Shown here piece after piece: positions 1-64,000 of a stretch of DNA of 64,000 bases. A program made the translations under genes and the position numbers. Below the pieces are notes generated by a model that saw only the letters and a program-made list of their open reading frames with translations, searched no databases and was not told the origin of the DNA. Numbering within the stretch: the first letter of the stretch is position 1; each line of letters opens with the position of its first letter. The stretch spans positions 62,001 through 126,000 of the IMG/VR virus record IMGVR_UViG_3300031997_000001. The stretch is one strand, 5' to 3'.

Positions 1-487
1 CGAACACGTGCAGGTGCTGCCTCCCGAAGACTATGATTCCTACGTTCCAATATCTGCCATCCCAGACCGGCATCCGGATTCCAGCCCTCTGGCAGAAATC
101 TTCCAGCTCCTTCTTCTTGTTCTTGACGCCCTGGACGTGGGCTTCGTTCAGCATTCCCAGACAGTCCTCCGGCACTACGTCGAATAGCGAGGGCGCCTGG
201 GGATGGATTATGACGTCAGAATCAATGAAGGCTATCCGTCCATACTCCCGGAGATATTCCCTCATCTGGAGCTTCTCCCAGAACATCTGAATGTTGCTGG
301 GGTACACCCGCTCGGTGATGACCTCGAATGAGGCGCCGCACCGGTGGGCATAATCCGCCATGAGCGGATGGGTGAGCGAGGAAATCTGCTGGTAGGCTGG
401 ACCGATGGACACAGTGACTATCGCCCGGCGGGACCGGCCGGATTCATCGAAGACATAGGCTTGACCGTAGGTCATCCGTTCAGGCAT
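1..487 (-). CDS. GT-A fold glycosyltransferase (GT8/GT77-like), runs off the left window edge
   Basis: Hand translation from ATG at 487: MPERMTYGQAYVF...AIVTVSIG...FWEKLQM...IAFIDSDVII...YWNVGIIVF. Has a DxD motif and an NxG motif. Absent from the ORF track because it has no stop in the window. Confidence 0.8.
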   Translation of the reverse strand, partial: MPERMTYGQAYVFDESGRSRRAIVTVSIGPAYQQISSLTHPLMADYAHRCGASFEVITERVYPSNIQMFWEKLQMREYLREYGRIAFIDSDVIIHPQAPSLFDVVPEDCLGMLNEAHVQGVKNKKKELEDFCQRAGIRMPVWDGRYWNVGIIVFGRQHLHVF

Positions 488-490
488 AAA

Positions 491-498
491 CTATTTAC
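491..498 (-). promoter_or_regulatory. GTAAATAG promoter-like motif
   Basis: 3 nt upstream of ATG 487; also includes the upstream stop codon. Confidence 0.45.
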
Positions 499-1237
499 TG
501 AGAATCCTATAGATTTCTGGAAGAGCCGACTTTCCTGAACCCCAAAGATGAATGCACCGTTCGCGTTTATACGCCTGTAGAATTTGGTCTATTTTGCCGT
601 GCTCACTCCAATTATAGGTTATTGGGATTTCAGTTGGGGCAATCTTAAGCCGTGCAATGGCACGCGCGAGGGCTGGTTCATCTTGATTTGGGTCTCTGTC
701 CCATTCCATTGCCCAAGTCCGATAAATCAATTCAGTACGTTCAGATTTTGAGAATAAAACAAGTCCGCTATTGAAATGTTTGGTATCCGCCCCGGCCGTG
801 GCCAATGTCAACGCTTTGGATTTGACCGATGCGTACCATGCATCTTTTAGCCATGGTCGTTCCCTATCCAGCGTGATGCAGAAATCGTTGTTCTTGATGA
901 AGTTCCAGATATCTTCAATATTGCGTGGGATCATATCAGCATCGTGGCAGAGAGTAAAATCCCAGGGGCTAAGTTTATACGCGCGGATTTTGACGCCGCG
1001 ATGCCACCAGTCGCCTGACCCAGATACATACTCCATAGAAGTACTGGGGATAACTGCCCCCCTTTTATTAGACACAATTCGAATCGGCCATATCCAACCG
1101 ATCGCGCGAAGATGCGCAACCTGCCATTTCGCGTATTGGAGATAGCGATCATTTATTGCAATTATGAGCATTCCGCGTGTCTTATTCTGGCATATGACGG
1201 GAGTGCTGCCGGGCAGGTGTGCTGGTTTGTAAATCAT
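491..1237 (-). CDS. GT-A glycosyltransferase (GT8/GT77-like)
   Basis: TLCHDADM DxD motif, FNSGLVLF, QDEPAL, YNW, IHLWG; clear paralogue of 2418..3152. Confidence 0.85.
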   Translation of the reverse strand: MIYKPAHLPGSTPVICQNKTRGMLIIAINDRYLQYAKWQVAHLRAIGWIWPIRIVSNKRGAVIPSTSMEYVSGSGDWWHRGVKIRAYKLSPWDFTLCHDADMIPRNIEDIWNFIKNNDFCITLDRERPWLKDAWYASVKSKALTLATAGADTKHFNSGLVLFSKSERTELIYRTWAMEWDRDPNQDEPALARAIARLKIAPTEIPITYNWSEHGKIDQILQAYKRERCIHLWGSGKSALPEIYRILSK

Positions 1238-1884
1238 TCTTCTCTTTTATTACCCATCCACCCCGTATCGCTGCCGAATTTTTTCCTGTTCTGGATGACG
1301 CAAGCGCTCATGCCCCAATAGGGCAGAAGATGCTGTAAATGGTGAGCAATATATTGATCGATGCAAGTCGAAGAATCCTTTGGACCGCTCAGCGACAAGG
1401 CATTATACCTTTCTCTCAAGGCTCCTGCGATATTCGACGCCCACTGCGGATTTATTAGGTAGGCGTGGACATCTACGATCCCGTAGATCCTCCTCAGACT
1501 CGACGCGCCGTAGAAGTATAAGCAGGCCCATTCCTCTCGCCTTATTCTGGCAATTGCCAGCGCCATCCGCTGACGATCTCTAATACTTACATCGTCTTCC
1601 AAGATAATATATTCTCGTGTCTCTCGCGCTATCCTTTCAATTAACTCCAAATGACTCAAAAACGCGCCGCGCGTAGCACGATTTAGGAATCCAATTGCGC
1701 GATCTGGTGTCGGCGCGTCTATGCGTTCAAATTGAAAGCCACTCTCTTTAAGCTGCTTTTCCATGGAGAATCGGCGATCGCTGCGTACGGCTCGGTTGAT
1801 ATACAAAACCTTCGGCATTTTGGAGATCTTTACCTGACTCTTTATGCCAAATAAATGAAGTGGATTATATGTATGTTTCCGCAT
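1234..1884 (-). CDS. GT25-like glycosyltransferase
   Basis: YINRAVRSDRR..MEKQL..FERIDA..GAFLSHL..YIILEDD matches the GT25 (LPS biosynthesis) pattern. Confidence 0.85.
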   Translation of the reverse strand: MRKHTYNPLHLFGIKSQVKISKMPKVLYINRAVRSDRRFSMEKQLKESGFQFERIDAPTPDRAIGFLNRATRGAFLSHLELIERIARETREYIILEDDVSIRDRQRMALAIARIRREEWACLYFYGASSLRRIYGIVDVHAYLINPQWASNIAGALRERYNALSLSGPKDSSTCIDQYIAHHLQHLLPYWGMSACVIQNRKKFGSDTGWMGNKREE

Positions 1885-1887
1885 AGC

Positions 1888-2454
1888 CTATAATACCCTA
1901 AGATCAAACATTTTTGACGCAACGGCGAATCCTCGAGTCAGGAAGATGACACGAGGATACTTCGTTAAGGCGATTTCGTATCGGTGCCTTTGAGCATCGT
2001 GCAGACAAATAACGGAGTCATCTTTCATGATATCCAGAACAGATTCTACGCATTTTTCACGAGCCTCTCCATCAATAAAATAAAGATCGGCTTTCCCCGG
2101 TCTGTAATACGATTGTTCCGATGACGGAATTAACATCGCACGGAGAAAAGGGTGATGTTTTAATACGTTAAAAAACTTTCTTTGCGTTTCAATTGAAATG
2201 ACATAAGCGCCGGAAGCGAGGGCAATCTCAGTACTGCGTCCGGGGCCCCACTCCCATACGACCTTTGGTTTTACTTTTTTAAGAACGTCTTGATAAGACC
2301 TAACAAAAGAATGAATAGATTCGCAATTGCAATGTGGTGTGATACAATTACACCATGTGAAGGGATGGTCAAAATAGCTTAAATCACAAGATGGTGGTGA
2401 ATGCTTCTTGTGGTATATCATAATGCTGACATTAAATGTTTTAAACCACACCAA
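1888..2454 (-). CDS. Class I SAM-dependent methyltransferase-like protein
   Basis: VWEWGPGRST (motif I-like), LYFIDGEAR, CLHDAQR. Confidence 0.7.
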   Translation of the reverse strand: MVWFKTFNVSIMIYHKKHSPPSCDLSYFDHPFTWCNCITPHCNCESIHSFVRSYQDVLKKVKPKVVWEWGPGRSTEIALASGAYVISIETQRKFFNVLKHHPFLRAMLIPSSEQSYYRPGKADLYFIDGEAREKCVESVLDIMKDDSVICLHDAQRHRYEIALTKYPRVIFLTRGFAVASKMFDLRVL

Positions 2455-3152
2455 AAGTGTACTATCTTATTTGTTTTCAGTGCGGCTCTTGCTTCTCGAA
2501 TGCCTGAGTTATGATTCAACATGAAATTATATGTTAGAGGCATTTCTATTATAGGAGTTTTTGTAATACAAAGAGATCTACATAAGGCTGGTTGATCTTG
2601 TTTTCCACGCCATTCTAAATGCCACGTTCTAAATAAATTCTCGACTTCTTTGCATTTTCTATATAGCATGACTCCGCTGTTGTAGTATGGGAAATCATGC
2701 GGACATATCTTTATCGTATCGTTCCTCTCTTTGTTGTCCATAGGTCCGTTAAAGAGTTTCGGCGTTATCCTCTCTTGGACTATGGATAAGCAATTACCAG
2801 AGAATCGCCATATGTCCGATATGTCAGATCCCATTAACAAATCTGCGTCCAAGAAAAGTGTGTCCAAAAATGGCGTCAAGAAATATGAATTTATTTTATA
2901 TAAGTGGCCATTGTGTGAATTCATATCATGTAGTACTGGAATTTGCATTATCGGGACTGGAAAGCTATTTTCCACGTAATCAGAGAAAGCTATGATCGGG
3001 TATTGCCAACCTGACTTAAGAAGGCGCACGATCATAATACGCGCTAAACGACGGAATTCAGAGCCAAGACAGACTACTATTGCGCCGCGTGGTGCCTGTG
3101 GTTTGCGAATTTCAGGTAATAGGTGGGCGGGATTATAACTAAAGCTTTGCAT
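2418..3152 (-). CDS. GT-A glycosyltransferase (GT8/GT77-like)
   Basis: LFLDADL, YYNSGVMLY, QDQPAL, TYNF, IVHFW; paralogue of 491..1237. Confidence 0.85.
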   Translation of the reverse strand: MQSFSYNPAHLLPEIRKPQAPRGAIVVCLGSEFRRLARIMIVRLLKSGWQYPIIAFSDYVENSFPVPIMQIPVLHDMNSHNGHLYKINSYFLTPFLDTLFLDADLLMGSDISDIWRFSGNCLSIVQERITPKLFNGPMDNKERNDTIKICPHDFPYYNSGVMLYRKCKEVENLFRTWHLEWRGKQDQPALCRSLCITKTPIIEMPLTYNFMLNHNSGIREARAALKTNKIVHFWCGLKHLMSAL

Positions 3153-3885
3153 ATGGTATCTTGCTCAAGGCCGCAAATGGTTTTTTGAGCCTATTTAAGA
3201 GTTGTTGCCGTTGAAGCACAGTTTTTTGTTCGATAAAGAAATTGGCATGTGCTAATTTATCTAGTTTCCGCATTCTATCCGGACTTATCCAGTGGCCAAC
3301 GCAGGTCGTTCCATCGAATCCCCATGGATTTATTAGATTCGTACGACATATGTCCAAGGACATGTGACAGTTCTTTATCGCTTTACCGATCATGAGATCC
3401 TCGCCGCCGTCGTGCGTCTTATAGAAGGGGAATATTGCTTTCATGAAGTGCTGCGACATTGAATAACAGGCGCCGAATGGAAACTCTACGCTGTTTCTTC
3501 CCCATCGGGCGCAGATGTCGTGGGCTATGATGGGGATCCGGGTGATCCTATGCGGATGGATGTAAGTGTCGTCGTCGCATTTTATGATGAACTTGTAATC
3601 CATTTTCAGTGCATACTGCATGACTGCCTTCGTCTTCTGGGGCAGTCCACCATAGGTGTCGCTGCACCGCAGGGTCAGGATATTCCCGTCCAGCCTTGAT
3701 TCTACGGGGAGCTTCGGATCCCCGACGACGAACCGGGACTCGAAGAAGTCTGCTGGCAGCTTCGGCATCCAGGTCTCTGCGCAGGCCTGGCGCCTCCGCT
3801 TGGAATTCTCACTCTGACAGGAGAACACGAAGACCTGGATCTTGCCGGCTATCTTCGGGTCTTTGAAGTAGGGATGGATGTACAC
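3139..3885 (-). CDS. GT31-like (galactosyltransferase/fringe family) glycosyltransferase
   Basis: RRQACAETW, DTYGGLPQKT, FIIKCDDDTYI, EDLMIG motifs. Confidence 0.85.
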   Translation of the reverse strand: MYIHPYFKDPKIAGKIQVFVFSCQSENSKRRRQACAETWMPKLPADFFESRFVVGDPKLPVESRLDGNILTLRCSDTYGGLPQKTKAVMQYALKMDYKFIIKCDDDTYIHPHRITRIPIIAHDICARWGRNSVEFPFGACYSMSQHFMKAIFPFYKTHDGGEDLMIGKAIKNCHMSLDICRTNLINPWGFDGTTCVGHWISPDRMRKLDKLAHANFFIEQKTVLQRQQLLNRLKKPFAALSKIPYAKL

Positions 3886-3886
3886 C

Positions 3887-4102
3887 TCATCTCCCTGATT
3901 TTACCATCTCCGTCTTGTCGATGGCCCAATCCAGCCTGTGGACTGCGTCCAAGGTCGTCTCCGAATCCTCGATGATCCTGTCGACGATCCCGCCGTCCAT
4001 GCGCTGGTTGCGCCCCTCGTTGAAGAACTTCTTGGTTCCCTTGTCAAAAGTCCAGCCGCAGGCCTCGAGATAATCCTTGACGTCCTTTATGCTGGCAGTC
4101 AT
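3887..4102 (-). CDS. Hypothetical protein
   Basis: 71-aa ORF tightly packed in the operon, 4-nt overlap with the upstream gene. Confidence 0.7.
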   Translation of the reverse strand: MTASIKDVKDYLEACGWTFDKGTKKFFNEGRNQRMDGGIVDRIIEDSETTLDAVHRLDWAIDKTEMVKSGR

Positions 4103-4359
4103 CCCGTCCTCCCGAGCTCTTCAAGTTGGAAGGCAATTTCGTATAATTCCTGGGCCACCTCCGCGTTGGACGGCAGGATCTTCGCCGCGGCCTCCTTGAG
4201 GCCACTGGTGCGGCCGTCGAGCTGTCCGTCTGCCAGGATCTTGGAAATGAGGGAGAGCATCCTCTCCTGGATAGTCTTCTCGAGCTCGTCTGGGCCGACA
4301 TCCACGATGTCTCCCATGGCCTGAAGCCACTTTTCGCGCCATTCTTCTGGCTGTCTCAT
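4099..4359 (-). CDS. Hypothetical helical protein
   Basis: 86-aa ORF in operon context with GC-rich codon usage like its neighbours. Confidence 0.7.
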   Translation of the reverse strand: MRQPEEWREKWLQAMGDIVDVGPDELEKTIQERMLSLISKILADGQLDGRTSGLKEAAAKILPSNAEVAQELYEIAFQLEELGRTG

Positions 4360-4401
4360 GACTATAGATTATCTTTGGATTGGACTATGGGCGGGATGCG
4401 G

Positions 4402-5616
4402 CTACGCGGGGAGGACTTCGAATTTCGGAAGGGGGACTACCAGCCGAGTGCCGGATTCGATAAGCGCCTTCTCCCTCTCCCTGAACTCCGGCAGGAAGTA
4501 CCAGGGGAAGATGACGAGGAAGTCGGGCTTGGCAGCCCTCATCTCGTCCTCCGAGCAGATGCGGACGTTGGTACCGGGGGTGAACAGGTTGTACTTATCC
4601 GGATTTCGTTCAGCGATGGCTACCATAAAGTCAGGAGTTATGTTGCAATACTGCATTATAATCTGGCCCTTGGTCGACGCGCCGTAGCCGTAGACCTTCT
4701 TACCAGCCAGCTTCTGCTCAATTAGGAACTTCTGCATCTGGGTCTTGGAAGTGAGTGCCCGGTCGGCAAAATCCGCATATCCCCAAGTGAATGGTGTGTA
4801 TCCAGCCTGCTCATTACCTCGCGTGTTTCGGACGGAGTCGTCGATCCCATGCGCCCCCTTGCGGGAGACGAAGATCCTGAACGAGCCGCCGTTGATCTTG
4901 TTGAATTCGACCTTGAAGACCTCGAGATCCAGGCCGTCTAACAGGGGCTCAAACGTGCCGAGCCTGTAATAGACAACGTGCTCATGACACTGCGTGTCAT
5001 AGCTGTTCGAATTGAGGATGTCCTGCAGGTAGGCAAGTTCCAGGACCCAGATACCGTCCTTGTCGAGGCAGGCATCGATCCCCTCCACGAACCTCCGGGG
5101 CTCGTTCAAGTCGTAGAACATGGCGATCGAGGTTATGACCTTAGCCTTGGGGATCGGGACCGCGGCTGCGGTCAGCGGCGAGAAGTACTCGTTTATGAAC
5201 AGGTTGCAATTGGCGGGTACGATGTTCGAGGGGTCCACGCCGACTCTATTGACCGCCGAGTCAAAGCACCCTAGAGTGAACCCATCATTACAACCAAGAT
5301 CCAGGACGGTATCCCCGGGATTCAACGGCTTCACCTTCAGGACCGATTCGACCAGGCCCTTCAGGTGGTCCCGCATAGTCTGGTTTATGCTGGACCGGTA
5401 CCAATAGCTCTTGTACATCAGGTCGTAGTCGATCTTGTGCGCCAGCTGGACCAGGTCGCAGTTATGACACCGGACGAGCTTCAGGGGAATTAGCGGGCTT
5501 GGCGGGCTATCCTTCTCGTGGAACGCGTTGGCTATGCACTGCTCGCCGAGGTCCAGGAGGGTCCCGAACTCAGCACCTTGACAGACCCTACACTTCTTGA
5601 TTTCTGTAAAATTCAT
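4402..5616 (-). CDS. NDP-hexose C-methyltransferase (zinc-binding N-terminus plus class I MTase)
   Basis: CRVC..LLDLGEQ..AN..PLKLVRC..C.LVQL, VLDLGCNDG, HEHVVYY, GYGASTKG, AIAERNPDK, FPWYF is the typical C-methyltransferase architecture. Confidence 0.9.
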   Translation of the reverse strand: MNFTEIKKCRVCQGAEFGTLLDLGEQCIANAFHEKDSPPSPLIPLKLVRCHNCDLVQLAHKIDYDLMYKSYWYRSSINQTMRDHLKGLVESVLKVKPLNPGDTVLDLGCNDGFTLGCFDSAVNRVGVDPSNIVPANCNLFINEYFSPLTAAAVPIPKAKVITSIAMFYDLNEPRRFVEGIDACLDKDGIWVLELAYLQDILNSNSYDTQCHEHVVYYRLGTFEPLLDGLDLEVFKVEFNKINGGSFRIFVSRKGAHGIDDSVRNTRGNEQAGYTPFTWGYADFADRALTSKTQMQKFLIEQKLAGKKVYGYGASTKGQIIMQYCNITPDFMVAIAERNPDKYNLFTPGTNVRICSEDEMRAAKPDFLVIFPWYFLPEFREREKALIESGTRLVVPLPKFEVLPA

Positions 5617-5626
5617 AGCCTATGTA

Positions 5627-7300
5627 CTAAGCAATGGCATCCGCGAAGAGGGACAACTGCGGGAACATGTCCAGCGTCTCCTTGAGAATTTGCTGGGAAA
5701 TGCTTTTCCTGAATTCAGAATGTTCGACGTGGGAGAATCCAGCAGCGCTCAACATGTTTATGAGCGTCGTGCTGTCGTACATGGACGCGTGATTGGAGCA
5801 TGCCAGGGCGTGGAAGCGTTCCATCTGGGACTTCGCGTTCGCACACCCGTCATTGATCTCGTCGAAGGCGTCGAGGATGCCGTGCTTCAGGCCTTCCATG
5901 AGCTCGCCGGCGTTCGGCGTGATGATCCGGATGACGGCATCCTTCTTCATGACGCGCCTGCATTCCTTCAGGAACTTTTCCGCCTGCCGGTAGTCCAAAT
6001 GCTCTATGAGGTGGCTTGAATAAATCAAGTCCACGCAGCCGTCGTCGAATGGCATCCCCTTAGTCACGTCGTGCTGCCGGAACGTGAAGCCGTACTGCTG
6101 GGCCCACTGCTGGAGCGGCTGGATGTCCATGTTGACCCAGCCGAAGTGGGACATGACGGTGAAGCAGCCGACGTTCAGCTTGACCTTTCCGTCGCCCGGC
6201 GGCAGCTGCACGGGGCCTGACTCCAGGTCCTCCTTGCTGACGACTTCATGGCCCTTGGGAAGCCTCGCCTCCCACCAGGCCTTGTCGTGCATCGTACAGT
6301 GCGTCTTGTCGAAGCCGTCATCCTTATCCCCGAAGTCGACCCCATGAAGTCCCCGCTTGGAGACGCGCTCGAGCTCCTGGGCCAGCTCCGGAATCTTGTC
6401 CTCTGGAATGTGCTCCAGGGTAGCTATCGAGAAGCAGAGGTCGTACTCCTTGTCCTTGACCGGCCACGGAAACTTCGTCAGATCATGCTTGTGAACATGC
6501 TTAACGACCCTGGTGCCGTAACAATGCTTGGAGACTTCAAGTCCGCAGACGGGAATGCCTGCGTCCTCCAGGCGCTTGAGGATGTAGCCGCGGGCACAGC
6601 CAATCTCCAGGACGCTCTCTGGCTTGCGGTCCATGGCGTGCTTGAACGTCGTCCAGTGGACCGGGTAATCCCAATAGCCTTCCCTGGCATAGCCGCCGAC
6701 CCCACCACGGCCGCCATCGAAGTAAAGGCGATCGAAGGCCTTCTCACGCTGCTCCGGAGTCCAGGCCGCAGCGTTGATGGTCGGCTTGATTAACATAGGC
6801 TTCCTTGCCTCGATGACCATGTCCGTGTTGCAATTGGGATGCGGATTCACGACGACGTCCAAGAAGCCCGCCTCCTTGAACAGCCTGATAGCGAACTCGG
6901 GCGAGAACCCGCAGTGATGGGCGTTGGCCGTCCAGTCCTTGCCTACGTAGTTCTGGTCGCCGAACAGCATGCAGACGTACTTGTCCGTCCATTCCTGCAA
7001 GTTCACCAGCGTGCGACACTGCTCCAGCAGGTTGGCGGTTATGATGATCACGCCACCGCCCGGCTTGATTACCCGACATGTCTCGCTTATGAACTGGCGG
7101 ACCTTGCGCCAGGAGATATGCTCGATCAGGTACATCGAGAATACGCCGTCGTAGGTATTGTCTGGCTGCGGGAACGGTTCGTTGAGGTCGTGGACAATGT
7201 CGACGGCCGGTCCGGGCCGGATGTCCATATTGGGTCTGAACTGCGGCCGTTCACCCCCGCCGACCTCAAGGATGGCCTGTCCGGGCTGGAACTGGATCAC
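5627..7300 (-). CDS. Protein with three tandem class I methyltransferase domains
   Basis: Three motif-I plus EH blocks: LEVGGG..YLIEHI; LEIGCARG..ATLEHIP; LNVGC..SHLIEHL. Confidence 0.85.
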   Translation of the reverse strand: MIQFQPGQAILEVGGGERPQFRPNMDIRPGPAVDIVHDLNEPFPQPDNTYDGVFSMYLIEHISWRKVRQFISETCRVIKPGGGVIIITANLLEQCRTLVNLQEWTDKYVCMLFGDQNYVGKDWTANAHHCGFSPEFAIRLFKEAGFLDVVVNPHPNCNTDMVIEARKPMLIKPTINAAAWTPEQREKAFDRLYFDGGRGGVGGYAREGYWDYPVHWTTFKHAMDRKPESVLEIGCARGYILKRLEDAGIPVCGLEVSKHCYGTRVVKHVHKHDLTKFPWPVKDKEYDLCFSIATLEHIPEDKIPELAQELERVSKRGLHGVDFGDKDDGFDKTHCTMHDKAWWEARLPKGHEVVSKEDLESGPVQLPPGDGKVKLNVGCFTVMSHFGWVNMDIQPLQQWAQQYGFTFRQHDVTKGMPFDDGCVDLIYSSHLIEHLDYRQAEKFLKECRRVMKKDAVIRIITPNAGELMEGLKHGILDAFDEINDGCANAKSQMERFHALACSNHASMYDSTTLINMLSAAGFSHVEHSEFRKSISQQILKETLDMFPQLSLFADAIA

Positions 7301-8343
7301 AAGCTCTTCCAGACTTCGTGGTATCTTGGCCGGATCTTGTCCCAGGTGAACCCTTCCGCCTTCTTCCTGGCCGCCTTACCCATCCGGAGCAGCTTCGCCC
7401 TGTCTTCTTTCAGGCAGGTAATCCTGTCGGCGATGGCGCCCACGTCGCGCTTAGGGACGACAAAACCATCGACCCCGTCAGAGACTACGTCCGCTGCGCC
7501 AGCCCCGTCCGAGACGATAACCGGCCTCCCACGCATCATAGCTTCAAGGACCTCTATCCCGAATCCCTCGGTCACGCTGGGCTGCACATAGACGCACACG
7601 TCCCCGAACAGCTGGTTGATATTCTGGACGTAGCCCTTTATGTCGACAAGACCGCCGCCCTCCATGCGGATGACGGGCCGCATAGCATCCACATTGGCGC
7701 CTGCCAGGCGCATGAACGCGTCCGGATAATTCAGCTTACCCCAGGCCCTGATCAAGTAGATCAGACCCTTATCCGGCCCGATCTGGCCTAGGTATCCTAT
7801 GGAGAATGCCTCTGGGATCGGTAGTTCGTCTGCCGGGTCTACGCCGTGGGATACGACGCGGACATTGTGGCAGCCGAAGCCAGTCATGACGTTCGCACTT
7901 GCCTTGGAGGGGCAAATGACGACGTCGGCTGATTTGTATCCCTCGACGTAGGCCGCCCAGAGGATGGGCTCCGTTATGTGCGGCAGATCGTACGGGATGC
8001 CGAGCGTCTTGAATTCTTCCTGGCTTAGTCCGAGGTCGTGCGCCGCGGCGGTATAGGTAACCTTCGTCCCGGCGTCCTTGAGCCTGCGCACGGTCTTCGA
8101 GAACATGCCGGCGTAGAAGTGAGCCAGGTCATACTTCGTACTCTTGCCGACTACGACGGCATCGGCTACGTAGTCGAATGCGTAGGGGCTGTCAGGTATC
8201 CTGTATTTGGCTGGATTGATGTCTTCCCTACCGAGCGGATCGACGTCCCCGAGCTCTCGCAGGGCACGCAGCTCCTCCCGGGTGACTGCGCCGCCGCCCG
8301 TCGGAGTGCCTATCTGGTCTGCCGTACAAAAGAGGCTTCTCAT
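7297..8343 (-). CDS. GT4 family glycosyltransferase (GT-B)
   Basis: Start moved to MRSLFCTAD (ATGA overlap with the upstream gene). YLGQIGPDKG, YVQPSVTEGFGIEVLEAM, VSDGVDG motifs. Confidence 0.9.
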   Translation of the reverse strand: MRSLFCTADQIGTPTGGGAVTREELRALRELGDVDPLGREDINPAKYRIPDSPYAFDYVADAVVVGKSTKYDLAHFYAGMFSKTVRRLKDAGTKVTYTAAAHDLGLSQEEFKTLGIPYDLPHITEPILWAAYVEGYKSADVVICPSKASANVMTGFGCHNVRVVSHGVDPADELPIPEAFSIGYLGQIGPDKGLIYLIRAWGKLNYPDAFMRLAGANVDAMRPVIRMEGGGLVDIKGYVQNINQLFGDVCVYVQPSVTEGFGIEVLEAMMRGRPVIVSDGAGAADVVSDGVDGFVVPKRDVGAIADRITCLKEDRAKLLRMGKAARKKAEGFTWDKIRPRYHEVWKSL

Positions 8344-8966
8344 TTCTTGGGTCTTGCGATGAGGAAGTTGCCAGGCTCGAGCGTGAACTGGTAGGGGCGC
8401 AGGATAGACAGTTCCCTTCTGAGGTCCGCCTCCGACACGCCGGCATGGATCTCTATGACGATATGCGGGGCGAACTTCCTGATCGTCTCGCGCCCGCCGC
8501 GGATGACCTCCTGCTCTGCCGATTCGACGTCTATGTTGACGTAATCCAGGCGATCGATCTTGGCAGTGGATAGCGTCGACTCGCCGTTGCAAAAGGCGTC
8601 CAGCGTCGTGGCGTAGTAATTGCACTCCACCTGCTTCGGATCGCACTTGAAGGAGGAATTCCCAAATGGCAGGATCCAGATGCGGTCCATGAGCCCGGCC
8701 TGGTGGATGTGTCCGTTCGTGAAGCCGTTCAGCTTCGTGAACTCTTCTAGGAGCCCGACCGCGTAAGGCTTCGGATCGAACGAGTAGGTGATCCCGCCCT
8801 TGGCCAGGGCGTAAAGCGTCCACGATCCAGGGCCGAACCCGATGTCGAAGCAGACGTCGCCAGGCTTGACGGGCCAGTGCCTGTTGATGATGTCCTTGTC
8901 GTGGTAGAGAAGGCCCGCCTTATCGTACGGCGCCTTGAACAGGCCGTCTATCGTGATGGTACTCAC
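8340..8966 (-). CDS. FkbM family methyltransferase
   Basis: CFDIGFGPG, SFDP, TTLD, YVNIDVESAEQEVIRGGRETI..IVIEIH. Confidence 0.85.
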   Translation of the reverse strand: MSTITIDGLFKAPYDKAGLLYHDKDIINRHWPVKPGDVCFDIGFGPGSWTLYALAKGGITYSFDPKPYAVGLLEEFTKLNGFTNGHIHQAGLMDRIWILPFGNSSFKCDPKQVECNYYATTLDAFCNGESTLSTAKIDRLDYVNIDVESAEQEVIRGGRETIRKFAPHIVIEIHAGVSEADLRRELSILRPYQFTLEPGNFLIARPKK

Positions 8967-9184
8967 CTTGCCCCCGCCGCGAAGTTCGATTCCTTGACCG
9001 ATTTTGCGCGTCTTTCTAGCAACTCACGAGTCTGTTGTCGGGTACGTTGCCCAGTCTCCTCAAGCCAGAGCAGGCCAGCCGCGTCGTCTGGCGTAATGAA
9101 CGCTACGTCTCGAACTCCCGCCATTCGTGCATACTTTCTCAGATCGTTAAGCATGAAGTTTGCTATCTGCTTCGGGGTTGCCAT
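8963..9184 (-). CDS. Hypothetical protein (MATPKQIANF...)
   Basis: Start reassigned to ATG at 9184, overlapping the upstream TAA. Confidence 0.6.
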   Translation of the reverse strand: MATPKQIANFMLNDLRKYARMAGVRDVAFITPDDAAGLLWLEETGQRTRQQTRELLERRAKSVKESNFAAGAR

Positions 9185-11580
9185 TACCAGCCCCCGGTAT
9201 CCAGAGCCTCCTTGCAGAGCTCCTCGTACCTGATCACCATGTTCTGGACGGAGAATTGGTTGGCCCACTCCCGGCAGACTTCCGGCTTGGTGCTGGCGAC
9301 GGCGTCCGTCTTGATGAGCTGTTCGACCTCTTCGGGCGTCTTGACGAGGAACCCCGTCTCCCCGTGCTTGATAGTCTCCCGCATGGCCCCGTTGTCGAAG
9401 GCGATGACCGGGAGGCCGCACATCTGGGACTCTACTGGGGCCATCCCGAAAGGCTCACAGTTGTGGCTGGATGCAAGCTGGGCTACATATGATTGCGCAC
9501 CGTCCACTGACATGTTATAGACTTGGCCATTATATTGCTCACTCTCGATTTTCGTGATCTTGGAAAACACGAAACCCTTGTGGATGAATGTGATCCCCTT
9601 CCAATGGAATCTCTTCCTGTCGATTTTCCACCCAACGATCTCCGCCAGTTTCTGAGCATGGACGCCGCACACATTCAGATTGTAGACGATGTTACCGTGA
9701 GAATACGACTTCTTTGATTGTTTCTTCTCAACGAGATAACTAACAATACCGAACTTCGTCAATGCTAGCCAAATCTGTTGAGCGAGTGTCGGCGATGCTG
9801 TCGTTAATGTCATGATCTTGTGACCGCCACGCTTACAGACGCATCCGTCTCCTTTCCAGATAGATGCGATAACGTGCCGAAGCTTGTCTGGAGGAAGCTC
9901 AAACATCCATTGCGGCATTCTCTTTTCCCTGGCATTTCCACCAAACCATGATTTGAATACCTTACCGATCGGCGACAACTGCAAGATACAAAGCTGGCTA
10001 TTACACTCAGGCTTCTTAAATATGCTAACGGGACGGTTAAATATCCTTCTGCACAGCTGGTCTATCTCGTTTGCATATTTGTCTTCCTTGATTGATAGGG
10101 CGAACCTTATGCCGTCATGGTTTTCAAACCCTTCGGCGATATACCATCCGCAGAGGGATAGGAAATCGCTGTTGCATTCCACGCTTTGTGGGATACCCAT
10201 ACCCCGTTTGCCGGCATATTTGCTATTTTGTGTGGCCCTCAGCCTACCGTCATCGTGTTTAACGAGACTATCCTGCCAAAGCGGGATCACATTGGTGTCA
10301 ACGGAATGCGGAACCGGTGTGACTACCCAATCGCCGGTCTTTAAATCCTTAGCCTCCACCCAGGATGGCTCGAATTTATCGAAGATGGGCTTCTGAGCCT
10401 GAATCCGCATAGGGGATGTCATGCCACTAAGCCAGTAGTGAGCAGTCGTCTCTGGGATACCAAACCTTTTCGCGAGAGATACAATACTCCCAGTGCCTTT
10501 CGCGGCCATGATAGCTCTGTAGGTTGCCGCCTTGCCTTCTAGAATCTTACATCGCTCATAGCAATGAAAATTCGGACGACACATCGTCTTAATCTCGTTG
10601 CACGCTTTTGGTTTGATAACATAAAGTAAATGGTCCGGGGTCACACGCAACCTGCCGCTATTGCAGAAGGAGCTATGTCGTATGTTCAAGATGGGGCCTG
10701 AATAAGCGCGTTGCATCGTATGCTTCACTGTGTGGAATTTACCGTCATGAGATAGAACTCTCATCCCTTCTTTAATGTTCTCTATCTCGATGCTCCCAGA
10801 ATCCGTTATGATCTTCTGGCCGGGCGCATGGCAGTAGTGCTGATTCATGTGGAGCAGGGCCTTCGCGGACGAGAAGAACTCGACGCACTTCTCTCGTGGG
10901 ACGGGACCCCAATACTTGATGTTGTTCTGTGCCAGGGCCATGATCCGCTGGGCGTAGTCTGGCTCGTTCGTAATCTTGTCGTCGCCGACCAGGTCCAGAC
11001 CAAACCGGAGCTTCCTAGCAATGTCCACGGCGATGTGCGGACCCTTGATCTTGGAGAACCGGGCCAGGAACAGATAACGGCCTGACTTGGGGATCTTCGG
11101 GTCGGCCTTGTAGAATTCTGGATCCATCCCGTTGTAGGCGACTCGGGCCGGGACGCCCCAGAATTCACTAACGTGAAAAGCTTGGTCCCGCGAGATGGCC
11201 ACGATGCAAGGTAGCGGGACCGGCGGAGGGGTCGCATACATCGTGTTTGGCGGGGCATGGATGACACCAAGAATTGGTGCTTTGAGCTTACCCTCTGCCT
11301 TTAGGATATATGACCATTTGCTCCAGCTGTTGTCAATTACAACCGAAAATTCCGGCAGCTTCTGCCAATAACCGGAATAGGACTGTTGTTCGCTCTCGCC
11401 CAGCGTCGTCCCGTGGAGCTCAACTCCGTCGGGCGGCTGGGAGCCGACTGGCGCGACCAGCATGACCGAATGACCGCGCCTTGCGAGGCCAGCGGCCTGA
11501 TGAAACGCTATCATTTCCAACCCGGAATAACCGGCCGGCGGACAGGTCATTATGTTCGTTGAAATCACGCAGATCTTCAT
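9184..11580 (-). CDS. GT4 family glycosyltransferase interrupted by an intein
   Basis: N-extein PPAGYSGLE..LFLARFSKIKG; C-extein CEPFGMAPVESQMCGLPVIA..GETGFLV; about 340 aa after splicing. Confidence 0.9.
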   Translation of the reverse strand: MKICVISTNIMTCPPAGYSGLEMIAFHQAAGLARRGHSVMLVAPVGSQPPDGVELHGTTLGESEQQSYSGYWQKLPEFSVVIDNSWSKWSYILKAEGKLKAPILGVIHAPPNTMYATPPPVPLPCIVAISRDQAFHVSEFWGVPARVAYNGMDPEFYKADPKIPKSGRYLFLARFSKIKGPHIAVDIARKLRFGLDLVGDDKITNEPDYAQRIMALAQNNIKYWGPVPREKCVEFFSSAKALLHMNQHYCHAPGQKIITDSGSIEIENIKEGMRVLSHDGKFHTVKHTMQRAYSGPILNIRHSSFCNSGRLRVTPDHLLYVIKPKACNEIKTMCRPNFHCYERCKILEGKAATYRAIMAAKGTGSIVSLAKRFGIPETTAHYWLSGMTSPMRIQAQKPIFDKFEPSWVEAKDLKTGDWVVTPVPHSVDTNVIPLWQDSLVKHDDGRLRATQNSKYAGKRGMGIPQSVECNSDFLSLCGWYIAEGFENHDGIRFALSIKEDKYANEIDQLCRRIFNRPVSIFKKPECNSQLCILQLSPIGKVFKSWFGGNAREKRMPQWMFELPPDKLRHVIASIWKGDGCVCKRGGHKIMTLTTASPTLAQQIWLALTKFGIVSYLVEKKQSKKSYSHGNIVYNLNVCGVHAQKLAEIVGWKIDRKRFHWKGITFIHKGFVFSKITKIESEQYNGQVYNMSVDGAQSYVAQLASSHNCEPFGMAPVESQMCGLPVIAFDNGAMRETIKHGETGFLVKTPEEVEQLIKTDAVASTKPEVCREWANQFSVQNMVIRYEELCKEALDTGGW
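9460..10833 (-). mobile_element. Intein (458 aa) with LAGLIDADG homing endonuclease
   Basis: Begins CHAPGQKIIT..IENIKEGMRVLSHDG, block B LRVTPDHLLY, LAGLIDADG blocks CGWYIAEG and IASIWKGDG, ends VYNMSVDGAQSYVAQLASSHN followed by Cys+1. AT-richer than its flanks. Confidence 0.93.
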
Positions 11581-11592
11581 AGTTCTCTCTTC

Positions 11593-12249
11593 CTATAAGT
11601 GCAAGGGTCCGAATCCGGCCATGCTGGCACTGGACAGCCCGGCATGGATGCACTGGACGGACGTATCGACTATGATTCGGAATCCCAGCTTCTTGGCCTT
11701 GCGCATGAACGTAAAGTCCTCGCTGGCCCGCTCAGATTCCGGGACGTTGATGTTGCTATGCACGCCATCATAGTCGATCGTCCATTCGAACTTGGGAGGC
11801 GGTACGCGCTCGATGACTCGCCTGTGGAGGAGCAGGCATCCGGCACCGACCAGGTCCGCCTCGATGAGGGTGCCTGGCTGGAAGCCGGTTATGAATGACG
11901 GCTTGGGCTTCGTGTCCTTCAGCATGACCGGCATGTTGATGGGTTCAGCACGCCGGAAATAGAGCCCGGAGATGATGTCCTGTCCGCGGGACATCAGCCT
12001 GGGAATCGTGTCCGGCGGGCAGATCACGTCGTCGTCCAGGAAGAACAGGTATGTGAAGTTGTGCTGCAACGCCGTCTGGCAAGCCGAGTTTCGAGCATGG
12101 CCGAAGGGCATGCCGGTCAGGAAGATGATCTGGGACTGTGGCGGCATTTGGAGTTCACGGAATCCTTGTGCCCACTTGGTCGTGACCGTCTCTCGAGTGA
12201 GTATGGCTACGAGGACTTGCGGCGGTCCGAATTCCCAGCTGCCGGGCAT
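11593..12249 (-). CDS. GT2-like glycosyltransferase
   Basis: Start moved to MPGSWEF, with AGGAG upstream. ARNSACQTAL..YLFFLDDDVI..IISGLYFRR..VGAGCLLLHR..SEDFTF..DTSVQCIH. Confidence 0.85.
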   Translation of the reverse strand: MPGSWEFGPPQVLVAILTRETVTTKWAQGFRELQMPPQSQIIFLTGMPFGHARNSACQTALQHNFTYLFFLDDDVICPPDTIPRLMSRGQDIISGLYFRRAEPINMPVMLKDTKPKPSFITGFQPGTLIEADLVGAGCLLLHRRVIERVPPPKFEWTIDYDGVHSNINVPESERASEDFTFMRKAKKLGFRIIVDTSVQCIHAGLSSASMAGFGPLHL

Positions 12250-12305
12250 ATGAATCTCCTGAGTTGATAACTTATATACTGTGCGTATGTTGTGCGTGGC
12301 GTGGT

Positions 12306-13109
12306 CTAGGCGTAGTGGATGGCGATAGTCGGGAAGTACCCGGAATAGTACATGATGTTTCCGGATGACGTGGGGAACGTGTCGGGGAGCGGAGTCCCGC
12401 TCCATGGCATGTTGACGCCGAATATTTGGGAATTCTCCTCGAATTTCTGGTTGACTCCGAACAAGTTCAGATAGCAGGCTGTCATGCCTTGTAGGCTGTA
12501 TGTTCCTGCCGTTGATGGCATGCGCAGGGCGAGCCAATAGATCCAGTTCGGATTCAGGGCTAAGCCGGGATTCATGTTGATAGGCCCGTTCGCGCCGCTC
12601 GCCGAGAGGCCAGAAGCCTGGGTAAGTAGGCTTCCGGGCCATATGTCAGCCATCGTGGCGTCGACATTGTCGTAAATTCCAAGGCAGAAAGACTCGCCGG
12701 ATGCGGTGAAATTCTTATAAAAGCGGAGGTCGTCGATGGTTCCGCCCATTTCGGAACAAATGGGTATTGCATAAATGCACTGACCGGGGAAGCTTGTGAG
12801 GGCTTGAGAGGGAGTACTGTTCATGGCAGTAAATCCGGCAGGATACCAGCGCTGTGCCATGCCACTGGCGCTAAAGGACATGCCGGAGCCGTACCCCTTC
12901 ATCCTGAACCGGTCGTAATCCGAGCTTCCTATGAGATCCAAGCCAGTCGAGTCTACGTTTCCTGAGCATACGGCCGCCAGGCCAATGCTCCCAGATGTTA
13001 TGGCGCCAGAGGCTATAACGCCGATGGTCACACAACCAGACCCGAAGTCTCCAGAGGCCAGTTGCCTCGAGACCATCGCGCCGCTTGTCAGGGATATTGG
13101 TTTTCCCAT
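12306..13109 (-). CDS. Ser-Gly-rich putative virion structural protein (paralogue 3)
   Basis: N-terminal 5-residue GxIxS repeats, then WYPAG..GIYD..P..LL..YWLA..P.TFPT domain shared with the two upstream genes. Confidence 0.7.
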   Translation of the reverse strand: MGKPISLTSGAMVSRQLASGDFGSGCVTIGVIASGAITSGSIGLAAVCSGNVDSTGLDLIGSSDYDRFRMKGYGSGMSFSASGMAQRWYPAGFTAMNSTPSQALTSFPGQCIYAIPICSEMGGTIDDLRFYKNFTASGESFCLGIYDNVDATMADIWPGSLLTQASGLSASGANGPINMNPGLALNPNWIYWLALRMPSTAGTYSLQGMTACYLNLFGVNQKFEENSQIFGVNMPWSGTPLPDTFPTSSGNIMYYSGYFPTIAIHYA

Positions 13110-13931
13110 TTAGAAATAGAATTGTACGTCTGGCACGCTGGCTGCGGTTCCTTCCAGCGTACCAGACGTCGTGGGAAACGGATCGGGCAACGGCCAGGTC
13201 CCGCTCACTCCCCGGTACGATATCATGGCGATGTTTGTTGGGATCATGTTTGCGTCGACTCCCCAGAACTGCAATGGGGCAAACACTCCCTTTAAGCCTA
13301 TGACTGCTCCGGAACCCTGCAGCCACGCAGCCCAGTAGAGCTTATTTGGCGCAAAGGACCAGGTTAGGCCGCTCTCTTCGGTTCTGCCGTAGATTGGGTC
13401 TGGGTATGTTGATTGTCCGCTCATCCGCAACTGCGACGTGCTGTAGAGCAGCGTCGTGGGCCAGAGATCTGAGCCCGCATCATATATGCCCATCTGACAA
13501 AGCCTGCCGTCGTTTCCGTTCTGAGTCTGCCAGACGGCGACTTTCCAGGCAGATAGCGCCCTGCTCGTAGCGAAAGGCATACAGAAGACGCGCATCGTCT
13601 GCGAGGGGCTGAACGTCGTTCCGATTCCAAGGGCGCAGTTATTCTGTCCAGCGGGATACCCCCGCGTCACGTCAAAGCCTGAATGCGCCCATCCCCCGAA
13701 GCTTCCAAACGCGCCTAGCGTGCCTATCTGCCTATAATATCGTTCGAGCTTTGAGCCGCCTGCCCCAGATGCGATATGACCAGACATGACGATAGGCAGG
13801 GCGTTTTGGGTAATAATTCCGCTCGTGATGGCCCCAGATCCCACATGTCCAACATATATCTCACCAGAGATGAGGTCTCCCGAGGAGACGGCTCTGGACT
13901 GCAACGCGCCGCTGTTCAGGAAGAGGGGCAT
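13110..13931 (-). CDS. Ser-Gly-rich putative virion structural protein (paralogue 2)
   Basis: SGAITSG repeats, GYPAG, MGIYD..WPTTLL, LYWAA, LPDPFPTTSG. Confidence 0.7.
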   Translation of the reverse strand: MPLFLNSGALQSRAVSSGDLISGEIYVGHVGSGAITSGIITQNALPIVMSGHIASGAGGSKLERYYRQIGTLGAFGSFGGWAHSGFDVTRGYPAGQNNCALGIGTTFSPSQTMRVFCMPFATSRALSAWKVAVWQTQNGNDGRLCQMGIYDAGSDLWPTTLLYSTSQLRMSGQSTYPDPIYGRTEESGLTWSFAPNKLYWAAWLQGSGAVIGLKGVFAPLQFWGVDANMIPTNIAMISYRGVSGTWPLPDPFPTTSGTLEGTAASVPDVQFYF

Positions 13932-14800
13932 CAGTATCTGATTCCGATTCCCGGAATAGTCACGTTAGAAAATTGTACGAGTCCAGAGACAGTCGGGAAG
14001 GTAGTCTTCATGGGCCAATTGCCGCTCCAATAGCTATTGTCATTCACGTAGATGCCTTTTATGGCCACGGTGTTGTCAACGTTGAAGCAGTCATTGATGC
14101 CCCACGGACTATATGTAGCTTGTCCGACTTGCTTGATCCACGGACCTCTTGCGAGCGGGTGTCCTGCAATGGAAAGCCAGTAAAGGCTACCTGGAGACAA
14201 GACTGTCGTGGGAGACCATGTGTATAATGAGCCACTCGAAAGGGTGCCATCGAAGACGGCGCAGAATACCCCGCTGCCGTTATTGACTTCAAGCAGCGTG
14301 TTGGGATAGATGGTATTGCCGCTGCTCGCGGAGTCATAGATCCCGAGCTGGAACTTTCCTCCGGAGCTTGTCGACAGTCGCGTGATGTAGATTCCCATGC
14401 CGCCGCTGGCAATCGCGCCGCCCCTTGCTGCCAGGAACGGTACGGCATATTGGTAGAACTGGACCTCAAAGTCGGAGCTGATTCCGGCCTCGTTGGTTCC
14501 TCCGTGCCGGTTCAGCATGCCGCCGAGGTACCACCGATGGCCGACCCCTGACGAATAGCCCGCGCTGTCCCGCAGATGCGTATTGACTCCGATCTGCTTC
14601 CAGTATTCGTTCCCCTTGGTCCCCAGGATCGCGGGATCGATGTGCCTCTCGAATATGAATCCGGACATAGGCATTGAACCGCTGACGACCGCCCCCGATG
14701 CGATCGTCCCATAGGTGATCCCGCCAGAGGAGATGCTCCCAGAGATTATCTGGGCAGTCTGCCACATCTGGCCGCTTTGGTTGTTCACCCAGGTAGACAT
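13931..14800 (-). CDS. Ser-Gly-rich putative virion structural protein (paralogue 1)
   Basis: IASGAVVSG repeats, RWYLGG, LGIYD..YPNTLL, LYWLS, TFPTVSG. Confidence 0.7.
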   Translation of the reverse strand: MSTWVNNQSGQMWQTAQIISGSISSGGITYGTIASGAVVSGSMPMSGFIFERHIDPAILGTKGNEYWKQIGVNTHLRDSAGYSSGVGHRWYLGGMLNRHGGTNEAGISSDFEVQFYQYAVPFLAARGGAIASGGMGIYITRLSTSSGGKFQLGIYDSASSGNTIYPNTLLEVNNGSGVFCAVFDGTLSSGSLYTWSPTTVLSPGSLYWLSIAGHPLARGPWIKQVGQATYSPWGINDCFNVDNTVAIKGIYVNDNSYWSGNWPMKTTFPTVSGLVQFSNVTIPGIGIRY

Positions 14801-14809
14801 ATGTTATCT

Positions 14810-26026
<11,217 letters not shown>

Positions 26027-26098
26027 TTTCTTCTCACGTGTGGTTAGGGTACATCATATATTTTCTCCATTGATATGTTATGTGGAAGAGAAGAAGTG

Positions 26099-26569
26099 CT
26101 AGAACTTGATGATCGTCCCGCCGAGACCCCACGCCCACTTGTGTTCTTCGAAGTCGTAACCGCCCCAACCGCCTACGGTCAGCTCTAGGATGCTGATGAT
26201 TCTCTTGCCAAAATAGAGCTCACCAAGCTGATAACCCATCCCGGCTTGTGCACTGAACCATCTCGCGTATGGCACCTTCACGTCGAATAGGTCTACGTTG
26301 ACGACGGGCGTGATTCGGGCGTGGGGCTGCATTTCGACCATCAGGCCAGCTGAAACGTCCGGGAAGCTTAAAGCGGCTTCGACCTCAGGCACTTCCGGCT
26401 TGTAGACGCCGCACTCGTCGGTGTGCCCAGGCTTTGCCGTCGATACGTCGACGCCCTTCTCCCATCCGAATCTGAACTCGAACGGCTTGTCGTCGCTCCC
26501 GCCGAAGTCCAATACTCGGAGGACCTGGCAGCCACAGAGAAGTGGAAGAAGGGCGATCAGGATTTTCAT
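26099..26569 (-). CDS. Putative lipoprotein with amphipathic beta-strands and a C-terminal Phe
   Basis: MKILIALLPLLCG-C lipobox-like signal; ends WAWGLGGTIIKF. Confidence 0.7.
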   Translation of the reverse strand: MKILIALLPLLCGCQVLRVLDFGGSDDKPFEFRFGWEKGVDVSTAKPGHTDECGVYKPEVPEVEAALSFPDVSAGLMVEMQPHARITPVVNVDLFDVKVPYARWFSAQAGMGYQLGELYFGKRIISILELTVGGWGGYDFEEHKWAWGLGGTIIKF

Positions 26570-27153
26570 TTCTTAACGGGCGGTTCATCTCGCCAATCTT
26601 CTGGATCGTAAAGCTCAGTTGGCCAGCCGCCGGACGTCACGTTCGCTGTTATGATGCCGTGTACTCTGTTCCGCTCTGCCTGTTCCCATCTTTCCAGGTA
26701 AGCCATCATGCGCGTTGCGTCCAATTTGTCGCCGGATTTCTTGCCATCAGGGATGGCCCATTCCGGAATGTCGATGGCCTGGGCGACCCTCTCGCGTTCC
26801 TGTCGGAACCGCCAGCTATGCGGGTGCGACTCGCTCGCCTCCTGATGCGTCTGATCGAGGTAGGCATGAATGAGCTCGTGCGCGATGACGCCCTGGAAGT
26901 ACCAGTACGGCTCCCAGTACCACTCGGGGGCGATGTGAATCAATTTGGAAGCCGGAGAATAAAGGCCATGATGCCTCCAGCACTTGACGTCCTTGTTGCG
27001 GTCGCAATAACACAACTTATACTGCAGCTTGCCTTCGAAGGCTGTCTTGTTGATTTCATCTGCCGCCGAAACCATGTAGTCCGTCGCCACCTGCTCAGTC
27101 CAGGCGCATCCGAAACAGGAGACGGCCAGCAAAGCTGCTAAAAGCTTCTTCAT
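26566..27153 (-). CDS. Putative lipoprotein with SprT-like zinc metallopeptidase motif
   Basis: MKKLLAALLAVSCFG-C signal; VIAHELIHAYL..HPHSWRF (HExxH..H). Confidence 0.75.
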   Translation of the reverse strand: MKKLLAALLAVSCFGCAWTEQVATDYMVSAADEINKTAFEGKLQYKLCYCDRNKDVKCWRHHGLYSPASKLIHIAPEWYWEPYWYFQGVIAHELIHAYLDQTHQEASESHPHSWRFRQERERVAQAIDIPEWAIPDGKKSGDKLDATRMMAYLERWEQAERNRVHGIITANVTSGGWPTELYDPEDWRDEPPVKK

Positions 27154-27505
27154 AGTGAGACTCCTACTTCTTTTGCAGCACCCACGAGCTTATCCAACCA
27201 TTGGGTAATTGTATATTGCTGCTTTCTGAGCCTGTAATTTTGGAAAATGATATATACTCTTCTGAGGGCTGAGCCTAATTCTTCCAGCTCCTGCTCCGAC
27301 AGGTGAGCATCCGATATGCGGAGCAGGAGCATGTTCCAGGTCTTGACCAGCAGCTCGCGGAAGAACAGATCGTCGGACCCCGGCGCTAGGGGTCCGACGA
27401 AAGTCTCTGTCACCACGTCCTTGAACAGGTACGTGAGCGCCGTGACGTCCTTGGCCTTCGCGCGGCCTTGGATGAATGCAACTATGGCTTCTGCACTGGC
27501 ACCGT
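27150..27505 (-). CDS. Hypothetical helical protein with uncertain start (GTG near 27413-27416, or joined to the upstream gene by a frameshift)
   Basis: Host-like codon usage extends up to about 27500, but there is no ATG/GTG start until about 27416. Confidence 0.6.
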
Positions 27506-27952
27506 AGGGTTTACGCCGGTCTTCTTGAAGACGGCAATGATGTCGTTGATCCGAGGCGCACCCTGCCGGAAGATGGCCTTCAGGACCATCTCGCCGAACG
27601 CCACGATAGCCGCCCACATCGTGGACGCCTCGAGCCAGGTCAGCGTATCAAGTGCGCTGCCCTTGCCGAGCCAGGCACCCACCGCGCCGAGGATCGCCCC
27701 GACCGCGGCAGTGATGACCATGTACTTGACGTCGAACGGCTGCTGGACGTCCGTGGCGATGTCGCGGTTCTTGAGCCAGCCGACGATCGCCGCGATGGCG
27801 CCGCCGAGGGCTCCCATCCCGATCTTGGACCAGATGCTGACGACCGCAGTGGCCGCAGCTCCGGGCGTCCCGGTCACGGCATCCGCGGCGAAGGCGACGA
27901 CCGACACCATCAAGAAAGCCAGAGCCAGCACCGGCAGCTTCACGTACCGCAT
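27482..27952 (-). CDS. Membrane protein, holin-like (signal-like N-terminus plus 2-3 hydrophobic helices)
   Basis: Hydrophobic Gly/Ala-rich segments IGMGALGGAIAAIVGWL, MVITAAVGAILGAVGAWL, WAAIVAFGEMVL; basic C-terminal tail. Confidence 0.6.
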   Translation of the reverse strand: MRYVKLPVLALAFLMVSVVAFAADAVTGTPGAAATAVVSIWSKIGMGALGGAIAAIVGWLKNRDIATDVQQPFDVKYMVITAAVGAILGAVGAWLGKGSALDTLTWLEASTMWAAIVAFGEMVLKAIFRQGAPRINDIIAVFKKTGVNPTVPVQKP

Positions 27953-27984
27953 GTCTCCCTCCCTGAAAAGAGAAAACCGAACAA

Positions 27985-28041
27985 GATATATTTTCTTACG
28001 GATCTGATCTGGGCTTGTTCCCTTCTCGCTTCAAATATATC
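27985..28041. promoter_or_regulatory. Divergent pair of AAATATATC motifs
   Basis: Minus copy at 27985-27993 faces the holin-like gene; plus copy at 28033-28041 faces the collagen 2 gene. Confidence 0.5.
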
Positions 28042-28063
28042 AGAGAGTTTGCAAAGGGCACAG

Positions 28064-31000
28064 ATGATACATTTCTCTTCTGGTACATCAACATCCACGG
28101 AGTCTCTTAATTTCTTACCGAATCCGGCGCTCTGTATCGTCATTGCGAATGACGGCTCTTATCCCATCCAGATAAGACTCAGGTCGAAGAACGGATTTGC
28201 CCTTCAGATCGTGCCGGTCAACTATATTCACAGGATTTCTACCCACGATCATTCTATCGGCATTCAGTCCATCACGGTCGTATCGTCGCATCCGACACCG
28301 TTCAGATTCTGGTGGTCTTCTGATCAGATAATAGAGCCTGCTCCCGAGACGACGAAAACGATAGGAAAATATGTCTTCGTGTTATTTCCCCCCAGCATCA
28401 TCGACGAGGCCAAGGCCAGTCCGTTAATGCCGATCCCCCAACAGCCGATCGGTCGCCAGGGACAACAAGGTTATCAGGGCCAGGGCTACGTCGGCAGAGA
28501 CGGCTGGCAGGGCAGGCAGGGCTGGCAGGGCCCAGTGACTGAGGGCATCCAAGGCCTACAGGGTTATCAGAGCTCTCCGGGCCAGCAGGGTCAGCAGGGC
28601 TGGCAGGGTTGGCAGGGTGTCGGAAACATCGGCGTCGATGGCATGCAGGGAATCCAGGGGCCTATTGGAGCCGGCTATCAGGGCCCCCAGGGCGGAGAAG
28701 GGCTTCAGGGTGGGCAGGGTTCACAAGGCTGGCAAGGGACAGGAGATCCGGGCCTACAAGGCCTCCAGGGTGATGCGGGCCAGCAGGGCTGGCAGGGTCA
28801 GCAAGGCCAGCAGGGTCAACAGGGCTGGCAGGGTTTTGGCGAACCCGGCCTTCAGGGCGTTCAGGGTCAGCAAGGCTGGCAGGGTCAGCAAGGCCAGCAG
28901 GGCGGTCAGGGCTGGCAGGGTGATGCCGGTACGCAGGGCCAGCAGGGTCAACAGGGTAGACAAGGACAGCAGGGCCAGCAAGGCCAGCAGGGCGGTCAGG
29001 GCTGGCAGGGTGATGCCGGTACGCAGGGCCAGCAAGGCAGGCAGGGCCAGCAAGGACAGCAGGGCCAGCAAGGCCAGCAGGGCGGTCAGGGCTGGCAGGG
29101 TGATGCCGGTACGCAGGGCCAGCAAGGCAGGCAGGGCCAGCAAGGCCAGCAGGGTCAACAGGGCTGGCAGGGTTGGCAGGGACTTCAGGGTCTGCAGGGC
29201 CGTCAGGGCCAGCAGGGCCAACAGGGCCAGCAGGGCGGTCAAGGTTGGCAGGGCCAGCAGGGTAGCCAGGGCTGGCAGGGCCTGCAAGGCCTGCAGGGTC
29301 TGCAAGGTCAACAGGGCCAGCAGGGCCAACAAGGTCAACAAGGTCAACAGGGTCAACAAGGTAGGCAGGGCCAGCAGGGCCAGCAGGGCTGGCAGGGCTT
29401 GGAGGGCTCGCAGGGTCTCCAGGGTTATCAAGGCCAACAAGGTCAACAGGGCCAACAGGGTCAACAGGGCTGGCAAGGCGGCGGCGGTCAGGGCTACCAG
29501 GGTCAGCAAGGCTGGCAAGGCTGGCAGGGCCCCATAGCGCCAAGCGGTGAGCAAGGTTACCAAGGCCTGCAGGGTCTCCAGGGTCAGCAAGGCTGGCAGG
29601 GTCCGTCGACTGAAGGCATACAAGGCCTCCAGGGTTATCAGGGCTGGCAGGGCCTACAAGGCTGGCAAGGCCCGTCGACGGAAGGCATACAAGGCCTCCA
29701 GGGCTATCAAGGTCAGCAAGGCCAGCAAGGCCAACAGGGCTACCAAGGCCAGCAGGGTCAACAGGGCCAGCAAGGTGGTCAGGGTTGGCAGGGTCCGGGA
29801 AGCGAAGGAACTCAAGGCCTTCAGGGTTTACAGGGCCTGCAAGGTCAGCAGGGCCAGCAGGGTCAGCAGGGTTGGCAAGGGCTCCAGGGCCTTCAGGGCA
29901 ATCAAGGACTCCAGGGCCAGCAAGGCCAGCAGGGTCAGCAAGGTCAGCAGGGCAGGCAGGGCCAGCAGGGCTGGCAGGGCCTCCAGGGTTTACAAGGTGG
30001 CCAGGGCCAGCAGGGCCAGCAGGGTCAGCAGGGTCAACAGGGCTGGCAGGGCTGGCAGGGACTTCAGGGCTTACAAGGCGTTCAAGGCCAGCAGGGCCAG
30101 CAGGGCTGGCAGGGTCTTGAGGGCTGGCAGGGTCTTCAGGGTCAACAGGGCCAGCAGGGCCAGCAAGGTGGTCAGGGTTACCAGGGTTATCAGGGTCAGC
30201 AGGGTCTTCAGGGTCAGCAAGGTCAACAGGGCTGGCAAGGTAGCGGCGGTCAGGGTTACCAGGGCCAGCAGGGCTGGCAGGGCTGGCAGGGTGCCATAGC
30301 GCCTAGTGGTGAGCAAGGCTATCAAGGCCTGCAGGGCCAGCAGGGCCAGCAGGGTTGGCAGGGTCCGTCAACAGAGGGCATCCAGGGCCTTCAGGGATAT
30401 CAGGGCCAGCAGGGTCAGCAGGGCTGGCAGGGTCCGTCAACAGAGGGAATTCAAGGCCTTCAAGGATATCAGGGCTGGCAGGGCTATCAGGGCCAGCAGG
30501 GCCAGCAGGGCCAGCAAGGTCAACAGGGCGTTCAGGGCCAGCAGGGTCAGCAAGGCCAGCAGGGCCAGCAAGGGTACCAGGGTCTTGGGGGCCTGCAGGG
30601 TCTACAGGGCGTTCAGGGCCAGCAAGGTTGGCAGGGTTGGCAGGGTTATCAAGGCCAGCAGGGTCAGCAAGGCCAGCAGGGCCAACAAGGTTTGCAGGGT
30701 TGGCAAGGACTACAGGGCATTCAGGGCGATGCTGGCACAAGCGCCGGCATGATCCTCTATTTCGACACCGGCGCCAGCGACATAATCACTCCAAAGACTG
30801 GTCCTTCAACGCAGATCTCATTCGCCAATACGAATCCTGACACGATCGTCCGCGGCGATGGCGGCAGCTTCCTTACTGATCTCTGGGTTGCCCGCCAAAA
30901 GGTGAAGGTCACTAATTCGGCCTCTAACAACAGTACATTCCCGATTGCATCCGTGGCAGCCGGTGCTCTAACCCTGTCTGACGCATCGGCGCTCAACATA

Positions 31001-34000
31001 GAAGGAGAAGGGGCAAACGTCACCCTCACCGTCGATAACGAGAAGCTATCTCGTCTGCCGCCGGCGGCTGGTGAGATTGATGAGTCTCAGAGCGTGACCA
31101 GCGCGGACGTGAATGGCGTCCCGATTGACAACTACATCACCGTAGCGACAGTCCCGGGTCAGCTGACAATCCCGGCTGGGGTCTGGGAATTCCACTGCTA
31201 CCATTACGTCGCGGTCGGGTCAGACACGTACTTCAAGTACGAGATCTGCAAGAGGGACACGATCACTGGCATTACGACTGTCATCGATACGACTGGCCCG
31301 ACCGACAACGTGGCGAATGCCGTTACTAGATATGACGTTCAGTGGGTAGTGGCGGCGCCGGTTACGCTCTTGACTACCGACCGGATTGTCGTACGTGTTC
31401 TTGCCTTCACTTCGAGCGCTGCGGCTAGGGCAGCCCACTTCGTCTACCAGGGCAGTTCTCATGCGTCCTGGATCCTGACATCCTTCGGAATTATTCCACC
31501 TCAGGGAGCCCAGGGCTGGCAGGGGCAACAGGGCCAGCAAGGTCAGCAAGGTCAGCAGGGTTGGCAAGGTCTTCAGGGTCTACAAGGCGTACAGGGCCAG
31601 CAAGGTCTTCAAGGTCAGCAGGGCTGGCAGGGCCAACAAGGTCAGCAGGGCTGGCAGGGCCAGCAAGGCTGGCAAGGCTGGCAAGGGCTCCAAGGACTTC
31701 AGGGCCAGCAGGGTCAGCAAGGTCAGCAGGGCCAGCAGGGCTGGCAAGGCCTTCAGGGTCTGCAGGGTGTCCAAGGTCAGCAGGGTCAGCAAGGTCAGCA
31801 GGGCCAGCAAGGCTGGCAAGGCTGGCAAGGGCTCCAAGGACTTCAGGGCCAGCAGGGTCAGCAAGGTCAGCAGGGCCAGCAAGGCTGGCAAGGCTGGCAA
31901 GGGCTCCAAGGACTTCAGGGCCAGCAAGGTCAGCAGGGCCTGCAAGGCGTGCAAGGACTCCAGGGCCAGCAAGGCGTCCAAGGGCAGCAAGGTCAGCAGG
32001 GCCAGCAGGGCTGGCAAGGCCTTCAGGGTCTGCAGGGTGTCCAAGGGCAGCAAGGTCAACAGGGGCAGCAGGGTTGGCAAGGCCTGCAGGGACTCCAGGG
32101 TTATCAAGGATTCCAGGGTCAGCAGGGCCAGCAGGGTGTACAGGGTCAGCAGGGCGGCCAGGGCTGGCAGGGCTGGCAGGGACTACAAGGTAGTCAGGGC
32201 GGGCAGGGTAATCAGGGTTGGCAAGGCCAGCAGGGCTGGCAAGGCGTACAAGGCCAACAGGGCCAGCAAGGGTTCCAGGGCGGTCAAGGCTGGCAAGGTT
32301 GGCAGGGTAATCAGGGTTGGCAAGGTCTTGAGGGCCTTCAGGGACTTCAAGGCCAGCAGGGCCAGCAAGGGTTCCAGGGGCAGCAGGGTTGGCAAGGCCT
32401 GCAGGGACTCCAGGGTTATCAAGGATTCCAGGGTCAGCAGGGCCAGCAGGGTCAGCAAGGCTGGCAAGGCCTCCAGGGTTTACAGGGTCAGCAGGGTCAG
32501 CAGGGCTGGCAAGGAGCATCGGCAGAGGGCATACAGGGTCTGCAGGGTTTCCAGGGTCAGCAGGGTCTGCAGGGCGGCCAGGGTTGGCAGGGTCCCGGAA
32601 GCGAAGGGACTCAGGGCTATCAAGGTCAGCAGGGCCAGCAGGGCCAGCAGGGTCAGCAGGGTTGGCAAGGACTCCAGGGTCTGCAGGGTCTGCAGGGCTA
32701 TCAGGGTCAACAAGGCCAACAAGGCACTCAGGGCCAGCAGGGTGTTCAGGGCCAGCAGGGCTGGCAGGGCTCTGTTGGTGATGGTATTCAGGGCCAGCAA
32801 GGCCAACAAGGTCAGCAGGGTCAGCAGGGTTGGCAAGGACTCCAGGGTCTGCAGGGTTATCAGGGCCAGCAGGGTCAACAAGGCCAACAGGGCCAACAGG
32901 GCGTCCAAGGTCAGCAGGGCCAGCAAGGTGGTCAGGGTTGGCAGGGTTGGCAGGGCTGGCAAGGGCTCCAGGGCCTTCAGGGTGTTCAAGGTCAGCAGGG
33001 TCAACAGGGCCAGCAGGGTCAACAGGGTCAACAGGGTCAGCAAGGCCAGCAGGGCTGGCAAGGCGCTGTTGGCGAAGGCGTACAGGGATTCCAAGGTCTT
33101 CAAGGCGTTCAGGGCCAGCAGGGACAGCAAGGCCAGCAGGGTCAGCAAGGCCAGCAGGGCTGGCAGGGTTCTGGTGGCGATGGCCAGCAGGGCATGCAGG
33201 GTCAACAGGGCATGCAGGGCCAGCAGGGCTGGCAGGGTTCTGGTGGCGATGGCCAGCAGGGCCTTCAGGGTCAACAGGGCATGCAGGGCCAGCAGGGCTG
33301 GCAGGGTTCTGGTGGCGATGGCCAGCAGGGCCTTCAGGGTCAACAGGGCATGCAGGGCCAGCAGGGCTGGCAGGGTTCTGGTGGCGATGGCCAGCAGGGC
33401 CTTCAGGGCCAGCAAGGTCAGCAGGGTGGCCAAGGCTGGCAAGGACTCCAAGGACTGCAAGGTGCACAGGGTTGGCAGGGTCCTACTGCCGAAGGCGTGC
33501 AAGGCCTACAGGGTAGCCAAGGCCAGCAGGGCTGGCAGGGTTCTGGTGGCGATGGCCAGCAGGGCCTGCAGGGTGTACAGGGCCAGCAGGGCCAGCAGGG
33601 CCAGCAGGGTGTGCAGGGCCAGCAAGGTCAGCAAGGATGGCAAGGACTTCAGGGCCAGCAGGGCCAGCAAGGCCAGCAGGGTGTGCAGGGCCAGCAAGGT
33701 CAGCAAGGATGGCAAGGACTTCAGGGCCTGCAGGGTGTGCAAGGCCAGCAGGGTGTGCAGGGTCAGCAGGGCCAGCAGGGCCAGCAGGGTTGGCAGGGCT
33801 GGCAAGGACTTCAGGGCCTGCAGGGTGTGCAGGGCCAGCAGGGCCGGCAGGGACAACAAGGCCAACAAGGCGTTCAGGGCCAGCAGGGCTGGCAAGGACT
33901 CCAAGGCCAGCAAGGTGCGCAGGGCTGGCAGGGTCCAACTGCCGAAGGCGTGCAAGGCCTACAGGGCGTGCAAGGCCAGCAAGGTGCGCAGGGCTGGCAG

Positions 34001-34663
34001 GGTCCAACTGCCGAAGGCGTGCAAGGCCTACAGGGTAGCCAAGGCCAGCAGGGTCAGCAGGGCTGGCAGGGCCGGCAAGGCCAGCAGGGTTATCAAGGCT
34101 TCCAAGGCTACCAGGGCGCTCAGGGCGTCCAGGGCCGGCAGGGCTTCCAAGGTCTCACACAAGGATCGTCATTTATTCTGGGAGCGGCTGGCGGATGGGC
34201 ATCGACAACGAATGGATGCACCGGACCGAATCGTACCGAATTGACTACGAGTAAGTTGAACTATCAGTGTTTGGAATTCGTGCAGGCTGCACAGAAGTAT
34301 GCTGAGTGGACCTGTTATTTGCCAGCGAACTATACTGCGGCGGCAACTATTACCGCGAAATTTATATGGGCCTGTGCAAATGCATCAACCAACAGTGTGG
34401 TGTGGGGTTGCTCGGCGAACTCTTACACAGATGGCGACCCGTTTGATATGACTTTCTCGGCGGGAGTTGAAGTGACGGATGCAAACAACGCGGATAAAGA
34501 CATAAATATCTCTGCCGCTACGGCGGCAATCACGATCAAGCAAGCAGCAAGTTCCCCTGCTGCTGGGCAATTGCTGCACATCAGGGTTTATCGGCTGGGC
34601 AGTGGAGCGGATAACTTAGCTGCATCGGCTTGTCTGCTTCAGGTCATCATTACCTACACATAG
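28064..34663 (+). CDS. Second giant collagen-like fibre protein (about 2199 aa): two Gly-X-Gln segments separated by a globular domain, plus a C-terminal globular domain
   Basis: Start reassigned to MIHFSSG, since the upstream part of the track ORF is antisense to 27482..27952. GXQ regions about 28450-30730 and 31500-34160. Confidence 0.88.
28450..30730 (+). repeat. Gly-X-Gln coding repeat, segment A (about 760 aa)
   Basis: 9-nt periodic GGN-NNN-CAR. Confidence 0.95.
31500..34160 (+). repeat. Gly-X-Gln coding repeat, segment B (about 885 aa), including a 69-bp near-perfect tandem repeat at 33167-33400
   Basis: Unit GSGGDGQQG(M/L)[13 protein letters not shown] starts at 33167, 33236, 33305 and (partial) 33374. 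Confidence 0.95.
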
Positions 34664-34671
34664 GCTGAGTT

Positions 34672-35793
34672 ATGGCAGATCTTGGTGCGTCTCCAGTCAC
34701 GATCAGCGCCACTGCGGCGTACACCATCCCGCTTGGGGTGTACTCACTTCAGGTCGAATGCCAAGGTGGTGCGGCGGCGGGCTCGAATGGTCCGGGAGTA
34801 GCCAAGAGGTCCGGTGGAGGTGGAGGGGGAGGAGCCTATTCGAAGAGGGCGGCAATCAGGGTCATTCCGGGAAAATCATATACATTCACAGTCGGGGTTG
34901 CTGTTGCTGCGGCGTCCCAAAGCAACGGAAACCCGACTACGTTTACTGGAGAGGACGCCGTCGCCTGCACAGCGGCTGGAGGAACTTGTCCTGCGAATCT
35001 TACCACGGGAGGCGCGGGTGGCGCTGTTGTGGCATCTGTTGGGGATGCCGGTGCGATTTTCGCTGGTGGTGCTGGAGGAAATGGATCAACCACCAGCGAT
35101 CAGGGCGGCGGGGGTGGAGGAGAAGGCGCGTATCAAGCGACAGGAAATATTGGACAAAATAACGTAGGAGCAACCGGAGGGGCTGGCGGAACCGGATTGG
35201 CGGGTGGTGGTGACGGCGGAAAGGGAGGGAACAACACGGCTGGCGGTAGTGACGGTGTTGCCCCCGGTGGTGGAGGTGGAGGTGCCGGTGGAAGCAACGA
35301 CTCGGGTGGTGCCGGGGCGACGGGACAGATCATTGTTACTTACACGACCAACGTGACCAGGTCCTTCGGCGGTGGGTATGCTTCTCCGGGCTCGATGGGA
35401 TTCTCACTTCTTCTGGGCCTTCTGGGTCGGTTCTTCTGCAGCCTTTGCTCCGCCAGCAAAGAAATCCCGGATTTCCTGAGCCTGCTCGACGCCTGCGCTA
35501 AAGAGTTCGGGCACGTCAACGTGGGACCCGACGGCGACTACTCCCAGGCCAGCGCAATGATGGAATTCGAACGTCGGGTGCATGACCTTCGCCTCTTCAA
35601 AGAAGCGAGAAACCCCGAATTCTGGATGGACGACTCTCGTGTCGTGAAGCAGTACGATTCCCTGATTGGACATCTTCCCGACCCACTCCCGAAAGTCGTG
35701 CTTCACCGCATCATAGGTATGAAGCCCGTCGATGTGAAGGATGTCGATGTCAGACGGCACCTGGTACGCCGCGGCATCAAAAGTGCAGCGTAA
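34672..35793 (+). CDS. Glycine-rich virion/tail-associated protein whose 3' end runs antisense over the next gene
   Basis: VECQGGAAAG..GGGGGGGAYSKR..GGAGATGQIIVTY is the common phage Gly-rich domain; the last about 130 codons overlap 35404..36114. Confidence 0.75.
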   Translation: MADLGASPVTISATAAYTIPLGVYSLQVECQGGAAAGSNGPGVAKRSGGGGGGGAYSKRAAIRVIPGKSYTFTVGVAVAAASQSNGNPTTFTGEDAVACTAAGGTCPANLTTGGAGGAVVASVGDAGAIFAGGAGGNGSTTSDQGGGGGGEGAYQATGNIGQNNVGATGGAGGTGLAGGGDGGKGGNNTAGGSDGVAPGGGGGGAGGSNDSGGAGATGQIIVTYTTNVTRSFGGGYASPGSMGFSLLLGLLGRFFCSLCSASKEIPDFLSLLDACAKEFGHVNVGPDGDYSQASAMMEFERRVHDLRLFKEARNPEFWMDDSRVVKQYDSLIGHLPDPLPKVVLHRIIGMKPVDVKDVDVRRHLVRRGIKSAA

Positions 35794-36114
35794 GAGCTGG
35801 GAGAAGTCGGCGTATTGCTGGTGTGTCGAAAGTAATACGGGGAAGATTCCGTCATAAGGTCCGGTAAAGGCGTCTCCCTTCCAGGTATCCACTCCCCAGC
35901 AACGCGCGGCAAGCCTCAAATATTTTACGGCCTGGCAGAACGCCAGATAGGACCCGCCCTGGAACACGCCCAGCTCGACTATCTTCCCGGGTCTCGTGCG
36001 CTCTACCAGCCACCTCGCGAACGGGATGTGCCCGTACCAGGAGCTCGCATCGATGTTATGCTGGAGTGGGAGGTGGACGGCGTAGGCGGGATGGCCGACG
36101 TAGGGGAGGTTCAC
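35404..36114 (-). CDS. Class I SAM methyltransferase (Methyltransf_24-like)
   Basis: IVELGVFQGGS, WGVDTWKGD, IDILHIDGLHTYDAVKHDF, GIVLLHDT. Confidence 0.88.
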   Translation of the reverse strand: MNLPYVGHPAYAVHLPLQHNIDASSWYGHIPFARWLVERTRPGKIVELGVFQGGSYLAFCQAVKYLRLAARCWGVDTWKGDAFTGPYDGIFPVLLSTHQQYADFSQLLRCTFDAAAYQVPSDIDILHIDGLHTYDAVKHDFREWVGKMSNQGIVLLHDTRVVHPEFGVSRFFEEAKVMHPTFEFHHCAGLGVVAVGSHVDVPELFSAGVEQAQEIRDFFAGGAKAAEEPTQKAQKK

Positions 36115-36815
36115 AGGGGCAGGTGGCCTCTTCCTATGGTTCTTTCGAATTCTGCCTTGTATTCCGCCTCGTCCAGCCTTGTCTTATAGGGATCTACTGC
36201 CGTCCTATAGAGGCAGACGGCCTCATTTTTCTGAATGTGTCTGCCAATATAACCCTCGGCACCCAGATTTGTCTGTTCAACATCGCGCCAGTTGCGCTGC
36301 CAGAACAAGGCAAAGTTATTCACCCACCAGAAGTTGCCCGCAAAATGCCAGTTCGATCCGCCAAGATTGGGCCAGTCAGTTTGGAAGCAACCAACGGCTG
36401 AATGCGTAGTCAGTATGCTGTCTATGACACTCTGGTTTCCGAGGTTGAACAGGTACATGGCGCCTGTCCAGGCCTTGACGTTCTCCCAATAGAATGGCTC
36501 GCGGGACGACCCCTTGGTGTGCCCGTAGAACGTGATTTCGTCATTCCGGATCGACTGGACCATCGCCAACTTCTCGATGAGCGTCTCAGTCTCCCAGGTC
36601 GGCTTATTCGCCCGGATTAGGAATTCGGCGCTCTTGACGTTGAGATGCTTCCTGACTTCCTCTTCTGTCTCCGTCTTCTCGTCCAGGGCGATCGAGAAGA
36701 CTATTCTATCGAACTGGCTATAGGACTTCCGGAGCTGGTCGACGTTCCATCTCCACATGTCGCCGCCCCAGGGATGGCATGTCGGATAGATGTGGTAGAT
36801 CAGGTTACGACGCAT
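36111..36815 (-). CDS. Conserved hypothetical protein, possibly glycosyltransferase-like
   Basis: FYGHTKG..HFAGNFWW..AEGYIG motifs, which I recall from proteins in viral glycosylation clusters. Confidence 0.55.
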   Translation of the reverse strand: MRRNLIYHIYPTCHPWGGDMWRWNVDQLRKSYSQFDRIVFSIALDEKTETEEEVRKHLNVKSAEFLIRANKPTWETETLIEKLAMVQSIRNDEITFYGHTKGSSREPFYWENVKAWTGAMYLFNLGNQSVIDSILTTHSAVGCFQTDWPNLGGSNWHFAGNFWWVNNFALFWQRNWRDVEQTNLGAEGYIGRHIQKNEAVCLYRTAVDPYKTRLDEAEYKAEFERTIGRGHLPL

Positions 36816-37140
36816 TGAGTCTCTTATTCATGAAACCCAACAATTTCGTCGGCATCGTGTGAAATCCACAGTTGTGTTGGCACGTTTCGAGGACACTCGG
36901 ACTGATGTTGCCCTGCGCGTCGATGTCGTGTCCCCGATCGATCCGCCACAATGTCCCGAAGCAACCGCAGTCTGGACACCGGATGATAAGGTCCCATCCG
37001 TTGCCTCCTACCGAACGCAGGTCGATCCACGCCCATTCGCCCGGCTCGACTAATTCGTGAAGGTGGAGGCCGTTGCCGGGAACCTCCCCGTTCACCGCTT
37101 TAGCCGCGAGTCGGAATTCATATGCGCCGGTTCGTGCCAT
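36805..37140 (-). CDS. Small Cys/His zinc-binding protein (DUF6527-like)
   Basis: IRCPDCG..HDIDAQGNISPSV..C..NCGFH. Confidence 0.6.
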   Translation of the reverse strand: MARTGAYEFRLAAKAVNGEVPGNGLHLHELVEPGEWAWIDLRSVGGNGWDLIIRCPDCGCFGTLWRIDRGHDIDAQGNISPSVLETCQHNCGFHTMPTKLLGFMNKRLNAS

Positions 37141-37150
37141 AATTCTGAAT

Positions 37151-38080
37151 CTAGGCCAGGTTATGACAACATGTGCCTCGTATGTGCTTGCTAAAATTGC
37201 AGTTGAAGCACATGACCTGATAACCTGGAGGATAATGGCGCTTTATTAGTAAACGATAAAAGTGACTACCGCCGCCTCCGCATTTCTTTCTGTCTGCGGC
37301 GCCATTACCATGAATATGATCAACAGACAAAACATCCATGTCGTCAGCTCCACAACAAACGCACTTGCCATCACCATAGTGATACATAACATTCGCCTTC
37401 ATAAGTGCATGATATTCCGATCTACGGTGTGCGGAGAAGTGCATTTTTATATTGCAATTGTGGCACAATAAGCGTAGATCTTTCGGAAAGCTGTTTTTTA
37501 CGATCCAGCGATACAACCTCAAACCGCGCATGTTGTGTTTTCGCCTTTGCTCGCCACCATTGCTAGTGGTATGATCAATGGCCAGGAAGTCCGGATGTTT
37601 TTCACCACAAACAACGCATTTATCTCCGTAATATTGAAGTATGGTGCCGCGTAGCCTATTCTTATCCGCGACATATTGCACGTGCTTGATATGTGCACGA
37701 GTGTGAACGTACTTTAGGGAGCACTTGATGCAAGTAGGGGCGCGGCCATCATTGCTGGCGTCTTTCTTGTGAAACTGAGTCAGTCGTAATGATCGGCCAC
37801 ATTTGTTGCATTTCTTGGTAGCCTTGTGGTTCTTCCTTTGACATGCTTTACAAGTGATCGATTTTATTCCGCTACGCGTCCGGATGACCAACGAATGGAA
37901 TCGGGTGTTTCCACATCTACACTTGCCGCCAAGCGAACGGATGAGTGCAGCTTTTCTCTCGAAAAACGCCCTGCTGCTTCTCTTTGTCGCAATACCATGG
38001 CATTTCTTACAGCACGCGTACCCTTCATAAAACTTGCCAATGTCAAGCTTCAGCAAGCATTTTGTGCATTTCTTAAGCAT
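37151..38080 (-). mobile_element. HNH homing endonuclease-like gene with zinc fingers and tandem HNH domains
   Basis: YGDKCVVCGE..LAIDH..LLCHNCN and YGDGKCVCCG..LSVDH..VMCFNCN; CxxC fingers; AT-rich codon usage. Confidence 0.85.
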
Positions 38081-41000
38081 TCTTGATGAAATCCAGGTCT
38101 TGATGGGCTGTATTGGTATAGATCATTGTGATTTTGTCAGATATGACGCATGGTTCATCTTTCCACCTTGAAACGAACTCGAAGTCATGGCTATAAGAAG
38201 CTTCGGTCCTGTCTTTCCAGAATCCAAATTTTCTCACAAGCCATTTCTTGTGCATCACGGCTGATGTATCCACCCTATATAGTCTTGGCTTGTCGCAGAT
38301 TATATCTACGGATTTAGATCCGTCTGGTTCAACCATCCTAAAGGACCCAAGCGCATAGCTGAAATTCCCACTACTTATTTTTGCATAAAGAGACGACAAA
38401 TGATCTGGTGTATAGATACAATCGTCGTCAAGATAAGCAATGATCTGTCCGGCCGCGTGCATTATTCCGTAATTACGTGGTATAGCCCCGCCGGCCCCAT
38501 GGTTGGTCGGCAGGTTATAGGCGCGGACCTGCGTGCTCAAGACGCCCATCCAGTCTTCCACTTTCAACGATGGGCACTTGTCCCCGACGATAATGACTTC
38601 GAGGTTCGTGTAGTCCTGGGCGAGGATCGAATAGACCGCCTTCTTGAGCAGCTCAGGCCGGTCGTATGTCGGGACGACGACGCTGACCAGCGGCCCGCAG
38701 AAGACCTTCTTGATCCGGTCGTCGTCCAGCCTATCGTAGTCCAGGATAGGCCACTCGGCCCGCACTTTCGCCTTGTAGTCCGCGTCCGTGAAGTAGGGCT
38801 CTGCGGCCATCAGCTTCGAGTAGAAGTCCTCGATGCCGGTCCGCCTCTTCTGATCGTGGAGAACGATCATGTGGCTATTCATCGCGTTCTTGACGAGGAC
38901 TTGGTTGGGCGAACCGATGAGCTTTTCGTGAACCTTGAACGCCCACCTAATGCTCTTCTTGCACCGATAGGCGATAGGCTTCGGGACGAATGTGCGGATC
39001 GATCCGTCCGGATAGACGGCCTGGAGCGGCGAGAGCACGATATCTGCGGCGGTGGACGCCAGGAACTCCCGCAGGTTCTCGATCGTGTGCTGGTCTAGAC
39101 GTTCGTCCGGATCGATCATGACGACCCAGTCGCCCTCGCTGGCGAACTTGTCGGTCGCCATGTTCCTGGCCGTGGCGAAGTCGAAGTTGCGTCCGATGCC
39201 CGTCTCATCGAAGCGGCTACAGTGGACGCCGATGTTCCTGGCCTTCTCTACCGTCTTGTCGCCGGAGCCGGTGTCCAGCATGTGCCAGTCCAGGCTCACG
39301 GATCCGAACTGCTGGAAGTAGCCCTCGATCGAGGCTTCCTCGTCCTTGGCGATGCAGACGATCTTGATCCTCGGGTGCAGCTTCTCATATTTCTGTCGGT
39401 TCGTGTCCATGACTTCATAGACGTTCTTGCCAAGGGCCTGGAACGTCGCATGGCGTTCGTGATTGATCCAGGTACTGGCTACGACCTTGCACTTGATCTT
39501 CTGGGTGCGGGCGCGAGCACAGAAGTCGTCGTCCTCATAAGTCAGCAGGCGCGTGTCGAATCCGCCGATCTTCCAGAAATTGGCCGTCGTCATCATCATG
39601 CAGATGCCGACAACGGCTTCCGGCTCTATATCCGTCGATGGCGTAGCTTCCCTCGGGAGGTCGCCCTGAGGCGGCTTGGCTCGGTTGCAGAAGGGGGCAG
39701 CGATGAAGCCCTCGGAGGCGGCCTTGGCCAGGCGCTGGACGGAGTCGTCGACGAATTCGGCGTCGTCGTTCATGAAGCAGATCATCGGGCGGCTGGCAAA
39801 TCCGGCGCCGTGGTTGCACCCCGCAGCATAACCGATGTTCGTCTCGAGCTTGACGATTTTATCCGCGAGCTTCTGTTCCGCCTCAGTGACCTCGCACCCG
39901 TTGGCGACGAGGATCGTCTCCGAATTCGCGGCGTTAATCTTGATCGACCGCAGGCAGCGCTCGACCAGGAAGTTGTGGCTCGGATTGTGTACGGCCTTGA
40001 GCACGACATAGCTTACATCCCTGGCAGTCATGGCGCTGGAGCCAGTCTGGGTCGTATTCTCGATGTTAAAGTTGTAGTGGTAGAGCGCCCGTTCGATCCG
40101 GACCTGCTTGTCGACGTGTTCCCTCATCCGGATGGACCAGTCGACGTCCTCGGCGACCTGCATTTCCTTGAACTCGCAGCGCCGGGCCAGCTCGGTCCTG
40201 TGGACCATGAGATGGTTCGGCATGCGCTGGAAGATCTCTGGGTCCTTGTTGGAATTGGGGTATTCCTTGCCGTACTTGCAGATCTTATCCTTGCCGCCGG
40301 CGTATCCGTGGACCACCGTGTCAAAAACGACGACGTCCACGCCAGGGTTCTTGCTTATGGCGTCCAGGATGGCATCGACATAATCCGGTTCCACCCTGTC
40401 GTCGTCGTCCACGAAGCAGATGTACTTGCCCTTGGCCTGCTTGACGATCAGGTTTCTCTTCTCGCCGACCTTGCTGACCTTGTTGTCCAGGATGCTCAGG
40501 ACCTCGACGGACTTGCCTTCCGCCTGCTTGACCAGGTCCTCGATGACGTCAGAGTATGACGTCCGGACGCGCGGGGGGATGCCGCAGACGCCGATGGTCA
40601 GCGTGATCTCCTTCTTGACGACAGGATTCAGGCGGTTGTGGTTGACGACGGCGAATTCCTGCAGGTAGAACTGCTGACCATACGCGAGGTGCTGCTGAAT
40701 GGACAGATTCTTGGTGAACGTCGTATTCGTCCAGTTGTCCCGGAACCGGTAGTAGTAAAGCGGCTTGTCGATGTGCAGGCACTTCGACCGCAGGAAGAAC
40801 TTGGCGTAGACGTCCCAGTCGTCTGCGACGGGGATGTTCTGGTTATACCCGCCCAGCTCCCTGAACGTGCGAGCCCTGTAGGCCCTGACGTGGTTGGGGC
40901 CGACCGTCAGGAACCAGCCAAACTGCTGGGTGAAGTGAGGGCCAAACCTATCATAGATGTCTGGGTTGATGCATTCCAGCATCTTCTTGCCGCGATATTC

Positions 41001-41765
41001 GACCCACCTATACTTGGACTTCCAGAAGTCGTCCATGAACTGGTGCGGCTGCCCGTTCTCGAAGTAATTGAACGAGTTCGAGTAGACCATGCCGACTTCC
41101 GGGTCGGATTCGAAGCCCTTCTTCACCTCGTCAAGGCAAGTTTCCATCAGCATGTCGTCGTGGTCCAGCTCGACCAGATATTCGCCGTTGCACAGCCTCG
41201 TGGCCATGCACTTCATCCCGCCGATCTTGCCACAGGGCTTTCCATTTCTATAGGGCCGGACGCGGATGTCTTCCTTTGCGAATTCCTGCAGCTTCTCCCA
41301 GGTGCCATCCGATGAACAGTCGTCGACGACGACCCATTCCCAGTTGTTGTAAGTCTGATCCTTCAGGGACTGATAAGTCTCCCGCAAGTAATCCCCTGTG
41401 TTGTAGGTCGGCGTATAGACGGAGATAAGCGGGTTGTATTTCTGGTTGACGTGCGAACCCCAGACACTGCCGGCGTAGCACTCTTCGATGACCCTTACGA
41501 CGTCATCTATCTTGGCATTCACGTCGACGTTGATCCACTTCTTCCGGATCTCGAAAGCGGACAGATTGAGCGCGCCGGGGATGAAAGTAGAGGTGAGGAT
41601 GACATCCGGCTGGAACTGGGCTATCGTCGATAGGACGTTCGTGGCGTCATCGATATGCTTGACGTTGTAGAGCTTACAGCCCTTATGGGGTACATCCTTC
41701 GTCTCTATGACCGGCAAGTCCCATGGCTTGCCGACCGTCAGGATCTTGACGCCCTGGGTTGCCAT
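38073..41765 (-). CDS. Multi-domain glycosyltransferase with five GT2-like domains (1230 aa)
   Basis: ISVYTPTYN..ELDHDD; LTIGVCGIP..FVDDDD; VSYVVL..FMNDDA; IVCIAKDEE..IDPDE; VSVVVPTYDR..YLDDDC. Confidence 0.88.
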   Translation of the reverse strand: MATQGVKILTVGKPWDLPVIETKDVPHKGCKLYNVKHIDDATNVLSTIAQFQPDVILTSTFIPGALNLSAFEIRKKWINVDVNAKIDDVVRVIEECYAGSVWGSHVNQKYNPLISVYTPTYNTGDYLRETYQSLKDQTYNNWEWVVVDDCSSDGTWEKLQEFAKEDIRVRPYRNGKPCGKIGGMKCMATRLCNGEYLVELDHDDMLMETCLDEVKKGFESDPEVGMVYSNSFNYFENGQPHQFMDDFWKSKYRWVEYRGKKMLECINPDIYDRFGPHFTQQFGWFLTVGPNHVRAYRARTFRELGGYNQNIPVADDWDVYAKFFLRSKCLHIDKPLYYYRFRDNWTNTTFTKNLSIQQHLAYGQQFYLQEFAVVNHNRLNPVVKKEITLTIGVCGIPPRVRTSYSDVIEDLVKQAEGKSVEVLSILDNKVSKVGEKRNLIVKQAKGKYICFVDDDDRVEPDYVDAILDAISKNPGVDVVVFDTVVHGYAGGKDKICKYGKEYPNSNKDPEIFQRMPNHLMVHRTELARRCEFKEMQVAEDVDWSIRMREHVDKQVRIERALYHYNFNIENTTQTGSSAMTARDVSYVVLKAVHNPSHNFLVERCLRSIKINAANSETILVANGCEVTEAEQKLADKIVKLETNIGYAAGCNHGAGFASRPMICFMNDDAEFVDDSVQRLAKAASEGFIAAPFCNRAKPPQGDLPREATPSTDIEPEAVVGICMMMTTANFWKIGGFDTRLLTYEDDDFCARARTQKIKCKVVASTWINHERHATFQALGKNVYEVMDTNRQKYEKLHPRIKIVCIAKDEEASIEGYFQQFGSVSLDWHMLDTGSGDKTVEKARNIGVHCSRFDETGIGRNFDFATARNMATDKFASEGDWVVMIDPDERLDQHTIENLREFLASTAADIVLSPLQAVYPDGSIRTFVPKPIAYRCKKSIRWAFKVHEKLIGSPNQVLVKNAMNSHMIVLHDQKRRTGIEDFYSKLMAAEPYFTDADYKAKVRAEWPILDYDRLDDDRIKKVFCGPLVSVVVPTYDRPELLKKAVYSILAQDYTNLEVIIVGDKCPSLKVEDWMGVLSTQVRAYNLPTNHGAGGAIPRNYGIMHAAGQIIAYLDDDCIYTPDHLSSLYAKISSGNFSYALGSFRMVEPDGSKSVDIICDKPRLYRVDTSAVMHKKWLVRKFGFWKDRTEASYSHDFEFVSRWKDEPCVISDKITMIYTNTAHQDLDFIKNA

Positions 41766-42061
41766 CAGTTCTTCCTGTGAATGATGCCATCCGCTTCCTT
41801 GATCTCGTCCTTCATCTTTCTAAATTCCTTGACGGCGAGCAGATGCGTATCCTCGTAGCAGTTGGTGATAGGGAATATCTTGGGTATGATGGCGAATCCG
41901 CGCTGTTCCGAGATGATCCGCTTCACTATGTTTTCTGCCTGCCTCTGGGTCTGCGTAATCCCGCCGATGAACGGCCCCTTGAAGTCCACGCCGCTCTTGC
42001 GGCGTATGTTGGACAGCTTGAGGTACATCACTAGGTACTTATCTTGATCGGTTATTTTCAT
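41765..42061 (-). CDS. Hypothetical protein
   Basis: 98-aa ORF overlapping both neighbours. Confidence 0.7.
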   Translation of the reverse strand: MKITDQDKYLVMYLKLSNIRRKSGVDFKGPFIGGITQTQRQAENIVKRIISEQRGFAIIPKIFPITNCYEDTHLLAVKEFRKMKDEIKEADGIIHRKN

Positions 42062-42639
42062 CGTCCACTACTCCCAAAACCGTCCGTGCCGCGTTCGGTC
42101 TTTGGAAGCTCATCGACGCCGACGATCTCGATGGGATGGCCAGTGAGGGGTGTCCTCTTTACGAGAGACGCCTCGTCGCCGTCCGTGTAATTGGGAATGT
42201 TTTCCTGCGCTTCCCAGACCATGAATTTCGGGATGATAATGAGCTGCGCCAGCTTCTCGAATTCCTTGACGCGCACCGTCTCAGCGTTCGGGTTCTTGAC
42301 CAGGACGTAGAGCGGGCCGGTGAAGCCTGTGTCGATGACGCCTTCGTAGACCACGAGGTGGCGCTTCCAGCCAGTGCTGGACCGCGGCTTAATGTTGCCC
42401 CAGGAGTGCTCTGGGACCTTGACGGCCATTCCGCATGGGACTTCTGCGATGCCCATGGGCGGAATGTCGAACCATCGTTCCTTCCAGTCGATGTAATAGT
42501 CCTTATGTGGCGCGATTTTCAGCTTGTCTGTCATGACCACTGGCAGATCAAGCCCGACGTCGTTCGCCTTGGCGTACTTCAGGACGAACCCGGCCTTTTT
42601 CAGTTCCTCGTCGTACTTGACCTGGAGCCTGTTGTGCAT
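42058..42639 (-). CDS. dut: Trimeric dUTPase
   Basis: Motifs I-V: VGLDL, KPRSS, GVIDTGFTG, AQLII, RGTDGFGSSG. Confidence 0.93.
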   Translation of the reverse strand: MHNRLQVKYDEELKKAGFVLKYAKANDVGLDLPVVMTDKLKIAPHKDYYIDWKERWFDIPPMGIAEVPCGMAVKVPEHSWGNIKPRSSTGWKRHLVVYEGVIDTGFTGPLYVLVKNPNAETVRVKEFEKLAQLIIIPKFMVWEAQENIPNYTDGDEASLVKRTPLTGHPIEIVGVDELPKTERGTDGFGSSGR

Positions 42640-42700
42640 AGATCATCTCCGCAGTCTTGTTATTGATGCGAGGCTGATCATCATGCCACTAAAATACGGC

Positions 42701-43102
42701 TCAGGCGTGGAAGTGCGTTTTCTGTTTTGCGATGAGGCGCTGGTTGGGGCGTGGATCCTTAGTCTTCACGATGGACATCTGCCTGCCATCTGCGAACCGG
42801 TCTCCCGTTATCTGAAATTCCAGGTACTTATGCTTCGCACGCGTCTTCGTCAGGACGTTGACGAACTTCCGGGCCGCGGCGGCCGCCTGCCATAAGTCCT
42901 GCTCGAGCTTCTTGGCCTTTATGACGGCTTCGCCGCTCGTGCTGAAATAACTGACCGGATTGACGTGCGGGACGAAGTCTAGGACGCTGAATTGCCAGGC
43001 ATCTTTGGGTTGGTGGGGCTGGGGCGGGTGCCCGAGCCTGGCGTACGTCTCAGGCTCTACGTATTTGGCCTGAACCTGCGTAGGCAGAATTTTTGGGCTC
43101 AT
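42701..43102 (-). CDS. Hypothetical protein
   Basis: 133-aa ORF preceded by GTAAATAG. Confidence 0.7.
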   Translation of the reverse strand: MSPKILPTQVQAKYVEPETYARLGHPPQPHQPKDAWQFSVLDFVPHVNPVSYFSTSGEAVIKAKKLEQDLWQAAAAARKFVNVLTKTRAKHKYLEFQITGDRFADGRQMSIVKTKDPRPNQRLIAKQKTHFHA

Positions 43103-43108
43103 GCAAGC

Positions 43109-43116
43109 CTATTTAC
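43109..43116 (-). promoter_or_regulatory. GTAAATAG promoter-like motif
   Basis: 6 nt upstream of ATG 43102; intergenic. Confidence 0.6.
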
Positions 43117-43135
43117 TCGCGAATTCTATTCTACT

Positions 43136-43360
43136 TTATTGGTCCGTGCAGACTTTCGCGCGACGCCATAGGTAGGGCTTATTTCGCGGCTTGTCCTGGT
43201 AAGGTGGCTGGGGGCCGCCGGATTGGAACTGCTGCTTGACCTGCGTCAGGAACTTGTGCTTCTTGGGGCGCGGCCGCTTCTCGCCGAAGAATGGCGTGCG
43301 CGACCAGCCTGCGATGGCCCCGGTGGAGACGCTTTCCGTGTAGAGGCTGCTCAGGCGCAT
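43136..43360 (-). CDS. Small basic hypothetical protein, possible head-internal protein
   Basis: MRLSSLYTESVSTGAIAG N-terminus; Lys/Arg/Pro-rich. Confidence 0.65.
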   Translation of the reverse strand: MRLSSLYTESVSTGAIAGWSRTPFFGEKRPRPKKHKFLTQVKQQFQSGGPQPPYQDKPRNKPYLWRRAKVCTDQ

Positions 43361-43635
43361 TAGTCGATCTTGCCAATGGACCGGAGGGAATCCATCCGGG
43401 TCCTGTTCAGGCGGACGACGTCTGGGCGTGCGGACGATCCGATGGCGAAGTTGCTGATGACGAGCTTGTCGAAGGCCATGGGTACGTCGCCCTTGTTCAT
43501 GCCGGGGACTTCCATGGCCTTGCTGAACTCAAACTCCTCGTTGCGGACGTAGCGGTCCAGCAGGAACTTTAGGAGCTCTTTGGCTTCCGTCTGAAGCTTG
43601 GCAACCTCTTCCTTGACGTCCACCGTCGTTTCCAT
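43360..43635 (-). CDS. Hypothetical protein
   Basis: 91-aa ORF with 1-nt overlaps on both sides. Confidence 0.7.
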   Translation of the reverse strand: METTVDVKEEVAKLQTEAKELLKFLLDRYVRNEEFEFSKAMEVPGMNKGDVPMAFDKLVISNFAIGSSARPDVVRLNRTRMDSLRSIGKID

Positions 43636-44447
43636 TACGGACCTTCTTTCGGGACCTCGGAAAGGCCGAGGGAGCCAAGCGCCTGCTCGAGCGAGGGGAA
43701 CTCAAACTCCTGTTGTCTGTGGTAGATTAACTTTGCGTAAGCCCTGAGCCAATAAGGCGCTTGCTTCCAGGACGCTTCATCGATGAGCCCGCTGAAGACG
43801 CCGGCGGAGTTGTCAAACTTATCCAGGTCTTCCTTGGAGAAGATCGCGGACCTGACGACGGCCAGGGCGTCGGCGTCGTCCACGGAGATCTCGGCAACGT
43901 TGATGGAGGGGCCATCGCTCTTCGTGAGGATGATCGAATCCTCGAGAGCCCCCTTCCCTTCATCGCCCGAATTGACGCGCCGCCAGCCAGACGCGCTCTC
44001 TTCCGGGTCCTCGCTCACCGGCGGACCAAACGGAGGCGTGAAGATGACGGGCCGGCCATCCGCATGGCGCTGGGCATGCCGATCGCGCGGATCCATCGGC
44101 ATCTCATAAGGGTCGTTGTGGGACTCGTCCCTGACCCCGCCTCCGCCGGTGAAGTCAGCCATTCCGCCGGTCGATACGCATTCGGCCAGCGGATTGGGAT
44201 CCGCATCGTCAAGGATGACGCTGTGCTTCGCGGCCCGCTGCGCCAGGATCGCATCGTTCCCGTCCAGGATCGTCCTGACCGGCATGCCTCCCCGGGCGCG
44301 TCCGCGTGCGTGAGCTCCTTCGACTATGACGGCGCCGTACCAGCGTCCATTCGGGGATAGTCCGTAGCTAGATTCAAACGTTCCCTGAATAGCGAAGTAC
44401 TCGCTATTGGGTGAATAACGCGTCAATTGGTCCAGAACAGATTCCAT
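43635..44447 (-). CDS. Hypothetical acidic protein
   Basis: 270-aa ORF with AT-rich promoter-like region upstream. Confidence 0.75.
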   Translation of the reverse strand: MESVLDQLTRYSPNSEYFAIQGTFESSYGLSPNGRWYGAVIVEGAHARGRARGGMPVRTILDGNDAILAQRAAKHSVILDDADPNPLAECVSTGGMADFTGGGGVRDESHNDPYEMPMDPRDRHAQRHADGRPVIFTPPFGPPVSEDPEESASGWRRVNSGDEGKGALEDSIILTKSDGPSINVAEISVDDADALAVVRSAIFSKEDLDKFDNSAGVFSGLIDEASWKQAPYWLRAYAKLIYHRQQEFEFPSLEQALGSLGLSEVPKEGP

Positions 44448-44481
44448 ATTTTATATTTGTGTAGATATTTTAATTCTATTA

Positions 44482-44489
44482 CTATTTAC
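44482..44489 (-). promoter_or_regulatory. GTAAATAG promoter-like motif
   Basis: In the AT-rich intergenic region upstream of ATG 44447. Confidence 0.6.
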
Positions 44490-44508
44490 TAGTTCCTGGA
44501 CACAGGCT

Positions 44509-45102
44509 TTAGTGAGATGCCGGCTTCTGAAACATCTTCGTCTCGTACATCTTCTCGGGGAGCTTCGAGGCTACGTCTGCGAACTTGGGCAGGAGGTACT
44601 CGATGTAGGCCGTATCGTCTATGTATACGACGCTGACGCCAGCCATCCTCTTTGTGAAGTCGGCGACCTGCTTCTGTAATTCAACCCTATTTTGATGTTG
44701 GATGATAAGCTTATGTGGGAAACTCAAAAGGTCGGGCCTATAGACCTTGAATACGCTGTGCTTATTAAGTTTTGGATTCCGGGAAGCTAATGGGATCGGG
44801 AGGACGGGGAGCGTGTCCTGTTTCGGTTGGCGCCGGGTACATGCGGGCGCCTGCTGGTCCGTGCGTGCTACAAGGAGCGGATACCTATGGACGACGAACT
44901 GCTCGAACTTGTCGCCGAGGCCCTTACTGTAGATGACCTCCCGGATGGCCAGCATCTTCTCCTTGTTGGCGCGGCATCCCTTCCCGGACTTGAGAAAGGT
45001 ACGCAAGTCCTCCAGCAGGTCCGGTACGTGTTCCCCGAGCCAGGCCTGCCAGTCCGGCGCACGAACTAGACCGCAGAATTGAGCCTCTCTGAGAGGAAGC
45101 AT
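44509..45102 (-). CDS. Hypothetical protein
   Basis: 197-aa ORF with GTAAATAG 3 nt before the ATG. Confidence 0.75.
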   Translation of the reverse strand: MLPLREAQFCGLVRAPDWQAWLGEHVPDLLEDLRTFLKSGKGCRANKEKMLAIREVIYSKGLGDKFEQFVVHRYPLLVARTDQQAPACTRRQPKQDTLPVLPIPLASRNPKLNKHSVFKVYRPDLLSFPHKLIIQHQNRVELQKQVADFTKRMAGVSVVYIDDTAYIEYLLPKFADVASKLPEKMYETKMFQKPASH

Positions 45103-45105
45103 AGG

Positions 45106-45113
45106 CTATTTAC
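45106..45113 (-). promoter_or_regulatory. GTAAATAG promoter-like motif
   Basis: 3 nt upstream of ATG 45102. Confidence 0.6.
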
Positions 45114-45127
45114 GTCATCCGGCTGTT

Positions 45128-45355
45128 TTACAGATCCTCGGGAAGCATCCCCAGATACTCTTCTACGATTCTCTTCGGGGCCTCGATCAGCTTATATCCT
45201 CCTCGCTTCCCGACAAGGCCGAAGTCTGAATCCTCATCTAGTTCGATCTGGAGGGCGACGAAATCGGCAGTTGTTGGTTGCTTTACGTAGCCCGCGAAAT
45301 GGACGACCTCGCCTGACGGGCTCACGGCAATGATTCCGTGGGTGAATGGCATCAT
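45128..45355 (-). CDS. Hypothetical protein
   Basis: 75-aa ORF overlapping the upstream stop. Confidence 0.65.
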   Translation of the reverse strand: MMPFTHGIIAVSPSGEVVHFAGYVKQPTTADFVALQIELDEDSDFGLVGKRGGYKLIEAPKRIVEEYLGMLPEDL

Positions 45356-47991
45356 CAGAAGATGCGAGGGAAGAGGATGACCTGATGTTCTGCGAGGTCC
45401 CCGTGGTAGAAGGTGACCTGTCCGGCCTGGAGCATGGCCAGGAACTGGCTTTCCAGGACGGCATCCTCGACGAATTCGACGTATCCGGAGGTCGGGACGC
45501 CGATCCCTTCCCGGGAGGGCATGAGGACTGGCCAGGCGAGACTGGGGTGGCCGCGCTCATTGAGGAACTTCGCGATGCATTCCGTCGTGGCGCTCTCACC
45601 GCCGCCGCACGATCCGTCAGGCCCGATCGACCGCTTGATGATGGCCCAGGGAGCGCCCATGAATTCGACCACCGCGGAGCAGCAGGCATTGATCCGGAGG
45701 CCGCGGATGTACCAGTCCACCTGGCTGGCGGGCATGAAGCATCCGGGGCCGCTCTTCCGGAAGATGAAGGTGTTGTTCTTGAGGGAGTCGCCGATCCCAG
45801 CTGTGCCCGGCGGGAGGGCGTCCATGTCGCCTTCGTAGACGTCCGTCTGGGCCAGGGTGACGACGGATCCGTCGCTCGAGGCATACCGCAGGCGCTGCAT
45901 GTAGCCGAGGTCCAGGAACTTGATCTTGATCTCCCAGGCCGGATTGACCTGCTGGAGGAATCCCAAGGCGCCGCCCCTGCCGTGGACCGTTATGAGGGTA
46001 TCGCTGTAGACCCACTCCCCGGTAAACTTGTTGCTGAGCTTCGTAAGCTCCCCTGCGTCGTTGAGCGCCAGGATGTTGACCGGCTGGTCGTTGCCGTCGA
46101 TTGAGATCTGGAGGCTGATGGACTTCTGCTGGTCCACGTTCTTCTTGTTCATTACGATGAACATGGACAGCCCGTCAGACCCGTCGTAGAAGAACACGAA
46201 CATCTCGTTCCGGTTCATGATCGGGCCGTAGGTGAGATTCGGGCCCGATTCGTCGCAGTTCGGATCAGCCGGGACGCAGGGTGCTCCGCCGCCCTTTTCC
46301 TTCCCTAGGGAGTAGTTCGTCGCGGCATCCAGCGATCCGAGATAGGGCAGGCCAGCTCCCAGCTGGTTTTCCGGCGCGGTGCCGTCCATATAGACGTCGA
46401 TAATGTCTTCGACGGTATGGCCAGACGTCAGGATGAGTTCCGTGGGCTGCTCGAAGCAACGGGACTGCTTGGCGCAGATGATGACCTCGCCAGAGTTGTC
46501 GTTGCCGAAGGCATCATCCACCCACATCTTGACGGGTCCACCAGGATGATTGAAGGTCAGCGTAAGGCCGACATAGGCCGACGCGGCATCGGCGTTGTTG
46601 TTGAAGTCCCCGAAGTCCGGGAAGTATTCCGTAGTCTTGCCGTACTGGATGGCGGCTCGGCCAGTGTAGCGGCCCGTGTTAAGCGTCTTATTCACGCAGC
46701 AGTTAGTGATCTGGATGGTATAACATCCAGCCGGAAGCGTACCCACTACGGCTGTCTCGGGCGTCAGGTTCTTCTTGCCGTTTATGATGAACTCGACCGC
46801 GCATTCCCTGCATTCCGCAGGGTCGTGCATCGTGGCGGTGCCGGGGACGAGGCAGTTCTTGTCCAGAGCGTCGTAGTTGACCTGCTTGGCGTCGTCCAGG
46901 CCACCCAGGACGACCCTGAGATTGTTCCCGGCTGCGCCGACGGCTATACCTTCGACCCTCTCGCGGGCCCTGGCGTTTCTGGCACGGGTCGTGTAGTTCT
47001 CCAGCGCGCAGCAGATGGCCGCCTTCTGCTGGTTGAAGAGCGTGATCATCCTGTTGAGCCAGGCCTTGACGATCTCTTCCTTCTGGCGCTTGAGCTCGTA
47101 GACGAGCTCCTGGAAGCGCTGGTCGATGGATTGGAGGATGGCGTCGATGTAAAGGAACTTGAGCTTGACGCAGACGCGGCAGCTATACTTGCAGTCAGGG
47201 CTCTTTTCCCGCAGGAAGGTGATGTCCGTAGGCGAGCCGTCCAGGACGACGACCCACGGACTCTTCTTGTCGATAGGGACCACTTCGCTTGGGCAGGCTG
47301 TCGGATTTCCCACGTTGGCCCGCGTCAGGACGAGCTTCCCTTCCTTGTCGCCTTCCAGGGCGGTCACGTCCACGATGGCGAGATTCTTGTCTCCGGAGCG
47401 CTCCGTAGGGACCGGGTCTTCCGTCACGGCCCCGGTAAAAGGCGCATTCTTTCCGCTGGCTCCTATTTCCCCGATGGGCCCTGTGTCAAGCTGGTCGATT
47501 CCGTCGTACCCTGTCTCTCCCTTCTTTCCGGCATCTCCCGTCTTCTGTCTGACCGTCAGGTTTCCGCGCTTTTCTACTTCCTTGAGGAGCTCCTCTATGT
47601 CCAGGCTGAAATCGATGCCATAGACATCCTTGACGACGTTCCATTCGACTGCCGTCTTAACGCCATCAGGGCCTACCAGGTCAAGACTGGTCTCGATCTG
47701 CAGGAAGTTGTCCAGCGACTTCAGGTCGATGATCCCCGAATCGAGCTCCACCGAGCACCCATCGGGCTTGAGCTTGATGACGGGAGGCGGGACGATAAGG
47801 CCCTTCAGCTTCTTGAAGTCCACCCTGTCCATGAGCCCGTCATCAGCCGGCGTGGCAAGGCCGATGGCCGTATAGCCGTCCAGCCTGATCCAGGCGTTGG
47901 CGCTCTTATTGAACTGATAATAGACATCTTTCAAAATTTCATAAATCATTTTGTCGGGCGCGTCAGATGGGAATTTTATGCTGAAGGACAT
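45355..47991 (-). CDS. Cys-rich putative virion structural protein with a short collagen-like segment (paralogue of 49003..50673)
   Basis: Start moved to MSFSIKF; the track start at 48069 lies inside the LAGLIDADG gene. GDAGKKGETGYDG..GPIGEIGASGK. Confidence 0.75.
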   Translation of the reverse strand: MSFSIKFPSDAPDKMIYEILKDVYYQFNKSANAWIRLDGYTAIGLATPADDGLMDRVDFKKLKGLIVPPPVIKLKPDGCSVELDSGIIDLKSLDNFLQIETSLDLVGPDGVKTAVEWNVVKDVYGIDFSLDIEELLKEVEKRGNLTVRQKTGDAGKKGETGYDGIDQLDTGPIGEIGASGKNAPFTGAVTEDPVPTERSGDKNLAIVDVTALEGDKEGKLVLTRANVGNPTACPSEVVPIDKKSPWVVVLDGSPTDITFLREKSPDCKYSCRVCVKLKFLYIDAILQSIDQRFQELVYELKRQKEEIVKAWLNRMITLFNQQKAAICCALENYTTRARNARARERVEGIAVGAAGNNLRVVLGGLDDAKQVNYDALDKNCLVPGTATMHDPAECRECAVEFIINGKKNLTPETAVVGTLPAGCYTIQITNCCVNKTLNTGRYTGRAAIQYGKTTEYFPDFGDFNNNADAASAYVGLTLTFNHPGGPVKMWVDDAFGNDNSGEVIICAKQSRCFEQPTELILTSGHTVEDIIDVYMDGTAPENQLGAGLPYLGSLDAATNYSLGKEKGGGAPCVPADPNCDESGPNLTYGPIMNRNEMFVFFYDGSDGLSMFIVMNKKNVDQQKSISLQISIDGNDQPVNILALNDAGELTKLSNKFTGEWVYSDTLITVHGRGGALGFLQQVNPAWEIKIKFLDLGYMQRLRYASSDGSVVTLAQTDVYEGDMDALPPGTAGIGDSLKNNTFIFRKSGPGCFMPASQVDWYIRGLRINACCSAVVEFMGAPWAIIKRSIGPDGSCGGGESATTECIAKFLNERGHPSLAWPVLMPSREGIGVPTSGYVEFVEDAVLESQFLAMLQAGQVTFYHGDLAEHQVILFPRIF

Positions 47992-48941
47992 AACCAGGGG
48001 CGCTTCCTTTTGAGGCCGAACGATTCGTGCTCGCAGAGCCAACTCATTATTTTTGTAGCATTCGCGCATCCACTTATGTTCAAGTAATATATACTTTGTT
48101 TTACCAAGGATTTCTTGGTTATCTTAAAACCCGCCTGGCGTAGGATGTACAAGAATTTTACCAAAATAGCCTTATATCGGCAGCACCACATCATCTTATA
48201 CGCAACTTTTGTTTTTTTTCTGTGCGCCCGATAACAGGAACCATCTCCGTCCAAATAACCGCGCAAGAAATCGTTCTTGAACGGAATCTTTCCGATGGGA
48301 ATAGCATTGCCGGCTTTTATCTGCAAGAAACCATGCTTTATGAGATCGGTACAGATTTGTATGGATCCCATGCGCAACATCGCAGTCTTTGTATTCTTTT
48401 TGAAAGGGGTATCATATTCATAAAATCCTATTTTATTCGACGATTTGAGATCATATTGGAGAGCCTCAAGAATGCATTTGTCTTTTAATGCCAAGTGGAT
48501 AGACAGATGCCTGCGCTTGCTCACTCCTGCCGGAATGCTCCCATCTGCACAAAGAAATCCAAACCAATAGCATTTCCTGGGAGTATCCAAATCTTTAAAG
48601 AAAGTAACATTGGCAGTTTTCCTTGCTGGCGGATTTCGCAATTTTATTCCGATTTTGCACAATCTTTCTCTCAACGTTGTGTCATCAACGCCAAAAGAGC
48701 TGGAGATTCTACCAAGGCTTTCACCTCGTTTATAGCGTCGCGCCGCTTCCAGCACGTCTTTTGGTTTTAATTTGCTGATCTGCAGATAGATGTCTCGTCT
48801 TGGGATTCTTTCTCTCTGCAGGAGCCTGTAGACTCCAGCTATTGAACAGTGCATCGCTTTTGCGGTTCTTGGTCCGGTTAAACCTCCTACATAGAGACTT
48901 ATTATCTTCTGTTTTTCTTCTGGCGAAAAGGGTGCTACCAT
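47976..48941 (-). mobile_element. Free-standing LAGLIDADG homing endonuclease with N-terminal HTH repeats
   Basis: YWFGFLCADGS and FLRGYLDGDGS motifs; AT-rich. Confidence 0.9.
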
Positions 48942-49002
48942 AAATCATCCCTTGTATTTTTGATCAATAATACATAGACATAAGCACACTGTACGATTTT
49001 GT

Positions 49003-50673
49003 TTAGGTGCTCCCCGGTGGCGGCGTCGTCGGACAAGGCAGGACGCGGAACACGCGGACGACGACTGAGTCGATTGGCGTGCCATTGATGACTGGCACGT
49101 TCGCGCGGAGCATGATCTGGCCGGCAGCCGTCAGAGTCAGGGACACGGCCTTTCCGTTGAACGGTGCCCTGTCGTAGGCCGCTTCGACCTCCGGGTTGGA
49201 CTTGCAGGCGACCGAGGCGGCCGGGAATTTCGTCGTCACGCCGCCAGCCACGATTTCCAGTGCAGGCCCGACGAACCGGCCGGACCCAGAAATGACGTTG
49301 AAGTACCCTATGATGTTGCCGTTTATGTCCCTCTGGGCGACTGTTATGACCGTATTGCCAGTCGGATCGTAGTAGGAGCCATCTACGTAAGAGATGATAT
49401 AGCCGCCGGGCGCCATCGTCGAAGATCCGACCGGCTGGTCAGTCACATAGATGGCTGGACTGCTATATCCGGCGCCGGCGGGCACCGTGAACCTGCCAAC
49501 CTCAAACCCGACAGAGTCTTCACAGAAGTCGCCACCGAAGATCTCACCTGCCAGAGGCATCGGGTTCCCCTGCTGGTCCCCCGTCTCGAGGCAGTCAGCT
49601 GGCGTCCAGCCGAGGCACGTCTCGACGGGCAGGTTCCATTCCGCTTCGGATAGCTTGCAGGCGAGCTCGTTGAGGGCGTCGCGGGCCATGGCGTCCTTCG
49701 CCAGGATGAATTCCTTGACCTTCTGAGAATAGTCCAGATCGATCTGGGTCAGCCGTGCGCGATAGTCCGCGACGACGAGGTCAAGAAACTTGCTAAGCTT
49801 GACGGCGTTGATTTGCGTCGACACGGTCCCGTCAGGCTTGAACCCTTGCGGGTAAGCCACCATGGTCAGGTCCGTTTCGGACGTATCCGTTGGCGGCTTC
49901 TGGATCGAGTATTCGAAGCCGCGGGTGAAGGCGATGGCCCTGTCCACCTGCGTGGTGATTAGTTGCGTCGCGGGCGTGTTAGAATCCGGGGCCCGCACAC
50001 GCGCCTTGGTAACGGCAAGCTTCCCAGCGTTCTGGTCCACTTCCACGGCAGTGACCGCGGAATCGTAGACGTCGTCTACGTCGACGATCTCGATGCCCGC
50101 AAACTTGACGGCTCCAGCAGCGTCCTTCCCCGGGTCGCCTGTGTCGCCCTGCGGACCGTCGCCGGTCCCATCCTTGCCGGAATCGCCTCTGTCGCCAGTC
50201 TCGCCCTTCGGGCCCTTAGCCGTCGTGGTCTGGATGCAGAGGGTCTTTAGGAATTCCTCGCTCAGCTCCATCGTAATGGCGGGATACGTAGCCGACGGGT
50301 TCGTGCAGGGGACGCACTTGCCCGTGATCGGATTCCCCGCCTGATCCTGGCACCCGATGTCCAGGGAGTCGCTTGTCAGATTGACCTTGTCGCGGAGGAG
50401 GCCGTCCGGATTCGTCGACGACAGCATCGATAGGAACGGCTTAACGACGATGTTGAAGGCACCGCCGTGCTCCGGGATCTTGTCCAGCATCTGCTTGAAG
50501 GCGGCGGTGAGCAGGCCGGTGGTCACGTCGTCGGCCATAGGCAGGTTGTCGACCGGTCCGATCTTGACCCAGCACAGGAGCTCTGCATCGTATTCCCAGA
50601 GCGTCCTCGACGAGTCCACGAGATTCTGGCCGTCGAAGGGCGTGTAGATGTCTACGATATTTGGGTCTTGCAT
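49003..50673 (-). CDS. Putative virion structural protein with a short collagen-like segment
   Basis: GPKGETGDRGDSGKDG..GPQGDTGDPGKD; colinear similarity to 45355..47991; GTAAATAG upstream. Confidence 0.8.
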   Translation of the reverse strand: MQDPNIVDIYTPFDGQNLVDSSRTLWEYDAELLCWVKIGPVDNLPMADDVTTGLLTAAFKQMLDKIPEHGGAFNIVVKPFLSMLSSTNPDGLLRDKVNLTSDSLDIGCQDQAGNPITGKCVPCTNPSATYPAITMELSEEFLKTLCIQTTTAKGPKGETGDRGDSGKDGTGDGPQGDTGDPGKDAAGAVKFAGIEIVDVDDVYDSAVTAVEVDQNAGKLAVTKARVRAPDSNTPATQLITTQVDRAIAFTRGFEYSIQKPPTDTSETDLTMVAYPQGFKPDGTVSTQINAVKLSKFLDLVVADYRARLTQIDLDYSQKVKEFILAKDAMARDALNELACKLSEAEWNLPVETCLGWTPADCLETGDQQGNPMPLAGEIFGGDFCEDSVGFEVGRFTVPAGAGYSSPAIYVTDQPVGSSTMAPGGYIISYVDGSYYDPTGNTVITVAQRDINGNIIGYFNVISGSGRFVGPALEIVAGGVTTKFPAASVACKSNPEVEAAYDRAPFNGKAVSLTLTAAGQIMLRANVPVINGTPIDSVVVRVFRVLPCPTTPPPGST

Positions 50674-50681
50674 AGGATATC

Positions 50682-50689
50682 CTATTTAC
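50682..50689 (-). promoter_or_regulatory. GTAAATAG promoter-like motif
   Basis: 8 nt upstream of ATG 50673. Confidence 0.6.
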
Positions 50690-50733
50690 GCGTCCTCTTT
50701 CTATATTTCACTGACGACGATAAAAGATACGAC

Positions 50734-50967
50734 ATGGCGCACGTCGCACCAAAAGGAGATTACCGAAAGAGGGGTGCCTGGTGTTGCGTCCTGGACGAGG
50801 AGACCGGCGGGAAGATAGTCCGACTTCGATGTCCTGTTTGCTGTACAGTCATATCACTGAACTGCTACGTCATCCACCCGAGCGGCCTTGTAATGGCACC
50901 AGTGGAATGCACGTTCGAAGGGTGCCACTTCTTTGAGAACGTAATCCTGGAGGACTGGGAGGACTAG
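50734..50967 (+). CDS. Small Cys-rich zinc-binding protein (DUF6527-like)
   Basis: Start moved to MAHVAPK; LRCPVC..VIHPSGLV..VEC..GCHF resembles 36805..37140. Confidence 0.6.
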   Translation: MAHVAPKGDYRKRGAWCCVLDEETGGKIVRLRCPVCCTVISLNCYVIHPSGLVMAPVECTFEGCHFFENVILEDWED

Positions 50968-51209
50968 AGCTTCTTGACCTTGGGTTCCTGACCCTTGCGG
51001 TGGATCCTGCTGGGGACGAGAGAATCCGTGGCGAAGGCAGGCGACGCGCCTTCGACGAATTGGCTGATGTCGCCCTTGGGCGGCGGCTTGATGCCGGATC
51101 CGACTCCCGGCTTATCGTGCTTCTGGAGGACGAGCTTCTCAGTGGCTGAGTACTCCTTCGATCCGCCAAGGACCAGGTCCTTGTCTTCCAGCAGGCGGGA
51201 AAGCTTCAT
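50964..51209 (-). CDS. Small hypothetical protein, possible head-internal protein
   Basis: MKLSRLLED N-terminus. Confidence 0.65.
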   Translation of the reverse strand: MKLSRLLEDKDLVLGGSKEYSATEKLVLQKHDKPGVGSGIKPPPKGDISQFVEGASPAFATDSLVPSRIHRKGQEPKVKKL

Positions 51210-51586
51210 GTTCTTGCCTTCTTCATAAGGAGTGGAATGATTTCTTTTATTAGGGCTTGTTCCAGCGCGTTAAGGTCGTATTTCCCGCCAAGGTTCATGT
51301 CTGTAGAGCGAAGTTCGAAAGTGTCGTTCGGATTTTGCAAGATGCTTACGGTCTTATAGTTTCCAGACCTCTGACCATTGACCAAGGGGAAGATTGCCAC
51401 CTCACTCCCTTTTAGGCGCACCTCAAAGTCTTTTTGACTTCCAAATGCCCGCTTTATGCTTGTAGACAATTTTTCGATTACGGGTCCAGGAAGATCTCTT
51501 GACGGGCCGATTTGCCTGGCGGGAGGCAAGGCAACCTGCTGGCCAGGCTGAAATGCTTCGTCAAGCTTTTGCTCAAAATCAGACAT
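51206..51586 (-). CDS. Hypothetical protein
   Basis: Start moved to MSDFEQKLDEAF, just after the upstream stop. Confidence 0.7.
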   Translation of the reverse strand: MSDFEQKLDEAFQPGQQVALPPARQIGPSRDLPGPVIEKLSTSIKRAFGSQKDFEVRLKGSEVAIFPLVNGQRSGNYKTVSILQNPNDTFELRSTDMNLGGKYDLNALEQALIKEIIPLLMKKART

Positions 51587-51590
51587 ATTA

Positions 51591-53354
51591 TTATCCGATC
51601 CAAACACCAGGATCACTCCCTACAATAACAAAGACTTTTATTCTAGTGCCATCGAACCAAGTGTCGCCAAACTGGGGTGGCCGGCCCAGCAGGGCTGTCA
51701 GCCTCGGAAGGATATCCGTGTCGTAAGTGTGGACGGTCCCGGCCGAGTTGATGATGAGCGTAATGAGCGGTCTGACCAGCCCTCCCTTAAATCCGTACCG
51801 GTTGATGTCCGGATTATCCCGGATGGCCGGAGGAAGCGGGCTAGTTGCAGCGGAGAAGTCGACCTGGTCGCCGAGTCCGGAATCCTTCTCGGTTACGAAC
51901 CGGTTGGTGTCGGATGGGACGATGGGCGTCTCTCGCCTGGCCGAAGTGCTCTTGAGGGCCGCGTATTGCCCGTCATCCGGGATGTTCCGAGGGCTGCGGC
52001 TGACGGCCAGGGCGCTGATATGCGTGGATTCGTCGGTGTAGATCGCCGCAGGCGGCACGTCCACGATCGGGATGAAGGCGTCGAAGAAGTCCTCGATCTC
52101 GGAGGTGGAGCCGCCCCACTTGTCAGAGAGGACGGCGTGCCCGCGACCGAATCCCTGCATAGCCAGGTTCGCCGAGCCGCCTGAGATCATCAACAGGTTT
52201 TCGATCGCCGCGATCTCGACGACCATTCCCGGCGTTCCGCTCCGAGAAAGCGTCATCTCGGCGAACTCGATGGGGACGGTAGACATCTGATCCAGGGTGA
52301 TGTTGAACGTGGCGAAAATGAACTTGATGGTATTCGCCGCTCCGTCCACCCGCTCGATGCGGTTGACCCAGATGGGGCAGTAGGCGCCTGTCGTGTCGCC
52401 TGTCGGCTGGTCGCTGACCGGCACGCAGATATCGAACTCGGAGAAGATGGCCTTCGGAATCGTGATGGGCGAGGACGCCGGAGTCGTGCTCTGCCGGGAA
52501 GCTCCGAGCCTGAACGGATAGTTGAACGATTCCAGCCAGATGTTCGGGTCGGAGTCCAGGACCGGGATCAGGTTGTAGGCGCTTGCGGTCAGGAGCCCGG
52601 TCCCGTGCGCGAAGTTCGACGCGCTGTAGGATTGCTCGTCCGTGCTCCCGCCTGGCGCGCCGCCGTCCACGAGGGAAAGGACCATCTCCCCGCTGCTGCC
52701 GGAGCCACCACCAAAGGGGAGGGCATCATACATCCCGCGGACTGTCGGGTCCGTGTCGTCCAGCGACCGGAATTCGATGAACCCGTCGATGGTGGAAGTC
52801 TCGGATGCAGCCACGGTGATGGGCTCTTCGCCCGTCGCCGGAACGATGATCCGAGAGATCTGGTAGTCCAGGGTGGAGTCGATCGTGAAGTCCGCGCGGA
52901 AGACGGCCACTTCCGTGATCGAGCCCTTGATCTGGGCGGTGAAGATCAAGCGGAGGACGCCCGAATATCCGCCAGTACTCCCGCCATTAGCGCCGCTAAG
53001 CCTCTTGATTCTGGCAAGCCGGACATATTCCCACTTCTGTGGCAGGGATGCATGCAGGTCCCAGATCCAGGCGGCTGGCAATTCGAGGTGACCAAGGGAC
53101 CCGGCATCCAGCTTCGGCACGATCAGGAAGGGGAATAGGTAGTTGTGGCTCATTCGGAGGCCGACGTTATCGACGGCCTTGGCTACGATCAGAAGCTGGA
53201 CGTCCAGATCCGCTGTCGGGCGGTTCTGGACCTCGAAATAAACCGGGTCCGCATTCGTGATCCAACGGATGTTGAAGGTGCTGTCCGTCGTCAGCCTGTT
53301 GAAGAGGCTGCCGGCCGGAATGAACGGGATGACACTAGGCGAAATGTTGGGCAT
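51591..53354 (-). CDS. Putative virion structural protein (587 aa)
   Basis: Long ORF with strong codon bias, Ser/Thr/Gly/Pro-rich composition, and structural-gene context. Confidence 0.7.
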   Translation of the reverse strand: MPNISPSVIPFIPAGSLFNRLTTDSTFNIRWITNADPVYFEVQNRPTADLDVQLLIVAKAVDNVGLRMSHNYLFPFLIVPKLDAGSLGHLELPAAWIWDLHASLPQKWEYVRLARIKRLSGANGGSTGGYSGVLRLIFTAQIKGSITEVAVFRADFTIDSTLDYQISRIIVPATGEEPITVAASETSTIDGFIEFRSLDDTDPTVRGMYDALPFGGGSGSSGEMVLSLVDGGAPGGSTDEQSYSASNFAHGTGLLTASAYNLIPVLDSDPNIWLESFNYPFRLGASRQSTTPASSPITIPKAIFSEFDICVPVSDQPTGDTTGAYCPIWVNRIERVDGAANTIKFIFATFNITLDQMSTVPIEFAEMTLSRSGTPGMVVEIAAIENLLMISGGSANLAMQGFGRGHAVLSDKWGGSTSEIEDFFDAFIPIVDVPPAAIYTDESTHISALAVSRSPRNIPDDGQYAALKSTSARRETPIVPSDTNRFVTEKDSGLGDQVDFSAATSPLPPAIRDNPDINRYGFKGGLVRPLITLIINSAGTVHTYDTDILPRLTALLGRPPQFGDTWFDGTRIKVFVIVGSDPGVWIG

Positions 53355-53423
53355 CGGGTTGCCTCTCTAAGCAGTGCCTGTCTCTTCTATTATTTTCGCG
53401 TAGGCGTCGTCCGTCGCACGCCC

Positions 53424-54254
53424 CTATATACACCTCTTGTACTTCGCCATGATCGCTTCCAGCACGTCATCTGGGGAATATCCGCTGGACTTGGCAAAGT
53501 CCTTGAGCCGGTCCAGGACGTCATCGTTCCCTTCTGCGAGGCTCCGGTTTATGAAGTCGATGGCCTCAGTCCGCGACATCTTCTGAGGCTCCTGGTTTTC
53601 AAAGGATTCCGGATCTGACTGGAAGGACTCCATAAAGAGCTTGTATTGCTCTTCTGCGACATAGGCGACGAAGTCGTCGACCACGGACCTGGGAACCTGC
53701 TTGGTGGCAGGTTTCGCGGCAGCCTTGGCGAGCGCATCCTTGATCTCTTCCTCGCCTATTCCGCAGATCTTGGACAACATTTGGGAGTGGTCGGAATCCG
53801 AAGCGGAGACCAGAATCTTATAAGTGGCATCTTCCTCGTCGAGCTCATCAAACGCTACGGATTTGATCTTTATGTTGTCCGTGCTTCCAAGGACTGACTT
53901 TGCTGCCTCCAGGAATGCCGCCTTTGCGCTCTGCGTAGCGTTCCTGGCTTCGACGATGGCTGCCTCTTCCGGGTCGTCGTCTTCCTCGCTGAAAGAGAAC
54001 TGCAGATTTTCCAGGACGTAGCTGTAAGGGATTGCGATGCGCTTGTCGCTGAGGGCCGTCGAGAGCCTGTCAAAGAACCTGACCTTGGTCTGCGGGTTCC
54101 GTCGGGACTTCCCCGTGTCATCTATTTCCATTTCTGGAAATTCCCTTTTGACCCTCTCGATGAGCTGCTTCCTGTCTCTCATATAGAGACTCAATTCTGC
54201 CTTTGTCAGGCCTATGCACCTATCCGGATGCTTCAGGACCTTGATAAGCTTCAC
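53424..54254 (-). CDS. Hypothetical acidic protein
   Basis: Start reassigned to GTG (MKLIKVL) to avoid overlap with the divergent gene. Confidence 0.7.
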   Translation of the reverse strand: MKLIKVLKHPDRCIGLTKAELSLYMRDRKQLIERVKREFPEMEIDDTGKSRRNPQTKVRFFDRLSTALSDKRIAIPYSYVLENLQFSFSEEDDDPEEAAIVEARNATQSAKAAFLEAAKSVLGSTDNIKIKSVAFDELDEEDATYKILVSASDSDHSQMLSKICGIGEEEIKDALAKAAAKPATKQVPRSVVDDFVAYVAEEQYKLFMESFQSDPESFENQEPQKMSRTEAIDFINRSLAEGNDDVLDRLKDFAKSSGYSPDDVLEAIMAKYKRCI

Positions 54255-54294
54255 ATTGGTAATTTTGCAGCCGTATCGCGCCCAAAAATATTCA

Positions 54295-55803
54295 ATGATG
54301 GATGACAAACAAAAAGACATCCCGGTCGGCTTGCCCAGCAAGGAACCCGGAATAGATCCCCGGCTCCTCAACGTGTTCCACAAGCTTCGCGAGATCTGCA
54401 GGAAGCTCGGCATCGTAAACGACGAAGGGCGTCCCGACATCGACTTCGGTTCCGATGAAAAGGATGTCCAGATCTATATTCTGGGCCACGAACACGACGA
54501 AAAGATAGATAAGGTAAAGCAGGAACTGGAGCCCGTCGTCAGGGACAACAGGCTCCATCTGGACGTCGACAGCAACCAGCGGAAGGGTACTCTCTACAAA
54601 TTTACCCTGGCGTCCCTGGAGGCTAGGCCTCCCACCAAGGCAGAGAAGGAGTTGGCGGAGAACGACATGACACAGATCCAGGAAAGTCAGTATCAGTGGC
54701 CGGGCCGCGTGCACCTCGTCCCGACAACCGTCCTCCGGAAAGGAGTCCGGAATCCCATCCGGGTGACTGAGGACGTCGGCCGCCTGTCCGACATTGACGA
54801 CCTGTTTGACGAGCTCATCAAGGCAGCAAGACAGCAGGACGTAGAGCAGATCAACAGAGTCGGGTCGATGATGAAGCGCCTGGCTGAAGGAAGCGAGGCG
54901 CTGTCCAAGGTCATCATCGATGCCGTGAACTGTGCCGCCTATTTCGACGTCAACGACGTCGGCTACGCCTACGACAGGTTCCGGAAGGTCTTCTTCACGA
55001 AGCCCCTCGAGTCTCCGCTCTCCCGATTTACTGCAGGGAAGGATCAGGCGGTCGTCGTATCAGAACAGCTGGAAATCGAGAGCGAGCGGGGGACTTACGT
55101 CGTGCCGGCAGGGACCGTCGGCAGCGTCCAAAAGCCCGGCCGGCTCATGACGATCGCCTTCGAAGTGGACGGCAGCAAGCTCTTCGCGGACTTTTCGCCC
55201 GCTCTTGCTGGTAAATATCTGCGGCCCGTCTCGAGCAGGTTGGTTCACAGGCTGGATAGGCTACTCCTGTCAGAAGGGACTTCGGATCAGAAATATCCAG
55301 CGCATCAGCTCATCGGGTGGGCGGAGTTTGATAAGGCTGAAGAAATCGGACTTGATCCTGGCGAGCTGGAGCAAGTCCAATCCAAGATTCCGGCGCCGCG
55401 CGGGTTAGATGACCTGATCCTCCCGAAGGATCTGTTAGAGAAAATGGAGAAGATGCGGACAGAGGACCCCACAAGGTTTCAGTTGTGCAGGGTCCTCCTA
55501 ATCCTGTACGCGCTCAGCATGAAGTATTCCTCGGATGGCGAGCCCAATATCTGGGGCGCTATCATGGCCGCTGAGGACATCCTTCCCAAGACTAAGACCA
55601 GTGGGGGTCGCGGAGGAAGCTCCAACGAAGCCTATGTGGAAGCGCGAAACATGCTCGTGAGCATCTTCGAGAAGGCAATCGGACAACGCCTTTCTAGGGA
55701 TTCAGAAGAGAGAAAGGCTTTCCTGGAGAGCTGGCCTGGGACAGGCGGCAAGGAAGTAAAGACTCCGCTCAAGGGCCATCTCTTTCTGCCGTCTACTGAC
55801 TGA
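54295..55803 (+). CDS. Hypothetical protein (about 502 aa)
   Basis: Start MMDDKQKD; strong codon bias. Confidence 0.75.
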   Translation: MMDDKQKDIPVGLPSKEPGIDPRLLNVFHKLREICRKLGIVNDEGRPDIDFGSDEKDVQIYILGHEHDEKIDKVKQELEPVVRDNRLHLDVDSNQRKGTLYKFTLASLEARPPTKAEKELAENDMTQIQESQYQWPGRVHLVPTTVLRKGVRNPIRVTEDVGRLSDIDDLFDELIKAARQQDVEQINRVGSMMKRLAEGSEALSKVIIDAVNCAAYFDVNDVGYAYDRFRKVFFTKPLESPLSRFTAGKDQAVVVSEQLEIESERGTYVVPAGTVGSVQKPGRLMTIAFEVDGSKLFADFSPALAGKYLRPVSSRLVHRLDRLLLSEGTSDQKYPAHQLIGWAEFDKAEEIGLDPGELEQVQSKIPAPRGLDDLILPKDLLEKMEKMRTEDPTRFQLCRVLLILYALSMKYSSDGEPNIWGAIMAAEDILPKTKTSGGRGGSSNEAYVEARNMLVSIFEKAIGQRLSRDSEERKAFLESWPGTGGKEVKTPLKGHLFLPSTD

Positions 55804-55811
55804 GGAAAACC

Positions 55812-56279
55812 ATGCAATCTCACCAGATGACCAGCGTGCAGCGAAGGGCCGTTGCGAAGTCCCTTATGGAGCAGACCATCACGTCTGACGTCCTGAGGGA
55901 CTGGATCGAGAAGCTGCGGGAAGCCTTCGACAGGACGATGCTTTATAAGAACTTCGTCGAGGGCCTCGCGGTGGAAGCCCTTGAAGAGTACATCATAGAG
56001 CACCCGGAAGACAGGGATCGGGCCACGGCTATCCGCGAGCCTATCAAGGAGCTCGTTGCTCAGGCACAGATCGTCAACAAGCTCCTGATCGACATCGACC
56101 AGAAGATCGGAAGGCCCTCGTCCGCGGAGAAGGCGTCCACCGAGGCTGGTGGAGGTCAGGTTCCTGTGGATTCAGAGGTGCCTGAGATCCCAGCAGCTGG
56201 AGCTGAGGAAGGCGAGGCCGTAGCGGAGCCAGAGGCTGAGGAACCCGAAGCCGAGGAAGAAGCTGAAGAGGAAACTTAG
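55812..56279 (+). CDS. Hypothetical protein with Glu-rich C-terminal tail
   Basis: Helical N-terminus; ends AEEGEAVAEPEAEEPEAEEEAEEET. Confidence 0.75.
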   Translation: MQSHQMTSVQRRAVAKSLMEQTITSDVLRDWIEKLREAFDRTMLYKNFVEGLAVEALEEYIIEHPEDRDRATAIREPIKELVAQAQIVNKLLIDIDQKIGRPSSAEKASTEAGGGQVPVDSEVPEIPAAGAEEGEAVAEPEAEEPEAEEEAEEET

Positions 56280-56291
56280 TATCTCACCTTC

Positions 56292-57857
56292 ATGCTAAGT
56301 GCAAAACAGAATACAAGACTTCAACCTTATTTATGTCAAATCTCAGACGATTTAGTCGATGCTAAAAAGTCTGATTCCGTTCATATCTGTTGTAAGAGTT
56401 GCGGATCAGCAAATCTTGTTAAAATAGATAGTATTCTAGTTAGGTCGCGACAGAATGGTGGATTATTTGAATGCAAGAAATGCCGATGTAATAATCCGGT
56501 TTTTAAAAACAAATTGTCAAGTCTGATAAAAGATCGATGGCGATCAGGCACTTACAAATCTGACGTTGCCCTAAGAAGATCAGCTTGCCTCAAGCCTGTG
56601 CTCTCTGAGCGTTCAAGATTGCTTTGGCGTAGGCCAGGATTCAGAGACAAGGTTGTATCGTCCATTGATCGTACCAAAATCGCAAATGGCACTAAACTTG
56701 CCATGGTCTCAAAAAAGGCGGGTATATCCCTCCACAGTAGGGAGATGTGGGGTAAGCCTGGGCACCGACAAAAGATGGCAAATCTTGCTGTAGAGCGATG
56801 GCAGAATGAGTCATATAGGAACAAGACGCTTGTTGCGATGAGAGATCCATCCAGCAGAGCTAAGATAAGCGAATCTGCAAAGAGAAGCTGGCAAAATATC
56901 AACTATAGACAACAACGGGCAGAATTCAATTCCAGGATTCCAAGGACTTCGTCAATTCAGGAAACGCTTTATTCTACATTGGACGATCTTAAAATCCAGC
57001 ATTTTAGAGAATACAAAGACAAACCTTCTGATCCACAATGCGTCATAGGGCCTTATACGTTCGATTGTGTGATCCCGAGAAGCGGACGACCAACACTTCT
57101 AATAGAATGTCAAGGGGAATATTGGCATAGGCTTGAGAACAATAGGGAACGAGACGAGAGGAAAGCAGCCTATATAAACAACAACTTCTCGGGGCTCTAC
57201 GAGATTAAGTATCTGTGGGAGCATGAGTTTCAAAACGTCGGCAAAATCACAGAAGCGCTAAAATATTGGTTGAATCTTCATAAAATCGAATTAATAGGGT
57301 TTAATTTTTCTGAAGTAAGCGTCAGAAAATGCCAGGCCCATGAATGCGACATGCTGCTTGCAAAATATCACTATCTAGCAGGACCCGGTCGCTACGGCAT
57401 TATGTTTGGGGCGTTTTTAAAAGACGAACTTATTGGTTGTTGCATCTTCTCACCCACACTCCGACAGAATATCGACACGCTGGGCTTTAATGCCGAAGAA
57501 GTCCGAGAATTATCCAGGCTTTGTATTCATCCACGGTATCAGAAATATAATTTCGCATCCTGGCTTATAAGTCAATCGCTTAAGCAACTGGATAAGAAAT
57601 ACAAACTTATCATAGCATATTCTGACACGACGTTTAATCATTTAGGTTCGGTCTACAAAGCCAGCAACTTCACCAAAGACAAAACCATAAGGCCTGACTA
57701 TTGGTATGTAGATGCAAACGGTTGGGTTATGCACAAGAAAACTCTGTATAATTCAGCGAAAAAGATACGGATGGCAGAATCAGAATACGCCCGACTCCAC
57801 GGATATTCCAAGGTATTTGGGAAAGAGAAATTTAGGTACGTCTTCAAAAGGGCCTAG
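56292..57857 (+). mobile_element. Endonuclease-like gene: NUMOD3-like repeats plus a DUF559/Vsr-like PD-(D/E)xK domain plus a C-terminal Mom/Hef-like GNAT domain
   Basis: AKISESAKRSW-type repeats; PYTFDC..LLIECQGEYWH..RDERK; YHYLAG..ELSRLCI..IIAYSD..GSVYKASNF..PDYWY; AT-rich. Confidence 0.75.
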
Positions 57858-57860
57858 AAC

Positions 57861-58937
57861 ATGCGAATCATCGCTGGCGAAGAAGTCCAAAAGACTTACA
57901 AGGGCGTGATCGAGTTCGAGCTCCGTGATCGCGCTGGCCGCTTGATCAGGCGGTGGTGCGAGCCGAACATCGTCAAAATCTTCGCCAAGGAGATCCTGTC
58001 TCACCGGATGTTCCATAGCAAGGTGTGGGACCCGAACGGCGGGACCGGCAGCGGTGCCTGGGTAGCCTCTGACGTCGATCCGACAGGCGAATTCGCGGCC
58101 AAATACATCCTGCTGGGTGCCAGCTTCGACGCGGATGGCGTGCCTCTGGACACGAACGATCCGCGGTTCTACACGATGGACCCGATTACCAACAAGCCAG
58201 TGCCTGTTCGGCTGGATGTCGGGGCTGACAATGACGGCGGACTTATCAACCCAATTCCCCTGTCGGATCCTTTCAGGCCTCTGAAGAAGATCGAGAACAT
58301 CGGATTCGAGGCGTCCTACCAGCCGTCCAGCGTGCCGCTGCTCCAGGACGACGTCCGCGCGATGAACAACATCGTGCTTCTGGAGACGACGGTCCGGACG
58401 GATGAGTACAATGGCTTCGTCAGCGGGAGTTCTGGCAGCGCCACCAGCAGTCCCGGAAGCGACTACTTCACGATTACGGAAGTCGCCCTGGCGGCCGGCA
58501 TCGAGATCGACTTCCTGCCGAGGTGTGAGATTACGCCAGAGGAGCTGTTCCTCCAGGGCGTGGGCGGAGTTCTTGCGGGGAACGCCATTCCTGCTACGGC
58601 CACCGGCACGGATACGATCACGCTGGATTCCGACCCGTCGGTCATCAAGGAAGGCGACCAGATCAAGATCGTGGAAGCAGGCGGCAGCGCCGGCGAGGGC
58701 TCTTCTGGCGAGCTCGGCCAGGTCAGCCCCTTCTATCTCGTCATCGCCAAGCAGCCGTCTGGAAGCGACGTTCAGCTGGACCGCGTACCGGTGAACAGCA
58801 GCAACGTGCCCCTGACGGGATCGGTTGGCGTGTTCAGGTCGACGCTCCGTTTGTTCAGCCACAGAATACTTAGTACCCCAGTGCGTAAATCAAATGACGT
58901 TGAACTTCTGATCAGATGGCGCGTGATCTATGCATAA
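57861..58937 (+). CDS. Tail-collar/baseplate fibre-attachment-like protein
   Basis: GVIEFELRD..G..EPNIV N-terminus, ITEVAL, C-terminal LFSHR..PVRKSNDVELLIRWRVIY pattern of large-phage tail proteins. Confidence 0.7.
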   Translation: MRIIAGEEVQKTYKGVIEFELRDRAGRLIRRWCEPNIVKIFAKEILSHRMFHSKVWDPNGGTGSGAWVASDVDPTGEFAAKYILLGASFDADGVPLDTNDPRFYTMDPITNKPVPVRLDVGADNDGGLINPIPLSDPFRPLKKIENIGFEASYQPSSVPLLQDDVRAMNNIVLLETTVRTDEYNGFVSGSSGSATSSPGSDYFTITEVALAAGIEIDFLPRCEITPEELFLQGVGGVLAGNAIPATATGTDTITLDSDPSVIKEGDQIKIVEAGGSAGEGSSGELGQVSPFYLVIAKQPSGSDVQLDRVPVNSSNVPLTGSVGVFRSTLRLFSHRILSTPVRKSNDVELLIRWRVIYA

Positions 58938-59011
58938 TGTTTGGCGACTTCCTGCCTGACAGAATCCCCAGGCGTATCTCAATAGGAGAACAACCCCTAA
59001 GGAGATACGCC

Positions 59012-59431
59012 ATGCAGCTTGGGTCAAAGTCCGCACAGGCCGCACAGACCGTCCCCAAGTGGTCCTGCAAATCCCACCAGCTCACGCAGAAGGAAATCGA
59101 GAAGCGGGAGAAGAACCAGCCACCTTACGTCTTCACTTGGTGGCAGGAAGACACCCTCCAATGCCCCAAGTGCAAGCGCAAAGTCGTCGCAATGCACAAG
59201 CCGGACCAGCCGATCCAGTGTCGGGTCTGCTGGGTGAAGATTCTAAAGAGCGTACCCATCATGGTCCCGGTCAAGAAGAAGGATGGCTCACCCATCCCTA
59301 CATCCTTTGCGCTCAACGTCGAAGTCACCAAACAGGAATTCGACAAGATTGCTGGTGGTACGGAAGCCAAGTCCGCTACGACCTCAATCGTCTGGACTGA
59401 CAAGAAGTCGAAGAAGGGAAAGAAGAAATGA
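59012..59431 (+). CDS. Zinc-ribbon protein
   Basis: GGAG upstream of ATG 59012; CPKC and CRVC. Confidence 0.65.
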   Translation: MQLGSKSAQAAQTVPKWSCKSHQLTQKEIEKREKNQPPYVFTWWQEDTLQCPKCKRKVVAMHKPDQPIQCRVCWVKILKSVPIMVPVKKKDGSPIPTSFALNVEVTKQEFDKIAGGTEAKSATTSIVWTDKKSKKGKKK

Positions 59432-59658
59432 CTGTCTATTCGATCCGGTGCTTCAAGGATGGGAAACGGAAGCTGACGCACAAGCTGACCCGGCGGGAAG
59501 CGCGGATATTCCGCGAGGCCGCGCGGACTTTGCAACTCTATCTGACAAAGACGTATCATCGCCGGGAATGCGCTCATCGCAGACAAGTTCGCATTCATCG
59601 ATGCGTCCAGTGCGGTGGTACTGGTTATTGCCTTCCTGTGGACTACGTGGAGGGTTGA
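59428..59658 (+). CDS. Small Cys-containing hypothetical protein
   Basis: ATGA overlap; C..H and CVQCG. Confidence 0.6.
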   Translation: MTVYSIRCFKDGKRKLTHKLTRREARIFREAARTLQLYLTKTYHRRECAHRRQVRIHRCVQCGGTGYCLPVDYVEG

Positions 59659-59661
59659 GCC

Positions 59662-59811
59662 ATGTTGGGTCCAGAATGGGATGACTTCGCGGACTTGCTA
59701 CCCACCGTGTACGGCTGGTACCAGTGGCGCGTGCCGTGGGGGTACAAGAAGGTGTTCGCAGTGGCAAAGCCATACGTACATCCGGCGATAGCCTTTGGAC
59801 CAAAGGATTAA
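59662..59811 (+). CDS. Small hypothetical protein (49 aa)
   Basis: MLGPEWDDFADLLPTVYGWYQW..; fills the gap between its neighbours exactly. Confidence 0.5.
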   Translation: MLGPEWDDFADLLPTVYGWYQWRVPWGYKKVFAVAKPYVHPAIAFGPKD

Positions 59812-59812
59812 C

Positions 59813-60139
59813 ATGACCCTGAAGGAAGAACTCCAGCACCTGCTCAACAAATGCTGCGCCGAGAACGCCTCGAACACGCCGGACTTCATCCTGGCGGAGT
59901 ACCTCTACGACTGCCTCAAGGCGTTCGAGAAGGCCTCCAACGCCAGGGAGAAGTGGTACGACGTCAAGCTCGAGCCAGGCCAGGATATGCGTAACCTGGA
60001 AGATGCCTTACGTCGAGGACTCCCCGTCTGCTACGAGAGCAATTGTCAGTGCAAGGCTTTACATTTCAGTCGGCCAAGGGAATCACCGCTGATGTTATCA
60101 GATGACGACGGGCACCTTAATCCCCCGCAAATGCCATGA
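59813..60139 (+). CDS. Conserved phage hypothetical protein
   Basis: LLN..AENASNTPDFILAEYL..CL.AF..REKWY motif, recurrent in phages from memory. Confidence 0.7.
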   Translation: MTLKEELQHLLNKCCAENASNTPDFILAEYLYDCLKAFEKASNAREKWYDVKLEPGQDMRNLEDALRRGLPVCYESNCQCKALHFSRPRESPLMLSDDDGHLNPPQMP

Positions 60140-60363
60140 TCCGGTTCATTATCCAGCTTGTTTCCAACATCTACGGCGTGTACAGGAATCTCTTTATCCG
60201 GGCATTCCAGTGCGCCCTTCTGGGGGTGGTGGCCTACTTCTCCTTCAACTGGTGCGTCGCTCCCATGCTCCACCTGGATAGGGTGGAATTCTTCCAAGTC
60301 GTCGGCACGCTCCTGCTGATCGTCATCCTGAAGCTAACCTGGCTGCTCGAGAAGGGCAAATGA
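60136..60363 (+). CDS. Small two-helix membrane protein
   Basis: Two hydrophobic segments; ATGA overlaps. Confidence 0.65.
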   Translation: MIRFIIQLVSNIYGVYRNLFIRAFQCALLGVVAYFSFNWCVAPMLHLDRVEFFQVVGTLLLIVILKLTWLLEKGK

Positions 60364-60764
60364 CCTGGGCGCCAGAGTTGTCCAATCCTAGCCTCGACAC
60401 CGGCGTGATCGACAAGATCAAGCCCGGTAAAATCGTTGTCCCCGAGTTCAAGAACTTCGTCATGCCGCTCATAAGGAAAGTAGCTCCCCAGCTCATTGCG
60501 GCAGATCTCGTGTCGGTCCAGCCCATGACGGCCCCGGCCGGAATGATTTTCTTCCAGCGGTATAGGTACGGTGCCGCGCCGATCATCATTGTCAAGCGGA
60601 CCATCCCGAACGTCTTTGGGCAGATCGGCGGCCGGATCCTCGAGGAACCCGACGAGCGCCAGGAGCCAGAAATCTGGGTACCGGAGCCGGAACCGCCGCG
60701 CAAGACAATCATCTTCGTGCCTAGCAATTTCGGCACCTTCCCGGTCAGGCACCTAGAAGCCTAG
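60360..60764 (+). CDS. Short protein containing a T4 gp23-like major capsid protein fragment
   Basis: VMPLIRKVAPQLIAADLVSVQPMTAPAGMIFFQRYRY matches the gp23 segment LVRR..P.LIA.D..GVQPMTGPTGLIF..R.RY. Confidence 0.75.
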   Translation: MTWAPELSNPSLDTGVIDKIKPGKIVVPEFKNFVMPLIRKVAPQLIAADLVSVQPMTAPAGMIFFQRYRYGAAPIIIVKRTIPNVFGQIGGRILEEPDERQEPEIWVPEPEPPRKTIIFVPSNFGTFPVRHLEA

Positions 60765-60804
60765 TACCTCTGCCATCACGTGCGTCTGACGACCTCCAGA
60801 TAGC

Positions 60805-60813
60805 AAATATATC
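60805..60813 (+). promoter_or_regulatory. AAATATATC promoter-like motif
   Basis: 3 nt upstream of ATG 60817. Confidence 0.5.
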
Positions 60814-60816
60814 GTG

Positions 60817-63800
60817 ATGGCAAATAACTATACCAGCCTCACTCTAGAAAGCCGATATGACCCGAGCTTCTACCTATTCCCTATTAACAATGCGCGGACC
60901 GGCTACCAGCCGGTCTGGATTCCTACCCTTCTAGTCGAGCCCGCCAAGCGGGACCCGAATACGGGTCTGACCATCTCCGGGTCTGGTGTCCTGTCCCTGG
61001 AATTTTATGTGGAAGACGCCCCGAACCTCCGCGCCCCCGTTGCCGGGTACGACCACCGCGGCATCTTCAACCCGGAATTCGTCCTCTTCAAGATCACCGT
61101 CAGTGAGGAACAGAAGCTCCAGAACCTGATCAACCTGGACGGGCTTGCCTTCCACCAGGGATCGCCAACCGGACCTATCGTATCGTTCGAAGACGCGAAG
61201 GACGGCGACTACTTCGAATTCTCCATCAAGAAGAACCAGGCGGCCGCGCTGGTACCGTACTTCACGGATGCCGACTACTATGACCTTTCCGCCTTCGAGA
61301 TCACGACGAGGGAGCTGCCGCCTAACCATTACAACTTCATCTGGCAGGCAAGCTATTACCACCGCGTGCTCTCTGCGGATAATGAATTCAAGTGCGTCGA
61401 CCAGACGTCGGTCAGGCTCACGAACCTCCGCGTGAACTTCGCCCATCCCGGCGAGGTCCACAAGGAGATGGTGGATAAGACGCCGCCCCTCTACTTTTCA
61501 GAAGAGGCGCTGGCTGACGATCCGCTGGTGAGGTTCTACAGGCCGTTCGCGGACGTTCTCCAGGACATCTTCGACGAGCACTCGCTGCTGAGGGGCATCA
61601 ACTGGATTTCCAAGATTCCGGCCCAGATGATTCCCTATCTGGCCTACCTCATCGGCTGGGACTTGCCGACGTTCCCGAACCAGGACCTCCAGTCGGCCGA
61701 CAAGATCCGCCGTGCGATCCTCCGGAACGCGACAAAGCTCCAGAAGCTCAAGAGCTCGCGCCGGGCGATCTATGAGCTGTTTGAGATCTTCGGATACACG
61801 GTCGACCTGGTGAACACCTACTTCCTCGTCAACGGCGACGGAAGGCTCGACGTCGTCGCCCCGGATGAAACGGCCCCCAAGAAGTTCGCCGGCCAAAGCG
61901 TGATTACCTCTGAAGTCTGCCAGCTGGAGCCGCTGATTGCCTCATTCTCTGACACGGGTAGGCCGTTTGGCGGGCTCTCCGTCCCGCTTATGTATCCGCC
62001 CAAGAGCGACATCATCACGATCAACGCCTACCTCGTGGCAGACGGCTCTCCTGCGGATGCGACGCTCTCCGCGGCGATTAACGGCCTGGAAGGGAGTCCT
62101 GACGCGCTCAACGAGCCCGTTTGCATGCGCGTGGGCGGAAGCATCGTCCCGCACAGCCTGCAGGTCCAGCTGGCCGGGGAGACGCTTCTGGGACACGCGT
62201 CGGTGACGATCGACGCAAAGACGGGCCAGCCCCTTTCCGAGAATAAGGACAAGGGACTTCCTACGATCGGCAAGCGGAGCATCGGATACGATCCGCGGAC
62301 GAACGTCATGATCGTCGGCTTTGACGGGTCGGTCGACTTCTCCGGCGGCGAGAAGATGTACGTCTTCGCCTCGTACGAGAGAGTCGCCCTTACGTTCAAT
62401 CCGCCGTCTCTTCAGTGGCGCCAGTCCAACAGGTTCGATGTGGACTTCACGTCCAAGGTCGACCAGAACGTCGATCCCAAGGTCCTGGACTATCTGATTA
62501 ACTTCCTGTTCAAGCTCAAGGCCTTCCACTCGCTCCTTAGGAAGATCATTTTCCCTGTCAACCTGACGGAAGTCTACGACGTTACCGACTTCACGGCCGG
62601 CGGGGCTAACAGGCAGAAACCGGGGACTGACGCCGGCGACCTCCAGGTCCCGCCACCCATCATCCCAACGGGGACGTATGGAAGCAACATCCCGTGCGCC
62701 GACACCAACCTCAACTACAAGCAGAGCGACCTCGATCTCAGGAAGGCGATTCTCGACGGGCTCGAGGAAGAACATGCGGCGTGGAAGGCTTTCGATTCGC
62801 GTTCGATTCCTCCCAGCCTGAAGCCGATCATCGACAGCCTGACCCGGGTGCCTTATTATGAGCCGACCCGGGCTGAATGCAAGTATAACCCCTACGGTCA
62901 GGACAGGGTAGTCACTGATAAGACAGTGGACCTGGATCATCAGCCTGACAACCGGGCGAGCGTGTGCGACCTGGCCCAGAAACCGGTACCGGACTATTCT
63001 TACGTCGGTCGCGTCAAGGCGTTCGTCGACGCCGAAGACGTCCTGGACCTTACGGAGCTCGTGAGGTGCCGGCCCTGCAGGCTCATGGGCGGCAAGGGCA
63101 TCTACATCATCACGCCCAATCCCTGGCAGGTGGACTGGGGAAACACCCTCAGGCAGCGCGGCCAGCAAGGTAGCCGATACTTGGGCAATCTCTATAGGGC
63201 GTACAACGCGCCGAGTGAGCTAATCCACTACACTCACAGCCCGTTCAACCATCTGGACGACTTCAAGAAGCTGTCCTATCTCGCCATCCAGCGGCCGTCG
63301 CTGGACATCGACAAGGACAACTGGTTCATGCCGGGGCACAGGCACCCGTACGCCTACGCCCTCGAGCACGACTTCACGCACCCCGACTATACGGCCAGGC
63401 CGTGGGACGATGCTTATTCGCTGATCACCTGCCAGGAAAACAAGTTAGACCAGAATTTGCTCAATGCCAGGATCGAGATCATCCACGGCGAAGAATTCCT
63501 CGTCTTCGATTCCGTTCAACTGGGATACCAGGGGAACGGTTTGGTCCCGGACATTTCATCCTACGGTGACCAGGAGGCAAGACCCTTCAAGATCACGCAC
63601 TCAATCTATGTCGAACAGGAAACCAGGCCCTGGGTCTCGTTCACTGGGGTGACTGAGACGACCGTCGCCTGCATCAAGCCGACGGATTCCATGTGGGTGG
63701 CCGGCCTCTTCAAGTCGGCCACGGGCGTAGGCGACTACATCGGTGGCTATCCGGCGGACCAGTCCGTCATGAGCATCGAGACGTCAGCCGGATCAGGCCC

Positions 63801-64000
63801 GTTCACGATCCGGTTCACGTACGGATCGGGCATCCTGCTGGATCCGTCCGATCCGGAGTATCGATACCAGGAAGGATTCCGGTACGACTGCGACTGCAAT
63901 CAGTTTGACGAGTCTTGCGGGTCTGGATCCAGCGGATCTGGATCCGGCTCGGCCATAAACGCAAGGCTCGGCTGCCTGCTAGAGAAATACAGGCTGCCGA
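60817..64000 (+). CDS. Large baseplate wedge/tail protein with a P2 gpI-like domain, runs off the right window edge
   Basis: Hand translation from ATG 60817; IPYLAYLIGWDL..IRRAILRNATKLQKLKSSRRAIYELFEIFG. I read the first ~1 kb and the last codons, and both are open in this frame. Confidence 0.8.
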   Translation, partial: MANNYTSLTLESRYDPSFYLFPINNARTGYQPVWIPTLLVEPAKRDPNTGLTISGSGVLSLEFYVEDAPNLRAPVAGYDHRGIFNPEFVLFKITVSEEQKLQNLINLDGLAFHQGSPTGPIVSFEDAKDGDYFEFSIKKNQAAALVPYFTDADYYDLSAFEITTRELPPNHYNFIWQASYYHRVLSADNEFKCVDQTSVRLTNLRVNFAHPGEVHKEMVDKTPPLYFSEEALADDPLVRFYRPFADVLQDIFDEHSLLRGINWISKIPAQMIPYLAYLIGWDLPTFPNQDLQSADKIRRAILRNATKLQKLKSSRRAIYELFEIFGYTVDLVNTYFLVNGDGRLDVVAPDETAPKKFAGQSVITSEVCQLEPLIASFSDTGRPFGGLSVPLMYPPKSDIITINAYLVADGSPADATLSAAINGLEGSPDALNEPVCMRVGGSIVPHSLQVQLAGETLLGHASVTIDAKTGQPLSENKDKGLPTIGKRSIGYDPRTNVMIVGFDGSVDFSGGEKMYVFASYERVALTFNPPSLQWRQSNRFDVDFTSKVDQNVDPKVLDYLINFLFKLKAFHSLLRKIIFPVNLTEVYDVTDFTAGGANRQKPGTDAGDLQVPPPIIPTGTYGSNIPCADTNLNYKQSDLDLRKAILDGLEEEHAAWKAFDSRSIPPSLKPIIDSLTRVPYYEPTRAECKYNPYGQDRVVTDKTVDLDHQPDNRASVCDLAQKPVPDYSYVGRVKAFVDAEDVLDLTELVRCRPCRLMGGKGIYIITPNPWQVDWGNTLRQRGQQGSRYLGNLYRAYNAPSELIHYTHSPFNHLDDFKKLSYLAIQRPSLDIDKDNWFMPGHRHPYAYALEHDFTHPDYTARPWDDAYSLITCQENKLDQNLLNARIEIIHGEEFLVFDSVQLGYQGNGLVPDISSYGDQEARPFKITHSIYVEQETRPWVSFTGVTETTVACIKPTDSMWVAGLFKSATGVGDYIGGYPADQSVMSIETSAGSGPFTIRFTYGSGILLDPSDPEYRYQEGFRYDCDCNQFDESCGSGSSGSGSGSAINARLGCLLEKYRLP

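What the first reader, a model, noticed from the sequence alone, without database searches (positions are those of the whole stretch)
1..41765. Candidate phage-encoded system for glycosylating and methylating giant Gly-X-Gln virion fibres
Seen: two giant collagen-like genes are flanked on both sides by glycan-tailoring genes. These are about 9 clear GT genes (GT8/77-like x3, GT25, GT31, GT4 x2, GT2-like, five-domain GT2), one possible GT, and 5 methyltransferase genes. The left block lies on the same strand directly downstream of the 3738-aa fibre gene. Established: some viruses glycosylate their own virion proteins (chloroviruses, mimivirus fibrils), and Bacillus BclA collagen is O-glycosylated. 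Inference: this phage builds a complex methylated glycan coat on very long fibres, for example as a shield or host-surface mimic. No polymerase, flippase or host-LPS export genes were seen, which favours virion rather than host-surface targets but does not prove it.
Basis: partly seen in the sequence, partly recalled or inferred. Interest (0 to 1): 0.88.

Follow-up and report, generated by a model that had tools for sequence, protein, structure and literature searches.

The report
Phage fibre genes with sugar-coating cassette
An uncultured 235-kb phage encodes two half-micron collagen-like fibres beside a large set of sugar-adding and methylating enzymes. The core of that enzyme set travels with one fibre's non-collagen domains in many other phages, so a glycan coat on virion proteins is likely, but probably not on the collagen stalk.

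Summary
The gene cluster is real. The window is bases 62001-126000 of IMG/VR contig UViG_3300031997_000001 (235 kb). It holds a 3738-aa and a roughly 2080-aa Gly-X-Gln collagen gene, 8 glycosyltransferase (GT) genes and 4 methyltransferase (MT) genes, with more GT/MT genes left of the window.

- **The linkage is not to collagen.** A core of four genes (GT2-like, GT4, GT4, triple MT) lies downstream, on the same strand, of giant proteins built from a roughly 150-aa module. This holds in 21 of 22 testable phage lineages, and most of those proteins have no collagen.
- **The module looks like a capsid part.** Its predicted fold matches phage capsid cement proteins and the phi29 head-fibre base. 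In two smaller relatives the gene follows terminase and portal.
- **The stalks lack usual acceptor residues.** They contain Ser 0.5-1.9%, Thr 0.3-1.5%, Lys 0% and no N-X-S/T sequon.

The nearest relatives in cultured phages are the GTs of the GT/MT block after the capsid gene of Cluster J mycobacteriophages. The best reading is a cytoplasmic, late-expressed system that glycosylates virion proteins. I rate it a new variant of a known kind. Nothing here is biochemically proven.

The parts
14810..26026 (-). big1, a 3738-aa fibre gene. It has a 22-aa N-terminus, a Gly-X-Gln collagen stalk (residues 23-2070) and a 1668-aa C-terminal region laid out as (module, module)-beta-helix-(module, module)-beta-helix-(module, module).
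   Evidence: Pfam Collagen E=6e-257; triplet statistics; six module hits; a 3727-aa orthologue in L017.
19817..25960 (-). Collagen stalk of big1: 2048 residues, about 586 nm if fully triple-helical, with 23 register breaks. Composition is Q 41%, W 6%, S 0.5%, T 0.3%, K 0%.
18842..19384 (-). Reference copy of the ~150-aa 'SGRMPAIG' module, which has a capsid-cement / head-fibre-base-like fold.
   Evidence: 227 proteins carry it. AF2 model mean pLDDT 67, with several 10-residue blocks at 87-91. The top 43 Foldseek PDB hits are all chains from phage or archaeal-virus capsid, prohead or head-fibre structures, mostly decoration or cement proteins. BFVD hits include DUF2190 and collagen-repeat phage proteins.
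17657..18844 (-). First beta-helix-like segment, carrying the pectin-lyase-type motif [11 protein letters not shown]. It is hypervariable between strains.
   Evidence: Sequence read directly. L017 is 100% identical on both sides but only 17-50% identical across big1 residues ~2300-2900. Relative P0093 has weak Pectinesterase and pectate-lyase-like hits, below or just at Pfam's cut-offs.
15728..16870 (-). Second beta-helix-like segment, with motif [11 protein letters not shown].
   Evidence: Sequence. No structure model was made.
12306..14800 (-). Three paralogous genes (289, 273 and 267 aa) with N-terminal SGxIxSG repeats like the big1 module. They are probably small fibre or accessory structural proteins, not GTs.
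11593..12249 (-). GT2-like GT-A enzyme ('GT2L', 218 aa, LDDDV and SED motifs). It is the first gene of the conserved core cassette.
   Evidence: Pfam weak hits; alignment A4; 318 metagenomic homologues; synteny.
9184..11580 (-). GT4 'a', the second core gene. It is interrupted by a 458-aa intein.
   Evidence: Pfam; alignment with intein-free relatives.
9460..10833 (-). Intein with a LAGLIDADG endonuclease (Cys1 ... His-Asn | Cys+1). It is inserted immediately before the EX7E catalytic motif of GT4a.
8340..8966 (-). FkbM-type methyltransferase (Methyltransf_21, weak hit).
   Evidence: Precomputed Pfam on the JGI gene call.
7297..8343 (-). GT4 'b', the third core gene (348 aa).
5627..7300 (-). 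Triple-domain class I SAM methyltransferase, the fourth core gene.
   Evidence: Three Methyltransf_11/25/23 stretches; conserved in relatives.
4402..5616 (-). NDP-hexose 3-C-methyltransferase (TcaB9 / TylC3 type).
   Evidence: Pfam MT13+MT23+MT14; full-length PDB matches E=2e-46.
491..3885 (-). Accessory GT block: GT31 (3139-3885), GT8 (2418-3152), an unknown 177-aa gene (1888-2421), GT25 (1234-1884) and a GT8 paralogue (491-1237).
   Evidence: DXD motifs.
28385..34663 (+). big2, a fibre of about 2080 aa. It has two Gly-X-Gln collagen segments (about 215 and 253 nm), a 254-aa middle domain and a 167-aa C-terminal jelly-roll tip.
34160..34660 (+). big2 tip domain, a beta-sandwich resembling carbohydrate-binding modules.
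   Evidence: AF2 pLDDT 94. Foldseek hits to CBM35/36/11, Eph ligand-binding domain, Cry toxin and K2-2 tailspike structures, TM about 0.5. A 92-member family.
34672..35793 (+). Gly_rich_2 protein directly after big2.
   Evidence: Pfam E=3e-12.
35404..36114 (-). Methyltransf_24 (TylF-like) methyltransferase.
   Evidence: Pfam E=9e-20.
38073..41765 (-). 1230-aa protein with five GT2 domains.
   Evidence: Pfam, 5 stretches, E=2e-76; D-x-D matches at several positions along the protein.
26099..27952 (-). Four small genes upstream of big1. They include a weak SprT-like metalloprotease and a membrane protein. Two of them recur near the cassette in relative L099.

Best explanation
The region is a late, structural-type gene array of a jumbo phage. 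It encodes two extremely long trimeric fibres and a cytoplasmic glycan-building toolkit.

**Fibres.** big1 is a collagen stalk of about 0.6 um joined to a head made of beta-tulip-like modules and two beta-helix domains. One of those beta-helix domains is swapped between strains in the way receptor-binding domains are. big2 is a collagen stalk with a distal tip that resembles a carbohydrate-binding module.

**Enzymes.** A conserved core of soluble enzymes (GT2-like, GT4, GT4, triple methyltransferase) is co-inherited with the module-type fibre gene. This phage adds GT8 x2, GT25, GT31, a five-domain GT2, a sugar 3-C-methyltransferase and further O-methyltransferases.

**Proposed mechanism.** The enzymes use host nucleotide sugars, one of them C-methylated by the phage enzyme. 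I infer that they build a methylated hetero-oligosaccharide on virion surface proteins in the cytoplasm before lysis. The most probable acceptor is the Ser/Thr/Gly-rich module and beta-helix part of the fibre, or neighbouring capsid proteins. The Gly-X-Gln stalk is an unlikely acceptor.

**Shown:** gene content, domain families, conserved synteny, fold similarity, composition.
**Inferred:** co-expression, the acceptor, the glycan, and any shielding or adhesion role.
For: - **Operon-like layout.** The genes from big1 to the left end of the window run in one direction with overlapping or closely spaced stops and starts. Terminator-like sites are not enriched.
- **Conserved order.** Module protein(s), then GT2L, GT4a, GT4b and the triple MT, all on one strand, occur in about 30 IMG/VR contigs and 5 MAG contigs. 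26 of 27 IMG/VR loci with enough upstream DNA have the module protein, as do 21 of 22 lineages after de-replication at 90% identity. None of the 40 loci with distant GT2 relatives do.
- **The pair moves together.** It stays linked although its neighbours differ. It sits after terminase and portal in the 54-kb relative L021, and elsewhere in this 235-kb phage.
- **Phage-restricted.** In one genome per species of GTDB, close relatives (44-57% identity) occur only on six MAG contigs from six phyla, and at least five of those carry further cassette genes.
- **Cultured-phage relatives sit among virion structural genes.** The matches in cultured and catalogued viruses are distant. They include the GT/MT block between the capsid and head-tail connector genes of Cluster J mycobacteriophages, and a gene between portal and tail genes of a Methanobacteriales virus (PMC3706429).
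- **Precedent.** Glycans on mycobacteriophage capsid and tail-tube proteins are reported (Freeman 2023, as summarised in PMC12619734).
- **Soluble enzymes.** No GT or MT has a hydrophobic segment, and no flippase, polymerase or initiating transferase was found.
- **Sugar chemistry.** The 3-C-MT matches TcaB9/TylC3 over its full length, so methylation acts on sugars.
- **Virion fold.** The module's fold resembles capsid cement proteins and the phi29 head-fibre base.
- **Strain variation.** A beta-helix cassette is swapped between otherwise identical strains.
- **Active-site intein.** The intein sits at the GT4a catalytic motif, which suggests a conserved, functional site.
Against: - There are no biochemical data, and no capsid or tail gene was recognised inside the window.
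- Conserved adjacency could partly reflect shared ancestry of one phage lineage.
- 2 of 7 module loci (L022, L024) showed no homologue of the window's cassette genes downstream. In L022 Pfam also found no GT among the five larger downstream ORFs scanned; L024's ORFs were not scanned.
- The module model has only moderate confidence (pLDDT 67) and weak Foldseek E-values (best 9e-4). Only 1 of 17 module sequences touches Pfam Phage_cement_2, at E=0.012.
- GT8 and GT25 are classic LPS-core enzymes that need no flippase of their own, so the accessory GTs could act on host lipid A-core.
- No sugar-nucleotide synthesis gene other than the C-MT was found.
Confidence: 0.5

Rival explanations
1. The GT/MT genes remodel the host envelope during infection (LPS core, capsule or S-layer glycan). 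This could block superinfection or stop released virions from sticking to debris. Their position next to the fibre genes would then be incidental.
For: GT8, GT25 and GT4 families are typical of LPS and capsule pathways. Peripheral LPS-core GTs have no membrane segment either. The accessory GTs are not conserved with the fibre in relatives.
Against: The core cassette is phage-restricted and fixed next to a structural gene in 21 of 22 lineages. No flippase, polymerase, ligase, initiating transferase or Gtr-type membrane protein was found. Distant homologues in cultured phages lie inside the head gene operon.
Confidence: 0.2
2. The enzymes do glycosylate the collagen stalks, but through a non-canonical acceptor such as Tyr, Gln or Trp. 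Alternatively, the methyltransferases modify Gln side chains of the G-X-Q repeats.
For: Two GT8 genes are present, and glycogenin, a GT8, glucosylates Tyr (background knowledge). GYQ triplets number 32 and 20 in the two stalks. The accessory GT/MT set is specific to this collagen-bearing phage. Relatives L037 and L102 also combine collagen genes with the cassette.
Against: The stalk has S 0.5%, T 0.3%, K 0% and no sequon. The core cassette is conserved where there is no collagen. Few of the Gly-X-Gln collagen loci fetched carry homologues of these GTs. No PrmC/HemK-type MT was detected.
Confidence: 0.1
3. The GTs hypermodify phage DNA by glycosylating modified bases, to evade restriction.
For: Phage GTs often do this (PMC12619734; bioRxiv 10.1101/2023.12.21.572611). 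The window also holds a Mom-like gene and a dUTPase/dCTP-deaminase-like gene.
Against: Those DNA-related genes are at least 14 kb away and outside the co-directional array. No hydroxymethylase, TET-type or kinase partner was seen. The sugar 3-C-MT and stacked sugar-type MTs point to an elaborate glycan. The cassette sits next to structural genes, not replication genes.
Confidence: 0.05
4. The cassette makes a free or lipid-bound methylated oligosaccharide or a small-molecule glycoside, for example a decoy or signalling compound. It would not make a protein-linked glycan.
For: TcaB9/TylC3-type C-MTs are best known from antibiotic deoxysugar pathways.
Against: No aglycone, polyketide or NRPS genes were found, and no other deoxysugar enzymes. 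The structural-gene linkage argues against it.
Confidence: 0.05

Closest known systems
GT/MT gene block between the major capsid and head-tail connector genes of Cluster J mycobacteriophages (Thibault gp11-gp19, Omega). Virion glycosylation has been demonstrated in other mycobacteriophages.
   Same: Several soluble GTs plus SAM methyltransferases, and a zinc-protease-like gene, are embedded among virion structural genes. Thibault gp11 is a distant homologue of the GT2-like core gene (23% identity over 88% of its length, E=5e-7; PMC3706429). Glycans on capsid and tail-tube proteins are reported for mycobacteriophages (cited in PMC12619734).
   Different: Identity is very low. Here the partner gene is a giant module/collagen fibre, not the capsid gene. 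The enzyme set is much larger (at least 10 GT genes on the contig) and includes a sugar 3-C-MT. There is no kinase. No experimental data exist for this lineage.
phi29 gp8.5 head fibre and beta-tulip capsid cement proteins (Pfam Phage_cement_2, formerly DUF2190)
   Same: The fold of the repeated big1 module is similar. In relatives L021 and L022 the module gene lies downstream of terminase and/or portal genes.
   Different: The module occurs in tandem, 6 copies here and up to about 32 in relatives. It alternates with beta-helix domains and lies C-terminal to a collagen stalk. Sequence membership in the Pfam family is not met.
SPP1 gp12, a collagen-like capsid spike
   Same: A trimeric collagen-like protein on a phage head, thought to aid adhesion (PMC7602432).
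   Different: gp12 is small (background knowledge). Here the stalks have 750-2050 collagen residues with Gly-X-Gln chemistry and large globular domains.
Bacillus BclA exosporium filament
   Same: A collagen-like stalk with a short N-terminal region and a C-terminal beta-sandwich, accompanied by glycan and methyl-sugar genes.
   Different: BclA is O-glycosylated on Thr of GXT repeats (background knowledge). These stalks have 0.3-1.5% Thr. Relatives with the big2-type tip do have GXT-type stalks.
Giant-virus fibril and capsid glycosylation (mimivirus clusters, chlorovirus A064R)
   Same: Virus-encoded, multi-domain GTs with methyltransferase activity decorate virion surface structures (PMC9614988, abstract; the rest is background knowledge).
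   Different: Those are eukaryotic viruses with unrelated enzymes that also encode sugar-nucleotide synthesis. Here only a C-MT acts at the nucleotide-sugar level.

Membership tests
Phage-encoded virion glycosylation system (mycobacteriophage type) | GT genes are encoded by the phage and embedded among virion structural genes. | tested here: met
   The GT array is co-directional with the fibre gene. In relative L021 the fibre and cassette follow the portal. Homologues lie between capsid and connector genes in Thibault.
Phage-encoded virion glycosylation system (mycobacteriophage type) | Glycans are covalently attached to virion proteins (MS or glycan staining). | not testable with these tools
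   This needs virions or recombinant co-expression.
Phage-encoded virion glycosylation system (mycobacteriophage type) | Detectable sequence homology of the GTs to those of glycosylating mycobacteriophages. | tested here: inconclusive
   Only a distant match to Cluster J GTs (23% identity, E=5e-7). Cluster J virion glycosylation was not documented in the papers I could read.
BclA-type O-glycosylated collagen filament | Thr-rich GXT repeats serve as O-glycan acceptors. | tested here: not met
   Thr is 0.3-1.5% and Ser 0.5-1.9% in the three stalk segments.
BclA-type O-glycosylated collagen filament | A C1q/TNF-like C-terminal trimerisation domain. | tested here: inconclusive
   The big2 tip is a confident jelly-roll. 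Its 50 listed PDB matches are CBMs, Eph ligand-binding domains and Cry toxin structures, with no C1q or BclA.
Hydroxylysine-linked collagen glycosylation (animal / mimivirus L230 type) | Lys in the Y position, plus a lysyl hydroxylase. | tested here: not met
   Lys is 0% in all stalk segments. No 2OG-oxygenase domain was found in the Pfam scans.
Beta-tulip capsid cement / head-fibre base (Pfam PF09956 Phage_cement_2) | Sequence match to the Pfam model. | tested here: not met
   0 hits for the window module. 1 of 17 family members hits at E=0.012.
Beta-tulip capsid cement / head-fibre base (Pfam PF09956 Phage_cement_2) | Fold similarity. | tested here: met
   The top 43 PDB hits are all chains from phage or archaeal-virus capsid, prohead or head-fibre structures, mostly decoration or cement proteins (best E=9e-4, TM 0.45-0.57). 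BFVD hits include DUF2190 proteins. The model has moderate quality (pLDDT 67).
Beta-tulip capsid cement / head-fibre base (Pfam PF09956 Phage_cement_2) | The gene lies in the head morphogenesis module. | tested here: inconclusive
   Met in relatives L021 and L022, where the gene follows portal, and terminase in L022. Not seen in the window itself.
NDP-hexose 3-C-methyltransferase (TcaB9 / TylC3 / KijD1) | Zn-binding N-domain, SAM domain and C-terminal C-MT domain, with full-length homology. | tested here: met
   Pfam MT13 (E=1.5e-14), MT23 and MT14 (E=1.4e-40). PDB 4rv9 and 3ndi, E about 1e-46, over residues 6-403.
Intein with LAGLIDADG homing endonuclease | Cys1, a C-terminal His-Asn, a +1 Cys, Hint and LAGLIDADG domains, and an intein-free allele in relatives. 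| tested here: met
Tailspike-type right-handed beta-helix depolymerase | Beta-helix fold with catalytic residues. | not tested
   Only a pectin-lyase-type N-terminal motif was read in the sequence, plus a weak Pectinesterase hit in relative P0093. No structure model was made.

The most novel reading that the evidence does not exclude
A jumbo phage carries a coat of half-micron Gly-X-Gln collagen 'hair' whose stalk is itself modified by unprecedented chemistry. That could be glycosylation of Tyr, Gln or Trp, or methylation of Gln, carried out by the phage's expanded GT/MT set. More broadly, the four-gene core would be a widespread, undescribed system of phage fibre glycosylation.
Probability: 0.1. 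Interest if true: 0.9.

Novelty: new variant of a known kind. Interest (0 to 1): 0.62.

Why it matters
Virion glycosylation by phage-encoded enzymes has so far been shown only in mycobacteriophages. This analysis defines a conserved cassette (GT2-like, GT4, GT4, triple MT) that is restricted to phages. It is linked to a previously unnamed fibre module in more than 20 environmental phage lineages, from about 50 kb to 390 kb.

That gives a concrete, testable candidate for a widespread glycan coat on phage fibres or capsids. Such a coat would bear on adsorption, environmental persistence and recognition by hosts or grazers.

The analysis also shows three further things:
- Collagen stalks of 0.2-0.6 um with Gly-X-Gln chemistry are common in viral metagenomes but are broken up by gene callers.
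- The collagen is not the likely acceptor.
- A strain-level domain swap marks a probable receptor-binding domain.

Tried and rejected
**Searches that found nothing**
- Megablast of 22 kb, tblastn of the big1 C-terminal region and tblastn of the module against 50,697 phage records: no match.
- PHROGs and Pfam on the big1 C-terminal region, the big2 domains, the three paralogues and most right-hand genes: nothing useful.
- PDB sequence searches for the big1 C-terminal region, the paralogue profile, the GT2L profile, the triple MT, 36111-36815 and 1888-2454: nothing.
- Head genes of relatives (terminase, portal, the 421-aa protein) against the window and its left flank: no match.
- tRNA scan: none.

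**Searches that failed or were too narrow**
- Single-protein scans of IMG/VR found only the source contig.
- The first module alignment was too divergent to seed a scan.
- Exact-product look-ups failed for two ORFs.
- The three-paralogue family has no relatives beyond close variants of this phage, so no deep alignment or fold was possible.

**Ideas rejected or left open**
- Rejected: that the three paralogues are GT8/77-like enzymes.
- Rejected: that 37151-38080 is a methyltransferase.
- Rejected: that Gly-X-Gln collagen is unique to this phage.
- Untested: whether this lineage is the 'moraphage' group, which has four core GT orthogroups. That paper lists no matching identifiers.

Full report
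**Source and setting.** The window is bases 62001-126000 of IMGVR_UViG_3300031997_000001 (JGI Ga0315278_10000011, 235,458 bp). Near-identical contigs occur in several ENA, Logan and JGI assemblies. Nothing in 50,697 deposited phage genomes is similar at the DNA level.

The signals are prokaryotic: overlapping stop/start codons and a GGGAGG-type ribosome-binding site. The window also carries homing endonucleases, an intein, a Mom-like gene, a dUTPase and a weak tail-fibre-like gene. These features fit a jumbo phage. No capsid, portal or tail-sheath gene was recognised inside the window.

**The observation.** Two giant collagen ORFs exist.
- big1 (14810-26026, minus strand, 3738 aa) has 22 N-terminal residues, a 2048-residue Gly-X-Y stalk and a 1668-aa non-collagen C-terminal region.
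- big2 is the ORF 27476-34663. Its first ~300 codons overlap a minus-strand membrane-protein gene with a strong ribosome-binding site and then cross an AT-rich spacer. The real start is probably near 28385-28427, giving about 2080 aa.
- In both stalks Y is Gln in about 92% of triplets, and X is Q, L, W, V or Y. GQQ, GLQ and GWQ dominate.
- At 0.286 nm per residue the stalks would be about 586 nm (big1) and 215 + 253 nm (big2).

The flanking genes are as follows.

| Coordinates (strand) | Gene | Evidence |
|---|---|---|
| 491-1237 (-) | GT8 paralogue | |
| 1234-1884 (-) | GT25 | |
| 2418-3152 (-) | GT8 | |
| 3139-3885 (-) | GT31 | |
| 4402-5616 (-) | sugar 3-C-methyltransferase | |
| 5627-7300 (-) | triple-domain methyltransferase | |
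| 7297-8343 (-) | GT4 | |
| 8340-8966 (-) | FkbM-type MT (weak) | |
| 9184-11580 (-) | GT4 split by an intein | |
| 11593-12249 (-) | GT2-like | |
| 35404-36114 (-) | Methyltransf_24 | |
| 38073-41765 (-) | five-domain GT2 | |

That is 8 GT genes and 4 MT genes. Left of the window the array continues with two more GT2 genes and another Methyltransf_24. None of these enzymes has a hydrophobic segment, and no flippase, polymerase or initiating transferase was found.

The three genes directly after big1 (12306-14800) are paralogues with Ser-Gly repeats and no GT signature. The gene at 37151-38080 is an HNH endonuclease.

**What big1 is.** An exhaustive HMMER search with 1200 residues of the C-terminal region found 227 proteins. 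Nearly all matched through one module of about 150 aa (consensus ...[33 protein letters not shown]...), often in many tandem copies. The seven relatives scanned gave no Pfam family apart from weak pectinesterase-type hits in one.

big1 has six copies of the module, arranged in pairs that alternate with two segments opening with a pectin-lyase-type motif (DPAGNGDF[QT]DI). An AF2 model of the module has mean pLDDT 67, with several 10-residue blocks at 87-91. By Foldseek it matched chains from phage and archaeal-virus capsid, prohead and head-fibre structures, mostly decoration or cement proteins, in the first 43 PDB ranks. In BFVD it matched DUF2190 proteins and several phage proteins annotated as collagen triple helix repeat. 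At the sequence level, membership of Pfam Phage_cement_2 is not met.

In the smaller relatives L021 and L022 the module protein lies downstream of the portal gene (and terminase in L022), in the head region.

A strain variant (L017) is 99-100% identical in the flanking genes and in most of big1. It is only 17-50% identical across residues ~2300-2900, which cover the first beta-helix segment. A cassette swap of this kind is typical of receptor-binding or depolymerase domains.

Which end of big1 attaches to the virion is unresolved.

**What big2 is.** Its 167-aa C-terminal domain folds with high confidence (pLDDT 94) into a jelly-roll. The closest PDB matches are carbohydrate-binding modules, Eph ligand-binding domains, Cry toxin structures and a tailspike C-terminal domain. 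The domain has 92 homologues.

In relative L111 the same tip follows a Thr-rich (GAT/GPT) collagen. It lies between a Mu-F head gene and HK97-gp10 and tape-measure genes, with no GT called within 10 kb. In L112 an MT and a weak GT2 lie 5-8 kb upstream.

**The key comparative result.** I scanned IMG/VR with the module and, independently, with the GT2-like protein. Both scans gave one recurring order on one strand: module-rich giant protein(s), then the GT2-like gene, GT4a, GT4b and the triple MT.
- Among loci whose GT2-like protein is at least 41% identical to the window's and that have enough upstream DNA, 26 of 27 carry a module protein upstream.
- None of 40 loci with more distant GT2 relatives do.
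- After de-replication at 90% identity, and including five MAG contigs, 21 of 22 testable lineages show the linkage.
- Contig sizes range from about 54 to 390 kb and the other neighbours differ, so the fibre gene and the cassette move together.
- In the GTDB species set, close relatives of the GT2-like protein occur only on six MAG contigs assigned to six different phyla. At least five of these carry further cassette genes, which suggests mis-binned phage DNA.
- Collagen is present in the module proteins of only a few relatives (L017, L037, L038). In L102 a collagen ORF follows the cassette.
- Accessory GTs and MTs differ between phages. L037, for example, has a GT32-like gene, another GT2 and two single-domain MTs.

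**Collagen is not the conserved partner and is a poor acceptor.** The three stalk segments contain Ser 0.5-1.9%, Thr 0.3-1.5%, Lys 0%, Asn 0.2-0.6% and no N-X-S/T sequon. The big1 C-terminal region has 17% Ser+Thr and 82 Ser-Gly dipeptides.

Of the first 80 loci fetched, 75 have Gly-X-Gln ORFs, up to 3533 aa with up to 590 triplets. Only four of these (short) loci show homologues of the window's GTs. Trp-rich X positions are unusual among them.

Gene callers break these genes into pieces, so protein databases hold only fragments.

**Links to known systems.** The GT2-like protein has distant homologues in deposited viral genomes (23-27% identity).
- In Cluster J mycobacteriophages the homologue is the first gene of a block of GTs, a methyltransferase, a kinase and a zinc-protease-like gene. 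The block is inserted between the capsid and head-tail connector genes. Its role was stated as unknown in PMC3706429.
- In a Methanobacteriales virus the homologue lies between portal and tail genes.
- Virion glycosylation of mycobacteriophage capsid and tail-tube proteins is reported (Freeman 2023, as summarised in PMC12619734).
- SPP1 gp12 is a collagen-like capsid spike, and phi29 gp8.5 is a head fibre (PMC7602432).
- The 3-C-MT aligns over its full length with TcaB9 and TylC3 (E about 1e-46). This shows that at least one methylation acts on a nucleotide sugar.

**Interpretation.** The best-supported reading is a late, cytoplasmic system that glycosylates virion proteins and is co-inherited with a module-type fibre. 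This jumbo phage has expanded it and combined it with very long collagen stalks.

The acceptor is inferred to be the Ser/Gly-rich module or beta-helix region, or capsid proteins. A methylated glycan could shield the fibre, tune adhesion or mimic host surfaces.

The rivals are host-envelope remodelling, non-canonical modification of the stalk, DNA hypermodification and small-molecule glycosides. They are listed separately with their evidence. None is excluded without biochemistry.

**Verdict.** This is a new variant of a known kind (virus-encoded virion glycosylation), with a newly delineated conserved cassette and fibre module. Interest 0.62.

Noticed in passing
window 9460-10833 (-), inside GT4a 9184-11580: A 458-aa intein with a LAGLIDADG endonuclease (Cys1 ... 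His-Asn | Cys+1) interrupts a glycosyltransferase exactly before its EX7E catalytic motif. Relatives L037 and L021 have the intein-free allele. From background knowledge, inteins are usually found in replication or packaging proteins, so a GT host is uncommon.
   Followed up: partly
L017 (JGI 3300032053 contig) versus window 17200-19200: The strain variant is 99-100% identical in the flanking genes and in most of big1. It is only 17-50% identical across big1 residues ~2300-2900. This looks like a domain-cassette swap in the first beta-helix segment.
   Followed up: yes
window 35404-35793: The Gly_rich_2 ORF (34672-35793, +) and the Methyltransf_24 gene (35404-36114, -) converge and overlap by 390 nt. 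Both have significant Pfam hits outside the overlap. Different gene callers keep one or the other.
   Followed up: partly
L009 (= window ~26100-46800), JGI gene calls: Automatic gene calling did not call big2 as one gene. It left a set of short fragments, one with a Collagen hit. Public protein sets therefore hold only pieces of such giants; P0001, for example, is a 1220-aa piece of a 3727-aa ORF.
   Followed up: partly
IMG/VR loci L113-L192: Gly-X-Gln collagen ORFs of up to 3533 aa with up to 590 triplets are widespread in viral contigs. I found no paper describing this collagen class in phages.
   Followed up: partly
L099-L104 and protein P0175: Contigs carrying the fibre and cassette are binned into MAGs of six unrelated phyla (Fraserbacteria, Planctomycetales, Acidimicrobiaceae, Elusimicrobiota, Polyangiales, Parcubacteria). 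An NCBI entry is labelled Nitrososphaerales archaeon. These are probably mis-binned phage contigs, and the host remains unknown.
   Followed up: partly
window 37151-38080 (-), 47976-48941 (-), 56292-57857 (+); L004 20619-20747: Selfish elements are dense here: an HNH endonuclease between glycan genes, a free-standing LAGLIDADG/HTH protein, and a protein matching both HNH and homing-endonuclease families and Mom. A second intein-containing 1226-aa protein lies just left of the window. HNH genes also interrupt the cassette in relative L021.
   Followed up: no
window 45355-48069 (-) and 49003-50673 (-): A 904-aa and a 556-aa protein share a region of about 200 aa. The 556-aa protein weakly matches tail-fibre PHROGs. 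They may form a separate tail-fibre set about 20 kb from the collagen genes.
   Followed up: no
window 26099-27617 (-) and L099 18515-19968: Two of the small genes upstream of big1 have homologues (45-59% identity) a few kb downstream of the cassette in relative L099. A weak SprT-like metalloprotease lies between them in the window. This recalls the zinc-protease-like gene in the Cluster J mycobacteriophage GT block.
   Followed up: no
L021 6444-7148: A stand-alone 234-aa single-module protein sits just upstream of the giant module protein in the head region of a 54-kb relative. It could be the ancestral capsid cement protein from which the tandem-module fibres arose.
   Followed up: no

What the first reader, a model, noticed from the sequence alone, without database searches (positions are those of the whole stretch)
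38073..41765. Single polypeptide with five tandem GT2-like domains
Seen: five separate Rossmann-start plus DxD-like blocks (ELDHDD, FVDDDD, FMNDDA, IDPDE, YLDDDC) behind a small N-terminal domain. Established: multi-domain GTs such as chlorovirus A064R/A111-114R and bacterial WsaE/WbdA add successive sugars. Inference: an assembly-line enzyme for a defined oligosaccharide; five domains of one family is unusual.
Basis: partly seen in the sequence, partly recalled or inferred. Interest (0 to 1): 0.62.

Follow-up and report, generated by a model that had tools for sequence, protein, structure and literature searches.

The report
Five-domain glycosyltransferase of a jumbo phage
A 235-kb sediment phage encodes one soluble 140-kDa protein with five different, apparently active sugar-adding domains; it belongs to a large, undescribed family in huge phages that swaps modules and usually sits next to giant collagen-like fibre genes.

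Summary
Window 38073-41765 (-) is one intact 1230-aa ORF. It has a small N-terminal alpha/beta domain followed by five GT2 (GT-A) domains. Each domain passes Pfam's cut-off, matches solved GT-A enzymes and keeps an invariant acidic motif across homologues. The AlphaFold model has mean pLDDT 90.6.

The five domains share only 14-26% identity, so they are not recent duplicates.

The protein is not a singleton. At least 120 homologues lie on contigs of up to 512 kb and share a core N-D1-[slot]-D3-D4-D5. The slot is empty or holds D2, another GT-A domain, methyltransferases, or combinations, giving 4-6 GT domains. Five is therefore neither unique nor the maximum.

The phage also encodes GDP-mannose 4,6-dehydratase, a sugar C-methyltransferase, several other methyltransferases, three GT4 domains and six further GT2 genes.

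The new finding is a genomic link. Collagen-like (Gly-X-Gln) ORFs lie within 10 kb of the gene in 8 of 10 independent family loci, against 2 of 44 and 2 of 65 control loci.

My best reading is a cytoplasmic multi-step enzyme that builds a defined oligosaccharide on a phage structural protein, possibly the collagen-like fibres. The acceptor and the sugars are inferred, not shown.

The parts
38073..41765 (-). Complete gene for the 1230-aa multi-glycosyltransferase (140.6 kDa, pI 6.25, no transmembrane segment).
   Evidence: The start agrees with the conserved N-termini of the homologues.
41442..41765 (-). N domain, aa 1-108. A small alpha/beta (flavodoxin/CheY-like) domain without the phospho-acceptor Asp. 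Function unknown; docking or oligomerisation is guessed.
40620..41441 (-). D1, aa 109-382. GT2/GT-A domain with motif E199-L-D201-H-D203-D204 and an invariant D315-D316-x-D318.
40038..40610 (-). D2, aa 386-576. GT2/GT-A domain with motif D453-D456 and an invariant E539-D540. It is the accessory module that is present, absent or moved to the C-terminus in relatives.
   Evidence: PF00535 scores 36.5 bits, and phrog_14775 gives 1e-33. The PDB profile search gives 5e-8 to GalT1 and 1e-7 to TarS. D2 is 31% identical (E 5e-20) to the N-terminal GT of Che8 gp108.
39375..40028 (-). D3, aa 580-797. GT2 plus Glyco_transf_7C-type GT-A domain with motifs N666-x-D668 and E744-D745-D746.
38706..39374 (-). 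D4, aa 798-1020. GT2/GT-A domain with motif D885-x-D887-E888 and an invariant H946-E947-K948.
   Evidence: PF00535 scores 29 bits, and phrog_13126 gives 1.7e-17. The PDB profile search gives 2.3e-17 to GmaR (flagellin O-GlcNAc transferase) and about 1e-8 to SunS and ThuS (peptide glycosyltransferases).
38076..38705 (-). D5, aa 1021-1230. GT2/GT-A domain with motif D1113-D1114-D1115 and an invariant D1166-T-S.
   Evidence: PF00535 scores 81 bits. The PDB profile search gives 4.8e-21 to K4CP, 6.7e-20 to 9jma and 2e-18 to GalT1.
35404..36114 (-). Stand-alone Methyltransf_24 gene in the same co-directional gene row. In relatives the same domain type is fused into the multi-GT protein.
   Evidence: PF13578 scores 72 bits. 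Fused versions in homologues are shown.
27476..34663 (+). Giant collagen-like ORF (up to 2395 aa; the true start is uncertain). It has about 457 Gly-X-Y triplets with Y = Gln in 94%. It is a candidate acceptor or functional partner, by linkage only.
14810..26026 (-). Giant collagen-like ORF (3738 aa). It has about 600 triplets with Y = Gln in 96%, followed by about 1500 aa of Gly/Ser/Ala/Val-rich non-collagen sequence. It is a candidate acceptor or partner, by linkage only.
   Evidence: No Pfam family matches the C-terminal 1563 aa.

Best explanation
The gene encodes a soluble, cytoplasmic enzyme of about 140 kDa. A small receiver-like N domain is followed by five different GT-A (GT2) catalytic domains, and each of these appears able to bind a nucleotide-sugar and a metal ion. 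During infection the domains add different sugars one after another, so that one polypeptide builds most of a defined hetero-oligosaccharide. The donors are partly made and tailored by the phage itself, which encodes GDP-mannose 4,6-dehydratase, a sugar C-methyltransferase and several methyltransferases of types used for sugar O-methylation. The acceptor is most likely a phage structural protein. The recurrent linkage to giant Gly-X-Gln collagen-like fibre genes makes those fibres, or a protein assembled with them, the leading candidate. The slot between D1 and D3, and the C-terminus, accept alternative GT or methyltransferase modules. This would change the glycan from phage to phage.

Shown here: the domain anatomy, the conserved motifs, the family and its modularity, and the linkage.
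Inferred: catalytic activity, sequential action, and the identity of donors and acceptor.
For: Anatomy:
- Five PF00535 stretches all exceed the cut-off.
- Every domain matches solved GT-A enzymes by profile search.
- The AF2 model has mean pLDDT 90.6, with low confidence only at the linkers 381-384 and 574-576.

Competence:
- All five acidic motifs, plus a second downstream acidic motif in each domain, are invariant in 36 homologues of 50-55% identity.

Different specificities:
- The domains share only 14-26% identity.

Location:
- The protein has no transmembrane segment.

Protein-acceptor hints:
- D4's best solved relatives are GmaR, SunS and ThuS.
- D3's best structural matches are polypeptide GalNAc-transferases.
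- D2 is homologous to Che8 gp108, from a phage whose capsid and tail tube are glycosylated (PMC12363180).

Donor supply in the same genome:
- gmd scores 430 bits.
- A Methyltransf_13/14 C-methyltransferase, a triple methyltransferase and two GT4 genes lie in the window.
- The genome has five Methyltransf_24 domains and 13 GT2 stretches.

Linkage:
- A collagen-like ORF lies within 10 kb in 8 of 10 dereplicated family loci and 9 of 21 stand-alone N-D1 loci, against 2 of 44 and 2 of 65 controls (Fisher p 1.8e-6 and 3e-4).

Modularity:
- Alternative modules occupy the slot.
- The core tree requires at least 30 changes of slot state, and well-supported branches alone force at least 8.
Against: - There is no biochemical or proteomic evidence.
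- The collagen repeats of this phage have Gln at 94-96% of Y positions, with almost no Thr or Lys. The two known collagen glycosylation chemistries (Thr-O as in BclA, hydroxylysine-O) therefore have few sites in the helix. No hydroxylase was found: PF20043 and PF13640 are both absent.
- In this window the collagen genes lie downstream, one convergent and one 12 kb away, not directly upstream as in the relatives.
- Apart from the collagen-like ORFs, no neighbour is conserved.
- The controls for the linkage come from other, mostly smaller phages and from bacteria, and phage lineages are not independent samples.
- Similarity of D3 and D4 to protein-glycosylating enzymes lies mainly in the nucleotide-binding half, which does not set acceptor specificity.
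- No homologue of Che8 gp110, the transferase reported as essential for capsid glycosylation, was found in the protein.
- pTM is 0.58, so the mutual arrangement of the domains is not defined.
Confidence: 0.5

Rival explanations
1. The enzyme remodels the host cell envelope. It would elongate or decorate a host lipid-linked or wall-linked polysaccharide (O-antigen, capsule, teichoic-acid-like polymer) during infection, for example to block superinfection by other phages. In this it would resemble soluble multi-domain O-antigen polymerising transferases.
For: Iyer et al. proposed this role for glycosyltransferase clusters of jumbo phages (PMC7824862). D1, D2 and D5 resemble enzymes acting on polymeric or lipid-linked acceptors: K4CP, heparosan synthase, TarS, TarP, RmlT and PglI-like 9jma. 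PHROG hits are labelled GtrB-like O-antigen conversion.
Against: The protein has no membrane segment or amphipathic anchor. No initiating phosphoglycosyl transferase, flippase or ABC exporter was seen among the window genes scanned. The family is essentially confined to phage contigs; only 2 MAG contigs turned up among the 79 loci returned by a scan of one genome for each of 185,579 bacterial and archaeal species. The gene lies among structural genes: a tail-fibre-like gene, Tail_P2_I and the collagen-like fibres. This hypothesis does not predict the collagen linkage.
Confidence: 0.2
2. The protein glycosylates hypermodified bases in phage DNA, building an oligosaccharide on hydroxymethylated pyrimidines to evade restriction.
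For: A dUTPase/dCTP-deaminase-like gene lies two genes upstream (42058-42639), and a Mom-like protein lies 15 kb away. D2 has a weak hit to the beta-glucosyl-HMC alpha-glucosyltransferase PHROG (E 0.0045). Phage glycosyltransferases that hypermodify DNA with diverse glycans are known (cited in PMC12619734).
Against: The 97%-complete genome has no thymidylate-synthase-like hydroxymethylase. The best relatives of all five domains act on proteins or polysaccharides. A five-step glycan plus methylation on DNA bases has no precedent that I know of. The hypothesis does not explain the collagen linkage.
Confidence: 0.05
3. Only some of the five domains are catalytic. The others would be retained as structural, carbohydrate-binding or scaffolding modules, so the protein would add fewer than five sugars.
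For: D2, D3 and D4 are weak Pfam matches (29-37 bits). D3 has N-x-D instead of D-x-D in most homologues. D2 is dispensable in about half of the family.
Against: Every domain keeps its acidic motif and a second downstream acidic motif invariant at 50% overall identity. Mean column identity is similar in all domains, at 56-66%. N-x-D or N-D-D variants are compatible with active GT2 enzymes; this last point is from general knowledge and was not tested here.
Confidence: 0.15
4. The enzyme makes a free or secreted oligo- or polysaccharide, or glycosylates a small molecule or peptide, rather than a virion protein.
For: D4's relatives SunS and ThuS glycosylate small peptides. D1 and D5 resemble polymerases such as K4CP.
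Against: No precursor peptide or exporter was recognised nearby among the genes scanned. Five different domains fit a defined oligosaccharide better than a repeating polymer. The hypothesis does not explain the collagen linkage.
Confidence: 0.1

Closest known systems
Chlorovirus PBCV-1 multi-domain glycosyltransferases A064R (two GT domains plus a methyltransferase) and A111/114R (three GT domains) (PMC7826918; PMC9614988)
   Same: Both are virus-encoded and soluble, carry several different GT domains in one polypeptide and sometimes a methyltransferase module. In both cases the virus also encodes GDP-mannose 4,6-dehydratase; for PBCV-1 this is from my own knowledge. In both, glycosylation is independent of host machinery.
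   Different: No detectable sequence relationship was seen; no PBCV-1 protein is named among the top 50 BFVD matches. This protein has five (in the family, 4-6) GT2 domains instead of 2-3. The host here is a bacterium. The chlorovirus acceptor is the capsid protein Vp54 (N-linked), whereas the acceptor here is unknown.
Actinobacteriophage virion-glycosylation genes (Che8 gp108-110, Corndog gp38; Gordonia phage two-domain GTs)
   Same: D2 is homologous to the N-terminal GT of Che8 gp108 (31% identity, E 5e-20). D2-D3 together match two-domain Gordonia and Mycobacterium phage GTs (26-29% identity over aa 384-803). gp108 also appears to carry a C-terminal methyltransferase-like half (a G-x-G-x-G-type motif in the alignment).
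   Different: Those phages use separate one- or two-domain proteins. No counterpart of Che8 gp109 or gp110 is detectable in this protein. Their acceptors are the C-termini of the capsid and tail-tube proteins, as cited in PMC12619734; no collagen linkage is reported for them.
Bacterial two-domain GT2 polymerases (E. coli K4 chondroitin polymerase K4CP, Pasteurella heparosan synthase) and multi-domain O-antigen transferases (WbdA, WbbB, WsaE)
   Same: These have tandem GT-A domains in one soluble chain. K4CP is the best solved match of D1 and D5.
   Different: Those enzymes have two to three domains and make repeating polymers on lipid or oligosaccharide primers. This protein has five mutually divergent domains and is phage-restricted. 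In Flavobacterium loci the matching GT2 units are separate genes of about 300 aa.
Protein and peptide glycosylating GT2 enzymes: Listeria GmaR, Bacillus SunS/ThuS, animal polypeptide GalNAc-transferases
   Different: Identity is only 11-14% for D3. D3 and D4 have no TPR, lectin or peptide-binding appendages. Acceptor specificity cannot be read from these matches.
Collagen glycosylation systems (Bacillus exosporium BclA; Mimivirus L230 with collagen-like proteins; animal LH3/GLT25D1). This comparison is from my own knowledge.
   Same: Genes for collagen-like proteins and glycosyltransferases occur together. In some related phage loci a DUF6445 gene lies between the collagen ORF and the N-D1 transferase gene, and Lys fills 23-24% of the Y positions.
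   Different: In this phage Y is almost always Gln, and no hydroxylase or DUF6445 gene is present. The enzymes belong to other GT families (GT25 and LH3).

Membership tests
GT2 / GT-A fold glycosyltransferase (each of D1-D5) | A match to Pfam PF00535 above the gathering score, for every domain scanned alone. | tested here: met
   scores of 95.1, 36.5, 33.0, 29.0 and 81.2 bits against a cut-off of 23.3.
GT2 / GT-A fold glycosyltransferase (each of D1-D5) | A DxD-type acidic motif after the fourth strand of the nucleotide-binding half, conserved in relatives. | tested here: met
   D201/D203/D204, D453-D456, N666/D668, D885/D887/E888 and D1113-D1115 are invariant in 36 sequences. D3 has N-x-D in most members.
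GT2 / GT-A fold glycosyltransferase (each of D1-D5) | GT-A three-dimensional fold. | tested here: met
GT2 / GT-A fold glycosyltransferase (each of D1-D5) | Glycosyl transfer from a nucleotide sugar (activity, inverting mechanism, catalytic base). | not testable with these tools
   Only candidate bases can be named, as invariant residues: D315/D316/D318, E539/D540, E744-D746, E947 and D1166.
Huge-phage N-D1-[slot]-D3-D4-D5 multi-glycosyltransferase family (defined here) | The same domain order, with each domain orthologous across members. | tested here: met
   37 of the 121 proteins (the query included) have exactly N-D1-D2-D3-D4-D5, and those aligned are 50-56% identical to the query (one is 93%). 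The core N-D1...D3-D4-D5 is present in about 110 of the 121 proteins.
Chlorovirus A064R / A111-114R type | Sequence or structural orthology to the PBCV-1 proteins. | tested here: not met
   No PBCV-1 A064R or A111/114R is named among the top 50 BFVD matches. Other multi-GT proteins of giant viruses match at only 8-15% identity. The resemblance is architectural.
Chlorovirus A064R / A111-114R type | Builds the glycan of the major capsid protein. | not testable with these tools
   There are no virions or proteomics, and the capsid gene was not identified here.
Actinophage virion-glycosylation set (Che8 gp108-110) | Homologues of all three transferases, including gp110, reported as essential. | tested here: not met
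   The gp108 N-terminal domain matches D2 (E 5e-20). gp109 and gp110 give no significant match (E 1.3 and 0.18).
Collagen glycosylation system (hydroxylysine-type or BclA Thr-type) | A collagen-like substrate gene linked to the transferase. | tested here: met
   8 of 10 family loci against 2 of 44 and 2 of 65 controls.
Collagen glycosylation system (hydroxylysine-type or BclA Thr-type) | Acceptor residues (Lys or Thr at the Y position) and, for the Lys type, a hydroxylase. | tested here: not met
   In this window Y is Gln at 94-96%, with Thr and Lys near 0. PF20043 and PF13640 are absent from the genome.
DNA base glycosyltransferase system | A pyrimidine hydroxymethylase (thymidylate-synthase family) in the genome. 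| tested here: not met
   PF00303 has no match in the 97%-complete genome.
CheY-like receiver domain (N domain) | Receiver fold. | tested here: inconclusive
CheY-like receiver domain (N domain) | The phospho-acceptor Asp at the end of strand 3 and the acidic pair after strand 1. | tested here: not met
   Alignment A3 shows 'P-D-V-I-L-T-S', with Thr58/Ser59 where the Asp would be, and Gly12-Lys13 after strand 1.

The most novel reading that the evidence does not exclude
Huge phages carry a dedicated one-polypeptide glycan assembly line. Its N-D1 module is specifically coupled to giant Gly-X-Gln collagen-like fibres, so these phages would coat or decorate very long collagenous fibres with a phage-made, methylated, 6-deoxyhexose-containing oligosaccharide. 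Swapping of GT and methyltransferase cassettes in one slot would diversify that glycan between phages. This would be a bacterial-virus counterpart of the glycosylated fibrils of giant viruses. Because the helix has almost no Thr or Lys, it might involve a protein-glycan linkage chemistry not seen in known collagens.
Probability: 0.3. Interest if true: 0.8.

Novelty: new variant of a known kind. Interest (0 to 1): 0.62.

Why it matters
Virus-encoded, host-independent glycosylation is well documented for chloroviruses and mimiviruses, and only recently for a few mycobacteriophages. This locus shows that many uncultivated huge phages carry a much larger apparatus:
- a conserved chain of four to six transferase domains with exchangeable modules;
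- donor-sugar synthesis and methylation genes;
- a recurrent association with collagen-like fibre genes thousands of residues long.

If the glycan sits on virion fibres, it would bear on host recognition, on protection of the particle, and on antigenic diversity of phages in sediments.

The protein is also a natural, soluble, modular scaffold of five GT-A catalysts. It could be dissected domain by domain and is of interest for glyco-engineering.

Tried and rejected
- Nucleotide search of 10 kb around the gene against GenBank phages found no match.
- Conserved synteny by blastp of 19 non-collagen neighbours against eight family loci found nothing useful. The gene immediately downstream is an HNH homing endonuclease, not a partner.
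- The Freeman et al. 2023 paper is not held, so it is cited only through PMC12363180, PMC11256854 and PMC12619734.
- Profile search of the N domain against PDB sequences found nothing significant.
- A mucin-like Ser/Thr-rich acceptor was sought in the genome, and none was convincing.
- For DUF6445, a PDB sequence search and a literature search were uninformative, and the family is absent from this genome.
- A prolyl-hydroxylase-type 2OG oxygenase is absent.
- Apparent very long multi-GT2 matches in Flavobacterium genomes are rows of separate genes of about 300 aa, not fusions.
- Literature searches for a description of this family found none.

Not done:
- The exhaustive representative-protein search was not used, because the word search already gave more than 170 relatives.
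- Read laying and complex prediction were not used. No RNA run holds the sequence, and an enzyme-substrate contact is a poor case for the complex test.

Full report
**What is there**

Window 38073-41765 on the minus strand is one uninterrupted ORF of 1230 codons with an ATG start.

| Motif | Residues |
|---|---|
| ELDHDD | 199-204 |
| FVDDDD | 451-456 |
| FMNDDA | 664-669 |
| IDPDE | 884-888 |
| YLDDDC | 1111-1116 |

Pfam's GT2 model PF00535 matches in five separate stretches. When the protein is cut into pieces, every piece passes the 23.3-bit gathering score on its own:

| Domain | PF00535 bits |
|---|---|
| D1 | 95.1 |
| D2 | 36.5 |
| D3 | 33.0 (plus Glyco_transf_7C at 25.4) |
| D4 | 29.0 |
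| D5 | 81.2 |

The first 108 residues match nothing in Pfam or PHROGs. The protein is 140.6 kDa with pI 6.25. Its most hydrophobic 19-residue window scores 1.38, so it has no membrane segment.

**The genome**

The window is bases 62001-126000 of a 235,458-bp IMG/VR virus record estimated 97% complete. Near-identical DNA occurs in at least 15 sediment metagenome runs, and no RNA run holds it. Nothing similar at nucleotide level is in GenBank phages. Phage character is clear from several genes:
- a tail-fibre-like gene;
- a Tail_P2_I domain;
- homing endonucleases;
- a Mom-like protein;
- a dUTPase-like gene.

**Are all five blocks real GT-A domains with catalytic residues?**

Yes, as far as sequence and modelling can tell.

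A word search found 174 relatives. Thirty-five full-length relatives (34 at 50-56% identity, one at 93%) were aligned with the query. Both the acidic motif and a second downstream acidic motif are invariant in every domain:

| Domain | Acidic motif | Downstream motif |
|---|---|---|
| D1 | E199/D201/D203/D204 | D315-D316-x-D318 |
| D2 | D453-D456 | E539-D540 |
| D3 | N666/D668 | E744-D745-D746 |
| D4 | D885/D887/E888 | H946-E947-K948 |
| D5 | D1113-D1115 | D1166-T-S |

Mean column identity is similar across domains, at 56-66%.

Profiles of each domain hit solved GT-A enzymes:

| Domain | Best solved matches |
|---|---|
| D1 | K4 chondroitin polymerase 2.7e-31 |
| D2 | GalT1 5e-8, TarS 1e-7 |
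| D3 | GalT1 1.8e-10 |
| D4 | GmaR 2.3e-17, SunS and ThuS about 1e-8 |
| D5 | K4CP 4.8e-21, 9jma 6.7e-20 |

An AlphaFold2 model of residues 1-1200, built with a 72-sequence alignment, has mean pLDDT 90.6. Low confidence is confined to a loop at 21-28 and the two linkers 381-384 and 574-576. pTM is 0.58, so the relative domain placement is uncertain.

**The domains are not copies of one another**

Profile-profile comparison gives only 14-26% identity between any two domains. Some pairs are barely detectable: D2-D4, D3-D4 and D4-D5 have probability below 40%. The protein is a fusion of five old GT2 lineages. That is what one expects if each makes a different linkage.

**The N domain**

The conserved 'P-D-V-I-L-T-S ... 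P-G' stretch resembles the strand-3 region of receivers. However, Thr/Ser stand where the phospho-acceptor Asp would be, and there is no acidic pair after strand 1.

I treat it as a receiver-like pseudo-domain of unknown role. It occurs once in the genome, and in every protein examined here it directly precedes a D1-type GT2 domain.

**A large modular family**

I built an HMM for each of the six segments and scored the query and the 120 listed homologues, 121 proteins in all. The core order N-D1-[slot]-D3-D4-D5 holds in about 110 of them.

| Architecture | Count |
|---|---|
| Slot empty (four GT domains, about 1000 aa) | 37 |
| Slot holds D2 (as here) | 37 |
| Slot holds another insert of 200-630 aa | 23 |
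| D2 appended at the C-terminus instead | 10 + 2 |

The inserts are Glyco_tranf_2_5, Glyco_tranf_2_5 plus Methyltransf_24, Methyltransf_11, or Glyco_tranf_2_5 plus Methyltransf_24 plus another GT2. The largest proteins, P0109 (1645 aa) and P0088 (1703 aa), have six GT domains plus a methyltransferase.

On a FastTree of the concatenated core, the slot state changes at least 30 times, against a shuffled mean of 58.6. Well-supported branches alone force at least 8 changes. This is an approximate tree, and recombination was not examined.

Five GT domains is thus neither unique nor the maximum.

Many members lie on contigs of 190-512 kb. One member is in UniProt as an unnamed 'Glyco_tranf_GTA_type domain containing protein' of an uncultured Caudovirales phage. 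In a scan of one genome for each of 185,579 bacterial and archaeal species, the family appears only on two MAG contigs among the 79 loci returned, as X-D4-D5 variants. The long Flavobacterium matches are rows of separate GT2 genes of about 300 aa. I found no paper describing the family.

**The phage's sugar toolkit**

The genome has 13 PF00535 stretches. Five are in this ORF; the other eight lie in seven further ORFs, one of which (the Anp1/GT2-like gene) matches only weakly. It also has:
- three GT4 domains;
- five Methyltransf_24 domains;
- a GDP-mannose 4,6-dehydratase at 430 bits, above the equivalog cut-off of 415.

Several further genes follow the 3738-aa collagen-like gene on the same strand within the window:
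- an Anp1/GT2-like gene;
- a GT4 interrupted by an intein;
- a second GT4;
- a protein with three class-I methyltransferase stretches;
- an NDP-sugar C-methyltransferase (Methyltransf_13/14, 139 bits).

A stand-alone Methyltransf_24 gene (35404-36114) lies in the same co-directional row as the five-domain gene. It is the same module that relatives carry fused.

**What is the acceptor?**

*DNA.* This is unlikely, because the genome has no thymidylate-synthase-like hydroxymethylase.

*Host envelope.* This cannot be excluded, and Iyer et al. proposed it for jumbo-phage GT clusters. But the protein has no membrane anchor. No initiating transferase or exporter was seen among the window genes scanned. 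The family is phage-restricted.

*Protein.* Three hints point this way:
- D4's closest solved relatives glycosylate proteins or peptides: GmaR, SunS and ThuS.
- D3 looks most like polypeptide GalNAc-transferases.
- D2 is 31% identical (E 5e-20) to the N-terminal GT of Che8 gp108. Che8 is a phage whose capsid and tail tube are glycosylated by its own enzymes (PMC12363180; PMC11256854).

These similarities lie mostly in the donor-binding halves, so they are hints only. Che8 gp109 and gp110 have no counterpart here.

**Linkage to collagen-like genes**

The two largest ORFs of the window are collagen-like.

| ORF | Length | Gly-X-Y triplets | Y = Gln |
|---|---|---|---|
| 14810-26026 (-) | 3738 aa | about 600 | 96% |
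| 27476-34663 (+) | up to 2395 aa | about 457 | 94% |

Searching the records of relatives showed collagen-like ORFs next to the homologous GT genes.

I then scanned all fetched loci for ORFs with runs of at least 12 Gly-X-Y triplets and dereplicated them by shared 17-mers:

| Locus set | Loci with a collagen-like ORF within the 10-kb flanks |
|---|---|
| Multi-GT family | 8 of 10 |
| Stand-alone N-D1 genes | 9 of 21 |
| Phage loci fetched through D2 / D2-D3 relatives | 2 of 44 |
| Bacterial GT2 loci | 2 of 65 |

Fisher's test gives p = 1.8e-6 for the family loci and 3e-4 for the N-D1 loci, each against the D2 / D2-D3 set.

In most relatives the collagen ORF is upstream on the same strand. Examples are L066 (2054 aa, ending 1 kb before the GT gene), L067 (1677 aa) and L060/L062 (6-7 kb away). 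In this window one collagen ORF is convergent, 3.4 kb away, and the other lies 12 kb downstream on the same strand. Gln dominates the Y position in nearly all of these ORFs, at 30-96%.

Caveats:
- The control loci come from different, mostly smaller phages and from bacteria.
- Phage lineages are not independent.
- No other neighbour is conserved.
- This phage's helices offer almost no Thr or Lys, and no hydroxylase was found.

If the fibres are the acceptor, the sites are more likely in the non-collagen parts, or the chemistry is unknown.

**Verdict**

The interpretation as a multi-step sugar-adding enzyme is the most economical reading and is supported by conserved catalytic motifs in all five divergent domains. 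It is not demonstrated.

The protein is a member of a widespread, undescribed, modular family of huge-phage glycosyltransferases. It is embedded in an extensive phage-encoded glycosylation system and is statistically linked to giant collagen-like fibre genes.

It works like the chlorovirus multi-domain transferases, but it is not their homologue. It shares one domain lineage with the mycobacteriophage virion-glycosylation genes.

I rate it a new variant of a known kind and of moderate to high interest. The interest lies chiefly in the family, its cassette-like variation and the collagen linkage, not in the count of five.

Noticed in passing
window 14810-26026 (-) and 27476-34663 (+): Two giant collagen-like ORFs of 3738 and up to 2395 aa, made of Gly-X-Gln triplets with X mostly Gln, Leu or Trp. 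These are the only Pfam Collagen matches over the cut-off in the 235-kb genome. Many long ORFs in other frames and on the opposite strand of these repeats (for example 19810-25974 +) are by-products of the repeat composition. The N-terminal roughly 200 aa of the second ORF overlap gene 27150-27617 (-), so its true start is probably further downstream.
   Followed up: partly
window 9184-11580 (-): A 798-aa GT4 glycosyltransferase is interrupted by an intein (Hint_2, LAGLIDADG_3 and Intein_splicing, roughly aa 250-707). I have not seen an intein reported in a glycosyltransferase gene before.
   Followed up: no
window 4402-8823 (-) and 11593-12642 (-): A sugar-tailoring cluster lies downstream of the 3738-aa collagen gene. 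It comprises an NDP-sugar C-methyltransferase type (Methyltransf_13/14), a 557-aa protein with three class-I methyltransferase stretches, a GT4 and a weak Anp1/GT2-like gene.
   Followed up: partly
G000:C1:2620-3591 (+) and 5515-6744 (+) (outside the window; L231): The phage encodes GDP-mannose 4,6-dehydratase (430 bits, equivalog cut-off 415) and a nicotinate phosphoribosyltransferase (465 bits).
   Followed up: partly
window 37151-38080 (-) and 47976-48941 (-): An HNH endonuclease (phrog_2255) overlaps the 3' end of the five-GT gene by 8 nt. A LAGLIDADG-plus-HTH protein lies 6 kb upstream. Homing elements are frequent in this region.
   Followed up: no
L021 8355-11176 (also L013, L015, L017, L010, L012, L030, L057, L009, L018): In phages with a 'stand-alone' N-D1, the gene is really about 600-620 aa, with about 230 extra N-terminal residues. 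It is preceded by a conserved gene of about 310 aa for a DUF6445 protein, which in several of these loci (for example L021, L013, L015, L017) follows a collagen-like ORF of up to 1853 aa. In L013, L017 and L021 that ORF has Lys at 23-24% of Y positions. This trio recalls collagen, hydroxylase and glycosyltransferase, but the nature of DUF6445 could not be established here.
   Followed up: partly
L158 3900-6098, L164 18-1475, L165 1-1626: In Thermoactinomycetaceae genomes (Marininema, Thermoactinomyces, Croceifilum), D2-like GT2 genes lie within 8 kb of Gly-Ala-Thr or Gly-X-Thr collagen-like genes. From my own knowledge this resembles BclA-type exosporium glycoproteins.
   Followed up: no
window 56292-57857 (+): A 521-aa protein combines a Mom-family domain (80 bits) with a weak REase_MTES_1575 match. 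It suggests DNA modification unrelated to the glycosyltransferase.
   Followed up: no
L060 12599-17134 (+): In a 426-kb contig the family member is followed by a second multi-domain transferase of 1511 aa with alternating GT2 and GT4 domains. It is preceded by three single GT2 genes and two methyltransferase genes.
   Followed up: no
L062 1193-7513 (+): Nine tandem Laminin_G_3 genes of about 230 aa lie between a collagen-like ORF and the family member in a 212-kb contig. A Peptidase_C14 (caspase-like) gene follows it.
   Followed up: no
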